Below are positions 1 through 54,458 of a stretch of 54,458 nt of DNA, piece after piece. The stretch comes from Prorocentrum cordatum. Its lineage: Eukaryota. Every line of letters starts with the position of its first letter. Positions within the stretch are counted from its first letter, which is position 1. The notes under the pieces were generated by a model. The model saw only the letters and a list, made by a program, of their open reading frames with translations. It was not told the origin of the DNA and did not search any database. The stretch covers positions 62,001 through 116,458 of the forward strand of contig CAUYUJ010000240.1 of assembly GCA_963575745.1 (NCBI GenBank). Reading direction: 5' to 3'. Made by a program: the position numbers and the translations under genes.

Positions 1-945
1 GGTAAGATGAAAAAGGAATTAAGATCTCATGTTGACTCTGCTCAGGGAGAGCGGAGGCAGGATGAGACATTGATAAGACAGATATCCGTTAAGCTAAACC
101 ACTCTATCAGGAATAGGAAGGGAGGAGGAATGCCGAGGACGGACGACGACGAATCGCCCGTGCGCCCCAGCGCGCTCCTTTTCTCTCCTGCCAGCCGAGG
201 TCGGCTGGTTTGAGCAGTTATACAGCTGCAGAAACGCAGCATCAGTTCACGCGGACAGTTCATTGCATGCAATCTAAGTTATGTTCTAATTGAGTATGAG
301 GCGGAGAGGAGCATATTTACTCGTCCTCCTCCTCCGCTGCCGCCTCCTCCCGCTTCATTCACATTTTCCGCGTCCTCCTTTGCCGATGGAGACCGCCGCG
401 CCCGTTGACCTGCCGCGCCCCTGCTGCGAGTTCGAGGCTACGTCGTCGAACGAGCTCCATAGACGTTGTACCACTCATCTTGATGAGGCTTCCATCAACG
501 TCCCCGGCTGAGGATGTGCAAGGCTCTCTGAATCTTCTTACATTCATCCCCATCTTCATCATCAATATGACATCGACACCACCGACGCCACTGGTACGAC
601 GCCGACGACGCCGGCACCACCGTTACCACACCGAAGCCGTCAGAACAACCCCGCCTCCATTACGACGCCGACGCCGCCGGCGCCGCCATTACGAGACCGA
701 CGCCGCCGTTGCGACGCCGCCGCCGTTACGACACCGACGCTGCCGTTACGACGATCTGGGAATTTCCTGAAGGGTCGCGATCATGACATCGTCTCTGCAG
801 GTATGAGGGTCGAATTCGTGCCACCACTTTTTGGTTTGTCTCCCACACTCCGACATCCCCTGTGCCGGGATGGAGGCCTGGCAGCTCGGCGCCGCTGGCG
901 AGAGAGTCCGTGCCGTGGGTGAAAAGCGTCGCGTTGTGGCAGTGT

Positions 946-1061
946 GTGGTGGTGGTGGTGGTGGTGGTGGTGGTGGTGGTGGTGGTGGTGGTGGTGGTGG
1001 TGGTGGTGGTGGTGGTCGTGGTGGTTGTGGTGGTCGTGGTGGTGGTGGTGGTGGTGGTGGT
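946..1061. repeat. (GGT)n microsatellite
   Basis: Near-pure GGT run; explains the poly-V/G/T/H ORFs here. Confidence 0.95.
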
Positions 1062-1062
1062 G

Positions 1063-1395
1063 ATGTGGGGGGAGGGCGATCCGCACGCGAAGAACATGAA
1101 GAAACTCCTGCTGCTGGTGGCGAAGCTCGGCCTGAAACGCGCCCGCTATGTGCGCGCAGTTGATGCCGTCCTGTTCAGGACGAGGAAGCTCGAGCACGGC
1201 AGCGCGATCGCTCATGCTGCTCTCGAGGCCGTGAATGCTTGGGCCGACGGCGTTGAGGAGATGCAGCCTGAGCATCCGCCGGCTGCGTACACCTGGGCAG
1301 CCATCACCCGTCCAGCGGCCGCCGTCCAGGGCGCGGGTGGCATCGAGCCCGTACCCCTGCAGATGGTCTTCTGGGAAGCATGCACTATGCTGTGA
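1063..1395 (+). pseudogene. Possible remnant of a small ORF related to the LINE-associated ORF at 19400
   Basis: KLLLLVAKLGLKRARYVRAVDAVLFRT...PPAAYTWAA resembles by eye AMACLVLSHDLLFRDLGSACFT...GPPLPYLTEAA in the spacing of L, R, T and PP..Y..AA. Confidence 0.3.
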
Positions 1396-1824
1396 GCAAC
1401 GACATTATCAACAAACCAACACTGCCGCCAACGCCAGCGACTATATATGCAAAGAGGCGCTGGCAATGCTCGCCCAGTCACCCGCTGGCCAAGCTAACAG
1501 GCCAACCGCCTTCGCGCAAATCTTCAACGACGGCTGCCGCGTGAACTCCTGGGGGCCTTCGCCTCCTTGCTGCGTTGCCGCTGCTATTTCATAGCCTTGC
1601 TCCTGCGCGTGGCCCCGCAGACGCGGTGGCCATTGGTGGCGCAACGGCTACGACACGCCACGTTGTCTTCACCCGTCCCGGAATACCAGGGCCGACAGGC
1701 CGCGAGTCGCTACGGGGGTCAATGCGGCCACAAATGATCCCGATCTAGTTGCCGACGTTGCGCAACATGACCATCGGTGAAGCAAGGCAGTCGGGGATCT
1801 ACCGACCCAGGTCAGGCCAGACCC

Positions 1825-1950
1825 GGGTCAGTCAGGCTGTGCAGGATCCTGCAGGATCCTGTAAGACCCTGCAGGATCCTGCGCCCAAGCCTGGGCCTAT
1901 GCAACACTGGCTCTGCAGGATCCTGCAAGATAGGGCGCTCTGACTGACCC
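1825..1950. mobile_element. 126-bp MITE-like element
   Basis: 11-bp inverted termini GGGTCAGTCAG (1825-1835) and CTGACTGACCC (1940-1950); several internal palindromic GCAGGATCCTGC copies. Confidence 0.45.
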
Positions 1951-4261
1951 TCGTTTGCATCGACCCGCGTCTCTTGAGCTCCGATGCAGCATGGGCACGA
2001 GAAGCCCGGGTTGCCTACGAGATGGCCCCTGGGCCATCGCGTAAGCAGGGGGGGCAAACGAGGCGCGCGCGACCCAGCGCGCGCCCCCGAGCTCTGCCTG
2101 GCGACGCGCGGGGGGGGGGGGGGCAAACGAGGCGCGCGCGACCCGGCGCGCGCGCTCCCGATCTCCGCCTGCGCCGCTGGCAGTGGTCGGTGGCCTCCGT
2201 GAGGGCCTCCCCCACGGAGGACACCGACCGTTGCGTAAGCATCGCGTTCGTGCCACGGCAGCTCTCGACGAGCCTCTCGGATCCCAGCGCTACCCCGCAC
2301 GGCCCAGCACGGCCGCGGGAGCGGCCCAGGATTCCCAGGATCCTTCCGGGATGCCGAACTTGGGGGCGGCCAAAAGGGGGGCGTCCAAGAGGAGGGGTGC
2401 AAATCATGGCCGGCGGCATGTGCGCGGCCCAAGGGGGGGGGGCCAGGGACGTAATGAACTAAGAAAAGGCGCAATGAAATCAGGGGAAATATCACGGCCC
2501 ACGAAAATGAGATCCCCCCCCCACTAGTCATCACCCCCCTCTTTTCCGCCCCCGAACACGTCTCCCAGAAACCAAATCCGGGGGCGGCCCAGGCCCCTCT
2601 GGAGGCCCAGGCCGCCCCTTTGCGGGAGGTCCCACGGAGGCTTGCGACGGTGGCCCCGAAGCCTTCGCGGGCAGCCCAGGGGCCCCCGGGGGGCTCCTCG
2701 GGAACCACAGGAGGCATCCCAGGAGTCCCACTGCTCTCTCCAAGAAGATCTCCAGGAGGCCCAGGAAGCCCCTGGGGGGGGCCCAGGGGGGGGCCCTCGT
2801 GAAACCCATCTGGGCCTCCCTAAAAACCCAACCCGTACAGCTATGTAGTAATCAGAAGCGCACCTTATGTTGTAGGATAAGGGTTCCCACTTTCGCGAAT
2901 GTATCGCAAAGTGGGGCCCCGACCCAACAACAGTGGACGGACATGAAATCTTATATATTCTTGTATGGGGCACGCGGAGCATGTATTAAAAACAGCACTG
3001 TAAGGAGGCCCAAGACACCTGTGGGGGCTCTCGGGCCCCATGGGGCCCCTTCGGAAAGCCAGAAAAGCCTCTCGGGAAGCCAGGCCGCCCTCTTGCCGAA
3101 GCCGGAGAAGAGCCCCTCGACAAACGCCAACGAGATCTCTCAGGAGGCCCGGGGGGCGGCTCTCCGAAGGTCCACGACGCCTCGCATGGGGCTCCCGAGA
3201 CCTCTCGGAGGGCCCGCCCAAGAAACTTTCAGGATCCCACAACTCGAGTAGGGGATCAACTACAGAATTGATTTACCCCGAAATTGATTTAGTCGTCGCA
3301 TCTAGAACGGAAAAAGTAAAGCGCTCGTGAACTGCTACGTATTCCCTCGGCGATTCGACGAGCATGCGAATTTAAGGTCAATAATTTTGCATGTGATCTC
3401 CTACTCGAAGCACAAAGAGTCCACAACAAGAAGACACATGCGCGTCAGACGGCCGCCCGCGCGCGGGAAAGCCGAGGGATCGCGAGGAAGAAAAGACGGT
3501 ACACCCGAGAGAAGGATAAGAGAGCGTATGGGGCCTGTGCCCTCCCGCGCCCCCCTTCGCCCCCTCTGCGCCCCACCCCCCCTTCACCTATCATTCACTT
3601 TGCACTGCGCCCCAAACACCCCCCTCTCCGCTGTCCGACTCGCGCGGCGAGGAGCTTGATCACGAAGCCAAGCCCCGACGCTGCGCGGAAAGCCGAGGCG
3701 TTGAAAGCACCCCGAGACCCCGCCCTCCCCCTGGCCCGAGCCCCTGCCAGGCTCGAGCTGCCCAGCAAGCCCGGCAGATGACGGAAATAATTCATACGTG
3801 GGGGTTCGTGTGGGCCTCTTCAGATGAAGAGGCCCACGAAAACGCCATCATCACGCACCGCCAGCAGGTGTGGGGAGACCAAGAGGTACCGATACCGCTA
3901 CTCCCCAAACATCTCCCGGGGTGCGTTCTGACCAGAATTTCGAGGCGAATCCAGCGGTGGCGACGAGGGCCTCCGAGGAGGCCCAGAAACGGGGAACAAC
4001 GGGCGGAGGGTAGAGGTATAGGTACCTTTGAGCGCGTTTCTTCATGTTCGGTGATGACGGGGGTCATGGGGGGGGGGCGCGGGGCGAGGGGGGGGTATGA
4101 CGTAACGCCCCCCCCGCCGTGTGGCTTCGGCACCGCAGCCGCGCCCGCGCGCGCGACGAGCGACGAGCGACGAGCGACGACGACGACAACGACGACCACG
4201 ACGACGGTCACGACGACGACGACGTCGACGACGAGAGCAGCATGTAGGTGGCCAAAGCCCC

Positions 4262-4553
4262 ACTGCGCCTGTGTACATCACAACGCTCGCGTGCACCACA
4301 GCGCGCGTGTATACCACAGCGCGTGCGTACACCGCAACAACCGTGTGCAACGCAGCGCCTGTGTACACCACAATGCTTGCGTACACTACAGCGCCGGCGT
4401 ACAATTGCACACCGCGGCTACCATGTGCAACGCAGCGCCTGTGTACACCACAGTGCTCGCGTGCACGGCAGCGCCTGTGCACGCCACAGCGTGTGTCTAC
4501 ACCACAGCATCCGCGTGCAACGCAGCGCTGGTGTACACCACAATGCCTGCGTG
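4262..4553. repeat. Degenerate 18-bp minisatellite (GCGTGTGTACACCACAGC-like)
   Basis: About 16 tandem units; the ACVHHS periodicity in translation reflects it. Confidence 0.8.
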
Positions 4554-5178
4554 CATAAGACAGGTAGAAAGAGCATGTACGTGAGGATCTGTTGCGGACA
4601 ACTAGACGCCACGCCAAGAAATTGCTGATAATCGAATGCGACGTTCTTCTCACCTCCCTCCTCCTCCTCTTCCACCTCCACATCCTCCTCCTCCTCCTCA
4701 TCCGCCTCCTCCTCCTCCTCATCCTCCTTACCCCCCGTCGCGCGGGTTGGCGCTACAGCGCACGTGCGCATCTCAGCGCGCACCGCAGAATGGTTTAATG
4801 AATCGGCCCACTTAGGTTCTCGGACGGCCAATTTAGCTGGAACCTCCTGGACGCAAAAGGAAGAGTTAGGGTGATGCGGGCGGACTCGGGAGGACACGTA
4901 GATTCCAGCGGCGCACCGTTGTCCATGAAGGTTATGTTATGTTGTTTTCTGTGAAATCCACAAACGATCCACTACGCGGACACCTACGCGGATCCCAATG
5001 CGCACAGCGGCAGTGCTCGGAGCGCACTGGGGGGCGTTGCCCGGAACGCACTGGAGGGGGGAACGTTACGTCTTAGGGGGGGGGGGACCGGGGGCCATGA
5101 CGCCCGTCATGCTCCAAGCGATAAAGAAACGGGCTCTTTCCCTCCTCCGAAGGTGACGGACCCCGGGCAGCTAAAGTA

Positions 5179-5587
5179 CATCATTTCCAGTGCGAAGACG
5201 GCCGAAGCGCTGGCCAACGACGCTATTGAACATCATCTCGCAGATCGCACGCTGCCGGCGGAGCCTCTGGTCAGAAGCATCCTGCGTGCTGCTCCGGTGG
5301 CCGCCAGATGAACGGGTATCGAGAGGGACAACGCTAACGCCTGAGGGGCGAACGCGCTCAAAAAAACGGGCCAGCCGGCAAGTTGACAAAACAAAACGCT
5401 GACCCAACTTTTCGGGAGGAGGTTTCTTAATCAGATGCTCGACTGCACATCATCTCCAGTGCGAAGACGGCCGAAGCGTTCGCCAACAACGCTATCGAGC
5501 ATCACCTCGCAGATCGCACGCTGCCGGCGGTGAGCCTCTGGTCAGAAGCATCGTGTGTGCTGATCCGGTGGCCGCCAGACGAACGGG
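5179..5587. repeat. Local direct duplication of ~140 bp (5179-5316 and 5447-5587)
   Basis: ACATCATYTCCAGTGCGAAGACGGCCGAAGCG...GCCGCCAGAYGAACGGG occurs twice. Confidence 0.85.
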
Positions 5588-6156
5588 CAGCCCTCCTCCT
5601 CCTAGCGATGGTAGCCAACAGCGAGTGAATCTTCGAGGGCGCAGCGCGTGAACTGCGTGCTGCGCCAGTCGGTCCCTGAGTCTTCTCGCTGTGCGCCGTG
5701 CAACCTGTCAAGAAGGAGGATGACGGAGGAAAAGGACGAGGAGACGAAGGAGGAGGAGGGCGACGACGACGAGGACGAGAACGACGACGAGGCATCTACT
5801 ACCACAAGGCGGGGCGCCTGCGAGTGGGTCGTCGGGGGCCCTACCGTGCACTCGGCGACGAGGGGCAGGGTGCACTGCCGCGAGGTGAACGGCGGGGGTA
5901 GAGCTCTGCTCAGGATCTAGTCGTGATGCGGGTATTTGGGGAGGTCCCTGAGGCAGTGGGTCGCCGTAACCTCCTGCTCCCCCTCACCCTCCTCCTTCTC
6001 CCCTCCTCCTCCTTCTCTTCTCCTCCTTCTCTCCTCCCTCTTCATCCTCATGGTTCTTGTCATCCTCCTGGCCGTCCTTTCCGTCCTTCTACTCCTAGCC
6101 GCACTCCTCCTCTTTTTCTTAGGCAAGCCGCCAAGCGAAGGCTCGTAGCGTCAGCC

Positions 6157-6350
6157 TTCCTCCTCCTCCTCCTCCTCCTCCTCCTCCTCCTCCTCCTCCC
6201 CCTCCTCCTCCTCCTCCTCCACCTCCTCCCCCTCCTCCTCCTCCTCCTCCTCCGCCTCCTCTCCTCCTCCTCCTCCGCCTCCTCCTCCTCCTCCTCCTCC
6301 GCCTCCGCCTCCGCCTCCTCCTCCTCCTCCTCCTCCTCCTCCTCCTCCTC
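6157..6350. repeat. (CCT)n microsatellite
   Basis: Long CCT run; similar tracts near 9270, 41660, 44720, 46840-47420, 48850, 51690 and 52980. Confidence 0.95.
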
Positions 6351-6822
6351 CGTAAGACGCATCAGCCCATCCCCCGAACCCCTCGAGCCATGAACCAATC
6401 ACGACGGACTGCTTTGTCCCCCCCCTCCGCACAGCCATCATGCCAACGGGCTCCAAACACTCTAGGTCTGAGGAGCGGCCCGATCAACAGAGCACCTCCA
6501 GAGCCCGAGGTGGTCCTTATTTCAGTGACTTGCCTGCAATTTTCGGCTGCACGCAAGAGTGACCCTGGGCAAGAGTGACCTTTGGTGCGCGGCTTTTTGG
6601 GGGCCGCGGGGGGACCAAACCTGGGCGCGCAAGCCGCTGCTCCTGCTTCGTTTTCAGCCATCTGGGGACTCATCTGTGCCCGCACCAAAGGTCACTCCGA
6701 CGAAAGGTCACTCTTACGTCTAGTCGAAATTTTGCCCCTGGGAGCCCTTGCCGGGCATCGGGGTCGTCAAAGACCGACCCAGGATGAACAGCCAATCCTG
6801 GGGAAGACAGTGGAGGCCAGTC

Positions 6823-6972
6823 CACAAGAAACCTTCCACAAGAAACCCTACCCTGAGACCCCATGACGTCCATGGACTTCTGACGTGGGAACGTCACGCT
6901 TTCCTTGACAGCAAACATCGACACCCACGTAACCCAGGGCACCCTGGAGGCAAGCAGGGTGCTTCTTGGCAT
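6823..6972 (+). repeat. Dispersed repeat family, copy 1 (others ~48022-48365 and ~53878-54040)
   Basis: Shared CACAAGAAACC..CCACAAGAAACCC.ACCCTGAGACC ... GGGA.CGTCACGC ... ACCCAGGGCACCCTGGAGGC..CAGGGTG.TTCTTGG blocks. Confidence 0.75.
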
Positions 6973-7769
6973 GGGCCCCCACTGCAGGTCGAGAACTCGG
7001 GGCGCCGGCGTGATGAACAAAGCACGACGTCGGGGGTCTGGGGACCCCCCTCCACGTCCGCCTTCCCCCTCACGGCTGCTCCTCCTGCCCATCTCCTGCC
7101 CCCCTCCAGCTCGCGCCTGCTCCGACCATCGATGAACCTCCCATCTTCGTTTCGGCCCCCCTCCCCGTCGAACTCCCCGCCGTCGTCGTCTTCCTCGGCC
7201 TCCTCCCTCTTCTCGGGCATGCCGCGAGCCAGGCGTGGGGCGCTGACCTCGTGTCCTCCCATCTCCCCTTTCGTGGGGAAAGCGCCGGTCCTGGCAGAGA
7301 CGTGTCCTGGATCCCGGGGGCCCTTCAGCAACTTCGGGGCACAAGCGCCTCGGGTCTCATCGGATGTGCTCGTTCGATGCCGAGCCGCACCCAAAAATCC
7401 GATGTCTTGCTTGCTCAAGACAAGTTCCCCGGAAATGCCGACCCTTTCCCAGAGCCAGCTCGTCATCCCCCAGCCGCTCTGTGACGGCCAGGGCATCCCG
7501 AGCTGCCCTCGGAGAGTCCGTGGAGCCCTGGAAGGGCCCCGCAAGGGGACGGAAATCGGCGAGCCATGACCTGCTTGCTTCATGGCGGCTCCCCCCGCCT
7601 TTCCCCTCCTCATGCTCGCTGGCGTGTCTGCAGGGGCCCTGGGACACACAAATTCGCCGGCCCAACGGGCCAGAGGCGTTCTAAGATCTCCGGTAACTGG
7701 TAAACAGTATTTCTGGTTCGCGCGCGCGGGGCGGCCCCTGGGGATCCCTGGATCAAAAGTACCCCAGAT

Positions 7770-9090
7770 CCTCCAGGATCGCCCCAAGAGGGCCCCAAGA
7801 GGCCCCCAACACAATCCAAGAGAGGTCCGAGACGCCCGAAGATCGCTCCACGGCGCCCAAGATGGCCTCCAGACTGCCCAAGACGTCTCCAAGATGGCCC
7901 AAGAAGCCTCCAAGATGGGCCCCAAGAGGCCTCCAGGAGCACTCCCAAGAGGGCCCCAAGAGGCAAAAATAAATGCTTTTTCTTAGGTTTTGGACAGATT
8001 TGGGCGTTTCAACCTTTTCGGTTCCCCGACGCCCCTAAACGGCTCAAGAGGCCTCCAAGATCGCCCCAAGAGGGCCCAAGAGGCCCTCAAAAGGGCCCCA
8101 AGACGGCCCAAGACGGCTCCAAGACGGCCCCAGAGGCCTCCAAGACGGCCCAAGAGGGCCCCAAGAACGCCCCCAACACGGTCCAAGAGAGGTCCGAGAC
8201 GCCCGAAGATCGCTCCACGGCGCCCAAGATGGCCTCCAGACGGCCCAAGACGTCTCCAAGATGGCCCAAGAAGCCTCCAAGATGCCCCAAGAGGCCTCCA
8301 AGAGAACTCCCAAGAGGCAAACAAATGTGTGTTTCGTTGGTTTTGGACAGATTTTGGCGTTTTAACCTTTTCGGTTCTCCGACGCCCCTAAACGGCTCAA
8401 GAGGCCTCCAAGATCGCCCCAAGAGGGCCCAAGAGGCCCCCAAGAGGGCCCCAAGACGGCCCAAGACGGCTCCAAGACGGGCCCAGAGGCCTCCAGGACG
8501 GCCCAAGAGGGCCCCAAGAACGCCCCCAACACGGTCCAAGAGAGGTCCGAGACGCCCGAATATCGCTCCACGACGCCCAAGATGGCCTCCAGACGGCCCA
8601 AGACGTCTCCAAGATGACCCAAGAAGCCTCCAAGATCCCCAGGAGGTCTCCAAGTGCATTCCCAAGAGGGCCCCAAGAGGCAAACAAACAATGTTTTTTC
8701 TTAGGCTTTGGACAGATTTGGGCGTTTCAACCTTTTCGGTTCCCCGACGCCCCTAAACGGCTCAAGAGGCCTCCAAGATCGCCCCAAAAGGGCCCAAGAG
8801 GTCCCCAAAAGGGCTCCAAGATGGCCCAAGACGCCTCCAAGACGGCCCAAGAGGCCTCCAAGACGGCCCAAGAGGGCCCCAAGAACGCTTCAAGAACGCC
8901 CCAAGAGGGGGTTCACGAAACATAATTTCGAGCTCTCGGCCCTTAGAGGCCCCCGGGAGGCCCCAAGACGCCCTCAAAGGCCCCAAGAGGCCCCCAAGAG
9001 GCCCTCAAGAGGCCTCAAGAGGCCTCCAAAAGGCCCTCTGGAGGCCTCCAAAAAACCCTCAGGAGGCCCCCAGGACGCCTCCAAGACTCC
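7770..9090. repeat. CCAAGA-rich composite satellite with ~350-365-bp higher-order unit
   Basis: Anchor TTGGACAGATTT.GGCGTTT.AACCTTTTCGGTT recurs at ~7990, ~8343 and ~8709; the interior is built from ~11-bp GGCCYCCAAGA units. Confidence 0.85.
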
Positions 9091-10784
9091 AGCCAGACGC
9101 GACTTGGGAAACGCGGGTCGGGGCGGTCCTCCTCCCCCGCGTTCGGCCTCCAGCCTCGAGCCTCGACCCTCCACGACGACGACGACGCCGGCGGGCGGCG
9201 GCGGCGGGCGGCGGCGGCGGCGACGACGACGACGACAACAAAGGCGCTCCTCATCGCTCCTCATCCCCCTCCTCCTTCCTCCTCCTCCTCCTCCTCCTCT
9301 TCCTCCTCCTCCTCCTCCTCGTCGTCGTCCTCCTCCTCCTCCTCCTCCGGACCAATTAGAAAAGAGATGGTAAGAGAAGCGCCACAAGAAAGTGTTCCTT
9401 CACGCCCGTGTCCGCAACGCCAGAGGACATCAGGACGATAACAGAGCCAACGTTAGCATTCAAAGCCCGCCACCCTCCGACACGAGGGTTCCCCTATCAC
9501 ATAAGATGTCTCTTCCCCCGGCTCGAGCGGCCCCACAGCGGGATACCACGGGTAACACGCCCCCACGATGGCACCAAAGCCGTCAAAAAACTGCAAACAC
9601 CTAGAAGCCCCATGAAAAAAACATTAACAAATTTATCGACAACTACACAGCTCCCGATGCCGCAGCTCCACACTGCAAACGACCACTCGGACAGGCGACC
9701 ACGGTGCGACATTATGGGCCGGCGGAATGAGCGAAGCGATTAAAAAGGTAAACACAAATCACAGGACTCCCCACATGTTCCCCTATTTTCCGGCTTTCTT
9801 GTCTTCCCCCCCACTCCTCATATTTGCCCATATTTTCTGGGGGATCGACGATTACTTGTGTCTGTGTGTGTTTTTCCCTCCCGAGCGTCTGAAGGCAGGC
9901 CGTGGCGGGGTTCCGGGCGCGCGGGCACCGAGCAGAGAGCCTCCGACGCCAGACTTGGGAGCACAGGCCTGCCCCCACTGGACGAGAGGTTTATCACACC
10001 CGACTGGCCCTCCTCTTGCGCAGGTGGTCCAGCGGGTTGGTTCTTGTGGTCCCTTTCTTCCCATGGGGCGGGGGGGGGGGCGGACCACCGCATCTTGTTC
10101 CCGATAGGCTCAGGTGGTGATGCCTTCACCTCCCTCCTTCCTCGTCGTTCCTTCCTGCTGCCTGCCTCCTCTCTCTCTCTCTCTCCTAACCTTCTCCCCT
10201 TAACACTCAGGCTCACTGACACTCAGACCCACTCGCAATGATGGTGGACCATTGCTTCTCGGTCATGTCCCCCTTCCCCCCCTCCAGCGGCCGCCGACCC
10301 GACTCCATGCAACGACCCCCCCCCCAAGCATCCTTACCAACAGTGAAACGTGCCCATGCCGCCGAACGTTTGGTCATACGCGAGCACCTCACCACTGAGT
10401 CGGCATTGGTCTTTGCCAGGGGTTGCGGGTGGTGCTGGCGGTGGGGGATGTCCAGTTGCGCATTGGCCCACTTTTTTAAACAAGAGCGAGTGTGTAGTGA
10501 CCTATTGTGTGTACTCGCTACACAGTGCTGACCAGACCGCCGTCACTGTGTGCTGGCTGTTGACGGACGGTTGAGAGGGCGCGAGTGTGTGCGTGCACGC
10601 GTGCGTGCGTGCATGTGCATGTGTCTGTGTGTGCATGTGTGTATATGTGTGTGTGGGTGTGTGTGGGGGGGTTGTATGTGTTCGTGCGTGTGTGTGTGTG
10701 TGCATGTGTGGATGTGTGCTGGTTCGCGCGCGCGCGCGTGTGCTTGCGGCCCGGCGCGCGGACTTCGCGCACGTCGGCGCTGGC

Positions 10785-10993
10785 ATGAACTGGTTGGCCA
10801 AGCGACGCCTGCTAGAGCGTGGCCAGCTTGCGCTGGACGCGGCTGGCGCGCTCCAGGCGGTGCTGACGGGGAACGTGGATCACCGAGTCGGTGGCGGCCA
10901 AGTGGGGCAGGCCAGCGCGCTGCCCGCACTGCGGCCCGAGGTCTGGCACTCCGCGCTGGCTTCCGGGGGCTTCGCGCCCGTTGCCCTCCTGGA
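10785..10993 (+). pseudogene. LINE pol C-terminal remnant (upstream part)
   Basis: GALQAVLTGNV followed, after a frameshift, by AAKWGRPARCPHCG (LINE-type Cys motif); rejoins in frame with 12695 (VALLE|RLPA). Confidence 0.45.
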
Positions 10994-12690
10994 GTAAGAT
11001 GAAGCCGGGATCGGGGCAAAATTTGACCGGGATAAAAATCATGTTCGGTTTTTTCAAATCACCGGGGGCGCCGCCGAACGGGCCTGCCACGCCTTGGGCG
11101 CCATCGGCTTCGCGAGGGAAGAAATGCGCCCCGGCGCGGATGAAGCCACGGCGCGTATTTGGCCACGCGCGCGCCCGAGGGAATTCAGCGCCAAGCGCCT
11201 TTCACTCCAGAAGGCCCGACGTCAACAAAACAAACTTGAGGCCCCAAGGGGGCCCCAAGGAGGCGGACCGCCAAAACAATCACGCAACCAACGCAACGAA
11301 AAAAACACGAAAATGTCAAAAAGCGCGTTATTCAGTGACCTCTTCGGCCACGCAACGCCGCGATAATGCCCAAGAATGCATTGGAACAAAAAGTCCCGCG
11401 CGCGGCCAGGCGACTTCCCCGCGCCGCCCCAAAGTTCCCGAAACGCGCCGAAATAACCGTAGAGAACACCCCGGAAAGTCCTTGGAAAGTCCCCGCGCCA
11501 TGCAAGATCCGCCACCGAACAATCTCGCGGAGACCTAGCGCGTACGCGCGGGCGTCCACCACGGATGCCCAACTCCGGTTTCCGAGACAAACGCGCGCAA
11601 CCGCCTGGGGGCCTCGGCAACCTCGCGATTGGCCCAGGGGCCCGCGGGCCCCAGGGAACCGAATACCGAGTTCGCAACTCCGGAAGCATCGGGCGCGGCG
11701 CCAGGAACCGCTTTTCAGAGATTCACGGAACCAGACACTTGGGCGCGCCAAATTCTCGCGCCCGAACTTCTCTGAGAATCTCTGAAAATCTCTGAACTAC
11801 CCACCCCGCGTGAAACATTCCCATAAACCCAAAACCTCGGAGCTGGCCGAAACTCTCTGAGAGTTTTTCGGCCCGCGAAATTTGGCGCGCCCAGATTTCT
11901 GGTTCCGAGATTCTCTGAAATCGGACTGCGGCGGCGCCCAACAGGTCCTCGCGCGCCCAGGGTGGGGGCCGTGGACATCGCGGGCCGCGATGGTCCTGAC
12001 CGCGAGGTCCTTCCTCCTGCCCCTCGACGAATCCACGCTCGTGGACACGCTCTCTGCGCTGAGCGTGGACCGCGCCCGCCGGCACTTCTGCGCGACGACG
12101 GCCAACTTGCCGCCGACGGACAAGGCGATTTTTCTCCGAGCTGCGCGTGCCACCGAAAATGTACAATAGCCCCGGGCTTGGTGAGAAACATGTTCGAAGC
12201 ATTTTCAGGCCGCCAGCGTCGTGGCTGCCGACCCGCCGCGCGCCGACCGAGAGACTGGCAGGGTCCACTACGTCCACGGCGGCGGGCGGGCGCCCAAGAG
12301 AACTGTCGCCACGGTGCGCGCGGCGGGGCGCCCGCCCAACTGCAACCGCAAATGCGGTCCCCATGGCGCCACAGGCGTAATATGTGCGACGCATTCTCGG
12401 GCCCCCCAGGAGCGCATTGACCAGCGCCGAAGTCTCTGAAATACAAACCTACTGCGCCCCCCGTGGAAGCCGCGCACCCGCTCACAATGCTCGTGCACAC
12501 CAGATTTTCTGCCCGCCCTCAGCAGTTTAATTGAGCGCCCATGTGTTACTTGGGTTCCTCAAGCCCTCGAACACTCTTTGGGAACTTCTGCGAATGCGCG
12601 CGCTACGCTCCACAAATCGGCGTTCTATTTTTCTCTGGAACTCTCCCAGAATCTCTGGTTCCGATTTGTCCCGATCTTCCGCTCAACTGA
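10994..12690. mobile_element. Non-autonomous TIR-type DNA element inserted in a LINE remnant
   Basis: TGGA on both flanks (10990-10993 and 12691-12694); imperfect terminal inverted repeats with core GATCGGGGCAAA versus reverse-complement GATCGGGACAAA; internal TCTCTGAGA/AA repeats; no coding signal. Confidence 0.55.
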
Positions 12691-12859
12691 TGGAACGCCT
12701 GCCAGCTGGGGCGGAAACAACTCTGGCGCCTGCCCACGAGACGCTCGGCTGGCTGGGGGGCCGCGGCCTCAGCAGCGTTGCCCGCGGCAGCGTTGCCGGC
12801 GCATGCGCTGCCCGCTCCCGCGCTACCTCTGGGCGCGCTGCGGCGCTGCCGCGCCCGGG

Positions 12860-13225
12860 CGGAGGGGGCCCGCGAGCCCCCGACCGCCCCGCTCTCGGCG
12901 CGTGCTGGCTGCAGCTTGCGGCTAGAGGATTCTGGCGGCGCAGCGGGCTGAGCGGACTGCGGCGCTGCGCGCTGTCAGCCTGGCCAGCGGCCCCGTGGCA
13001 ACCACTACCGATCCGCAAGACGTGCGAGATGGAGCGGTGGCCCTCCTGAACGGAGCCTCGCCGCGGGAATGGGCGAACAGTGACATGTGGGCACGGCTGG
13101 CGCCTTTCTGCCCATCGGGCTTCGCTGCCGCGCGGTGGGCCAAAGACCACAGGAAACGGCGGACGTAGGGCCTCTCCGAGGAGGACAGGCGCGGCAACGC
13201 CGCGGCGGACCGGCCGGCTTGGGCG
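12860..13225 (+). pseudogene. Degenerate RNase H domain of a non-LTR retrotransposon
   Basis: From 12941: QRAERTAALRAV...TTDPQDVRDG...EWANSDMWARL...RWAKDH, then frameshifted GNAAADRPA; matches RNase HI motifs xAELxA, TDSxYV, NxDLW, WVKAH and GNxxAD. Confidence 0.7.
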
Positions 13226-13902
13226 GCGGCCACGGCCCGTCTCCCCGCGGCGGGCGCGCGGGGTCCAAATGCACGCGCTGACGGTGCTGCAGACGATGCT
13301 CGCCGTGGCCGAGCGCGCGGCCCGGAAGGCAAACCGCGCCAGCGCCGGCACTGGCCTAAGTCCCCGAGTGCAGCGGCGCTGGGCCGGGCCCTGCCCTCCT
13401 CGGCGGCCGGGCAAGCGTGCCCCCCTGGTAGCGGAAGATGCGGCCATGGCCACTGCTTTTGTTCCCCAAAGCCAAGTCCGCGCGGTCGCGGCGTCGCGGC
13501 AGGGTGGCGCCGCAGCGGTGCACGCGCTGCTCGCCGGCAGCGCCCGGGTGGCGCAGGTGGCCTCGCGGGGGCCTGGGTGGGTCGCCTGCCTCCGCTGCGG
13601 GTGCTGGGCGCCGCGGTGGCAAGCCTTCGCGAGCCGCCCACGTGGCGGGCGCGTGCCGGTCCTCCCACCGCGCGCGGCCGCGCTGCTGCTCCTGCCGGCG
13701 GTGCGCGCGGGTGCGTCGATGCCGCGTGGCGGGCCGCCCTGCGCGAGCGCCTCGTCGAGCGGCCAGGGGCGCCAGACGGACTCGCGCATCGGCGAATGCT
13801 CTGGAACGCGCGGGCGGGCGCGCTCCACCCCCCGCCCCCTCCTCCCCCCCTCCCCCTCCCCGTCATCCCCCGTGTCACTGGCTTCTTCGGGTTGGTAAGA
13901 TA

Positions 13903-13999
13903 GTGTGTGTGTGCGTGTGCTTGCGAGCGCGTGTGTGTGTGTGAGTGTGTTAGTGTGTGAGTGTGTGTGTGTGTGTGCGTGTGTGCGTGTGTGTGCGTG

Positions 14000-14040
<41 letters not shown>

Positions 14041-14158
14041 GTGTGTGTGTGTGCGTGTGTGTGTGTGTGTGTGCGTGTGTGTGTGTGTGCGTGTGTGTGT
14101 GAATGTGTGTTTGTGCGAGTGTGTGAGTGTGGGTGTGGTAGTGTGTCTGCGTGTGTGC
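13903..14158. repeat. (GT)n microsatellite
   Basis: GT/GC dinucleotide run; a similar tract lies at 10585-10740. Confidence 0.95.
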
Positions 14159-14927
14159 GGGCGTGCTAACCTCAAAGCCACGCATCACGCGGCTTCCACC
14201 ATTTCTTGTTGTTGCCGAGTTGCGTGCATGAGGCTCTTCCTGTCCTGCTCTCTATGCTTTGGGTTGCTCTCTCTCTCTCTGTCCCTCATCCACGGCAGCG
14301 TCTCGACGCCGCACCCTCGAGATCCAGGCCAGTGCCTGAGCGGGCGCAGAGCCCTTCAGCTGGCAGGCCTTGTCCTGCTGCTGACCCGTCTCTGGCCGGT
14401 GGGTTTTTTTTTCCAGTCAGCGGCCGCGAGAGGGTCGGACGGCGGTCGAGCAGCGCTGGAGCGCGCGGAGGTGCGAGGAACGGCCTCACAGGCCGGGCGG
14501 GGGAGCCGCACTCAGGCCATGAAAGTCTGCGTGTGCGTGCCGAGGTGCATGTTCTTGACGTGCGAGGCGATGGTGGCGATGCTGTATTGCTCCCATCGCA
14601 CTTAGGGATCACATCCCAGAAATAATTTCGAGCACCCAGAAAAATATCGAAGCAGCGTCGAACGAGTATCGCCTCCCAGGGCCCGACACGCGAAAACCCT
14701 CCAGTTGCGGTACTTCCCAGGAGCTCGAAGTTCTTTCTGGTGATCAAGGCTCAAGTAAGTTGGAACATCGGAAGACTGGGGACGTGGCTGCCAACACGAA
14801 CCTTGTCACATGGGCGTGGAATATTGGTGGGATTCTCTGCCCCAAGGTTGGCGTTTTTCGGACGCTCGGGAGGTCTGGAGGACCAGAGCAAGCTGCAATA
14901 CCACTCCCGAGGTAAATTACGCTGAAA

Positions 14928-15133
14928 TATACATACATGTGTGTATACATACAAGCATGCACACCAACGATCATACATAGATCCACACATGCGTACACAT
15001 ACATATATATATAGACATACATGCAGACATACACATCCATACATACATACACACACATACATACATACATACATACATACATACATACATACATACATAC
15101 ATACATGCATGCATGCATGCACACATACATACA

Positions 15134-15167
<34 letters not shown>

Positions 15168-15323
15168 CATACATACCTACGTACGTACGTACGTACATAC
15201 ATATATACATACACACATACATGCATACATACATACATACATACATACATACATACATACACACACATACCTACATACATACATGCATGCATACATACAT
15301 GCATGCATACACACATACATACA

Positions 15324-15357
<34 letters not shown>

Positions 15358-15640
15358 CATACATACATACATACATACATGCATGCATGCATGCATACAT
15401 ACATACATACATACATACGCACACAGACAAACTCATGTAGAGACAGTTACACACATACAGTCAAACATGCATACAAACGAACCACCATTGGTACGTACAC
15501 ACATGCGCACACCAATACACATACATGTATACACCTACAACTATTCATGCACGCATCAATACATGCATGCATACATACCTGCGCACATACAACGACATGC
15601 ATACCTACACTCATACATACATGCAAATATACATACATGC
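14928..15640. repeat. (CATA)n microsatellite
   Basis: ~700 bp of CATA/CATG tetramers. Confidence 0.95.
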
Positions 15641-15803
15641 ATACAAACAGGTAGCGTCGCACATCTGCTCAGAGGTTCGGCGGGCCGCGACGCCAAGTCG
15701 CTCTCGGCACCATCGGGCTGCGCCATGTCGTCGCCATTGCCTCCTGGCGCTTGCGCGAGGCCCATGGCACGCTGAGGCTGGTTCCCCGTACGGGGACGCG
15801 CTG

Positions 15804-18800
15804 ATGCGAGTGGTCAGCTACAACCCGCTCACGCTGTGCAGGCGCCTCCGCGCGGAGGGGATCAGCCAGGAGCTCGAGCGCTACGACGTGGTAGCGCTGC
15901 AGGGCACGCAGTTGAAGTGGAGCGGGGGCGGGGATGTCTCGAAGAAGACCCTGCCGAAACATGATGCACTGCACTGGGGTTGGGGACGAGGCGGGCACAC
16001 TTACAAAGCGTGCGGTGTCTCGATGTTCTTCAAGAAGGGGTTCAAGGTGCTGAAGTTGCTGGCGCCGCCACCTGCCTTGAGGGGGCGCGGCGGCGGTGCG
16101 CGCCTGAGGCGGGGCGCACTGGACATACTGGTGCTGGCTCTGTACTTCCCTGTGCGGGGACTGGCGGTCCAGCGGGCGGCGGCGGACGCGCTCTTCACGT
16201 GGACGCAGCGCTGCCTCATGGAGACCCCCACTCGCTGCACGCCACTGCTTTGTGCCGACCTCAACGACGGGCTGGGCATGGTCAAGTATGAGGCGGGGGT
16301 CTTCTCGCCCCTGTCGGAGGCCATTGAGGGGGGGGGGGGGGGTCGAGCCTGCGCTGGGGCACGAGTCGGGGGCTGCGTGGAGACGTCTCTGCGAGGATTG
16401 GGGGCTCGCCACGGTCAACACCTTCTATGAGGGCTACACGTTCTCGGGCCCCACGGGGGCCAGGTCGAGGCCAGATGTGGTCGCGCTGACCCGCGAGCTC
16501 ATGTCGAGCGTGGACGGCTGCAAGCCTCTCTACGCGATCGGCGACAGACTGCAGGCCATTCGCGCGAGAGGCAGGAGGGATCACACGCCTTTGGGAGTGT
16601 CGGTGATGATCACGCCTGTGCACCCCGAGATCCTTCCCAGGAGCGTAAGGGCGCAGTGGGATATGGACGCTTGCATGCAGGCCCTGAAGCGTCACCAGGG
16701 GAAGGTGGAGTTCTTGAGGGAGCTGGAGCGTCAGTGCGAGGGCATGGTCCGTCCCCACTTGGAGGAGGAGCTGGGCCCCGACGAGGCGTGGGATGAGCTG
16801 GTGGAGGTGGTGCGCGAGACGGGCCTGGCGCACTTCGGCATCAGGGCGCGCGACACGGGTGAGATTGAGGAGGCGACGGCTCAGCGCAAGAAGCTACTGC
16901 AGGAGCGGGCTGCCATTCGCCGTCGGCACGTCGTCGAGGGCGAGGCGGCGGCTTCGACGGACGCCGAGGTGGAGAGGTGCGAGCGTGAGCTCAGGGACGC
17001 CACGCGCCGCCTGCATGCGCTGCAGCGGCAGCAGCGCAGGCGGCTCCGCGCGGTGCGCTGCGAGGCGCTGGCGGAGGCGGAGCGGGTGGGCGACGCGGCC
17101 GCGGTCTGGAAGCTGGCCCACCTGCTGGGCGAGCGGGCGCTGGCTGGGGGGCTACGCGGCGACGGAGCTGGACACGAGGCCGTACCTGGAGCAGTTGAGG
17201 CCCCCGCTGACCAAGTGCTTTTCGGCGCAGGCGGCCGAGGAGGCGGCGTTGCAGTACCTGGAGGAGCTGGAGGAGCGCCGCGGAGGAGGATGCAGCCCAG
17301 GCGGGCGGCGCCGCCGTGGTCGGCGCCTGTGCCAGTATGGAGGATGTGCCTGGAGCCGATGGCGGCGGTGGCGCAGGGCGGGGGCATCGGCTACAGGTCG
17401 GAGCCCCCGAGCATGAAGGCGTTCAGGGAGAGGATGCTGCACTGCTTGGCCCTTGTCCGCGTGTTTCAGGCGGCCCCCCTCGCGTGGTCCAGGTCCAGGG
17501 CTGCGGACATCGGCAGGATAATCCATGTGATGCGCCCCATCGGCAAGTGCTACACCTCGGTGCTGGCGGCGAGGGCCCAGAAGGAGAAGGCGGCGCCAAA
17601 TGACGTCGGCTTTGTCCCTAGGGGCTCCAGGGACGGGGCTTTGGCGGTTGCGGCGGTGGTGGCCGAGCGGGCTGCGCACTTCGGCCTCGCGGCGCTCACG
17701 AGCTTCAAGGACCTGGGCAAGGCGTTCCAGTGCCCGTCCGCGCGAGACATGCTGCGGGGCCTGGAGGGCATGGTGCGCGAGGAGGACCACCCCATCGTGT
17801 CGCGCAGGGTCCTCGACTACCACTGCGAGGTGGAGACGGCCGAGGGAGCGTTGCGCATGAAGACCAACCAGGGCGTGCTCATCGGTGACTCGCTTGGCCC
17901 CCGCTCTTCCTTGAGGTTCTCACGCCGGTGGCGACAGAGTGGGCCATCGAGGACTCGGGTCGCCCCGACGCGCAGCTGCTGGAGGCGAAGTCCGTCGTCA
18001 CGGGCACCGTGCTCGACCTCAGCCTCACGAAGTTCGCGGGCGACCTATACAAGCGCTTCGCTTCGTGGTGCCACGACACCGTGATCAAGAACCACAAGGC
18101 CTCCGACGAGCTGTTGGACGGGCTGCTGGAGCCGCGCGGTTTCCAGCAGAACATCTCCAAGCAGTACACTATGTGTGCCTTCCGTGGTGCGGGGGCCAGG
18201 GCCTGGACGAGGGCCTTCTTCGCGGGCAGGCTCGGCGTGCGGGGCAACTGCTCGACGGTCGCCCGCTACCTCGGCCCGATGCTGCACTACCAGGGCGGCC
18301 TGGCGACGGAGGTCAGGGCTCGCGTGGCGGCGGCCACGCGGGGCTTCGCGGACATGGGGCGCTTCTGGAAGTCCGAGGTCTCCGTCGAGGTGGTGCGCCA
18401 GGTCTTCCGCTCAAAGGTGCTGGGGGCCATCCTCTCTGGGACGGCTGCGGTTGTGCCCACGCAGTCTTTCCTGACGTCCCTGGGGGGGCCGCTCTGCGCC
18501 TAGGCCGTTCGGCTCTGGGTGCGCGGGTGTCGCGGGGCTTCCTGGCGGAGGAGGGCTACCAGCACAGGGCCATGCCCGCCCAGGTCGTGCGTCAGCTGCT
18601 GCAGATGGCGGACATCGAGACCGAGTTACCCGTGGTGAGGCTCGGGTTCATGAAGTGCATGGTGCGCCATCCCGAGGACCTCGAGATGGAGCTCACGGCG
18701 CTGTTTGGACAATTGCCCTTCGTGCTGCAGCCCGTGTTGGGCGAGGGCGGCCGCCTGGGCGAGGGAGCTGCGGCGCTCGCGAGGCTGCTGGTGGACGACA

Positions 18801-19100
18801 TGAAGCTGCTCATGCGCGCGTCGGAGCGCGCGGACCTGCTGGAAGTGTGGGGCGGGCGCCCCCTCCTGCTGCTGGAAGGACCCCTGCGAGATGAAGTCCT
18901 TCAACTTGATCCGCGGGTGCTTCGGGTTCGCGGCTGGGCGGCCCAGTGCCCACCGTCGCGGGAGGTGCCCGCGGCGGTGCGACATCGCTGGTGGACTCTG
19001 CGTATGCGGCGCCGAAGTTGTTGGTCCCAGATGACATGCGATGTCCTGTGTGTGGCGAGCTGTCACCGGCATTGGAGCACCACTACAGCCATTTCCTCTC
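15804..19100 (+). pseudogene. LINE pol (APE endonuclease + RT + Zn finger), frameshifted
   Basis: APE: RVVSYN, DVVALQGTQ, GVSMF, ADLN, VNTF..YTF...SRPD, RDHTP. RT: GFVPRGSR, KDLGKAF, GVLIGDSLGP, FAGDL (FADD mutated), RYLGP. C-terminal CPVCG..H..H near 19045. Confidence 0.85.
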
Positions 19101-19399
19101 TGTGCATTTCGCTGGACGGAGACCAGTCTTGCTGCCGCCGCGGCCTCCGAAACCTCGCTGCCATGCGGCAAGCACCTGGTTGGGCTCTGGCGGGTGCGCC
19201 AGCCGTGGCCGAGGGCGGGGCGCGCGTGGTGGAGGGAGGCCCTCCAGGCGGCCGTCGTGTGCGCCATCGCCCCGCGGGAGGAGGTCCACGTCGAGGGGAA
19301 GAGGCGGACCATGACGAGGCGGCGCCCCTACCGCGAGGCAGGGCCAAGGCCGCCGCGGAGCCTCGCGCCCGCCGCCAGCGGGGCGAGGGCGAGGGGACG

Positions 19400-19879
19400 A
19401 TGGCCGCGATGGCGTGCCTGGTGCTCTCGCACGACCTCCTGTTCCGCGACCTCGGGTCGGCCTGCTTCACGTTCAAGGTGCCGCTCGACCACGACGTGAT
19501 CAAGAACGTGAAGGATGGGGGCACGACCTACGGCTACATGGGCCGCGGCAAGAGCCCCTCGCTGCGCGGCCTGGGGCCGCCGCTGCCCTACCTCACGGAG
19601 GCGGCGGTGCGCTCCCGCGCCAGCATGGCGGACGTGACGGGATCCGACCTCGAGGGGCAAGTGAAGGCGTTCCAGGCCCAGGTCAGCGACAAGGGCTTCA
19701 AGTACTCCAAAGTCATGTGCGACCAGAAGCTCACTCGAGGGTGCATGGCGATGGGGGCGACCGAGGTCGCGACCACGTTCAAGAAGGCCATGATCAGGAT
19801 CGGCGGCGAGGAGCTGCAGGACACCGCGCCCCCAGGCGGGCTCCATCGGAGCCCTCAGGTGTGGTTGGGCCAACGCTGA
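19400..19879 (+). CDS. Small ORF of unknown function inside the LINE, 3' of pol (159 aa)
   Basis: Open frame with strong GC3 bias and protein-like composition, ending APPGGLHRSPQVWL; lies within the TSD-defined element. Confidence 0.5.
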   Translation: MAAMACLVLSHDLLFRDLGSACFTFKVPLDHDVIKNVKDGGTTYGYMGRGKSPSLRGLGPPLPYLTEAAVRSRASMADVTGSDLEGQVKAFQAQVSDKGFKYSKVMCDQKLTRGCMAMGATEVATTFKKAMIRIGGEELQDTAPPGGLHRSPQVWLGQR

Positions 19880-20477
19880 TGGACGTGATCCTCAGGCTGG
19901 TGGACGGGCGCGGCGGGCGGACCACTGAGACGCGGTCCGTGCCCGCGCCTGCCGAGGCGCGCCGTCGGGGCGCCTCGCCCCCGCCCGCCCTTCGGCTGGG
20001 GCGCCCGCTCGGCCGCGGGGCTGGGGCGGCGGCGGAAGGCGAGGCTGCGCGGGGCGCGCGCGCCGCCTCCTCGCGCGAGCGTGCCGCCGAGAGCTGAGCG
20101 GGGGCTTGTGCCGCTCTCTTCCCTCTTCTCCTGGGGGCCTGGGCCGTCCTGGGTTCCTGGGTCCTCCTGGCCCTGGCCTCCTGGTCCCTGGGCCTTCTCT
20201 CCTCTCGGCGGGGGGCTCCCCAAGAGACAGCGGCGCCTCGCACTGGTGCCCATGCTGTGCTAAAAGTAATACAAACAGGTAACCTCATGCCCGTGAGAAT
20301 AAACACTAGGAGGTAATAAAGTTCGGGGTTCAGGGAGAGATAATAAAAGTAGCCCAGCAGACCTCAGCATAATCTCGAAGTAAGAGATGATCAAGAGGAG
20401 ACCAAGCCGAGCACGTTTTGAGACATCCTTGGCGTTTAGTTTTCATAGAAATATCCTCAACAATGGCTTATCTCTCA

Positions 20478-20840
20478 TGAAACTTGTTTTTTGTAAGTGC
20501 TCGTGTAGGGTAGCTCATGTGCCTCAATTTCCATGGATAGTCAACCCCAGAGATAAAAAAAGGTCAGGCAAGCGTGGGGACAGAGAGAAATATAAAAGAA
20601 GACGAACACAGTAGAAGAATAATAAGAAAGAAGAAGAAGAGGAGAAAAGAAGAGGACGAAGAAAGGAAACATCCAAAGTTCCAAATCTATCAATTTTAAT
20701 GTACAAGCGCTTTATGAAAATTGATTTTTTAAGTGCTCGTGTAGGGTAGCTCATGTGCTTCATTTTCCATGGATAATCAACCCCAGGGATAAAAAAGTTC
20801 AGGCGAGCGTGAGGACAGATAGAAATATAAAAGAAGAAGA
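20478..20840. repeat. Local direct duplication (~125 bp, AT-rich)
   Basis: AAGTGCTCGTGTAGGGTAGCTCATGTGC.TCA.TTTCCATGGATA.TCAACCCCAG occurs at ~20495 and ~20731. Confidence 0.8.
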
Positions 20841-22380
20841 TGAAAGTAGAAGAATAATAAGAACATTGCTCGTTTCGTTTGAGTCTGCCTCCCAAAACTA
20901 TTGGTTTCGCTTGACACATCCTGAAAAAGTGTGATCGCTTCGCTTGATGTTGCTATATCAACATCGCTTGATGTTGCTATCTCAACATAGCGTTTCGAGG
21001 TGATAATGGAGTTCGGCCTCAGCGCTCGCCGCCCAATTTGAATCTTGTATAGGGCGACGGTAATCAACTCTAAACACTGAAGGGGGGGTCCCTTTATTGT
21101 CATCGGCATGCGGTTATACAGACTTACATGCCTACATGCATGCCTAGATACATACATAGAATCAAACAGACACACGCCTGTATATGTAGATGTATATATA
21201 TATACACATGTTATATCTTGTTGCCGCGCCGTGTGCTCTCGACGCGCCCAAATGGACGAAGCCGACACCACGGCAAACCCTACGTCTCGCGCCCCATTTA
21301 GACGAGGCCAGTGCCGCGGGAAACCCTGCGCGCGAGGCGGAATTTGCCCTGTTGGCCGCGGCGCCCTCCTCAAGACGGATGGCCGCGCGTCGGAAGAAAT
21401 GGCGCGGAGGCATGTACACATTCACTCCAGGTGTGTGTGTGTGTGTGTGTACGTGTGTGGATGAGTGATGTGTGTGGTCTTAGAAAGGCAACGGCCTGGT
21501 GCAAGGCGCGCTGGCCCGCCTGGCCTGTTACCGAAGCCTCTCGGTGCCGCCGGTTTCTCTCTCCCTCTCTACTCTCTTTATGCTTCTCTGCTTCCCTCTC
21601 TCTGTCTTTCTCTGTCACTCTCTTCGCCTCCCTCCTCGTCCGCTCTGGTTTGCAGCAGGACCAGCTCGAGCCCTGGAACAACGCATGACCCGGCACTCGT
21701 GCTGAAATCCGCGGTCTCCGTAATCTGTTTGCGCTGGCGTTGCCACGCGCTGGGCGCTGCGAACTGCTAGCCGCTGGGGCTCTGGCATGGCTTACTCGAC
21801 CGCACTACCCCAGGACGCTTGCAGCGCGTGCCAAATCCCCTATCCCGCCTGGCCGTTCGGGCCTTCCTGGCCTGTTCCTCCCACTTCTCTCCCCCCTCCT
21901 CGTCGTGTTCTTCGTCTTTCTGCTATCGCTCGCGCTCCCTCCGTTCTGGGAGTGCGCGGCGTCTGCATGGTGTTCCCATGCCCAGCTCCCCTTCCCTGTC
22001 GCTCCTCTCTTCCCCGCCTTTCCCCTCGCCCTCCTGCCGGCTTGTTGACATACGTACTGTGCATGCCACCGCCTGCTGCTGCAAAGCGCCCTCGTCTTCT
22101 GGCAGTGGTGGAGCCCGGCCTGGCTGGCAGGGCTGCGCCACTCCTCTTGGGGCCCAGCTGTCTCCACACCACCCAGGCACGCGTACAGCGCGTGCTACGC
22201 GCACGGCCTGCACCGCAGCTGCCCGCCTATGCCCATCGACGCTCGTCTCTCCTAGGGCCCCCGTGGCACCGTTTGCATGTGGGCGTTACCCCCGTTTCGG
22301 CACACCCCTCGCACGTATCGTGGCCCCATCGGGGGCCCCACGTAAGGTCCCGGTGTCGCCGTTCGCATGTGGGCGTCACC

Positions 22381-22665
22381 AGTCGAAAACGCACTGGTAA
22401 GCCATGATATATGTTCCGCCTTAGGCGCTCCCATATCCCAGGCTTTGGCTCATATCGCATGAGCAAGAGAGCAAGACGAAGCATGGGATCTGGAGTAAAG
22501 GATAGAAGGGGCATCGTCAATGGAAAAGGTATTTTCCGATCTCAGATACAAGTAGTGCGCCTCAATGAGGCACAATCACATATTAGGCCGGGCCCGGCTT
22601 GAGCCAGGCACGGCAGCGGTGCATGCTCGATATACATCTCGCCTTTAACCCTCTCCGTTTAAAGT
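22381..22665 (-). repeat. 3' LTR
   Basis: Identical to 40414-40698 except T22405 versus A40438. Confidence 0.95.
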
Positions 22666-22769
22666 TGGAGGGGGAGGAGACGAGCAAGCACCGCACTTCT
22701 TCATTACGCGGAAAAACAGTGCTAGGCAACAGCGGCTGCCTACAAGGTAAGGGCGCGCGAGTAGCCTCG

Positions 22770-24650
22770 CTACCGGCGAGTTTCCTCGCTACTAGAGCGC
22801 ACCTGCATGCGGGTTTCCCCGCTAGCTCGGGAGGCAGGGCCGTCCTGAGACGACCTGCCCGCCCTATACGGAGTATGTTTCTTCAGCTCGTGCTTGAAGG
22901 ATTGCTGGCCGGCCATTACCTGTAGGAGCAACGCGCGGTCAATACTACCTTTGGTATGACCATCGGCAGTCATATCCCGCGTGTCACACCATTGGACGCT
23001 TTCAACGATTCCGCGCTCCATCATCTGGCGGATCCAGCTAATGTGCCCAAGCAGAGTGCATTCTGTGGGCTTCTTCAGATCTTTGCTAGACAAAGACTTG
23101 AAGACAGACTCGGCATCAATAGTCAGAGTGACTTTGATACATAGACCACCCATTTCCAATATGTTCTTTAACTGTGTGGGGGTCAATGGTCCCGAGTGTA
23201 GCTCGTGGAGCGTTACAATGGTCGGGTAGCAGTCTTCCAAGTTGTGGGCTGCTGCCAGTGTTTCCGCAGAGTAGCTCGAACGCACCTGCAGTCGATGAGA
23301 CTTGCAGTATGCGTCCACCAGGTGCACGACGGGTTTCCCCGCTTGCGTGTGGCCACGCCTCAGCAGGTTAGCCCCGCGGATACCGTAGCCTTTGACTTCG
23401 TCGTCTTCATCTCCGTTGAGACGACGATAGCCAGAATCGCTATGCAGGTCGACCTCTCCTGTTGGAGTCATAGCTTGATACACGATCTTCTTCGGACCTG
23501 CCTGCAATTTACTGGTAACCGCGTTTAGTCGTCGTACCTGGATGTTTGTCGGTTCCTGGATACGTTGTAGTGAGACGACATAGACCATCAGCCATACCTG
23601 CGTGATCAACGCATAGGCTAGAGCGCCACGAAGACTGACGAACATATCAGAAATCGTCTTTGTCGCTTTGCTCTCAGGATCAGCGCCTGTGAGTTCTGGA
23701 TGTGTGATAGGACGAAGCTGTTTGATGTATTCGTCCTGATCAAGAGTGACGCTCCCATCATCGGTCTTGTTGTACCGAACGGCACAGTTTGTGTATGTGT
23801 GCTTGTTCAGTTTGCACTTTCCAAACGTATCTTCAACACACTTGACATACTTGTCAATAGAATCTTCCTTCCCAGTCATATTGATGTCATCAACGTGTTT
23901 GGCTGTCAAGAGGTTTGAGCTCATCTCGAACTCTTCGTCGTATGAAGTAGGCTGTAGTCCAAAGCTCCTAGTGATGGACCTGAGCTTCAACGAGAATGCC
24001 CTGGGAGCATCCTTCGTGCCCGTCCCCGGCTTCAGACACCGAAGACAGTGCTTTGATTCGACGTATGACTCAAAGCCTGGCAGTGTGCGAAGGACAGCTG
24101 CTGATCCAGGAGGTAGTGTGAAGCACACCACACGCTCTTTCTCGCCCGTTGCCGCGGCGAGCTCGCTATAGGTCAGTCCCTTCAAGAAAGCCATGTTGAT
24201 GTCCAGGGAAGCGATGATCCAAGCTTTGTTGCACGCAGCAGAACTTGCGAGCAGTCTCTGGTTTGACCTCCTTGCCGTGCCAGAGAAGGTTTCGACATCG
24301 AAGGCTTCAATGTCCATGAAGCCACGGAGTACCAAGCGTAACCTGATCGTCCGTTCCATTTCGCCCTTCTCGTTCTTGACAAACTTCCATTTGTATACGT
24401 AGCGTGAAGTCATGATGTTCGACGCTTTGCTCAAGTCAGTCATCTGGAAGCATTTGTTGTCAAGCCACGTCTTCAATTCTGTGTAAAGGGCTTTGGAAAC
24501 TTTGACCGGATGCGCTTGAATGTCGGCCTTCGTGAGTAGATCGTCTTCCTTGACGACCACGGCACGTTTGGAGGCAGCGCTAACATATACTCGCATAGTT
24601 GTGACGCTGCTGTCATCCAACAATCGGCGTTGCTGCTCGGATAACGACTT
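22770..24650 (-). CDS. Copia-type reverse transcriptase + RNase H (3' segment of polyprotein)
   Basis: SRYVYKWK, RLVLRGFMD, LDINMAFLKG, KPGTGTKDAPRAF, HVDD; RNase H SDSGY, SSYSAET, IDAESV, MTADGHTKG. Confidence 0.93.
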   Translation of the reverse strand, partial: KSLSEQQRRLLDDSSVTTMRVYVSAASKRAVVVKEDDLLTKADIQAHPVKVSKALYTELKTWLDNKCFQMTDLSKASNIMTSRYVYKWKFVKNEKGEMERTIRLRLVLRGFMDIEAFDVETFSGTARRSNQRLLASSAACNKAWIIASLDINMAFLKGLTYSELAAATGEKERVVCFTLPPGSAAVLRTLPGFESYVESKHCLRCLKPGTGTKDAPRAFSLKLRSITRSFGLQPTSYDEEFEMSSNLLTAKHVDDINMTGKEDSIDKYVKCVEDTFGKCKLNKHTYTNCAVRYNKTDDGSVTLDQDEYIKQLRPITHPELTGADPESKATKTISDMFVSLRGALAYALITQVWLMVYVVSLQRIQEPTNIQVRRLNAVTSKLQAGPKKIVYQAMTPTGEVDLHSDSGYRRLNGDEDDEVKGYGIRGANLLRRGHTQAGKPVVHLVDAYCKSHRLQVRSSYSAETLAAAHNLEDCYPTIVTLHELHSGPLTPTQLKNILEMGGLCIKVTLTIDAESVFKSLSSKDLKKPTECTLLGHISWIRQMMERGIVESVQWCDTRDMTADGHTKGSIDRALLLQVMAGQQSFKHELKKHTPYRAGRSSQDGPASRASGETRMQVRSSSEETRR

Positions 24651-25986
24651 TGGACATGTCTGCTGTGAAGCAAAGCTCGATGTACTTCCCGTGCTCGTCG
24701 GAGTCCAGATCATATTGGCTGTCCGGAACCGTGGAGCACAAAGGAACGTAGTAAGCAGTGTCCATGTCGTATCCTGGCGGGTGACCCCGCACCGGCAAGT
24801 GGCCTTGCACATCTTCACAGGTCGTAGAGACCAACACGCACTGTGAGTCTGTCATGTATGTCGGAACTGTATGCATGACTTCTTCTGTGTCAGCTTCAAG
24901 GAGTGTTCTGTCATCCATCAGTTCAGCATACCACGACTTCAAGACAAAGGCATCCAGATCTTCTTCTGTTTCCTCTATGATGGTCGGGAGCCGACCATCA
25001 TTCTCCGCAGGAGGCTGCTCAGGAGCAGCTGCTGGAGGTGACTCGCTTGGTGGTGGGCCATCAGCGAGTGCCTCAAACTTAGTGAGGTCTCGGTCGAATC
25101 CAGCAGGCGGCTTCTTGGATTTAAGACACTGGATGATGCGTGAGTGTGTAGATCCTGTGATGTCGTAGATGTTCAAGGCAGCGCCATCAGCTTCATAATA
25201 ATGAAAGCCAGGGGTCACATCATTATCATAGTGCACTAGTGTACAGCTGTCTGCATAAGGTGCAGCAGGCAACTTCGTCAGGCTCTTAGCAAGTCGTACA
25301 GCAACAACGTTTTCAATGCGAAAATAGTTGCGAATGAGATACTGAAGAGCCAAGTGCACCTTAGGCGAAAGCCGGCTCGCAGCAGTCATCTGCAGCCGGC
25401 CCTGTTTCGCTGGTAGATATCCGAAAGTCATGGCGGGTTTCCCCGCTGGCAGACCGGCAATAAAGGCCAATACTGTCCGAAGGGCCGTATTGTCCGATCC
25501 TATCTCGCGGACCATCAGTGCTTCGATGTACAGCGTATGTCGTGTGTCAGGATACTGTACTCGCACTTCGCGACTGCCGACCTTCACGATGACCTGACCT
25601 CGGTCAGGTTCGTTGCGGATGACCGGGTATGGACCACTCCATCCACCCCAGTCGTCTTTCGTGGTGGTCGGGCGATGATAGTCCACGAGATCTCCCTCTT
25701 TGTAGTGAAATTCACCCGTAGCAGTAGTCTTCGTACGGAGAGCCCTGTTCGTCTTGGCAACCGCAGTGGCCTGCGTGATTGCCTCCAGACTAACCCTCCT
25801 GATTGTTTCCTCCCTTGAGTGATCTGATGATTCAGCGGACTGATCATGATCCAAGACAGGGAAATCGGGAAGCATAGCTGGTTGTCTGCCATACAGCGCA
25901 TTATACGGAGAAACTTCGTTGTAGAAGGTAAATGCGTTGCTGGCAAACAAGGCTTCATGTAAAAGACGAATGAAATTCATAGGAAT
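24650..25986 (-). CDS. Integrase C-terminal region and linker (polyprotein segment)
   Basis: ASNAF...SPYNALYGRQP and GDLVDYHR...WSGPYPV are typical post-core integrase motifs; joins the upstream core in frame once the insertion is removed. Confidence 0.8.
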
Positions 25987-27925
25987 CCGCCGACCCTGTC
26001 GGCGTGTGTGAGGGGCTTGTCCGTTCGAGCCGTCATCTCCGTCATTCTTTGTACTCGTCGTCTCTGTCCTTCCCTTTCCCTGGGAGACCTCTTCCCCTGG
26101 GCCCCAGCCAAGCCGACCTTGAGCAACCTCGTAATTGAGTCGAAGGGAAGCCCCTTCCCTTTGATCCCTCCCCCGCCGGGAGGGGGGGGGGTGCAGCGAC
26201 CCCCCCCCCCCCGGGTCAGATACGACGCCCCCCCCTGGGACTCCTTTTCCCCTGGGCTCCAGCCAAGCCGACCTTGAGCAACCCCTGGGCTCCAGCCAAG
26301 CCGACCTTGAGCAACCTCGTAAGTGAGTCGAAGGGAAGCCCCTTCCCTTTGATCCCTCCCCCGCCGGGAGGGGGGGGGGGGGTGTCGACCCCCCCCCCGG
26401 GTCAGATGCGACGCCCCCCCCTGGGACTCCTCTTCCCCTGGGCTCCAGCCAAGCCGACCTTGAGCAACCTCGTAATTGAGTCGAAGGGAAGCCCCTTCCC
26501 TTTGATCCCTCCCCCGCCGGGAGGGGGGGGGGGGTGTCGACCCCCCCCCCGGGTCAGATACGACGCCCCCCCCTGGGACTCCTCTTCCCCTGGGCTCCAG
26601 CCAAGCCGACCTTGAGCAAATTGAGTCCTCGTAATTGAGTCGGGCTCCAAGGGAAGCCCCTTTCCCTTTGATCCCTCCCCCGCCGGGAGGGGGGGGGGGT
26701 AGCGACCCCCCCCCGGGTCAGATACGACGCCCCCCCCTGGGACTCCTCTTCCCCTGGGCTCCAGCCAAGCCGACCTTGAGCAACCTCGTAATTGAGTCGA
26801 AGGGAAGCCCCTTCCCTTTGATCCCTCCCCCGCCGGGAGGGGGGGGGGGGTGCGACCCCCCCCCCGGGTCAGATACGACGCCCCCCCCTGGGACTCCTCT
26901 TCCCCTGGGCTCCAGCCAAGCCGACCTTGAGCAACCTCGTAATTGAGTCGAAGGGAAGCCCCTTCCCTTTGATCCCTCCCCCGCCGGGAGGGGGGGGGGT
27001 GTCGACCCCCCCCCCGGGTCAGATACGACGCCCCCCCTGGGAAGCCAAGCCGACCTTGAGCGAATTGTCGAAGCCGGAAGCCCCCTTCCCTTTGATCCCT
27101 CCCCCGCCGGGAGGGGGGGGGGGGTGTCGACCCCCCCCCCGGGTCAGATACGACGCCCCCCCCTGGGACTCCTCTTCCCCTGGGCTCCAGCCAAGCCGAC
27201 CTTGAGCAACCTCGTAATTGAGTCGAAGGGAAGCCCCTTCCCTTTGATCCCTCCCCCGCCGGGAGGGGGGGGGGGGTAGTCGACCCCCCCCCCGGGTCAG
27301 ATACGACGCCCCCCCCTGGGACTCCTCTTCCCCTGGGCTCCAGCCAAGCCGACCTTGAGCAACCTCGTAATTGAGTCGAAGAGGAAGGGAAGCCCCTTCC
27401 CTTTGATCCCTCCCCCGCCGGGAGGGGGGGGGGGTGCGACCCCCCCCCCGGGTCAGATACGACGCCCCCCCCTGGGACTCCTCTTCCCCTGGGCTCCAGC
27501 CAAGCCGACCTTGAGCAACCTCGTAATTGAGTCGAAGGGAAGCCCCTTCCCTTTGATCCCTCCCCCGCCGGGAGGGGGGGGGGGTGTCGACCCCCCCCCC
27601 GGGTCAGATACGACGCCCCCCCCTGGGGGGCTCCAGCCAAGCCGACCTTGAGCAACTCGTAATTGAGTCGAAGGGAAGCCCTGGGCTCCAGCCAAGCCGA
27701 CCTTGAGCAACCTCGTAATTGAGTCGAAGGGAAGCCCCTTCCCTTTGATCCCTCCCCCGCCGGGAGGGGGGGGGGTAGCGACCCCCCCCCCGGGTCAGAT
27801 ACGACGCCCCCCCTTGGGACTCCTCTTCCCCTGGGCTCCAGCCAAGCCGACCTCGAGCAACCTCGTAATCTCTTGCTGCGCATTGCGAACAGGGTCGGCG
27901 GCACCGGCCGTCAGGCCTTCGCAAT
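25987..27925 (+). mobile_element. 1,939-bp non-coding insertion with asymmetric inverted repeats and an internal tandem array
   Basis: CCGCCGACCCTGT (25987-25999) inverted with ACAGGGTCGGCGG (27889-27901), then a 21-nt tail plus AAT; AAT at both junctions; removal restores ...RLNIPMNF. Confidence 0.85.
26090..27870. repeat. ~150-bp tandem repeat, about 12 units including partial ones
   Basis: Unit GGGCTCCAGCCAAGCCGACCTTGAGCAACCTCGTAATTGAGTCGAAGGGAAG...G-run...C-run...GTCAGATACGACG. Confidence 0.95.
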
Positions 27926-28470
27926 ATTCAACCTATTCAATTCTTCTCCCATCACGTGTATGAGGTGTCGCAGGATACCATTCCTAGCTTCGACAGTCGT
28001 GGCGTGTTGGCCACGCGCTCGGATACGAAGCTCTGTTCCCTTGGATTTAAGGATGGCCTTTGCTGTATCGTTATTCAGTGCTCCTTCCCCATCGGAGTAT
28101 AAGATCTTAGCAGGGCCATGTTGCATCCAAGTTGTGCGATAGGCATCGAGAACAGTATGCATAGTCTTATCAGGAATCTCTGTGCCAGCTGCCCAGCGAA
28201 TACAACGGTCGATGATGTGAAAAACAATATGTTCCTGTTTGTAAAAGAAAAGATCACATTCGACTTCCTCGTTGAAACGTCCTGGCAGTGACACAGAAGG
28301 CATCACCGTGTTGCCTGGTTTGTCCCAGGCACGACATTCTCTACACGAGTCGCAAATGCCTTTGATCAGACTCAAACGGGTTTCACCCAGACCAACCTTA
28401 GTTAGAATCATCCGCATTTTTGGTTCCTTGGCATGAAACCATCTCAAGTGGAGCTTGCGGAGTTCTCGCT
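27926..28470 (-). CDS. Integrase HHCC Zn domain and DDE core
   Basis: LHLRWFH...CDSC; ECDLFF, IIDRCIR, YSDGEG, VEARNGILR. Confidence 0.9.
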
Positions 28471-29249
28471 GCACTACAGCTGGGTCAAAGCTGCGCAGGT
28501 TTTGAAGGCTGAGCTGAACGTCGAAGCGAGTCCAATCAGGAAGCCTTGGCCTTGGCCTCGGCTCTGCTTGAGGCTGCGGCGGCGGTGGAGGATCTCCTCC
28601 CTCCATGCGTCCGCGCCTTGCTGCAACTTGTGGCAGTCTGCGGTGATCGTCAGAGCTACCAGCGCCAGTGGTGTTACCATGAGCCCCTTCGGCCCTGGTG
28701 ATGTCATGGCTGCTGGCGCCTGCGGTTGGATCTCCCTCACCGGGCCGTGGCGGCCTAGGCGCGCGTATGCGCGCTTTCGCGGCCGGCGCCGCTTTTGCGG
28801 CTGGCGCCGCTTTTGCGGCTGGAGCCGCTTCCGCGGCTGGCGCCGCAGGAGCGGCTTGCCCCGCTGGGCGCGGCTGACCAAAGTTATCTGGCAGCTTCCA
28901 TTTTTCGGCGAATCTACATTGGCCAGATATCTTGGTATGGTGAGGATTGCTCCTCTGATATTCCTTCTTACAGCTTGGACAGTCCCAATAGTATGGTTCA
29001 ACATCATACCATCGACACATCTTCGGATCCCTGCTGGGTCTTGGTGATTGTTTGTAGTTGTTGTCTACACAGCCAGGACGCCCAAGACCGCCAGGTGGTG
29101 GTCGCCGGATTTCTCCGTTTGGGTGTCTCTGGATTGTTGGGTCGTCCAAGTCGTAGCCAGCACTGTTTGTTACGAACGCGTAACTGCGTTCGCGATTCGC
29201 GAATGGATCGCGACCGTAGGCAAACAGATCTTTGGCGATTTGCACCGCA

Positions 29250-29870
29250 TCAACGATCAATGACTGCATTCTGTAGGTATACTGCGCCGCCCTTGCTTGT
29301 TCTTTGTTGCAAGCATTGGCGTGCACATGATTACCTGGACAACGCTTGCCTCTAAAAGGTGCCAACAACTCTTCTTTGTTTCCCATCATCTGTGTTGGCT
29401 TGCGAATGTATTGTCCAAACGAATCTTTGAGACCCGTCGTGCATTGATCCATAATCGTTTGGCAAGTGACCTTGCGTTGTGCCAGTTCCTTCCACGGCTG
29501 GATCTCGTCCACCCACGTGCCCATTGGTAGTTCCCTGAGAAAGAAACGTCTTAGGTCGTCTTGTAATAGAGCGACTGTTCCGCAGAACGTGATATGAGGC
29601 AGGTCCTCTTTGTGGTGTTTAAGCCACGTATCATGATTGACCTGTGCATTGAAGTAGGAAGGAAGTCCAGTAGTTCTGCAGCTTGGCTGCAAAATCGTGA
29701 TCTTGGCAAAGCAAGTCTTGAGGTAGTGAAGGACTGCCCTTTGTACTTCCGAGTTTCCGAGGTCAACCATAGATATCTTATCAAGGTTCCCGCCCGACGA
29801 GAGTCCCCTCTTGAAGGCTAATATGGATATACCACCCTTGCCCCCACATAATTCAAGCATGTCCACTTGA
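29250..29870 (-). CDS. C5 cytosine methyltransferase-like domain
   Basis: Motif I-like ELCGGKGG, IV-like QPSC, VI-like LRELP, VIII-like DQCTTG...RKPT, then C..H.H and X-like AAQYT. Confidence 0.7.
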
Positions 29871-30639
29871 TTGTTTCTGCCGTAGCATAGTGACTGGACC
29901 ATCGAGAAGACATCAGCATGTGAGTCAGCGGGTTGCCCCGCCGGTAACATCATGAAAATGTCCTCTGATTCGCTGTCCGAGTCCGAGTCATCCAGAGGAA
30001 CGTCGTTGAAATATGTGGAGCAGTCAAGCCCTTTGAGGTCCTCTCCACAGTCGTCGTTACCGTTTTCTACTTTCTTCTGGATTTTCTTCGGTTTGATGCC
30101 GGCCTCTTTGTCAGCTTTCTGCTTTTCTTTCTGTTTTATCCTGGCATCAGTGGGCAGCGCAGTTTCCGCGGAGAGATCCGCTGCGGAGGGATCCGCTGCG
30201 GAAGGATCCGCTGTTAAGTCAGGAAATGCGAATTTCAGGAAAGTTGGTGGGTCGCGTTTGGCAACGCTCAATCGAAGGGGGAGGAGACCGATCGTCATCG
30301 ACGATCGTCACGCGCTTTGGGCGTGGCCTTCGCGACTCACCGTCGCCGTGAAGAACTGGAGCCGGAGGCTCCCAGTATAACCGAGTACTGATGTTTGTAA
30401 CCCCATCAGGTAATGGAGCTACATAATTGTACCCAGTCGGCTGATCCTGGATTTTGATATCTTGAACGATCTTATTCGTGTCCAGGTCGGTCGTGACTCT
30501 ACGAACAACATGGTCCCATTGAGGGCCCTTTTGTGGGCATTGAACGTAGTGTCTTACCTTTTTGTCAACGCGCGTACACACACTGAGGTGCACCGCACTC
30601 CGCTCATTCCTAATCATGTTGGCTTTATTGAGTTGATCA

Positions 30640-31115
30640 AGGAAGCGTGCAGTGATGATAGGCAAGGTTTTATGCCGGAACTCGGCACGTTGCTGATCTT
30701 GGCCGTACCAATCCAAATCATGTTCTTTGTGTGAGCCACAAGTACATCTCCATAAGTTTATCGGTATATGAGGGCAAGATGTAGCAACTTGTATATAAGA
30801 ACCACTGGGATAGTTACTGGAGCGGTCAAACTTGATACCGAAATGACAGAGTCCCATTCGTATAATGCTTGACTTCAAATCTTCGATAACATCTTTGATG
30901 GGACCCTGTTTCCAGAAATGCCCGGGTGGCCCCAGGATAACAATCTGCATTCTCAGAGCACGCGCTTTGATCAGGAGATTTTGTATACGTTGATAGTGTG
31001 GTCCCGCCCTCTTTCCTGGAGTACGAACGTACCAATCAGAGGGTGTGGCCACCCACAACATATTATAGTCTCCTGCCAACAAATTTCCCAAATACTGTGT
31101 TCCAGTTGAAGTCAT
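30640..31115 (-). CDS. Second, degenerate MTase-like domain
   Basis: LWVATP, ILGPP..FW, GLCHFG and CTC..H parallel the downstream domain, but the catalytic Cys and Glu are missing. Confidence 0.4.
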
Positions 31116-31929
31116 TACCTCATTATGGGTAATCCGGTCACATATATAGCCACGGGTTCGGAGTTCAGCGCAAGCTGTGCGAATATCTTCGATGACAAGA
31201 CATTTTGAATGATATTTTTCCTCTCGGGCCTCAGCGCGGCCAACGCATGTAGCGAGGAGGCCGGCATTCGGCTTCTCTTCGCAAGCGAGCGCCGCCAGCG
31301 CGCCCGCCTGCCCCCGTCAGCGGCGGTGTGAGACCCAGTTGCCGCTTGGCTCGGAGGCATGCTGTTAGCGGATGGCTCCGCAGGAGTCGCTGGTGTGGCC
31401 ACGCTCGCAGACAGAATCGGCGGATTGTTTTCGGAAATGTCACAATATTCCGTCCGATCCGTAGCGTGACCCACGATCTCCACGCGGGTTGGCCCCGCAG
31501 AGTCCGACGAACCTCCGCCCGTGTAGCTTGGTGGCGGTGGCGGCGACGCGGGTGGCCCCGCTGGATCCTCAGGCGCCCATTTGCTCACCGCCTCCTGGAC
31601 TGCCCAGAAGATCTTGGACTTCAGGGCAGCCTTCATGCGTGGCCCAGTCCCTTCGGGGCCCTGTCGGCACTCCCACCAGCTGTTCAGCGTCCTGTTCACG
31701 ATCAAACGGGTCGTGTCCTCCAGGAGCTGCTTGTCGATGTACGGCTCGACGATGTACGTATCGGTCGTGAAGGTCGCGGACTGTCCCGTCGCGGGTGGCC
31801 CCGCTGTTGCTTCAGCGGGTGGCCCCGCACTGACGGGGTCCTCTTCGTTCTCCGTCTCGGTGTAGCCATCTCGGCTGCTGCGGATCGTGAAGGTGTTCGT
31901 GACCGTGTGGCTCTTGGCCCCATCGTACA

Positions 31930-32380
31930 ACCCGCAGGGAATCGCGAGATGTCCCGAGGGAGTCTTCTTCGCCTTCAGGACCTTGGCGCCTCTTCCCAGC
32001 TTCAGGGTGTAGTCACCGCTGGGGAAGATGACCTTCTGGTAGCCCGGCTTCAACACGATGATCGTATCACGTGCCTCCATGGCTCCTAGGCCCCAGATGG
32101 CCGGGAGATTGGCACCCGAGCCTTCTGCGATGTTGGAGGCATACTCCTCAATACGGGGGCTCGCCTCGTTGGCATACTGTACCCCGATCTTGAAGTTGCC
32201 CATCTTCCGACATATCGCAGCGCCCTCCCCAACACCATTGATGTAGAGGGTCTTGCTCAGGGTGCAGATGGCAGGTCGGTAGTTGAACCTGGCCATTATC
32301 TCCTGGAAGGTCCGCGCCGTGTTGGATCCAATGATGTTCACATTAGAACCAATGTCCAGCATGAACGAGATACAGGGCAT
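31930..32380 (-). CDS. Retropepsin-like aspartic protease
   Basis: FMLDIGSNVNIIG, INGVGEG, LPAIWGL, TPSGHLAIP. Confidence 0.8.
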
Positions 32381-33189
32381 ACCATCTTCATCAGGAAAGA
32401 ATGTCCCATTGCGCGCTGCAAGAGCGACCTGTACGCCAGTGTGGTCGTTGGTGTGGTACGTGATCTGCGATCCGAGTGTACCCCTCAACAGGCGCTGTTC
32501 AAGAACCCATTGACTCATGGTCAGCTCGGTGCACCACATCTGCTCGTACTGGCGGCGCTCCTCCACAGTAATCGGTTCCTGCTGGAGGACCCAATAGTTT
32601 GCAGATAGCGTGGACATCCATTCGCCTCCTGGTGGCAGCGTGTCAGTATCGTCACGCGCGTAGGTCAGCCCCTCTGTGTCAATCATGAACGTGGAATGAA
32701 ACTGGGCTGCCTCTGCGCTCTCAGCGCTTGCCCGGCTTCTGGCGCTGACCGGGCTTGCCACTCGAGAGGTCCTGGTTGATCCAGTTGGCCTCCGAATCCC
32801 GCCTCCGCTCCTGCCACTCCGCCTGATGTTGGCCTCCATGGCCCTCAAGAAACCTGGGTTTGGAGGTCCGTTTGCGGGTGGCCCCGCTTGGGCGGCGGGA
32901 GCCGCTTCAGCGGGTGGCCCCGCAGCTGGGGGCTCCTGCGCTCGGAGCGTGGACAGGATCGGCATCTGAATGCCTTGCTCTGGCGCTGGCCAGGGGTATG
33001 CCTGTGCAGCTGGGGCACGTGCGGATGGCTCCGCCGATAGAGCGACTCGAGCCTCCAGTGCCTCCACTGCTTCGCGTAACCGACGCATTTCTCGGGCATC
33101 TGCAACGTGCCTTTCCTGCTGGCGCGCTTGGTCCGACTCAGCGTCGCGCTGTCCAGCATACGGGAAGTGTGCTATCACTATGCCCGGTC

Positions 33190-33350
33190 CACGGCATACG
33201 GCACAGGGGGCCTCATTCGGCGCACCTGGCCGCTGATTGCGGACGTGCTGCTGTGCAACACGGTCCCAGCATATGTCGTGAAAGAAGTGCCCGCACGCCA
33301 GTCTCCACACTGTAGTGCCCATCTCGTAGTTGTCCATGCAGATTGGGCAC
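33190..33350 (-). CDS. RING-H2 zinc finger
   Basis: CPIC-x14-CGH-x2-H-x2-C-W-x20-CAVC. Confidence 0.85.
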
Positions 33351-34989
33351 TGAGCGAAGTTGTAGTCTGAAAATTTCTGGAGCAGGCGCGTCAGGGCGAG
33401 TCCGAGCTTGGCGCTCGAAAGTGGTTTCGCCCTCCCGATATGGCGTCGGTGGCGGCCGTCTGTCTGGCCGTTCAGCGGGTGGCCCCGCTTCTGCGGGTGT
33501 CCCCGCTTGGGCCTCGCGCTCAATCCTTCTCTGGATCGCGCGTTGTTGGCGCAGCCTGGTGTTGTCACGAGCCTGCTGCCTGGATGCCAGTATCGCTTGC
33601 TGCGTGTTGTGCACGTCGCGGATGCAGTCTGGCACGCTGCCCATAGCGGCTGGCACCGCGAGACCAGCTGGCTGTACTATGGTCTCGGGGTCCGTCGGCG
33701 TGGGCATGTAGGCGTAGTGCGGCATAGACTGCGCATCGACCGCTCGTGTAAACTGCAAACGAAACATCTCATTAGCTAGGTTCCGAGTGTATTCGTTCGC
33801 AGGTGGCCCCGCAATCATAGGAGTGTTATTCATCTGCGCGTAGTACTCCGGGTACATCGGCGCGTCCATGGCCTGCGCCTCTGCTGGACCGTGATTGTCC
33901 CATCCATATATCGGGTGTGATGCTATTCCTGGAATAAACACCTGTCGATATGGATTCGTGGGATCAGCATTTGGAGCATCTTCAGAAGTCCAACTCCAGA
34001 GAGGTCGAAAGTCGCCATGATTCGTAACATCTATGTTGCGGTTCCGCAACAGGCTGGGCACTCTATCAGCTTGTTGCTGCAGAAAAGTAGCCTGTGCTCT
34101 TAAGTTGGCTGCCCGACGTTCGTAGTCTGAACCTTGCTGTCCGTCAGCGGGTGGCCCCGCTTGAGCGGGTGGCTCCGCAGGCGTTCGCTCGGCGGGTGAC
34201 CCCGCAGCCACTCCTCCTTCACTACCCCTCGGAGTGCCAAAGGGAGTGGTTGCTTGGAGTGCTGCCGCGAGTGCTGGATTTCCGCGAATCGCCTGGAGTC
34301 TTTGCCACAAGCTGTTCTCGCTCGTTTCAGACGGCGGAGTCCGGAACGGCGAGCCACCATCTGGAGCCGCCCATAGGGACAAACCTCGCACCTCCAGCCT
34401 GCTGCGGAGGGCGTTGTGGCTGTGGTCCTAGGGCGCCTGGTGGCCCCGCAGGAGTGCGCAGGTTCCTCTGCTGTGCGTCTTGGATACCTGTATGCACTGC
34501 CCACGGGCCAGCACGATATAGCTGATCGGTCAGTCCAGAAACGTCGGCTGGTGACAGGTAGCTGTTGAGGGCCTGGACCCACGTCTGCTGGTCCGGCCTC
34601 CAAGGAGATGCTACCGCGGCTACTGGTGCGACCACTTGCTGCCATGAACCATCCGAGGTGTCTGCCGCGGGTGTCCCCGCACCTGCGGGTGGCCCCGCCT
34701 CAGGCATGACCTCGTCTTCCTGGGCATTTATCATGAGGACTGTCTGTGTGAGGTACGGTCGTGGAGCAACATCTTGCTCGGTCATGATCAGGTTGAATGG
34801 GCGACCGCCCGTCTTAGTCCAGCCCTTTAGGTACATGGCGTGATCTTCCATCACACCCAGAGTTCTGTCACATAATTTAAGTGGCAGGTAATCCTCGGTG
34901 CGAATCCTGTCTGCGGGTTGGCCCCGCCTCCGCGATTTGTCATAAGCCAGCGGATTGCTCCAGGCTTCACCGACCCGATATTTTGCAAT

Positions 34990-35740
34990 GCTCACAATCT
35001 GGAGGATATGATCGGGCGGTATGCGGCCGTCGTGGCCCCGTGTCATGACGATGTCATTCGCTGACCTCCATAGAGAAAAGCCGCTGGACAACATCTTGCT
35101 GATGCTGCAGAAGATGAGCACCTCAGAGTCAGGACGGATGCCCGACTGAATCCTCGGGCACCCGGGAGGTAGGGGCAGCCGTGTACGAACTGGCGCCCCC
35201 CCTGCCCCTTAGGGTTGTCCTGTGCGAGGCATGAAAGGCCATTATCAAGGATGCCCTTGACATGTTCCCACTGTGTCCCGTGGATGAAGTATACTGGGTC
35301 ATCTGGTTCCTTCATCCATGTTGTGATCGGCTTATAGAGCGACTCGGGGCAGTGGATGCCTGGGCTGCTATGGCCGTTCGTGGCTCTGATGAAGTATTGT
35401 GGCCTGCGTGCCGTTGGTCGGAATCTGGGAGGTAGCTTCACGCTATCCTCGACGCACTTCATCTGGAGCCTGCCCTTCTGCATGCCATGGTTGTCGATCA
35501 TCTCGCAGCAGTTTAGCAACACCCAATACACGTATGAACAGTGAGGGTTGCCTTTGATCAGCACATCGTGCATGTCCCGGTAGCCTTTCCACTGATCGTT
35601 TTCAGTCCAGTTTGTCAGCAAATCGTCAACAACAACCCAGCCATCGTATGGATCGAAAGTGTTAATCTTTTCGAAGTGTCGGCTGAATCCATCTTTCCAA
35701 TACGGACTATGGCGTAGGGCTGTAGAGAACCATATTGACA
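34990..35740 (-). CDS. Tpt1/KptA RNA:NAD+ 2'-phosphotransferase domain (1-nt frameshift at ~35158)
   Basis: STALRH, DGWV.VDDLL, KGRLQ, IRATNGHS, IHGT...ILDNGLS, GRQFVH, LPG/PRIQSGIRPDSEVLI, RSANDIVMTRG.DGRIPP, all in Tpt1 order. Confidence 0.88.
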
Positions 35741-36047
35741 CCTTGGTCATTTGCCAATCGCGCGGCAGAGTCGGATCAGTGTAAAACTTCTCCATGACCT
35801 TCATGAGCTCTGCCCTGTGCTGCGCGACGCGCAATGGCGGCCTGTCCCGCAACATATTTCCCACGGCTTGTTGTTCACGTTCCCAATCGTTACGGCACTC
35901 GAAGTTACGGCGATCAGGGCAGTTAATGACCTCGTATCGATCTGCATCATCTCGAGTGACTCGTGGGTTTATGGTGCGTCTCGGGCCATTGCCTTCAATG
36001 CCTTGCCAATATTCAATGGCTCCCAGAGGGATGTTCGTGAGAACAGA

Positions 36048-39000
36048 CTACGCTGGTTGCCGACGCGCGGGCGGCCCCGCTGCTGCAGCTGGCGCCGCTT
36101 TAGCGGGTGGCCCCGCAGAGCCTGCGGCTGCCGAGGCAGCTCCAGCGGATGACCCCGCGCCAGGGTGCGGGTGACCTTGGTCAGCCACCGCATCGTCGGC
36201 TAGTTTCTGTCGGTCGCCAAATTCTTTGAGGGCTCTGAAGCGTTCTTCTCTTGAGAGAGCGCCTTCTGCGGGCGTCCCCGCTGCTGCAGCTGGCGCCGCT
36301 TTAGCGGGTGGCCCCGCAGAGCCCTTGTCCTCCTTAGCTTTGGCGGCTGCCTCTGCCCGCACCGACCTCATCCCAGCCTCGGGCTTCGGCTGTGCATTCA
36401 TTCGTGCCGAGCCTGGTCGTGGTGCAAGGCGCGGCTGATGCAGAGTTGGAGTCCAGTCACCTCGGAAGGCTGCCTTAGGCTGGTCGCGAACTTCGTCCTT
36501 GACATCGCCTTGGGCAGCCGGTGGCATCGGGGTTGATGGTCCAGCGAAAGCCTTCCTCCTCTCCGTCACGGACGGGCCGGTAGGCTCTCCCTGCTCAGGG
36601 TCGTCCTTCTTGGCGATCCATCTGGCCTTCGCACGCCCCCGCGTGCCTTCGGGGCTCTTGGAAGGGTACCTCTTCGCAGGAGACGGTGGAGACGAGGAGT
36701 CGGCTTCAGGTCCTGGAGGCGGTCTGCTGCCCTTGCCTGGTTGTGGACCAGGAGGGTCTTTAGGAGGGCCTTCTGGCTGGCCATGATCATGGATGATCTG
36801 CCTCATCTGGTCGATGTCGGCAGCACCTTTTATGGCCAGCTTGTACTTGCCATTTTCGTGGCGATGAATTACCCTCGTGCAAAACCACTTCTGTGCCGAG
36901 GAGCTGTAGTACCAGCAGGCGCATCCATCAGGGAATGGATTCACTGAGCCGTCTTCCGCCGCCCATTCTTCATTCAGTTCGGTTTGGTCAGTACCGGCGG
37001 CGGATCCGGCAGCAGATGCAACAGCTATCCACTCTTCGTCCGCGGACCCAGCGGCTGGCGCCGCGTCTGCGGGTGACCCCGCTTCTCCGCTGGATTCTGC
37101 GGGCGACCCCGCCTCTTTATGGAATCGGCGGTTCCACTCCTTGAGGCGATGGTCATTGGGAAGCTGTTCCCAATTTTCCCTGACAGTGTTAGCAACCTCC
37201 TCGGTCATAGGGACGCGATCGGCTTCAGTGATGCGCTTTCCTCCTCCAGGGACCTTCTTGTTAGGATCATGGACGTTGCCGGCGTCATCTCCATGAGACC
37301 AATTCCAGGGGGTCTCACCGTAATGAGGGCTCCTGGAGGGGCGGTCCATTGGACAGCTGCGCACGTGACCTTTGAAGGGCTCGCATTGACATACTTGTTT
37401 CCTGTATGTCTTGCGATCGTTGATGATCTCCTGTTTCTTAGCCCTTTTGTCCCAAGCCTCTGGCGTTTTAGTCTTGCCACCCTTGGTGCGTATTATCATG
37501 CCAGATTCGTCCCGTTTGGTGCAGTACTCCTTAGAATACCAATGGCGGATCACGCCCATCGAGTAGCCAGGGTACCAATTGATGTACCACTCCGGCACGT
37601 ACTGAGCGGATGCACCTACGGAGTGCTCCGTACTGTATGGGTAGCCAGACGCATCATGTGTAGGGCGTCGTGGAGCTGAACGGCTCCTCCTGCGGGCTGG
37701 CCCCGCTGACGCACTGCCACGTTCCATGGGCCTTTCATCTTCATGACGGTGCTCTGGGTCTCGGGGTGGCGATGGTCGTCTGTTCTTCTTGGCATGGCGC
37801 CTGTCCTCCGAGTCCTCTGAGCTGTCCTGGACCATGAATACGTGCTGATGCGGGCTTCGAAAGTACCCGATGTCGGTTAGCTGCTCCATCGTGAGGTCGT
37901 TGAGGTCCATCTGGTCGCAGCCCTGCATGAATACGTCCATAGACCAAGCGGGTGGCCCCGCTGCTGCGGCTGGCGCCACTTCGGCGGGTGACCCCGCTAG
38001 AACCTGGAGTGCTGTCAGCATCTGAGGTGCCGACATGTCCGAATCCAGGTATGGACGCAGCCTTGCGGCCCCTGGGCGCGACAGCAGGTCGTTCATGGTT
38101 ATCTGCTGATGTGCTGGCGCACTCAGGAGCTGGATCGCTTCTGCGACCTGCTCTTGGAGCATGTCCTTATGGTCCTCTTCGGCCTCTTCAGAGTCAGAAT
38201 AAGCGGGATGGCCCCGCATTTCGTCATCAGCGTCTCCCGCTTCCGAGCCAGCTCGCGGAAGATCTGGCAGCAACGGCATGCCAATCACCTGCGGTGCCAG
38301 CGCGGCGGCGAGCTCCTCCTCGGTCGCCGGGACGGTCTCAGCTTCGGAGATCTCGTCGTCGGCGGGTGGCCCCGCTGGAAGACCGAACCAGGCATTGAAC
38401 GCGACCTCGTCGACTTCGTCCCAGCCGTGGAACTCGTCGAAGAGGGTCACCGCGTACTCTTCCAGGGCTACGGTCACATCAGCGTAGCGGGCCATCACGT
38501 AGTACGTGGAGGAGCCCGCGGCGGCAGCCGCTTCTGGATTGACGTAAAACTCGTAGTCAATGTAGTCTATGTCATCCATAAAAGAGTTTTGAGCCAAATG
38601 TACGGATCCCTTTCCTTTCCCTTTCGGGCAATGATCGCGCAAATGCTCTGTACCACCGCATGTATGACACTTCATAGTATTGCCAGAAGCGCCCCTAGGG
38701 TTGCCCCTCCGCCCTTTTCCCTTACCAGAGGTCCGCCTGTGACCCCGACCTTTGCCTCCGATAAGAACTTCTTCAAAAACTATATCAGTTAAGGGCGTGA
38801 GGAAAGCAGTAATACCCCTACCATGTATACGACGTCTGCGACCCCCTTTGCCACGACCCTTTCCATATCGTTTGAAATGTCGGCGCGCTGCGCGTCTCAC
38901 TTTTCTGACTGGTTTCTTCATAAAGCGCCTCCAACGGCGCTTTGATTTGCGATAAGCCATAAAAGCGGCTTCCGCTCTTTGTTGTTCAGAAAGGTGAGTG

Positions 39001-40547
39001 TCATCAGCTGGATAGTCATTACCAGCAGAGACTATTCCATTGTGCTCATCGTCAGATGAGGTATCTGTGTCAGTGCCAGACTCAAACGGAGAGGGTGGCT
39101 GAGACCCTTGAGCGGATGACTCCGCTTGGCCCCAGAGGGTTGTGCCCGAGGGCGGGCTTGCAGTGTAGGCGGCGCCTGGCGTGTAGTTCGACCAGGCGTT
39201 CGCCTCAGCTGCCTCTGCCGATGCCTGGCCGGTCTGCCCTAAGAAGGCAGTGGCCTCGTTGGGCATATCGGCTGGATCAGCCCAGGGACTTGGCTCGCCA
39301 GGACCAGCGGGTGACCCCGCAGTCGTGGCGTAGACACCTGCATGTGCGTGGTGCCCTGTGAAGATACCCGCAATGTTGCCAGGAGAGCGCTCGGCAACAT
39401 GCCCGTAGTTCCTCATCCTGGTCAGCAGCCTGTCATAGTCTGCTTGTGTTCTGGGCATCTGATGATTAAAGGGCTCCAGCAGGTGTTGGGCTCGTGACGC
39501 GCCAACGTCTAACGCTCTGAAAAGGATCAGCGTTAGGATCTGAAAGTTGGGGATGACAAAGCCAACAGAGTTAGCCTCGTCACGGGCCATCTCGAATCGA
39601 GCTAACGCTGAGTCGATTCGCTCGCCCCTTTCGACGCGAAAGTCGATAAGGGCAGTGCCAGAGTTGAGCTGGCGCTCATCTTCCAGAATTTCAAATTTGG
39701 TGCTCAATAGGTACAGTATATAAGTAACTGCATCCGTTGGCTGTCCGTTGACAGTTACACCATAGTTGATGATCTGGGAGGGGACCTGCATGGCGATACG
39801 ACGAGCAAGGCCTTGAAGGCCACGTTGTAGTGCTGCAGCTTGCTGAGGTGGCGTCATATTGCCGCTCGTTACGTTTATCCATGCATGTACTTCGCGAACG
39901 TACTCGCGAAAGGGCGTAGTACCGGCTGGGTCCCACGAAGGGCCGGTAGTACGCGTGTCGTCCATCCCCTGCCGCATGTAGCCCACAGCACATCCCATTA
40001 TCACCCATAGAATGCCGAAGATAGTTATCTTAATCCAGTGCATGTGCATCTCGGCTTCGGTGATTGGTTTAGGCTGTGGTTTGTCAGGCTCGGGCGTAGT
40101 AGCCGTAAGGCGCCTGACCGGCATGGGATGCAGGTGGCCCCGCTGCGGGTAGCCCCGCAGAGTGACCACGTTCTCGATCGAGTTGCCGATTGGCATCTGG
40201 TGGAAGTCGGGAGTGAAGTAGCGCAGTGAAGTAGGAGAGAGCGTCTCGAGCTCGCGGGTCGCCCCGCTAGCTCGATCGCGGACTGGCTCCGCTCCTCGCA
40301 GAGCCGGCGCAACATGGTATTCCACCGTAGTAGTAGTCCACCAAGTTGTGCCGTGGATTACAGGAATCAGAGCGAGAGCCAGCCACACGAGAGTGTAGCC
40401 AGCTCCGCTACCAAGTCGAAAACGCACTGGTAAGCCAAGATATATGTTCCGCCTTAGGCGCTCCCATATCCCAGGCTTTGGCTCATATCGCATGAGCAAG
40501 AGAGCAAGACGAAGCATGGGATCTGGAGTAAAGGATAGAAGGGGCAT
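36048..40547 (-). CDS. Gag-containing N-terminal polyprotein segment
   Basis: PSWD...FREYVREV..W Gag motif (~39880-39945); KG-rich stretch then CHTCGGTEHLRDHC knuckle (38628-38669); long low-complexity extension. Confidence 0.85.
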   Translation of the reverse strand: MPLLSFTPDPMLRLALLLMRYEPKPGIWERLRRNIYLGLPVRFRLGSGAGYTLVWLALALIPVIHGTTWWTTTTVEYHVAPALRGAEPVRDRASGATRELETLSPTSLRYFTPDFHQMPIGNSIENVVTLRGYPQRGHLHPMPVRRLTATTPEPDKPQPKPITEAEMHMHWIKITIFGILWVIMGCAVGYMRQGMDDTRTTGPSWDPAGTTPFREYVREVHAWINVTSGNMTPPQQAAALQRGLQGLARRIAMQVPSQIINYGVTVNGQPTDAVTYILYLLSTKFEILEDERQLNSGTALIDFRVERGERIDSALARFEMARDEANSVGFVIPNFQILTLILFRALDVGASRAQHLLEPFNHQMPRTQADYDRLLTRMRNYGHVAERSPGNIAGIFTGHHAHAGVYATTAGSPAGPGEPSPWADPADMPNEATAFLGQTGQASAEAAEANAWSNYTPGAAYTASPPSGTTLWGQAESSAQGSQPPSPFESGTDTDTSSDDEHNGIVSAGNDYPADDTHLSEQQRAEAAFMAYRKSKRRWRRFMKKPVRKVRRAARRHFKRYGKGRGKGGRRRRIHGRGITAFLTPLTDIVFEEVLIGGKGRGHRRTSGKGKGRRGNPRGASGNTMKCHTCGGTEHLRDHCPKGKGKGSVHLAQNSFMDDIDYIDYEFYVNPEAAAAAGSSTYYVMARYADVTVALEEYAVTLFDEFHGWDEVDEVAFNAWFGLPAGPPADDEISEAETVPATEEELAAALAPQVIGMPLLPDLPRAGSEAGDADDEMRGHPAYSDSEEAEEDHKDMLQEQVAEAIQLLSAPAHQQITMNDLLSRPGAARLRPYLDSDMSAPQMLTALQVLAGSPAEVAPAAAAGPPAWSMDVFMQGCDQMDLNDLTMEQLTDIGYFRSPHQHVFMVQDSSEDSEDRRHAKKNRRPSPPRDPEHRHEDERPMERGSASAGPARRRSRSAPRRPTHDASGYPYSTEHSVGASAQYVPEWYINWYPGYSMGVIRHWYSKEYCTKRDESGMIIRTKGGKTKTPEAWDKRAKKQEIINDRKTYRKQVCQCEPFKGHVRSCPMDRPSRSPHYGETPWNWSHGDDAGNVHDPNKKVPGGGKRITEADRVPMTEEVANTVRENWEQLPNDHRLKEWNRRFHKEAGSPAESSGEAGSPADAAPAAGSADEEWIAVASAAGSAAGTDQTELNEEWAAEDGSVNPFPDGCACWYYSSSAQKWFCTRVIHRHENGKYKLAIKGAADIDQMRQIIHDHGQPEGPPKDPPGPQPGKGSRPPPGPEADSSSPPSPAKRYPSKSPEGTRGRAKARWIAKKDDPEQGEPTGPSVTERRKAFAGPSTPMPPAAQGDVKDEVRDQPKAAFRGDWTPTLHQPRLAPRPGSARMNAQPKPEAGMRSVRAEAAAKAKEDKGSAGPPAKAAPAAAAGTPAEGALSREERFRALKEFGDRQKLADDAVADQGHPHPGAGSSAGAASAAAGSAGPPAKAAPAAAAGPPARRQPA
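40401..40413 (-). promoter_or_regulatory. Primer-binding site, probably for initiator tRNA-Met
   Basis: TGGTAGCGGAGCT directly abuts the 5' LTR; resembles TGGTAGCAGAG/TGGTATCAGAG iMet-type PBSs. Confidence 0.8.
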
Positions 40548-40698
40548 CGTCAATGGAAAAGGTATTTTCCGATCTCAGATACAAGTAGTGCGCCTCAATG
40601 AGGCACAATCACATATTAGGCCGGGCCCGGCTTGAGCCAGGCACGGCAGCGGTGCATGCTCGATATACATCTCGCCTTTAACCCTCTCCGTTTAAAGT
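40414..40698 (-). repeat. 5' LTR
   Basis: 285-bp direct repeat of 22381-22665. Confidence 0.95.
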
Positions 40699-42522
40699 TC
40701 ACCCCCGTTTCGGCACACTCTTCACACGTTTCGTGGCCCCCCTGGCCCTGCGGTCAGCCGTGCCTGGGCGCATCTGGCGCACCTGGTACGTTTGGCGCAC
40801 ATGGCACGCGTGGCGCGCCTCAACATTGTCCCAACATTGTGTCCCAAAAATGTCCAAAATGGCGCCCGGAGCGTCCCAATGCTGCTCCAAGAGGCATCCA
40901 GGAGGCCCCCCGCGGCACCCAGACTTGCCATTTGGGGATCTGCTTGGACTGACTCCAGCTTCGGTTTGGCTTGATCCAGCGCGAGTTCTGATTAACCCGT
41001 TTCGGTCGAAGCGCGTGTGCTCGGGCTGATCCCGAGCTTCGGCCTGGGAATCGGTTCCGGACGGGCGAGTGACGCGAAGCATCAGCAATTCGAGAGGGGG
41101 GCTGGCGCCACGAGAGAATGGGCTACGAGGGTCTACGCGGGTATCGACCTGCCCCTCGAGAGCAAGGCAGGAGGAGAGGTGGAATGACGAGGGAGGAAAG
41201 ACCTTCTTGGGTCTGTCCGACATGCGCCCGACCGTGTCAAGACGCACGGCTCGACCATGCACTGTAAATCTGACTCTGTTAACACGGCGCGACCGTGCTC
41301 GATTAAACACTGGCGACGAAGACTGGCACGACCAGAGGCTGTGAGGCGTGCATCCTCTGAGCCCACTACTTAGTGCCTGAGCTCGCCCAAGATATTTCCC
41401 AGAGCAAGCCAGGGACGATGCGCGCAGCGCGTGCAAAAACTGACGGCCTGGCAGCTGTGTGCCAAGGAGGCGGGCAATCGAACTCACGATTGCAAGCGCG
41501 TCGCTGCTAGCCTGGCGCAGGCATCTCCAGTCCGGCCGACATGGGAGAAGAGGCTCGGCCGCTGGGAAGAGCGCCCAGCAGATGGCATGCAGGATCAACG
41601 GGCGGGGGCGGTGCGCCCGGCTCCGCCAGGAGATCTGCTGCTACGACCCCTCGTGTTCCCCTTTCTCCTCCTCCTCCTCAAGCTCCTCCTCCTCTTCCCC
41701 CTCCTCCTCCCCCTCCATCCCCTCCTCCTTCTCCGCAAGCCCTGAGTGAATGAGCTCGCCCTTCCCCCCCCCCCCGCCCCCACTTGCTCGTGCCACGCCT
41801 ACTCGGGCCCCCGCCGCTTTGGGCCACGAGCCTGCTCCTCCTCCTCCTCCTCCTCGTCGTCCTTCTCCTCCTCCTCTTCCTCTTACCCCTCCTCGGGCAT
41901 ACTTAACACCATCCCTCCCTCCTTCCACCCTTCCCCACCCGCTCCTCTTCGCTCATTCACATCCTCCTCGCCGCCCTCCTCCTGCTGTTCTTGAGACTGG
42001 GGCCCTCGCATGCATCCCCTGCGCAGGCGGACGGCAAAAGAGGTGTCTTTTTGGCTTCCACAGCTCCCTCCTCCTCGTCTGCACAATGAGTTTCTCCCTT
42101 CGTCACTCCAAGCAGATGCGCGCTGTCTGGAAGCAGAAGTGGAGATAATCTCGGATATACTCAACAAACTATAATGACGGGTTCAGCTCTGGCGCCGGAA
42201 CTACCTGGTATTGGCCCCCTGGTCTGGCACTCCTCAACAATTTCCTGTTTATTCTTCCTCCCCCCTCCTCCTCCTACTCCACATTTTTTCCCTCTCCTCC
42301 TCCTCCGTCATGCATATCTGTCCTCCGTGTTTTCTCCGATGGACCCGAAGAGCAGGCGGATCAGCTGATCGATCACGGGGGCGTGCCCCCCTACCCCCCC
42401 TCTCCTGTGCAAGGACGTCCAACTGTGACCAAACCGTTGGAGGGGCGGCGGGACGAGAGGCAGAAGAGAAAGAGGGGAGGGAGGAAGGGGAGAACGGAGG
42501 GGGGAGGAGGGTGAAAGGGGGG

Positions 42523-44640
42523 TCAAGTTAGCCAGTTCGAACGAGCCAGAGGACTCCGTCCACTCCCACACGCCCTCCCACAACATAAGAACCAAGTGCG
42601 TCGCGTCCGACGCCTGTCGCTCATCTTATACAGTGGGCGGCTAGACGCCCCGCGCGCGACATGAGCTGCGTCCGATTCCTGCCGCGTATGGAGCAACGTC
42701 GACGAGAAACAAGACCGCGCGCGATGTACGCCGCGCCCCGATCCAGCCTCCCATTCTGCATCGTCGGCGGCAACATGTCCAGCGCGCGAAGTGCACCGCG
42801 TCTCATTCCAGCCACGCGTGTTGCACCGCCAATCGTTTCGCTCCTGCCGCGCATGGACGAGGGGGACGAGGAGGAGGAGGAAGAGGAGGAGGAGGAGGAG
42901 GAGGGGAGGGAGAGAGGGAGGGAAGGAGAAACTGATGAGGAAGAAGAGAACGCCTCTTGGGAATTCGCGGGGCGTCGTGGGAGCTTTCTGGTATACGCCT
43001 GAGGGCTTCTTCGATATATCTTCCGGGTTGGAACATTGTCAACACAAGTAGGTGCTAACCTCACAATCCTTCAAACACCATATGAAAATCAATATTTGTG
43101 CGTTGTTGTTTGGCCCTCGGGGGGGGGCCCTCTTTGCCACGGCCAGAGGGGTCCAGGGGTCGATTTTGGTTTGATTTGTGCGCACCAAAGGTCAATGTTG
43201 CCAAAGTCTCTCTTACGTGGACACAAAAACGGGCGCGCCGGTGGCATTATGACTTGCCGCCCGCCCAGTTTCTCAACCCGACGGGCCGCAGCGTCGACGA
43301 CAAGAGAATCCACGTTGACTAGCAAGCGTCCCCGCGCGATGTACGCCGCGTCCCATTCCCGCTACGCGTTTCGCAACGCCGACGACGAGAAACTACATGT
43401 TGGCAACAAAGACGTCGCGGTAGCTATGTTTCTTTTTTTTTTGGCCAGGTAGGACAAGGGGTCCCGCGTAAGGTTGGCCAGGCGTCCGCGCGCCATGTGC
43501 GCTGCGTCCTATTCGTCCTACATTTTCCGCAGCGCCGACGACAAGGAAGTCCATGTTATCGAGAACAACGTTGACTTTGTATTACTTTTTGATGGGTAGG
43601 ACGCGACCACCCGCTTAGGGTTACCCGGGCGATGTTTTTTCCGTCCCATTCCTGCTACACTTTTCGCAGCGTCGACGACATGTTGGCGAAATAAGTATTG
43701 AGTTTGCATTCTTGTTTGACGGTTAGGACGGCGGGGGTGCTATCGGCCGGCAAGGTGGGGATGCGGGGGGGTTTAATCATCAAGTTAGCCAGCTTGAACG
43801 AGCCAGAGGGCTCCGTCCTCTCCAACCCTCCCTCCCACAACATAAGAAGCAAGTGCGTCGCGTCCGACGCCTGTCGCTCATCTTATATCGTAGACGGCTA
43901 GACGTTCAACGCGCGACATGAGCTGCGTCCGATTCCTGCCGCGTATTGAGCAACGCCGACGAGAAACAAAACCGCGCGCGATGTACGCCGCGCCCCGATC
44001 CGGCCTGCCATGTTGTATCGTCGGCGACAAAATGTCCAGCGCGCGAAGTGCGCCGCGTCTCATTCCAGTCACGCGCGTTGCACCGCCAATCGTTTCGCTC
44101 CTGCCGCGCATGGAGGAGGGGGAGGAGGAGGAGGAGGAGGAGGAGGAGGAGGAGGAGGGGAGGGAGAGAGGGAGGGAGAAACTGAAGAGGAAGAGGAGAA
44201 TTCCTCTTGGGAATTCGCGGGGCGTCCCATTCCCGCTACATGATTCGCAGCGCCGACGAGGCGAAAGTACATGTTGGCAAGAAAAACGTCGACGCTGCTG
44301 TGGTTTTTGACAGGTACGACGGGGTGTCCCGCGTAGGGTAAGCCAGGCGTCCGCGCGCGATGCGCGCCGCGTCCAATTCCTGCTACACTTTTCGCAGCGT
44401 CGACGACAAGAAAGTCCATGTTGTCGAGAAAACCGTGGACGTTGTATTGTTTTTGATAGGTAAGACGCGACCACCCGATTAGGGTTACCCAAGCGATGTT
44501 CATTATGTCTTATTCCTGCTACACGTTTCGCAACTCGACGACATGTTGGCGAGGAACATTGAGTTTTGTATTGATTTTTTACAGTTAGGACGTCGGGTTT
44601 GCTATCGGCCGGCTAGGTGGGGGTTTGGGGGTGTTTAATA
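42523..44640. repeat. Diverged local duplication (42523-42976 ~ 43780-44227; 43462-43770 ~ 44327-44640)
   Basis: Collinear similar blocks, also visible as paired MSCVRFLPR... ORFs. Confidence 0.85.
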
Positions 44641-44669
44641 ATAAGAACAAGAGATACAGAGTAAGGATT

Positions 44670-44719
44670 GGGGGCGCTTTGGGCTGACCGGCCGAAGCGC
44701 AAGATCGCATCCTCAAACC

Positions 44720-44750
<31 letters not shown>

Positions 44751-45030
44751 CTCCTCCTCCTGTTCCTGAGTAGGGAGGGAGGAGTCGGAGAAGAGAGGGG
44801 GAGGAGGTTGAAGGGGGTTTGGGGGCGAGTTGGGCTGACCGGCCGAAACGAAAGATCGCATCCTCTAACCCCTCCTCCTCCTCCTCCTCCTCCTCCTCCT
44901 CTTCCTCCTCCTGCTCCCGATAGCGGAGGAAGGAGTCGGAGAAGGGAGGGGGGAGGAGGGTAGAGGGGGTTGGGGGCCACTTGGGCTGATCGGCCAGAAC
45001 AAAAGATTGCATCCTCCTCCTCCTCCTCCT
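44670..45030. repeat. Three ~151-bp tandem units with embedded CCT tracts
   Basis: TTGGGCTGA.CGGCC.....AAGAT.GCATCCTC at ~44679, ~44830 and ~44981. Confidence 0.75.
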
Positions 45031-45604
45031 CCTGCTCCTGGGAGCCCCAGCACACACATGTTTGCCGCTCTGCTGCGGCGAGTGGGGCCCAAGAAGCGGC
45101 ACGGCAACTGGCGGGACGCATCCGCTGCGAATTCAGTCACAGGGGCGCAGGCGGGCGAGAGGCGAGGAGAAGGAGGGCCGCCGGGAGTCCCCCAAACATG
45201 ATGCGTCAGATGCCCTTCCCCCCAGGATACACCGCATCTGGAGAAACCCAAAAGTATCCATATCATACCGCTAATCCCCGGACCTCTCCCGGGGAGGCGT
45301 TCTGACCAGAATTTCCATGCGAATCCAGCCTTGGCGACGAGGGCCTCCCAGGAGGCCCCAAAAGGCGAAACCGAGGGAAGGGTAGCGGCATGGGTGCCTA
45401 TGCCGATGCCTCCTCTGAGATGCACCAGGTGCCGTCCCCCCCTCCAAGACAAGGCACACCGCACCTGCGCACGGACGAGGGCCCACCGAGGGCGCCGTGC
45501 CATCGTTTGCCCAACATCCTTCCCTGCGCAACCTCGAGCGTCGGCGCCACCAGGTTGGGCCCCGCGGCGGCGACCGGGCCTCCCAAGACGATGCCACAGG
45601 CCGG

Positions 45605-45825
45605 GGACAACATCGGACGGGGACAAAGCCGAGAGCTCTGAGATCCGGCGGCTCTGGAGGACACAACGGGCGCCGTGGCCGTCCAAGGCGACGCCAGGAC
45701 GAAGACAACATCGGACGAATCGGAGAGCTCTGAGATCTGGCGGCTCTAGAGGACGCGTCGGGCGCCGCGGCCGTCCAAGACGAAGACCGGACGAGGACAA
45801 CAACCGGACGAATCGGAGAGCTCAG
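45605..45825. repeat. ~93-bp tandem repeat, about 2.3 units
   Basis: GAGAGCTCTGAGATC.GGCGGCTCT.GAGGAC...GGCCGTCCAAG repeated. Confidence 0.75.
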
Positions 45826-48800
45826 CGTGGGGGCAACGTGGCTCTGATAACTGAAACCTGCACCAACACACCATTTTGAATACGAGGAAACACGCGCAGA
45901 GACTTCGAGAGGGCCTCACAGCGAGGGCTCGACAGGGCTCTAAGACTTGCCCTGAGGATGCCCCTTGTCGGGGGTTGCCAAAGGTGGCCCTGGCCCAAGG
46001 TGCCCCCAGCTTTTCGCTCCACTCTGGAGCCCCTGGGGCCGTCTGGGCCTCGTGAGGGGTTCTCTGGGCACCGTGGGGGCCTCCCTGGAAATCCTGGGGT
46101 GCACTTTGGGCCAGGGGCACTTCTAGCGACACCCGAGCAGAGGATGGCCGACGAGGGCTCCAGAATCGATCCAGGAGTTGCGCCGAAACCGGTCCCAAGA
46201 AGTGCGCAAACCAGGTTCGGAGAGGCCTCGACCACAGCGCCAAAGCGGACTCCAGAACAAACCCACGGCTCAATGGGGGGCTCTCACAGAGCGTGCCCAG
46301 TGGCGGCCGAAGACGGCCTCAGGAGGGGCCCCAGAACGCTCCAAAATCGTCCGGGATGGCGTTGAATTGGCCTGGAGATGGCTCCGGATCTCGTCGGATC
46401 TCAAGGGAGGGAGGGGGGGGGAGAGACGGGAGGAAAAAGGAGGGCGCAGGAGAGAGGAAGGCTTAAGTCGGGCCTGTCCCCCTACAGGGGGATTTTCGAC
46501 GAAACATATAAAAAGAATACCCCAAAAATACCCCAAGAAGGTCAAAAATACCCCCAAAATAATCCCCGGGCTATTTTTGGACAATGTTTGATTACTTTGG
46601 GGGTATTTTTCGTCGAAAATCCCCCTGTAGGGGGACGGCCCGACTTAAGAGCAGAAGAGAGGAAGGCACGATGGAAAGAGGGCGGAGGAATGGGAGGGCC
46701 GGGGAGGGATCCATCCTCGGACGCGTCTCGGGGCTCGTGGGTCTGCTGGCTCAAGCTGGAGCCCTAGAGAGGGACCCGCGCCCCCGGGAGAAAGCGAAGG
46801 AACAGAGAGGGGCGAGGACGATCACGAGTGAAAGAAGAGGAGGAGGAGGCGGAGGAGGAGGAGGAGGAGGAGGAGGAGGGGGAGGAGGAGGAGAGGGAGG
46901 AGGAAGGAAGGAGGAGAAGGGGGAGGAGGAGGGGCAGGGGAGGAGGAGGGGAGGGAGGGAAGGAGGGAGGGGGAGGTACATGGGGGGGGAGGAGAAAGAG
47001 GGACGGGCTATTCTCTGGCGGCACGGCTCTCTCTCGCCCCCAGGGCAGTGGGGGGAAGGAGCGCGCGGCCCCCTCCCCGACCCCCCCTATACCCTCCCCT
47101 CCCCTCCCTCCTCCTCCTCCTCCCTCCCCTCCTCCCTCCCTCCCTCCCTCCTCCCTCCCTCCCTCCTCCCTCTCCCCCTCCTCCCTCTCCTCTTCCCTCC
47201 TCCTCGTCATCCCTCCTCTGTTTTCGGTTTTGTTTTCCTGCCCGCTCTCTCGGTCTGGACCTCCCCGCAGTGGGCCCCTCCCCCCTTCCCCACCTCTCCT
47301 CCCCTCCTCCTCCTCCTCCTTCCTCCTCCTCCTCCTCCTCCTCCTCCTCCTCCTCTCCTCCTCCTCCTGCGTCTCCCCCTCCCCGTCCTCCTCCCCGCCC
47401 CCTCCCCCTCCTCCTCCATCCCTCTTCCTCATAAGCAGTTCCTCCGTGTCGCACACCGAGGCCGGTCGAAAGGGCGGGCCGGGCGTTTCGCCTAAGACTT
47501 CCTCGCCATCTGTGGTCCTGAGGCTTGAAAGTTGCAAGAGCTTCACGGACGGAGGGCGGGCCGCTGTCAACGTGTGGCTTTCGTTTTCGCGCCAAGCAGA
47601 GTCGATTTCTGAAAGTGTGCAATCGCTTCACGGATGGATGAAGGGGCCCAGGGACACACAAATGAATACACACAAATCCCAGGATTCTATTATATTTTCG
47701 CATATTTTCTGTGTTTCGTCTTCCTCACCACTTCCCATATTTTCCCATATGCTCCTGGGAATCGCAGATTAATGGTGTCTGTGTGTGTGTGTGTGTTCTT
47801 CCCCTCCTGAATGGAGGGCGCGACATCTTCATCCTGCGGCTCTCGCCTGACTTCCGCGCGCATTCGCCTTCCAAGAGGTCTGCAAGAGCTTTGCGGAAGG
47901 AGGGCGGGCCACTTTCGAACATGTGCTCCTCGCGTTGGCGCCGAACACCAATCGCCCCCCAAAGGTGTTTGCAACCAGCTCCCGGATGGAGGGCGGCCCG
48001 TTTTTACAGTAGGGGCCCGATCCACAAGAAACCCTCCACAAGAGACCCAACCCTGAGACCTTTTTCGATCCGCGGGTCGAGAGGGAAAAGGAGGAAAAAG
48101 GAAAAGGAGGAAAAAGGGGGGAAAACGAGGAAAAGGGAGGGACAAGGAGGAAACGGAGGAAAAGGATCCTTGAATTAACCATTGAGGGGGAGGAAAAGGG
48201 GGGGCGCGCAGCCTCAGAACGAGGCTGGGAGGAGGCAATCCAACCCAGAGACCAGAGGACGTCCATTGATTGTTGGTGTGGGAGCGTCACGCTTTGCATA
48301 GCAAAACCATCGAAACCCAAGAAACCCAGGGCACCCTGGAGGCGACCAGGGTGTTTCTTGGTATGAGTCTCTACTGGAATGTGGCTCTCGCCTCGAGGCT
48401 GCACACATTCGTCTTACAAGGCTGCAAACGTGTCACGGATGGAGGGCAGCTCCTTTTTGAACCCGTGTTTCTCGCCTTAGCGCCGCGCACGTTCGCCTCA
48501 ATAGTTTCCAGCGATTGCAAGGAAGGGTTCTCATGGTGGACGTGCAAGAAACAATGTTTTGGCACGAGGCGGGAATGTCAGGGCGCCACCATCACGTTGA
48601 TTCGCGGTGCTGTAATCCAAGAAATGGTGTACTGGCACGATTCTGGATCGTCAAGACGCAACAGTAGCAGTGACTCGCGGCGTTGCCGTCCCAGAAATGG
48701 TGTTCTGACCCAGTTCTGAGTTTTCGCGCGGTTCTCTTCCAACGGGGCACTTCCCTCAGTGAAAATGGAATCTTGTAGAGGCCTAAATAGAGGGAGCTTG

Positions 48801-50977
48801 GAGGGAGGGCATATTTCAATATCGTTGATGGGTCTTGAGCTTGCGCTGGTCCTCCTCCTCCTCCTCCTCTTCTTCCTCCTCCTTATTTTCTTCCTCCTCC
48901 TCCTCCTCCTCCTCCTCCTCTTCTTCCTACTCTTTCCCTCCCCCCTCCCCCTCCCCCTCCCCCATCGGAGCTCAGAGCTGCGGGCTGTTCTGGCTCGTCG
49001 GAGCCTGAAACCCTCGACCCCCCCAGGCGCTGCAAGGCTTTCGCGGGCTGCGGGGGGGCATCAGCGCGGGCCGCCTGCGGCCGCCGCATCGGAGGATCAG
49101 GGGGGGGGACCCCAGAAGGAAACCGACCACGGGGCGACACGAGGAACGCAACGGGAAGACAAGAAGGGAGGAGGAGCGGAGGAAGGACTGAAAAACGCAG
49201 CAACCACGCCGGAGCGAGGCGAGAGGAGGGGCCAAGGGACCCCCCCACGCCCAGAGAGGCCGACGCACCACCCCTGGAGGAGAGCGGGGGGAGGGGGAAG
49301 AGAGGAGGAGAGGACGGCGGCGACTCTGGCCACGGGGATGTCCTTCAGGTGGGCGCTGGTCCGTCGACTGCTCCTCCCAACTCCCTCCCCCCTCGAAGTA
49401 ACCCCCTTTTCCCCATTCTCCCTTCCAAAAACACCCTCATGCCCTTTCCCTTTCCCCCTTTCCCCTTTCCCCTCTCCCCTCCCAGTTTGGGGCGTCGCCG
49501 CGACATGCTGTGTCATGCTACGCGTTGATCTTCACCACCATGCACACACGACATCCGAATGTGCGAATAACAACGAGATCTGGGCCATGGTAAAGGATGG
49601 GAGGGAGGGGTACGATGTCAGATATGATGCGAGCGCACCTAGCTTGCCCCTTTCCCCTCTCCCCTCTGCCCTCCCGAAATGCCCTCGCCCTCTTGCCCTG
49701 GCGGGCGCCGGCCCACCAGTGCCGCGTTGACGGCGCTGGCGTCTGTGCATGCGTGGGGTAGCCGCGCTGCGGAGGCTGGCGCCTCCTGGAGGTGCTGCCG
49801 CCGGCGGTGGTGGTCTGGAGTGGGCTGTCGTCTGAACATTTTCTTAGGGTGGAGGGCTCAGGGTGAAATCCACATGGGCTTTTCCACCTCGAGAACCAAT
49901 CCGTCTGGTTATTCACCTTTTGCAGATTCTTTGCGCGCGGCGGAGCCCGCCGACCGGGCGATGGCTGCCGGGATGGGTCTCGGCTCCCGAGAGCCGGTAA
50001 GGACCTCGTTGCTCATGCTGCTCACGTGGCGGTGCCTGCTGCGCTCGTGCACGGGCGCGGGCTCCACGGCCGCCATGGCGCGAGGCGGCCGGGCGCTCCG
50101 CAAGTCCATCCGCCCTCCTGGGATCACCCTGTCCCTTTTGGCGGGGCTTGGCGGGGATGGTTGCCCCAGACAGGCAGCGGTTCTCCCCACCCCCTACCCT
50201 TCCCCCTCCCCATCGTCTTCATCATCGCACATCCCACAGCGCCTGAGGCAGTCTATGAGTTCAAGGAAAAATTACACAGCCTGACCACTCGGCTGGTCTA
50301 CCTCTGCTGCAAGAGGGGGAAGCCGCCCTTATGCACAAGAGGGTATGGAGAACACAATAAACACACAATGTGTAATAACGAGGACAGCGATAACGTGATA
50401 CCTGCATGCGAAGAAGCACAACGCACACAAAGGAGGACAACCACTGCAGCAAGTGAACAAACAATCAGGCCACGCTCGCTGAGATCTTATATCGAATGCG
50501 AAAGACAGCCAAGAGAACAACACAGAGCTAATATTGTTTGCACTCACTGGCAGCAACATCTGAGGCACCCCAGTCCTTGGCCCCGAGAACTTCCCGTCCG
50601 AAGAGGCCAATATTCTTGCGTTGTGGAACGAATTGGCGATCTTTGTACTGCGCCGCCGACGCCTTCCACTCCTCCAGCTCCGTGGTACGCTCACGACGGC
50701 GGACGAATGGAGAGGAGGAAGCTGCCGAGGACGGCCACAGCTGCAGCTCCTCCATGCCCTCGCTGATGCAGACGTCCCACGCGGCCGCAGCAGCCCCACC
50801 AGTAGGGCAGTCATCCCACACAGGGGCCCGATCTCTCGCCTGCTCACCCTCAGAACCGTCCTCCGTGGGGAGGCACCCCATCGGAGGGAAGCTTGGCGCC
50901 CGTACCTGCAGCATCGGGCGTTGGAGCCCCGGCGGCAGGCGGCGCCACCAATTTCCTGCTCTTCGGCATCGGGTACT

Positions 50978-51637
50978 TCACGAAGCTGGTCGCGTCGATG
51001 GGCACCGAGGAAAAGCCACCGAACCGCAAGCACAACGGTGGCCCATCGCGGTTGAGCTTCCTTTAATCGGGAACCAGCGACCCTCCCCAGGAAAAAACTC
51101 AGCAGCATCGCGACGTAGAGCATCGGGGGCAAGGTGTCGCTCCACCGCAGCCTCCGCCATGGCCCGCTCGAGGTCCACAGCCCAGGGCGCACTAATTGAC
51201 GGCATGGGCAGCAATGCAGGACCAGGGGCCATCGCCTGAGCCTTCGATTGCCGCTGGGTGGAATTCGGCTCGGACTGGGGCGCACACTCCAAAACTTCAG
51301 CCTTGACGAAACAATAGGATGCCGTGTTGCGCCCCGCCACCTGCAGCTTGCTCGGCAGCCTGCCCGCAATCGCCGCTGCGAGCACGGGTGCCGCGAGCCT
51401 GAGCCGTGCCGAGAGCTCGAAGTCGTCCCCGACGACCGCCTGAAGCTTCTCGAGCTGCTCCTGCAGAGACACATTCTCCTGCGTAAGCCTCTCGACGATA
51501 CTGTCTGCAGACTCGATGGAACGCGCACGCCGCGGTCTCCGTGCAATAACCGCACTTTCAGCATACTCTCGCCACACACCCAGGGCGAGCCCCGCAGCCA
51601 CCAAACACCCAGAATCCGGCGCCATGATGTTGTACAT
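50978..51637 (-). pseudogene. SL-headed ORF of unknown function (possible retrocopy or retroelement 5' ORF)
   Basis: ATG ~27 nt downstream of an SL relic; coiled-coil-like VERLTQENVSLQEQLEKLQ segment. Confidence 0.35.
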
Positions 51638-51664
51638 AGAGCCAAGCCGTTGGTGGTGTTGCGG

Positions 51665-51686
51665 CTTGATCCAAACTGGCTACGGA
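51665..51686 (-). other. Dinoflagellate spliced-leader relic
   Basis: TCCGTAGCCAGTTTGGATCAAG, 20/22 to DCCGTAGCCATTTTGGCTCAAG. Confidence 0.85.
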
Positions 51687-51784
51687 CCCTTCCCCCTCCC
51701 CTTCCCCCTCCTCCTCCTCCTCTTCCTCCTCCTTCTCCTCCTCCTGCTCCTCCTGCTTCTCCTTCTCCTCCTCCTCCTCCCTTC

Positions 51785-51805
51785 CCGTGGCCATTTTGGC
51801 TCAAG
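51785..51805 (+). other. Dinoflagellate spliced-leader relic
   Basis: CCGTGGCCATTTTGGCTCAAG, 20/21 to the invariant SL core. Confidence 0.9.
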
Positions 51806-54458
51806 CGAGCCTGCTCCGGGAGGCCCTCCCCCACGGCGCGCCGGCGGCGCGCGTCGGCGCGCCAGTGGCCATTGGCAGCGCGACGTTTGGGCGGCGGCGA
51901 GCGCGCAGTCGCTGGCACGGAGTAAGCTCAGGGAAGCTCCTGCCCTACACGGTCACTCTCGCGCTTCGGCGTTGGCCGAGCGCTGCAAGGCGCTGAGGAC
52001 TACCCTCATGACACACTGGCCACTCGGTGGTGCCATCGGGGGCGTGCCCCTTCCACTGACCGCGGCTGGTGTACCGGCCACCACTCATGCGACGTGGGGC
52101 CACGCCCTTGCTTTGACGGAGGCCCGGAGGTGTGGTGCCTAGCAGTCTCCTCCTCGGCTGCTGGCTGCCCTGCCAAATGCAGGTTCTATTTAGTTGTGAT
52201 GCCGGCCAAGGGCACAGACGCTCGTGCGGTTTCTGCGCCTACGGGCCGCCAAGAATAAACGCGAGACCCACGCGGACAACTCACTGGCAATGCGTCCACG
52301 GCACGCGCAGGCTTCCGCAACTGACACAGAAGCGCTGGCGCGAGCGACGACGCCCACTCAGCTCGCCCGCGCAGAACGACAACTGCTTTCCCCGCGGGCC
52401 CCTTCTACTGCCTGCGGCAAGCGCTCTGGCCGCCGCTCAATTACGCTGGGCCTGGCGGCGCGGCAGCGCGCGGTCTCCTCCTCGGTCGCGCGCTGCCCCC
52501 CTCTTGGGCCTTGTGTCCGTGGAGGCCCTCGGCCGGCTGCGGCGGCTGCCCGTCCGGCGCGTCGACGGTTTCTCTGAGGGCCTATGGACCCGCGGGCAGC
52601 TTGCTGATGCTGCACTGCTATCGGGCCAGGTGTTCACCGAGTCGGTTTGGAAAGCCTTCGGGGAACGCGTGGGGGAGCAGGGGGAGAAGGCTCAGGACGA
52701 GGGAGGAGGACGATGACTGAGACGAGGACGAGGATGGGGCACGTGCCATCGGAGGCCACCTCAGTGCAGTGGGGGAGGCCGTCCCGGCAGCTCGGCTCGC
52801 TGCACACTCCCGCGCGCGACCTCGCGAGGGCCGACAGCCTGCCGGCGCGCGGCCATCGGGCGCGGTAGGCGCCACCGCCGCCTGGCGGGCTGCCCAGGGT
52901 GTGGCAGTCGACGCGCCGCGGCTCGAGGCCTGCGTGGCGAGGAGCCGTGTGTGCAGGACGTCCAGGCGGAGTACGAGACCAACTCCTCCTCCTCCTCCTC
53001 CTCCTCCTTCTCCTCCTGCTGCTCCTCCTCCTCCTCCTCCTGCTCCTCCTGGGAGTGGCAGGAGGTTTGGGCGAATGCCAGGTTGCACTGCACCAGGAGC
53101 CCACAAAAGGAGCCTGGAGCCATGCAGACGCAGAAGGCCCGGGCGGCCGTCCAGGAGGTGGCGCCGCGCATGGCGCAGGGGGTCCAGGGTAGCATTACAC
53201 AACAAAAAGCAAGTCGCGGAGGGCCTGGTCAGATGAGGGGTGAGGGAAGCAGGGAGGCGGAAGCGCGCTTCTGCAGTGAGGCCCAGCACCAGAAGGAGCA
53301 GCATCAGGAGGTGCAGCAGGAGCGGGAGGAGCTCAAGGCAGCCTACCAGGTCTCCGAAAGCCTCGTCGAGGGCGAGGTGCGCTTCGCTGAGGAGGCGTCG
53401 CGGCTCGCGCACTTCGAGCTTTGGTGCCCCGTGCAACGGGGTAGGGGGAGAGGGGGAGGCGTCTTAGATGGAGGCTGCTTCATAGAAGGCGCGGGCCTTA
53501 CATCTATCCAGACATGCGGCGCCCTGGTGTTTTCAGTGCCGCGTCCCCGAAGTCCAGACCCTTTCCCTGGGGCGGGCTTTTCATCCGGAGTCGTTTTGGT
53601 TACGGTCCCCGGGACCAGCGAGGGCCCCCAAGGGCAGAAAATAGCGCAAAACTTGCCGCTCTGATTTGTTTGACGACGCGATCATGTCTGGGTGTAGATC
53701 AGGCCCGCTCCTTCTAAGCCTTCTCAGAAGCAACCTCCTTCGAAGAAGCCTTCGTCCCCTCCCCCTGCTCTCCTCTGCGCGTGGCCGAGAGCTGCGGCGC
53801 CGAGCTGGAGCAGCAGGGCCTGCCAGCCCAGCTGGTGCGACTCTGCCTCCAGGCCAGGGGTACAGTGGGGGCCCATGCACAAGACACCTCCCACGAGAAA
53901 CCCAACCCTTGAGACCCCAGAACCCCAACCCTCGAGGTCCGCTGACTTTTGCGGTGGGAGCGTCACGCCTTCCATCGCAACACCGTCGACACCCGAGACG
54001 CCCAGGGCACCCTGGAGGCAGGCAGGGTGCTTCTTGGCATAGATCTCCACTGAGCTGGATCAAGGGGCCCAAGGACACACAAATAAATACACACAAATAA
54101 CATGGCGCCCCGTATTTTCTGGGTTTTTGTCTTCCCCCCACTTCCCATATGTTCCAAAATTTTCTTCAGGATCGACGATTCATTGTGCCTGTGTGTTTTC
54201 CCCCTCCTGACTGGAGCGCGCCGGCCGATCGCTGCCCCTTCAGTGCTCGCGCGCTCGCCCCCTCCAGGCCCGAGGGAGGTCGCAGGCGCGCGCCGCACCA
54301 GCGGCATCGGCACGCACGAGGGAGCGGCACCCCCAAGAGAAGCGCGACTGAGCTTCCTCCCTACCGCTCCTGCTGCCTCCTGTTCCTTCCTGCTCAGTGT
54401 TTCTTTTATTGTGTTGTTTGTTTGCTTTCTCTCTCTCTCTCTCTCCCCGTCTCTCTCT

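What the first reader, a model, noticed from the sequence alone, without database searches (positions are those of the whole stretch)
22381..40698. Giant multi-cargo Copia element with a ~5,300-aa single polyprotein
Seen: after removing the 1,939-bp insertion, nearly the whole ~16.4-kb element is one minus-strand coding tract (40547 to 22770) ordered Gag-ZnK / SH3-like / Tpt1 / RING-H2 / PR / degenerate MTase / MTase / IN / RT / RH. Established: typical Copia polyproteins are ~1,300-1,800 aa, and DNMT-carrying retrotransposons are already reported in dinoflagellates. Inference: combining RNA repair/ADP-ribosylation, ubiquitin ligase and DNA methylation modules suggests a virus-like accessory toolkit and possibly an undescribed lineage.
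Basis: partly seen in the sequence, partly recalled or inferred. Interest (0 to 1): 0.85.

Follow-up and report, generated by a model that had tools for sequence, protein, structure and literature searches.

The report
Giant cargo-carrying Copia retrotransposon, broken copy
This is a young but broken copy of a very abundant, unusually large Copia-type jumping gene of a Prorocentrum-like dinoflagellate, whose family encodes a roughly 5,300-residue protein with an RNA 2'-phosphotransferase, a RING finger and two DNA-methylase-like domains beside the usual retrotransposon enzymes.

Summary
The element is real. Two 286-bp LTRs (285 of 286 identical) with a CACC target duplication flank an 18.3-kb minus-strand Ty1/Copia-type retrotransposon. 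Pfam confirms Tpt1, RING-H2 and a Copia RT. PR, IN and RH rest on motifs and relatives. Both "MTase" calls are supported by fold only: predicted structures match C5 cytosine methyltransferases in four searches, but no Pfam profile matches. The 1,939-bp insertion is confirmed, and contigs from other runs show the empty site.

This copy is not one open frame. It has six frame changes, one in-frame TAG and the insertion. At four of the six shift sites, most contigs from three other runs carry the indel that rejoins the frames. A marine-metagenome sister element has Gag–Tpt1–RING–PR in one open 2,653-codon frame, and another relative spans Gag to RT in at least 3,301 residues. The cargo therefore belongs to the family and is not nested insertions.

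The methylase-like domain has 956 cluster representatives and usually sits upstream of IN and RT. I found no published description. Functions are inferred.

Verdict: a new variant of a known kind. Interest 0.65.

The parts
40414..40699 (-). 5' LTR (286 bp). The long frame and its first ATG (40547) already start inside it.
   Evidence: Direct repeat found. It is 285 of 286 identical to the 3' LTR.
40399..40413 (-). Primer-binding-site-like TGGTAGCGGAGCTGG, directly inside the 5' LTR.
   Evidence: Read from the sequence. L004 also starts this position with TGGTA. No tRNA gene lies in the window to compare it with.
36051..40547 (-). Piece A. It holds two hydrophobic helices, the Gag core (about 39369-39941), a CX2CX4HX4C zinc knuckle (38628-38669), a Tudor/SH3-like lead (36747-37013), and low-complexity linkers with AG(P/S/T)PA motifs.
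   Evidence: ORF. The Gag core is 36% identical to P0024 residues 136-324 and 49% identical to L004. The knuckle scores only E = 0.56 in Pfam. The Tudor lead is, the hydrophobic segment and the motif counts.
36048..36050 (-). In-frame TAG between pieces A and B.
   Evidence: It aligns with a Gln in the open frame of L004, within a weakly aligned stretch.
34984..35750 (-). Tpt1/KptA RNA 2'-phosphotransferase domain, split by a 1-base loss near 35158. The motifs STALRH, FIRATNGHS and GRQFVHG are present.
   Evidence: Pfam PF01885 scores 35.9 bits in piece B and 22.5 bits in piece C. Both pieces align to TRPT1 7yw3 across the same LPGDP motif. An extra base at 35158 is present in all the depth of X2, X3 and X4.
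33188..33352 (-). RING-H2 finger.
   Evidence: Pfam zf-C3HC4_2 scores 32.1 bits and zf-RING_2 31.6 bits, both above their cutoffs. A RING at the same relative place occurs in L004, L005, L006, P0024 and P0133.
31898..32371 (-). Protease-like region with the motifs LDIGS and LPAIWG.
   Evidence: There is no Pfam hit. D-x-G-S and LPAI-x-G are invariant in 4 of 4 aligned relatives. P0024 and P0133 are colinear here.
30591..31217 (-). First DNMT-fold domain. It is degenerate: no glycine loop, no catalytic Cys and no Glu at the expected places.
29201..29911 (-). Second DNMT-fold domain. ELCGGKG follows strand 1, QPSC follows strand 4 and RELP lies on strand 5.
28916..29038 (-). Cys/His zinc-ribbon-like segment between the DNMT-fold domain and IN.
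   Evidence: CxxC pairs are conserved in alignment A1. The only database support is a weak DUF4379 treble-clef hit at E = 0.04.
27923..28537 (-). Integrase, first part: an HHCC finger (HLRWFH, CDSC) and the core D, D and E residues.
   Evidence: Motif positions are. It is colinear with 26 of 29 long relatives. Six of the 20 relatives scanned hit Pfam rve at the matching place. The window itself has no rve hit.
25984..27922 (.). The 1,939-bp insertion inside IN. It is about 12 units of a ~150-bp G-run/C-run satellite, flanked by ATT, with a 13-nt inverted repeat near both ends.
   Evidence: Joints skipping it were found in X1 (2 contigs) and X2 (2 contigs, in frame). L001, L005, L006 and L010 have an uninterrupted IN.
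25132..25983 (-). Integrase, second part.
   Evidence: Piece H residues 1-290 follow piece G residues 591-796 directly in P0024 and other relatives.
23676..24458 (-). Copia-type reverse transcriptase (HVDD box at 23883-23897).
   Evidence: Pfam RVT_2 at 43.7 bits, cutoff 31.6.
22872..23444 (-). RNase H-like region (motifs HSDSGY, YSAETL, IDAESV, DMTADGHTKG). The polyprotein stop is at 22770-22772.
   Evidence: Motifs by eye. There is no Pfam hit. The region is conserved at 60-85% identity in 20 or more metagenome loci.
22667..22684 (-). Tract next to the 3' LTR where a polypurine tract is expected. On the sense strand it is pyrimidine-rich (CTCGTCTCCTCCCCCTCC).
   Evidence: A similar CGTCTCCTCCCTCCCC sits at the same place in L004.
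22381..22666 (-). 3' LTR.

Best explanation
This is a recently inserted, now defective copy of a very high-copy Ty1/Copia-type LTR retrotransposon family. The host is a Prorocentrum-like dinoflagellate.

Shown:
- The element has the Copia layout: LTR, tRNA-type primer site, Gag with a zinc knuckle, PR, IN, RT, RH, LTR.
- It carries extra modules in the same reading direction. A Tpt1 RNA 2'-phosphotransferase and a RING-H2 finger lie between Gag and PR. Two tandem domains with the fold of C5 cytosine methyltransferases, plus a zinc ribbon, lie between PR and IN.
- In relatives these modules sit in one continuous frame.

Inferred:
- The intact family member is transcribed from the 5' LTR and translated as one polyprotein of about 5,300 residues.
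- The element's protease cuts this polyprotein, probably at the recurring AG(P/S/T)PA-rich linkers that separate the modules in its first 3,300 residues.
- The first DNMT-fold domain has lost the glycine loop, the Cys and the Glu. The second keeps a CGGKG loop, a P-x-C and a Glu that are nearly invariant across the family. The pair would then work like DNMT3L with DNMT3A, an inactive partner beside an active enzyme, and would mark the element's own new DNA or RNA.
- Tpt1 would use NAD+ to remove a 2'-phosphate from the element's nucleic acid, or to cap its 5'-phosphate ends with ADP-ribose.
- The RING would recruit host ubiquitin-conjugating enzymes.

This particular copy cannot make the polyprotein. 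It has six frame changes, a TAG and a 1,939-bp satellite insertion in IN. Since its LTRs still differ by only one base, it was most likely copied from an already damaged RNA, using proteins supplied by intact relatives.
For: Structure of the element:
- LTRs and target duplication.
- Pfam RVT_2, Tpt1 and RING.

Relatives with continuous frames:
- L004 has one open frame of 2,653 codons. It covers pieces A, B, C, D and E, all in frame 1, with Tpt1 at 61.8 bits and a RING.
- L006 has RING and PR, then one TAG, then 2,049 open codons running from the first DNMT-fold domain to RH, all in the same frame.
- P0024 is a 3,301-residue protein from Gag to RT.
- L001 has an uninterrupted IN.
- Of 29 relatives of 900 residues or more, 26 have the DNMT-fold domain followed by IN, and 10 also have RT.

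Other copies of this family:
- All 30 bins are covered in 4 of 4 runs.
- Indels of the right sign and size sit at 35158, 34363, 30227-30242 and 24643. They are carried by all or most of the depth in X2 (and X3/X4 where covered), except at 30227-30242, where X3 shows only the +3 change.
- Joints skip the insertion.

Fold of the two middle domains.

Other points:
- The AG[PST]PA motif occurs 22 times in the sense frames of A, C, D and E, against 1-4 per frame in the 36 kb outside the element.
- The host lead is 4 hits, all named Prorocentrum cordatum, at 75-91% identity.
- The R-H-R-R tetrad and the 5'-phosphate capping activity of Tpt1 are from passages of PMC12678800.
Against: - The window's own PR, IN, RH and both DNMT-fold domains have no Pfam hit. 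No member of alignment A1 hits DNA_methylase (0 of 33), and a profile search of the PDB finds nothing.
- The motif IV equivalent is P-x-C, not the adjacent P-C.
- The D/E frame change near 33371 is repaired only in a minority of X2 (180 of 808 depth) and in none of X1, X3 or X4. No repairing indel was listed for E/F or for the TAG (that table was cut, with 19 indel rows and 862 substitution rows not shown).
- In X1, the best holder, the window's broken alleles are the majority at 35158 and 34363.
- Within this species, all evidence apart from this one copy comes from short contigs of a multi-copy family.
- The LTR ends are not TG...CA, and the expected polypurine tract is pyrimidine-rich on the sense strand.
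- Tpt1 was seen only in the window family and in L004, not in P0024, L005 or L006.
- There are no expression data.
Confidence: 0.82

Rival explanations
1. The two middle domains only share a Rossmann-like fold with DNA methylases. They are not methyltransferases and serve another role, for example a different nucleotide-dependent enzyme, a nucleic-acid binder or a structural spacer of the polyprotein.
For: - There are no Pfam DNA_methylase hits in the window pieces, in 20 long relatives or in 33 alignment members.
- phmmer and a profile search against the PDB find no MTase.
- The motif is P-x-C rather than P-C. The QxRxR motif and a target-recognition domain of normal size are not visible.
Against: - Two aligners and three libraries put C5 cytosine MTases first for both domains.
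- The conserved residues fall where motifs I, IV and VI sit on strands 1, 4 and 5.
- Small viral cytosine MTases of about 210-250 residues give the best TM-scores, 0.47-0.62.
Confidence: 0.3
2. The family is built as two long reading frames rather than one. Frame 1 would run from Gag to the segment after Tpt1, and frame 2 from RING to RH. The two would be joined by a programmed +1 ribosomal frameshift near 33371 (TTC AGA C), as in Ty1 and Ty3.
For: - The D-to-E change is a +1 shift.
- It is the only shift for which the window's allele is the majority in all four runs. The one-base-shorter T-run is seen only in X2, at 180 of 808 depth.
- It lies just upstream of the RING, and both frames look like real protein up to that point.
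- That Ty1 uses +1 frameshifting is recalled knowledge.
Against: - L004 and L005 have D and E in one frame with no shift.
- AGA makes up 10% of the element's Arg codons, so it is not a rare 'hungry' codon.
- No slippery heptamer fits.
- The indel table was cut, so a nearby compensating indel could be hidden.
Confidence: 0.12
3. The frame breaks are assembly errors (for example homopolymer miscounts), and the copy in the genome is an intact, autonomous element interrupted only by the satellite.
For: - Several breaks sit at or next to short base runs: a C3 run at 35158, a T4 run at 33371, a G5 run at 31311-31315 and a C5 run at 30277-30281.
- The LTRs are nearly identical.
- The satellite is full of G and C runs of variable length.
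Against: - Contigs of run X1 carry the window's alleles at these sites, as the majority at 35158 and 34363. However, X1 may be the sample the window came from.
- The breaks at 34363 and 24643 are not at long homopolymers.
- The TAG is a substitution, not an indel.
Confidence: 0.1
4. The cargo domains are host gene fragments or separate elements nested into this one copy, and are not part of the retrotransposon family.
For: - Tpt1 and RING are ordinary cellular domains.
- Predicted P. cordatum proteins that match piece B are chimeric gene models.
Against: - L004, P0024, L005 and L006 carry the same modules, in the same order and frame, at 25-50% identity.
- All bins are covered in four runs.
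- No internal LTRs or extra target duplications were found apart from the satellite.
Confidence: 0.03

Closest known systems
Ty1/Copia (Pseudoviridae) LTR retrotransposons, including the ~10-kb SmTCL elements of Symbiodinium microadriaticum (PMC5776459, passages read)
   Same: It has LTRs with a short target duplication, a TGGTA-type primer site and an RVT_2 reverse transcriptase. IN lies upstream of RT and RH. The Gag frame starts inside the 5' LTR, as I recall for Ty1.
   Different: It carries the extra modules Tpt1, RING, two DNMT-fold domains and a zinc ribbon. The LTR ends are not TG...CA. The tract next to the 3' LTR is pyrimidine-rich on the sense strand.
DNMT-carrying retrotransposons: SymbioLINE-Dnmt and SymbioDIRS-Dnmt3 of Symbiodinium, and DNMT3 in Copia of charophytes (de Mendoza et al. 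2018, PMC5890265, sections 6 and 7 read; PMC12344493, passages)
   Same: A cytosine-methylase-type domain sits inside a retrotransposon coding region in a dinoflagellate.
   Different: Those DNMTs are found with Pfam PF00145 and sit in LINE or DIRS elements in dinoflagellates. That paper states that Symbiodinium Copia 'lacks any DNMT domain'. Here the host element is Copia-type. The domain is too diverged for Pfam, comes as a degenerate-plus-conserved tandem pair, and lies between PR and IN.
DNMT3A-DNMT3L pair of mammals
   Different: Here both domains are in one polypeptide of a mobile element. Sequence identity is about 10-13%.
Tpt1/KptA/TRPT1 NAD+-dependent RNA 2'-phosphotransferases
   Same: Pfam PF01885 scores above its cutoff (35.9 bits in the window, 61.8 bits in L004). 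The sequence aligns to TRPT1 structures. Motifs that fit the Arg-His-Arg-Arg tetrad are present (the tetrad is from PMC12678800).
   Different: The domain is embedded in a retrotransposon polyprotein, has an enlarged N-terminal lobe, and is split by a frameshift in this copy. One search listing (top 15 of 1,472) showed no paper on Tpt1 in retrotransposons.
Environmental relatives P0024 (3,301 aa) and locus L004 (marine metagenome contig)
   Same: They share the module order and frame. P0024 has Gag, zinc knuckle, RING, PR, the DNMT-fold pair, IN and RT. L004 has Gag, Tpt1, RING and PR. L004's RT end is 85% identical to the window's.
   Different: Identity is 25-50% outside RT. P0024 has no Tpt1 hit and carries another unassigned segment between PR and the DNMT-fold pair. 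Their hosts are unknown.

Membership tests
Ty1/Copia LTR retrotransposon | Two long terminal direct repeats with a short target-site duplication | tested here: met
   The 286-bp LTRs are 285 of 286 identical. CACC (or TCACC) lies on both sides.
Ty1/Copia LTR retrotransposon | Reverse transcriptase of the Copia type (Pfam RVT_2) | tested here: met
   PF07727 scores 43.7 bits against a cutoff of 31.6, E = 3.3e-11.
Ty1/Copia LTR retrotransposon | Integrase encoded upstream of RT (order PR-IN-RT-RH) | tested here: met
   HHCC and D, D, E motifs at 27977-28450 lie upstream of RT. Relatives are colinear, and 6 of the 20 scanned hit Pfam rve at that place. The window's own IN has no rve hit.
Ty1/Copia LTR retrotransposon | Primer binding site complementary to a tRNA 3' end next to the 5' LTR | tested here: inconclusive
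   TGGTAGCGGAGCTGG lies directly after the LTR. No host tRNA was available for comparison, and there is no tRNA gene in the window.
Ty1/Copia LTR retrotransposon | Polypurine tract on the sense strand next to the 3' LTR; TG...CA LTR ends | tested here: not met
   The sense strand reads CTCGTCTCCTCCCCCTCC before the 3' LTR. The LTR reads AACT...GACT. These are usual but not universal features.
C5 cytosine methyltransferase (Pfam DNA_methylase PF00145) | Match to the family's sequence profile | tested here: not met
   There is no hit in pieces F or G even at E <= 10, in 0 of 20 long relatives and in 0 of 33 members of A1. The PDB profile search was empty.
C5 cytosine methyltransferase (Pfam DNA_methylase PF00145) | Fold of the catalytic domain | tested here: met
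C5 cytosine methyltransferase (Pfam DNA_methylase PF00145) | Motif I glycine loop, motif IV Pro-Cys nucleophile, motif VI Glu-Asn-Val (motif names recalled) | tested here: inconclusive
   The second domain has CGGKG after strand 1, QPSC after strand 4 (P169 and C171 nearly invariant, but P-x-C rather than P-C) and RELP on strand 5 (E220 nearly invariant). The first domain has none of the three. The placement is by secondary structure, not by a residue-level superposition.
C5 cytosine methyltransferase (Pfam DNA_methylase PF00145) | S-adenosylmethionine-dependent methyl transfer | not testable with these tools
   This needs a biochemical assay.
Tpt1/KptA RNA 2'-phosphotransferase (PF01885) | Match to the family profile above the curated cutoff | tested here: met
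   Piece B scores 35.9 bits against a cutoff of 26. Piece C scores 22.5 bits for the C-terminal part. L004 scores 61.8 bits over profile positions 5-177 of 177.
Tpt1/KptA RNA 2'-phosphotransferase (PF01885) | Arg-His-Arg-Arg catalytic tetrad (PMC12678800) | tested here: inconclusive
   STALRH, FIRATNGHS and GRQFVHG are present in the window and conserved in L004. The second and third align to TRPT1. The N-lobe Arg-His is assigned by eye only.
Tpt1/KptA RNA 2'-phosphotransferase (PF01885) | Uninterrupted coding sequence | tested here: not met
   In this copy a 1-base loss near 35158 splits the domain. Other copies and L004 are continuous.
RING-H2 zinc finger | Profile match and the C3H2C3 pattern | tested here: met
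   Three RING models score above their cutoffs. CPIC...CGHFFHDIC...CAVC was read from the sequence.

The most novel reading that the evidence does not exclude
A large, so far unrecognised clade of Copia-type elements in marine protists carries a built-in methylase pair of the DNMT3L/DNMT3A kind, one inactive and one active domain. Standard profiles miss it. The pair would methylate the element's own newly made DNA, or its RNA.

In the Prorocentrum lineage the clade has also taken up a Tpt1 enzyme. This would cap the element's 5'-phosphate ends with ADP-ribose, or remove 2'-phosphates from its nucleic acid. A RING ligase is present as well.

All of these are released from one polyprotein of about 5,300 residues, cut at AG(P/S/T)PA linkers. 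If so, this would be the longest and most module-rich Copia polyprotein known, and a retroelement that edits its own epigenetic and end-chemistry state.
Probability: 0.2. Interest if true: 0.85.

Novelty: new variant of a known kind. Interest (0 to 1): 0.65.

Why it matters
Dinoflagellate genomes are huge, heavily methylated and full of Copia elements. The published survey of methylase-carrying retrotransposons reported that Copia elements in Symbiodinium have no DNMT domain (PMC5890265). That survey searched with the Pfam profile, which also misses the domain described here.

If the fold-level assignment is right, a widespread methylase-like module has been overlooked. It has 956 cluster representatives and usually sits next to Copia IN and RT. 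It may bear on how these genomes reach near-complete CG methylation and on how Copia elements escape or exploit silencing.

A Tpt1 enzyme and a RING ligase inside a retrotransposon polyprotein would add two new classes of accessory domain. The size, about three times a normal Copia polyprotein, stretches what an LTR retrotransposon can package. The AG(P/S/T)PA linkers give a concrete, testable guess for the protease's cleavage sites.

Tried and rejected
Searches and tools that gave nothing:
- No whole genome is held for the window, so I could not build a consensus of genomic copies.
- The word-index protein search found nothing for piece G or for the DNMT-fold core with 'longer' lengths. For piece B with 'longer' it found only 4 P. 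cordatum gene models, which are chimeras of element pieces.
- phmmer of pieces F and G, and a profile of A1, against the PDB found no methylase.
- The protein atlas gave no usable hit for A 960-1300 and only sub-threshold Tudor/Agenet leads for A 1195-1275. A PDB phmmer search of that stretch found nothing.
- The metagenome scan with piece B found no locus. The scan with piece I gave 23 loci.
- Cluster look-up returned no organism names for 10 relatives.
- Sequencing runs: no RNA holder was listed, so I can say nothing about expression.
- Earlier findings of this scan returned nothing in 3 look-ups.
- No tRNA gene lies in the window to test the primer site against.

Ideas I dropped:
- A rare-codon ('hungry' AGA) basis for a +1 frameshift. 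AGA is 10% of Arg codons.
- CpG depletion as a sign of self-methylation. Observed/expected is 0.76-0.95 across modules and 0.82-0.94 in the flanks, with no clear contrast.
- TAG as a conserved read-through signal. In-frame stops in relatives are mostly TAG, but they sit at different places.
- I did not use depth to rank parts, because the tool warns that contig depth cannot do that.

Literature. Four full-text searches, plus passages or sections of 8 papers, gave no description of a Copia element with Tpt1, RING or tandem DNMT-like domains. I did not open any supplementary files; those of de Mendoza et al. 2018 could list Copia annotations that bear on this.

Full report
**What is at the coordinates**

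A direct repeat of 286 bp lies at 22381-22666 and 40414-40699. The repeat tool printed 100% identity, but a base-by-base comparison shows one difference (22405 T, 40438 A), so identity is 285 of 286. CACC lies immediately outside both repeats.

On the minus strand the inner edge of the upstream repeat is followed by TGGTAGCGGAGCTGG, a tRNA-3'-end type primer site. All long frames between the repeats are on the minus strand. This is an LTR retrotransposon of 18,319 bp in minus orientation.

**The coding tract in this copy**

Read from stop to stop with the standard code, the tract falls into nine pieces:

| Piece | Coordinates | Frame class |
|---|---|---|
| A | 36048-40574 | 2 |
| B | 35043-36047 | 2 |
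| C | 34327-35208 | 0 |
| D | 33213-34427 | 2 |
| E | 31115-33676 | 1 |
| F | 30219-31316 | 2 |
| G | 27911-30307 | 1 |
| H | 24613 to about 25983 | 0 |
| I | 22770-24851 | 2 |

Pieces A and B are separated only by an in-frame TAG at 36048-36050. There are therefore six frame changes, one in-frame stop and one insertion.

**The insertion**

A block of a roughly 150-bp satellite, rich in G and C runs, fills 26090-27870.
- Contigs from two public runs join across it. In X1 the joint is 25979 to 27923 (2 contigs). In X2 it is 25983 to 27927 (2 contigs) with four letters between.
- The X2 form reads ...LNIPMNF... in frame.
It is flanked by ATT on both sides.
- A 13-nt inverted repeat sits near its two ends.
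- Relatives L001, L005, L006 and L010 have an uninterrupted integrase at this point.

**Domains found by sequence profiles**

Pfam hit 4 of the 9 pieces at E <= 0.01:
- Tpt1/KptA in piece B: 35.9 bits against a cutoff of 26.
- Tpt1/KptA in piece C: 22.5 bits, covering the C-terminal end of the profile.
- RING fingers in piece E: three models above their cutoffs.
- RVT_2, the Copia-type RT, in piece I: 43.7 bits.

At E <= 10 the only addition is a zinc knuckle at E = 0.56, lying on a clear CX2CX4HX4C pattern. Pfam finds nothing for PR, IN, RH or any methylase.

The integrase is recognisable by its HHCC and D, D, E motifs. It is also colinear with relatives, and 6 of the 20 relatives scanned hit Pfam rve at that place. 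The protease call rests on a D-x-G-S motif and an LPAI-x-G motif that are invariant in 4 of 4 aligned relatives. RNase H is assigned by motifs only.

**The Tpt1 domain and its frameshift**

Pieces B and C both align to mammalian TRPT1 structures across the same LPGDPG segment. The break is therefore a one-base loss inside the domain, near 35158.

Contigs of X2, X3 and X4 all carry one more base there (1636.5 of 1636.5, 119.6 of 119.6 and 95.6 of 95.6 depth). That gives LPGD-P, as in TRPT1. In X1 only 63.5 of 604.7 depth does.

The motifs STALRH, FIRATNGHS and GRQFVHG fit the Arg-His-Arg-Arg tetrad described for Tpt1 (PMC12678800, passages). The first of the three is assigned by eye.

**The two "MTase" domains**

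A HMMER search of 1.84 billion cluster representatives with residues 1-480 of piece G found 956 proteins at E <= 1e-3, and 64 at E <= 1e-30.

Second domain (within piece G):
- An alignment of 33 sequences shows nearly invariant D143, L144, P169, C171, E220, P222 and K264, and invariant C203 and C250.
- The AlphaFold model built on that alignment has pLDDT 77.8, with a core (94-330) mostly above 90.
- In Foldseek against the PDB, 37 of the 42 listed rows are C5 cytosine methyltransferases. The best is S. pombe Dnmt2 at E = 6.1e-4, and only one hit reaches E <= 1e-3.
- The viral library gives small cytosine methylases, best at E = 4.3e-7 with TMt 0.62. Tetraselmis virus 1 scores E = 6.4e-5.

First domain (within piece F):
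- The model has pLDDT 86.6 and pTM 0.83.
- Foldseek gives 29 hits at E <= 1e-3. The 46 rows printed are DNMT2, DNMT3A/B, DNMT3L or EhMeth except one release-factor glutamine methyltransferase (4dzr, rank 46, E 1.7e-3).

Laid on the predicted strands, the second domain has CGGKG after strand 1, QPSC after strand 4 and RELP on strand 5. These are the places of motifs I, IV and VI (motif names recalled). The first domain has none of them.

Against membership in the family:
- No Pfam DNA_methylase hit appears in the window, in 20 long relatives or in 33 alignment members.
- The profile search against the PDB is empty.
- The margin over generic Rossmann folds is about 1-1.7 Z.

I therefore call these domains "DNMT-fold", not members of PF00145.

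**Is the cargo part of the family?**

1. All 30 bins of the element are covered by contigs at least 90% alike in 4 of 4 runs from four studies. Twenty of the 24 listed runs, from 14 studies and many of them marine metagenomes, hold part of it.
2. Among relatives of 900 residues or more, 26 of 29 have the DNMT-fold domain followed by IN, and 10 also have RT. P0024 is a single 3,301-residue protein with the Gag core, zinc knuckle, RING, PR region, both DNMT-fold domains, IN and the start of RT.
3. A scan of metagenome contigs with piece I gave 23 loci.
   - L004 holds the end of an RT/RH frame (85% identical to piece I), then an LTR-like stretch, then one open frame at 820-8778. That frame is 2,653 codons, runs off the contig, and matches A, B, C, D and E in order, all in frame 1.
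   - Pfam finds a full Tpt1 (61.8 bits) and a RING in that frame.
   - L006 has RING and PR, a single TAG, then 2,049 open codons from the first DNMT-fold domain to the end of RH, in the same frame.
   - L005 has D, RING, PR, both DNMT-fold domains, IN and RT in one frame, with four in-frame stops.

The cargo is therefore old and in frame with Gag and Pol in relatives. RING and the DNMT-fold pair are shared widely. Tpt1 was seen only in the window's family and in L004.

**Are the breaks private to this copy?**

Contigs of other runs differ from the window by indels of the right sign at four of the six shift sites:

| Site | Change | Joins | X2 | X3 | X4 | X1 |
|---|---|---|---|---|---|---|
| 35158 | +1 | B to C | all | all | all | 63.5 of 604.7 |
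| 34363 | -1 | C to D | 746.7 of 746.7 | 144 of 160.7 | 68.4 of 68.4 | 387.3 of 1454 |
| 30227, 30229, 30242 | +1, +1, +3 | F to G | most | only the +3 | both +1 changes, not the +3 | part |
| 24643 | +2 | H to I | all | all | all | 39.5 of 84.9 |

- For D to E, a one-base-shorter T-run at 33371 would join the frames just before the RING. It appears only in X2 (179.8 of 808.1) and in none of X1, X3 or X4.
- For E to F, the break sits at a G5 run directly after an F-frame TGA. No repairing indel was listed.
- Nothing was listed for the TAG either. In L004 it aligns with a Gln, though in a weakly aligned stretch.
- The tables were cut (19 indel rows and 862 substitution rows not shown), so these three sites remain open.
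- The window's alleles are present, and often the majority, in X1. That argues against pure assembly error, with the caveat that X1 may be the source sample.

**Host**

The only named relatives are four predicted proteins of Prorocentrum cordatum, at 75-91% identity to piece B. They are chimeric gene models that include pieces of the element. The window's G+C content of about 60% fits what I recall for that genome.

**How it most likely works**

Shown: the Copia layout, the modules and their order, their conservation in one frame in relatives, and the damage to this copy.

Inferred:
- Transcription runs from the 5' LTR.
- Translation starts inside the LTR, as I recall for Ty1.
- A single polyprotein is cut by the element's protease.

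The motif AG(P/S/T)PA occurs 22 times in the sense frames of A, C, D and E and never in F to I, against 1-4 per frame in the 36 kb outside the element. Its DNA form occurs 18 times on one strand only, all inside the element. The motifs fall between the recognisable modules, so they are good candidates for linkers or cleavage sites.

The degenerate-plus-conserved DNMT-fold pair suggests a DNMT3L/DNMT3A-like arrangement. Their contact could not be tested. Tpt1 enzymes remove 2'-phosphates and can cap 5'-phosphate ends of RNA or DNA with ADP-ribose (PMC12678800, passages). Either activity could act on the element's own nucleic acid, but that is speculation.

Because the LTRs differ by one base while the body carries eight lesions, this copy was probably reverse-transcribed from an already broken template, with proteins supplied in trans.

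**Comparison with what is known**

- De Mendoza et al. 2018 (sections 6 and 7 read) report DNMTs in LINE and DIRS elements of Symbiodinium. They state that the abundant Copia elements lack any DNMT domain. Their search used Pfam PF00145, which also fails here.
- A later paper (PMC12344493, passages) notes DNMT3 in Copia and DIRS elements of streptophytes and dinoflagellates, citing the same work.
- Chen et al. (PMC5776459, passages) describe ~10-kb Copia elements in S. microadriaticum and annotate only IN, RT and RH.
- A review of accessory domains (PMC6338049, passages) has no occurrence of the terms 'RING' or 'ADP-ribos', and the listing counts no 'Tpt1' in it.
- A dinoflagellate genomics review (PMC11453091, passages) and an Amphidinium preprint (passages) mention Copia only as a repeat class.

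In these papers, and in four full-text searches, I found no description of this architecture. I did not open any supplementary files.

**Verdict**

This is a new variant of a known kind: a Copia-type retrotransposon with an unusually large, multi-module polyprotein and a cryptic, widespread DNMT-fold pair. Functions remain to be tested.

Noticed in passing
window 31548-39307 (18 sites) and pieces A, C, D, E: The peptide motif AG(P/S/T)PA recurs 22 times between modules of the first ~3,300 residues and never in the Pol half. It is encoded by a 14-nt DNA motif (GCGGGKGRCYCCGC) found 18 times on one strand only, all within 24777-39307, inside the element. These could be protease sites or linkers, or possibly a recombination motif that helped cargo capture.
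   Followed up: partly
window 22667-22684; L004 about 700-725: Where a polypurine tract is expected next to the 3' LTR, the sense strand is pyrimidine-rich. A similar tract sits at the same place in the sister element L004. The LTR ends are AACT...GACT, not TG...CA.
   Followed up: partly
window 25984-27922: The inserted block is a ~150-bp satellite whose units contain G10-13/C10-13 palindromes. A 13-nt inverted repeat (25987-25999 and 27889-27901) lies near its ends, and ATT lies on both sides. It may be a foldback or MITE-like mobile satellite.
   Followed up: partly
window about 39980-40037 and 40360-40420; P0024 residues 24-42 and 103-121: Two strongly hydrophobic helices precede the Gag core both in the window and in the distant relative P0024. 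This suggests a membrane-anchored Gag.
   Followed up: no
L005 3590, 4412, 7322; L006 1545; L010 247, 2458; L016 214; window 36048: In-frame stops that interrupt otherwise long frames in this family are mostly TAG (8 TAG; L005 has one TGA at 4448 and L001 one at 4072), but they lie at different places. This could be chance from C-to-T changes of CAG, or a host that reads TAG. I did not resolve it.
   Followed up: partly
P0024 residues about 1200-1400: Between PR and the DNMT-fold pair, this relative has a further segment of about 200 residues with no counterpart in the window and no Pfam hit. By eye it has an H-x-D ... H pattern reminiscent of 2-oxoglutarate/Fe(II) oxygenases.
   Followed up: no
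L004 1-1000: The end of one element's RT/RH frame, a single LTR-like stretch and the start of the next Gag frame follow each other directly. This is either two elements sharing one LTR or an assembly path through a repeat.
   Followed up: no
window 31406-31471: Contigs in all four runs skip 66 bases here, an in-frame length difference of 22 codons in the segment after PR.
   Followed up: no
window 20489-20863: A two-copy direct repeat of about 236 bp lies just outside the element (families D7 and D8).
   Followed up: no

What the first reader, a model, noticed from the sequence alone, without database searches (positions are those of the whole stretch)
34990..35740. Tpt1/KptA RNA 2'-phosphotransferase embedded in a Copia polyprotein
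Seen: a full ordered set of Tpt1 motifs between Gag and protease, including candidates for the Arg-His-Arg-Arg catalytic tetrad (LRH, KGR, GRQFVH), plus IRATNGHS, HGT and SGIR...SAN.VMT.G..G.IPP. One missing base at ~35158 (LPG[D]PRIQSG) splits it. Established: Tpt1 uses NAD+ to remove the 2'-phosphate left by fungal/plant-type tRNA ligation, and some homologues ADP-ribosylate 5'-phosphorylated DNA/RNA ends. Inference: a tRNA-primed retroelement carrying its own tRNA-healing/ADP-ribosyltransferase enzyme could mature or repair primer tRNAs, clear 2'-phosphate blocks to RT, cap cDNA ends, or counter host RNA cleavage. I know of no description of this as LTR-retrotransposon cargo, but cannot search.
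Basis: partly seen in the sequence, partly recalled or inferred. Interest (0 to 1): 0.92.

Follow-up and report, generated by a model that had tools for sequence, protein, structure and literature searches.

The report
Tpt1 enzyme domain inside dinoflagellate retrotransposon
A jumping gene of the Copia type, probably from a Prorocentrum-like dinoflagellate, carries its own copy of an RNA-repair enzyme domain (Tpt1) that has been kept by selection in many copies, although this copy is broken by one missing base.

Summary
Window 34993-35747 (minus strand) encodes a Tpt1/KptA domain: PF01885 scores 35.9 bits against a cut-off of 26. Both pieces align consecutively to the mammalian TRPT1 structures. 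The Arg-His-Arg-Arg tetrad and the HGT motif are present.

The domain lies inside an 18.3-kb LTR element:
- The LTRs are 22381-22666 and 40414-40699, identical at 285 of 286 bases.
- There is a 4-bp target duplication and a tRNA-type primer site.
- An RVT_2 reverse transcriptase lies downstream.
- The domain sits after a long ORF with a CCHC knuckle and before a RING finger and a putative protease.

Contigs from three other runs all carry one more base behind 35158, which restores LPGDPRIQSG. It is not a one-off capture:
- Relatives occur in at least 10 Prorocentrum cordatum gene models, 64 fragments of one EukProt set and several metagenome contigs.
- 12 of 14 listed differences in the domain are synonymous.
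- The tetrad is kept far above the family's background conservation.

Function is untested. Six literature searches found no description of Tpt1 in a retrotransposon. Tpt1 domains are known in some RNA-virus polyproteins and in baculoviruses. I rate it a new variant of a known kind.

The parts
40414..40699 (-). 5' LTR (286 nt)
   Evidence: Direct repeat family D11. Alignment. 285 of 286 bases identical to the other LTR.
40700..40703 (-). Target-site duplication GGTG (upstream copy). The other copy is at 22377-22380.
   Evidence: Read.
40402..40413 (-). Primer-binding-site-like TGGTAGCGGAGC directly after the 5' LTR
   Evidence: Read. That it resembles the complement of the 3' end of initiator tRNA-Met is recalled, not tested. 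No tRNA gene was found in the window.
36048..40574 (-). Long first ORF (1508 aa, stop to stop) with a CX2CX4HX4C zinc knuckle at 38628-38669. It ends with TAG at 36048-36050.
   Evidence: Pfam zf-CCHC reaches only E 0.56, so calling it Gag is an inference from pattern and position.
35748..36047 (-). N-terminal extension in the same frame as the first ORF, directly after its TAG. It is conserved in relatives P0012 and P0026.
   Evidence: P0012 aa 1-263 is collinear with 36032-35232.
35160..35747 (-). Tpt1 domain, first piece: the RNA lobe (R112, H113, K191, R193) and most of the NAD+ lobe (H256-G-T258, R285)
   Evidence: PF01885 at 35.9 bits. PDB alignments. Coordinates.
35158..35159 (-). Frame break. 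One base present in most other copies is absent between these two positions.
   Evidence: Table 4. Intact relatives.
34993..35157 (-). Tpt1 domain, second piece (PRIQSGIR, WRSANDI, GRIPP), read in another frame
   Evidence: PF01885 at 22.5 bits. 7yw3_A E 6.4e-06. P0002 aa 224-284 maps to 35175-34993.
34642..34992 (-). Conserved region of unknown function that continues the reading frame after Tpt1
   Evidence: P0013 aa 94-258 is collinear with 35175-34642. No Pfam match.
34363..34364 (-). Second indel. The window has one base more than most other copies, which returns the frame to that of 35160-36047.
   Evidence: Table 4 (left out 1: X4 746.7 of 746.7, X7 11.8 of 11.8, X2 35.8 of 45.7, X1 387.3 of 1461.5). 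The frame arithmetic is from the ORF coordinates.
33182..33349 (-). RING finger
   Evidence: PF13639 at 31.6 bits and PF13923 at 32.1 bits. Coordinates.
31925..32404 (-). Putative aspartic protease region (FMLDIGSN)
   Evidence: Motif read by eye. The ESM Atlas gave only 0.84 leads to RVP families. No Pfam match. 97-99% identical to parts of P. cordatum models P0001 and P0007.
27914..28510 (-). Integrase-like region
   Evidence: D, D, E pattern read by eye. ESM Atlas leads are rve (13% of members, score 0.95) and gag_pre-integrs (30%, score 0.91). No Pfam or PDB sequence match.
26249..27737 (.). Tandem array of 151-153-nt units inside the coding region
23676..24458 (-). Reverse transcriptase, Copia type
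   Evidence: PF07727 RVT_2 at 43.7 bits, E 3.3e-11, residues 132-392 of ORF 22770-24851.
22381..22666 (-). 3' LTR

Best explanation
The window holds a young 18.3-kb Copia-type LTR retrotransposon (22381-40699, minus strand), most likely from a Prorocentrum-like dinoflagellate. Its coding region includes a complete Tpt1/KptA domain of eukaryotic (TRPT1-like) descent, placed after the CCHC-bearing first ORF and before the RING finger, putative protease, integrase-like region and reverse transcriptase. The domain is a fixed, selected part of this element family and not an accident of this copy. In this copy one base is missing inside LPG-D-P, so the last ~55 residues of the NAD+ lobe fall out of frame, and a second indel 795 nt downstream brings the frame back.

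Shown: homology, position, recurrence, synonymous-dominated divergence and retention of the catalytic tetrad.

Inferred: in intact copies the domain is an active NAD+-dependent enzyme made as part of the polyprotein. It would then act on a phosphate of a nucleic acid used in retrotransposition. My first choice is removal of a 2'-phosphate (or a terminal 2'/3'-phosphate) from the primer tRNA or template RNA. My second choice is ADP-ribose capping of 5'-phosphate RNA or cDNA ends. Broken copies such as this one would depend on intact ones in trans. I put about 0.9 on the structural part and about 0.45 on 'active enzyme used in the element's own replication'.
For: Domain identity:
- PF01885 scores above the curated cut-off.
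- Both pieces align consecutively to TRPT1 structures.
- The family profile A4 hits 7yw3 at 1.5e-14, 7yw2 at 3.4e-12, 7yw4 at 1.9e-10 and 6ede at 0.0067.
- The AlphaFold model of intact relative P0002 (pLDDT 65.8) finds only Tpt1/KptA structures at Foldseek ranks 1-21.
- The tetrad defined for CthTpt1 (Arg18, His19, Arg68, Arg121; PMC6333775, passages read) corresponds by alignment to R112, H113, R193 and R285 here.

Element:
- LTR pair identical at 285 of 286 bases, 4-bp duplication GGTG, TGG-starting primer site and RVT_2.
- The Tpt1 ORF is in the same frame as the first ORF, separated by one TAG.

Recurrence:
- 10 P. cordatum gene models match. Three of them (P0001, P0003, P0007) join the Tpt1 N-terminus to the protease region, and three (P0007, P0008, P0009) join it to first-ORF sequence.
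- P0032 links first-ORF-like sequence to a Tpt1-like part at about 30% identity.
- 64 of the 67 profile hits are fragments from one EukProt data set.
- All four runs laid cover the whole of 33500-37000.

Selection:
- 12 of the 14 listed differences in 34990-35740 are synonymous, and 29 of 40 overall (binomial P for third positions 8.2e-05 and 4.7e-07).
- Across 118 aligned family rows the tetrad is kept at 35/35 (R), 28/35 (H), 61/64 (R) and 46/54 (R). The mean top-residue share is 0.63 and the median pairwise identity is 49%.
Against: - No activity, expression or protein data exist, and no RNA run was listed as a holder.
- This copy is broken. In run X1, the best holder, 583.7 of 647.2 depth shares the missing base. 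Together with near-identical LTRs, this suggests that a Tpt1-broken lineage amplified recently, so the domain may be dispensable in cis.
- The window copy also changes frame seven times along the element and carries a 1.5-kb tandem array in its coding region.
- Several family members have replaced key residues. P0002, the protein that was folded, has Ile at the fourth tetrad position. The tetrad His is Arg in 7 of 35 rows, and the HGT His is Arg in 13 of 66 rows. P0032 lacks the LRH motif.
- The fold model is of middling confidence in the NAD+ lobe, and TM-scores are low at 0.34/0.42.
- Only 40 of 346 difference rows were shown by read laying, so the synonymous count covers a subset chosen by support.
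- The P. cordatum proteins are chimeric gene models, so their junctions may be predicted introns and not real structure.
- The 'Pyramimonas' label on the EukProt set is the source's own and I could not check it.
- Gag, protease and integrase have no HMM support.
Confidence: 0.6

Rival explanations
1. The domain has been kept but repurposed. It may serve as an RNA-binding module (winged-helix lobe), or as an ADP-ribosyltransferase aimed at a host protein or host nucleic acid as counter-defence, and not at the element's own RNA, tRNA or cDNA.
For: The clade is far from cellular Tpt1. A single-sequence search of 1.84 billion representatives gave only 54 hits at E <= 0.001. Of the 12 hits I read, only P0037 and P0052 looked like cellular tandem Tpt1. 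The clade has its own conserved features that are absent from the TRPT1 alignments (CPESL, GLSC, HGCPYLPGD, WRSANDI). A RING finger in the same polyprotein hints at host-directed accessory functions.
Against: The four residues that grip the 2'-PO4 and 3'-PO4 of RNA in CthTpt1 (PMC6333775) are the best-conserved positions of the family. That fits a phosphate-bearing nucleic-acid substrate. Nothing here tells whose nucleic acid it is.
Confidence: 0.2
2. The domain is a passenger: a host Tpt1 fragment transduced once and carried along neutrally, with no role for the element.
For: This copy is frameshifted and still has near-identical LTRs. In X1 most depth shares the break. Several members carry substitutions at key residues.
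Against: 12 of 14 listed differences in the domain are synonymous. The tetrad is conserved well above background among rows with a median identity of 49%. The domain is present in element relatives as distant as 30-45% identity, with the same upstream and downstream neighbours (P0012, P0013, P0032). All depth in X2, X4 and X7 has the intact frame at 35158.
Confidence: 0.07
3. The break is not real, or not disabling. Either it is an assembly indel, or the ribosome slips by -1 on C_CCG_GGU at the break, which would give LPG-C-PRIQSG and restore the frame.
For: The minus-strand sequence at the break, CTC CCG GGT GCC, formally fits X_XXY_YYZ. The second indel at 34363/34364 exactly compensates the first. 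The window changes frame many times, as error-prone assemblies do.
Against: Independent contigs of X1 carry the same missing base at high depth (583.7 of 647.2), so it is a real variant unless X1 is the assembly's own data. From recalled knowledge, GGG in the YYY position is not an efficient eukaryotic slippery site. Slippage would not explain the other frame changes.
Confidence: 0.08

Closest known systems
Cellular RNA 2'-phosphotransferase Tpt1/TRPT1/KptA (PF01885), especially animal TRPT1 (PDB 7yw2, 7yw3)
   Same: Same family by HMM, by sequence alignment to solved structures and by fold search. It has the two-lobe order, the Arg-His-Arg-Arg tetrad, the HGT motif, and LPGDP-I-SG-R as in mouse and human TRPT1.
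   Different: It is encoded inside a retrotransposon polyprotein and not as a stand-alone gene. It is very divergent (24% identity or less to the structures, and cellular Tpt1 barely reached by phmmer). It has an ~80-100-aa conserved N-terminal extension and clade-specific Cys-containing motifs. This copy is frameshifted.
Ty1/Copia-type LTR retrotransposons with accessory domains (for example the methyl-CpG-binding domain captured by arthropod Copia elements, PMC6673714, seen as a search listing and abstract only)
   Same: LTR element with RVT_2 reverse transcriptase, integrase-like region upstream of RT and a tRNA-type primer site. A host-derived domain is fixed in the polyprotein and kept by selection.
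   Different: The accessory domain is an NAD+-dependent nucleic-acid phosphotransferase/ADP-ribosyltransferase, which I found described for no retrotransposon. The element is unusually long (18.3 kb) and also carries a RING finger.
Tpt1 (PTS_2-RNA) domains in virus genomes: dicistro-like viruses EPlV2 and PVLADV1 (PMC11316551, one passage read) and gammabaculoviruses (PMC3230848, passages read)
   Same: A selfish replicator encodes its own Tpt1. In the RNA viruses it forms part of a polyprotein.
   Different: Those are an RNA-virus replicase polyprotein and a large DNA virus gene, not a reverse-transcribing LTR element. I did not compare their sequences with this clade, and their function is also untested according to the passages read.
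DNMT-carrying retrotransposons of Symbiodinium (PMC5890265, one passage read)
   Same: Dinoflagellate retrotransposons that took up a host enzyme domain.
   Different: Those are non-Copia elements. The passage states that Symbiodinium Copia elements lack a DNMT domain. No DNMT was found here by Pfam.

Membership tests
Tpt1/KptA (PF01885) | Match to the family HMM above the curated cut-off | tested here: met
   First piece scores 35.9 bits against a cut-off of 26. The second piece alone scores 22.5 bits, below the cut-off, and covers the profile's end, 138-177.
Tpt1/KptA (PF01885) | Arg-His-Arg-Arg tetrad (CthTpt1 R18, H19, R68, R121; PMC6333775) | tested here: met
   R112 and H113 (ALRH), R193 (QKGRLQ, aligned to KQRFALQ of 7yw3) and R285 (GRQFVH, aligned to GRTHIH). 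The LRH alignment to the structure is a weak sub-threshold stretch. Family conservation is 35/35, 28/35, 61/64 and 46/54.
Tpt1/KptA (PF01885) | Two-lobe fold: winged-helix RNA lobe plus NAD+ lobe with His-x-Thr | tested here: met
   The model of relative P0002 has Foldseek ranks 1-21 all Tpt1/KptA, best E 2.6e-06. HGT is at aa 256-258 of the window ORF. The model's NAD+ lobe has low confidence and TM-scores are 0.34/0.42. The window's own protein was not folded.
Tpt1/KptA (PF01885) | Uninterrupted reading frame through the domain | tested here: not met
   One base is missing at 35158/35159 in this copy. The frame is intact in all depth of X2, X4 and X7 and in P0002, P0004, P0005 and P0013.
Tpt1/KptA (PF01885) | NAD+-dependent 2'-phosphate removal or 5'-phosphate ADP-ribosylation | not testable with these tools
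   This needs a biochemical assay.
Ty1/Copia LTR retrotransposon | Pair of LTRs with target-site duplication and a primer-binding site next to the 5' LTR | tested here: met
   286-nt LTRs identical at 285 of 286 bases, GGTG on both flanks, and TGGTAGCGGAGC after the 5' LTR. The LTR ends are not TG...CA, and no purine-rich tract precedes the 3' LTR on the coding strand.
Ty1/Copia LTR retrotransposon | RVT_2-type reverse transcriptase | tested here: met
   PF07727 at 43.7 bits against a cut-off of 31.6.
Ty1/Copia LTR retrotransposon | Domain order Gag, protease, integrase, RT, RNase H | tested here: inconclusive
   The integrase-like region (27914-28510) lies upstream of RT, as in Copia, but is supported only by ESM Atlas leads and motifs read by eye. 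Gag and protease have no HMM support.

The most novel reading that the evidence does not exclude
A large, abundant family of dinoflagellate LTR retrotransposons depends on its own NAD+-dependent Tpt1 enzyme for replication. For example, it could strip 2'-phosphates from the primer tRNA or template RNA so that reverse transcriptase can use them, or it could cap 5'-phosphate RNA or cDNA ends with ADP-ribose to shield them. That would be the first link between nucleic-acid ADP-ribosylation or 2'-phosphate chemistry and retrotransposition, and a natural system for asking what Tpt1 does outside tRNA splicing.
Probability: 0.4. Interest if true: 0.8.

Novelty: new variant of a known kind. Interest (0 to 1): 0.66.

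Why it matters
Tpt1 is found in all domains of life, yet its role outside fungal and plant tRNA splicing is an open question. PMC6333775 calls it a longstanding conundrum (passage read). PMC6182162 raises other reactions, such as 5'-phosphate ADP-ribose capping (abstract read). A reverse-transcribing element that has kept the catalytic residues of Tpt1 through deep divergence points to a substrate in the retrotransposition cycle: primer tRNA, genomic RNA or cDNA ends. It also gives a testable system.

For transposon biology it adds a new kind of accessory enzyme to LTR polyproteins. For dinoflagellate genomics it flags a high-copy source of spurious 'Tpt1' and chimeric gene models, such as the P. 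cordatum proteins.

Tried and rejected
- Whole-genome search of the window's assembly: no genome is held.
- DNA loci of relatives: two scans of metagenome contigs and one of viral contigs found pattern matches but no confirmed relative. I therefore had no nucleotide copies for a proper dN/dS analysis or a context survey.
- Expression: no RNA holder was listed among the sequencing runs.
- Earlier findings of this scan: nothing on this genome or on these words.
- Pfam support for Gag, protease, integrase, the region after Tpt1 and the N-terminal extension: none at E <= 10, apart from a zf-CCHC hit at E 0.56.
- PDB sequence search with the integrase-like piece: nothing.
- ESM Atlas for the protease region: its top hit was an unrelated bacterial DUF, and the RVP families scored only 0.84.
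- I recalled that dinoflagellate Copia elements carry a DNA methyltransferase and suspected one in ORF 27911-30307. The paper says the opposite and Pfam found none, so I dropped the idea.
- I took the loose ends at 36067 and 36116 for variation at the junction between the first ORF and Tpt1. They coincide with a repeated 14-nt module and most likely reflect that module occurring elsewhere.
- A phylogeny against host Tpt1 was not attempted, because I held only two cellular-type sequences (P0037, P0052).

Full report
**Observation.** The finding's span lies on the minus strand. ORF 35043-36047 reads, in order, ALRHSP, QKGRLQ, IRATNGHS, IHGTQW, GRQFVHG and YLPG. The domain then continues in a second frame (ORF 34327-35208) with PRIQSGIR, WRSANDI and GRIPPDHIL.

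- Pfam PF01885 (Tpt1/KptA) matches the first ORF at 35.9 bits, against a curated cut-off of 26 (profile 67-124 of 177). It matches the second ORF at 22.5 bits (profile 138-177).
- Against PDB sequences, the first ORF aligns to TRPT1 chain 7yw3_A up to residue 165. The second aligns from residue 157 onward (E 6.4e-06). They are therefore consecutive parts of one domain, and the join falls in LPG-D-P.
- A profile of the family (A4, 14 rows) hits 7yw3 at 1.5e-14, 7yw2 at 3.4e-12, 7yw4 at 1.9e-10 and bacterial 6ede at 0.0067.
- I folded an intact relative, P0002, with that alignment (mean pLDDT 65.8, pTM 0.56, weak in the NAD+ lobe). Foldseek ranks 1-21 against PDB are all Tpt1/KptA structures, best E 2.6e-06. 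TM-scores are low at 0.34/0.42.
- The catalytic tetrad is defined in CthTpt1 as Arg18, His19, Arg68 and Arg121 (PMC6333775, passages read). By alignment these correspond to R112, H113, R193 and R285 of the window ORF, and HGT is at 256-258.

**The element.** A 286-nt direct repeat at 22381-22666 and 40414-40699 is identical at 285 of 286 bases.

- Read on the minus strand, both flanks carry GGTG. The 5' copy is followed at once by TGGTAGCGGAGC, a TGG-starting primer-binding site. Its likeness to the complement of the initiator tRNA-Met 3' end is recalled, not tested.
- Between the LTRs, all on the minus strand, lie in order: a 1508-aa open frame with a CX2CX4HX4C knuckle, the Tpt1 region, a conserved region of unknown function, a RING finger (PF13639, 31.6 bits), a putative protease (FMLDIGSN), an integrase-like region, a 151-153-nt tandem array, and an RVT_2 reverse transcriptase (43.7 bits).
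- RVT_2 and the position of the integrase-like region upstream of RT point to the Copia type. Gag, protease and integrase have no HMM support, only patterns, position and ESM Atlas leads.
- The Tpt1 ORF starts directly after the TAG that ends the first ORF, in the same frame. I could not determine whether that TAG is read through, is private to this copy, or marks a real ORF boundary.
- The minus-strand frames change seven times along the element, so this copy cannot make one polyprotein as it stands.

**The break.** I laid Logan contigs of four coded runs on 33500-37000. They show 'put in behind 35158: T' as follows:

| Run | Depth with the extra T | Total depth |
|---|---|---|
| X2 (marine metagenome) | 34.4 | 34.4 |
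| X4 (organism B) | 1636.5 | 1636.5 |
| X7 (marine plankton metagenome) | 15.1 | 15.1 |
| X1 (organism A, the best holder) | 63.5 | 647.2 |

- With that base the minus strand reads LPGDPRIQSG, as do the intact relatives P0002, P0004, P0005 and P0013.
- A second difference at 34363/34364, where one base is left out in most other copies, compensates the first. The frame before 35158 and the frame after 34363 are therefore the same in the window.
- Most X1 depth shares the missing base, and the LTRs are nearly identical. The broken form therefore looks like a real variant that amplified recently, presumably using proteins of intact copies.

**Recurrence and selection.**

- Word-indexed searches found 10 Prorocentrum cordatum gene models with 66-91% identity to the N-terminal half. 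These models are chimeric.
- tblastn back to the window shows that three of them (P0001, P0003, P0007) join Tpt1 sequence to the protease region at 70-99% identity. Three (P0007, P0008, P0009) join it to first-ORF sequence. Those junctions may be predicted introns.
- More distant relatives keep the same neighbours. P0012 covers the N-terminal extension plus Tpt1. P0013 runs through the break into the downstream region as far as 34642. P0032 links first-ORF-like sequence to a degenerate Tpt1.
- A profile search returned 67 proteins, of which 64 are fragments from one EukProt set that its source labels Pyramimonas sp. CCMP1952. I could not check that label.
- Of the 40 best-supported single-base differences that read laying listed (out of 346), 29 are at third codon positions and 29 are synonymous. 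Within 34990-35740, 12 of 14 are synonymous (binomial P 4.7e-07 and 8.2e-05 for third positions).
- I aligned 118 family rows to the profile. Their median pairwise identity is 49% and the mean top-residue share is 0.63. The tetrad is kept at 35/35, 28/35, 61/64 and 46/54, and HGT at 46/66, 62/65 and 52/65. This is the pattern of a domain under purifying selection in the lineages that give rise to new copies, with decay in dead copies.
- Counter-signals: P0002 has Ile at the fourth tetrad position, His-to-Arg replacements are frequent, and P0032 lacks LRH.

**Relation to cellular Tpt1.** The clade is closest to eukaryotic TRPT1 but is remote from it. phmmer with the window piece against 1.84 billion representatives gave only 54 hits at E <= 0.001. 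Most are short fragments. Among the 12 I read, only P0037 and P0052 looked like cellular tandem Tpt1. I did not build a tree.

**Mechanism.**

- Shown: a Tpt1-family domain with its phosphate-gripping tetrad and NAD+-site motif, fixed in a Copia-type element and conserved.
- Inferred: intact copies make an active enzyme as part of the polyprotein.
- Tpt1 enzymes remove internal RNA 2'-phosphates by transfer to NAD+. Some also ADP-ribosylate 5'-phosphate RNA or DNA ends (PMC6182162, abstract read) or remove terminal 2'/3'-phosphates (PMC6573784, abstract in a search listing only).
- I favour action on the element's own replication substrates. My first choice is 2'-phosphate or end-phosphate removal on primer tRNA or template RNA. 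My second choice is 5'-phosphate capping.
- Rivals are a repurposed host-directed function, a neutral passenger, and a break that is not disabling.

**Comparison with what is known.** The following searches found no description of Tpt1 in a retrotransposon:

- Tpt1 + retrotransposon + phosphotransferase + polyprotein: 0 papers.
- KptA + retrotransposon: 3 papers, all unrelated.
- PF01885: 4 papers.
- Tpt1 + transposable element + ADP-ribosyl + reverse transcriptase: 1 review, not opened.
- TRPT1 + retrotransposon: 3 reviews, not opened.
- PTS_2-RNA: 8 papers.

An opinion paper on accessory domains of retrotransposon polyproteins contains no hit for my search terms (Tpt1, KptA, phosphotransferase, ADP-ribos). 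The library lacks most subscription journals and Repbase, so this is not proof of absence. Precedents in other replicators exist: PTS_2-RNA domains in two dicistro-like viruses and KptA homologues in gammabaculoviruses.

**Verdict.** The structural interpretation is supported. The functional ideas remain open. This is a new variant of a known kind, namely an LTR retrotransposon with a captured host enzyme domain, and it is of real interest for both Tpt1 biology and transposon biology.

Noticed in passing
window 24777-39320, minus strand (e.g. 36067-36116, 36268-36317, 37948-37997, 32874-32923, 34667-34698): A 14-nt motif GCGGGGNCNCCCGC occurs 22 times, always on the coding strand and only inside the element (0.05 expected by chance). 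It encodes AG[PST]PA. Nine pairs are spaced 18-45 nt apart, always a multiple of 3, and use nearly the same codons each time. One pair sits just before the TAG that ends the first ORF. Another sits about 100 aa after the Tpt1 domain, and relative P0013 has AGQPA at the homologous place. These could be linker or protease-cleavage modules, or an in-frame mini-insert. The identical codons point to a constraint at the nucleic-acid level.
   Followed up: partly
window 26249-27737: A tandem array of 151-153-nt units, rich in G and C homopolymer runs, interrupts the coding region between the integrase-like part and the RT.
   Followed up: partly
window 33182-33349, minus strand: A RING finger (PF13639 at 31.6 bits, PF13923 at 32.1 bits) sits inside the same retrotransposon coding region. 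It is a second unusual accessory domain.
   Followed up: no
window 35158 and 34363-34364: The window copy lacks one base at 35158 and has one extra base at 34363/34364 relative to most other copies. The two indels are 795 nt apart and cancel each other, so only the stretch between them is out of frame.
   Followed up: yes
family alignment of Tpt1 relatives: His-to-Arg replacements are strikingly common at conserved histidines of the family: 7 of 35, 14 of 63, 13 of 66 and 5 of 51 rows. This suggests a recurrent A-to-G change in copies or transcripts.
   Followed up: no
window 22200-22380 and 40700-40800: The two flanks of the insertion resemble each other (GTTTCGGCACAC...CGTGGCCCC), so the element appears to have landed in a repeated sequence.
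   Followed up: no
P. cordatum proteins P0006-P0010: Public gene models of Prorocentrum cordatum fuse fragments of this retrotransposon (first-ORF piece, Tpt1 N-terminus, protease region) to unrelated host-like sequence. One such model is named a protein-tyrosine-phosphatase by UniRef. These look like annotation chimeras.
   Followed up: partly
window 13867-15400 and 41650-47000: Long low-complexity arrays lie outside the element: 8-12-nt periods at 13867-15400, and GGA/GAG-rich runs at 41650-41950, 42846-42954, 44100-44217 and 46818-46991.
   Followed up: no
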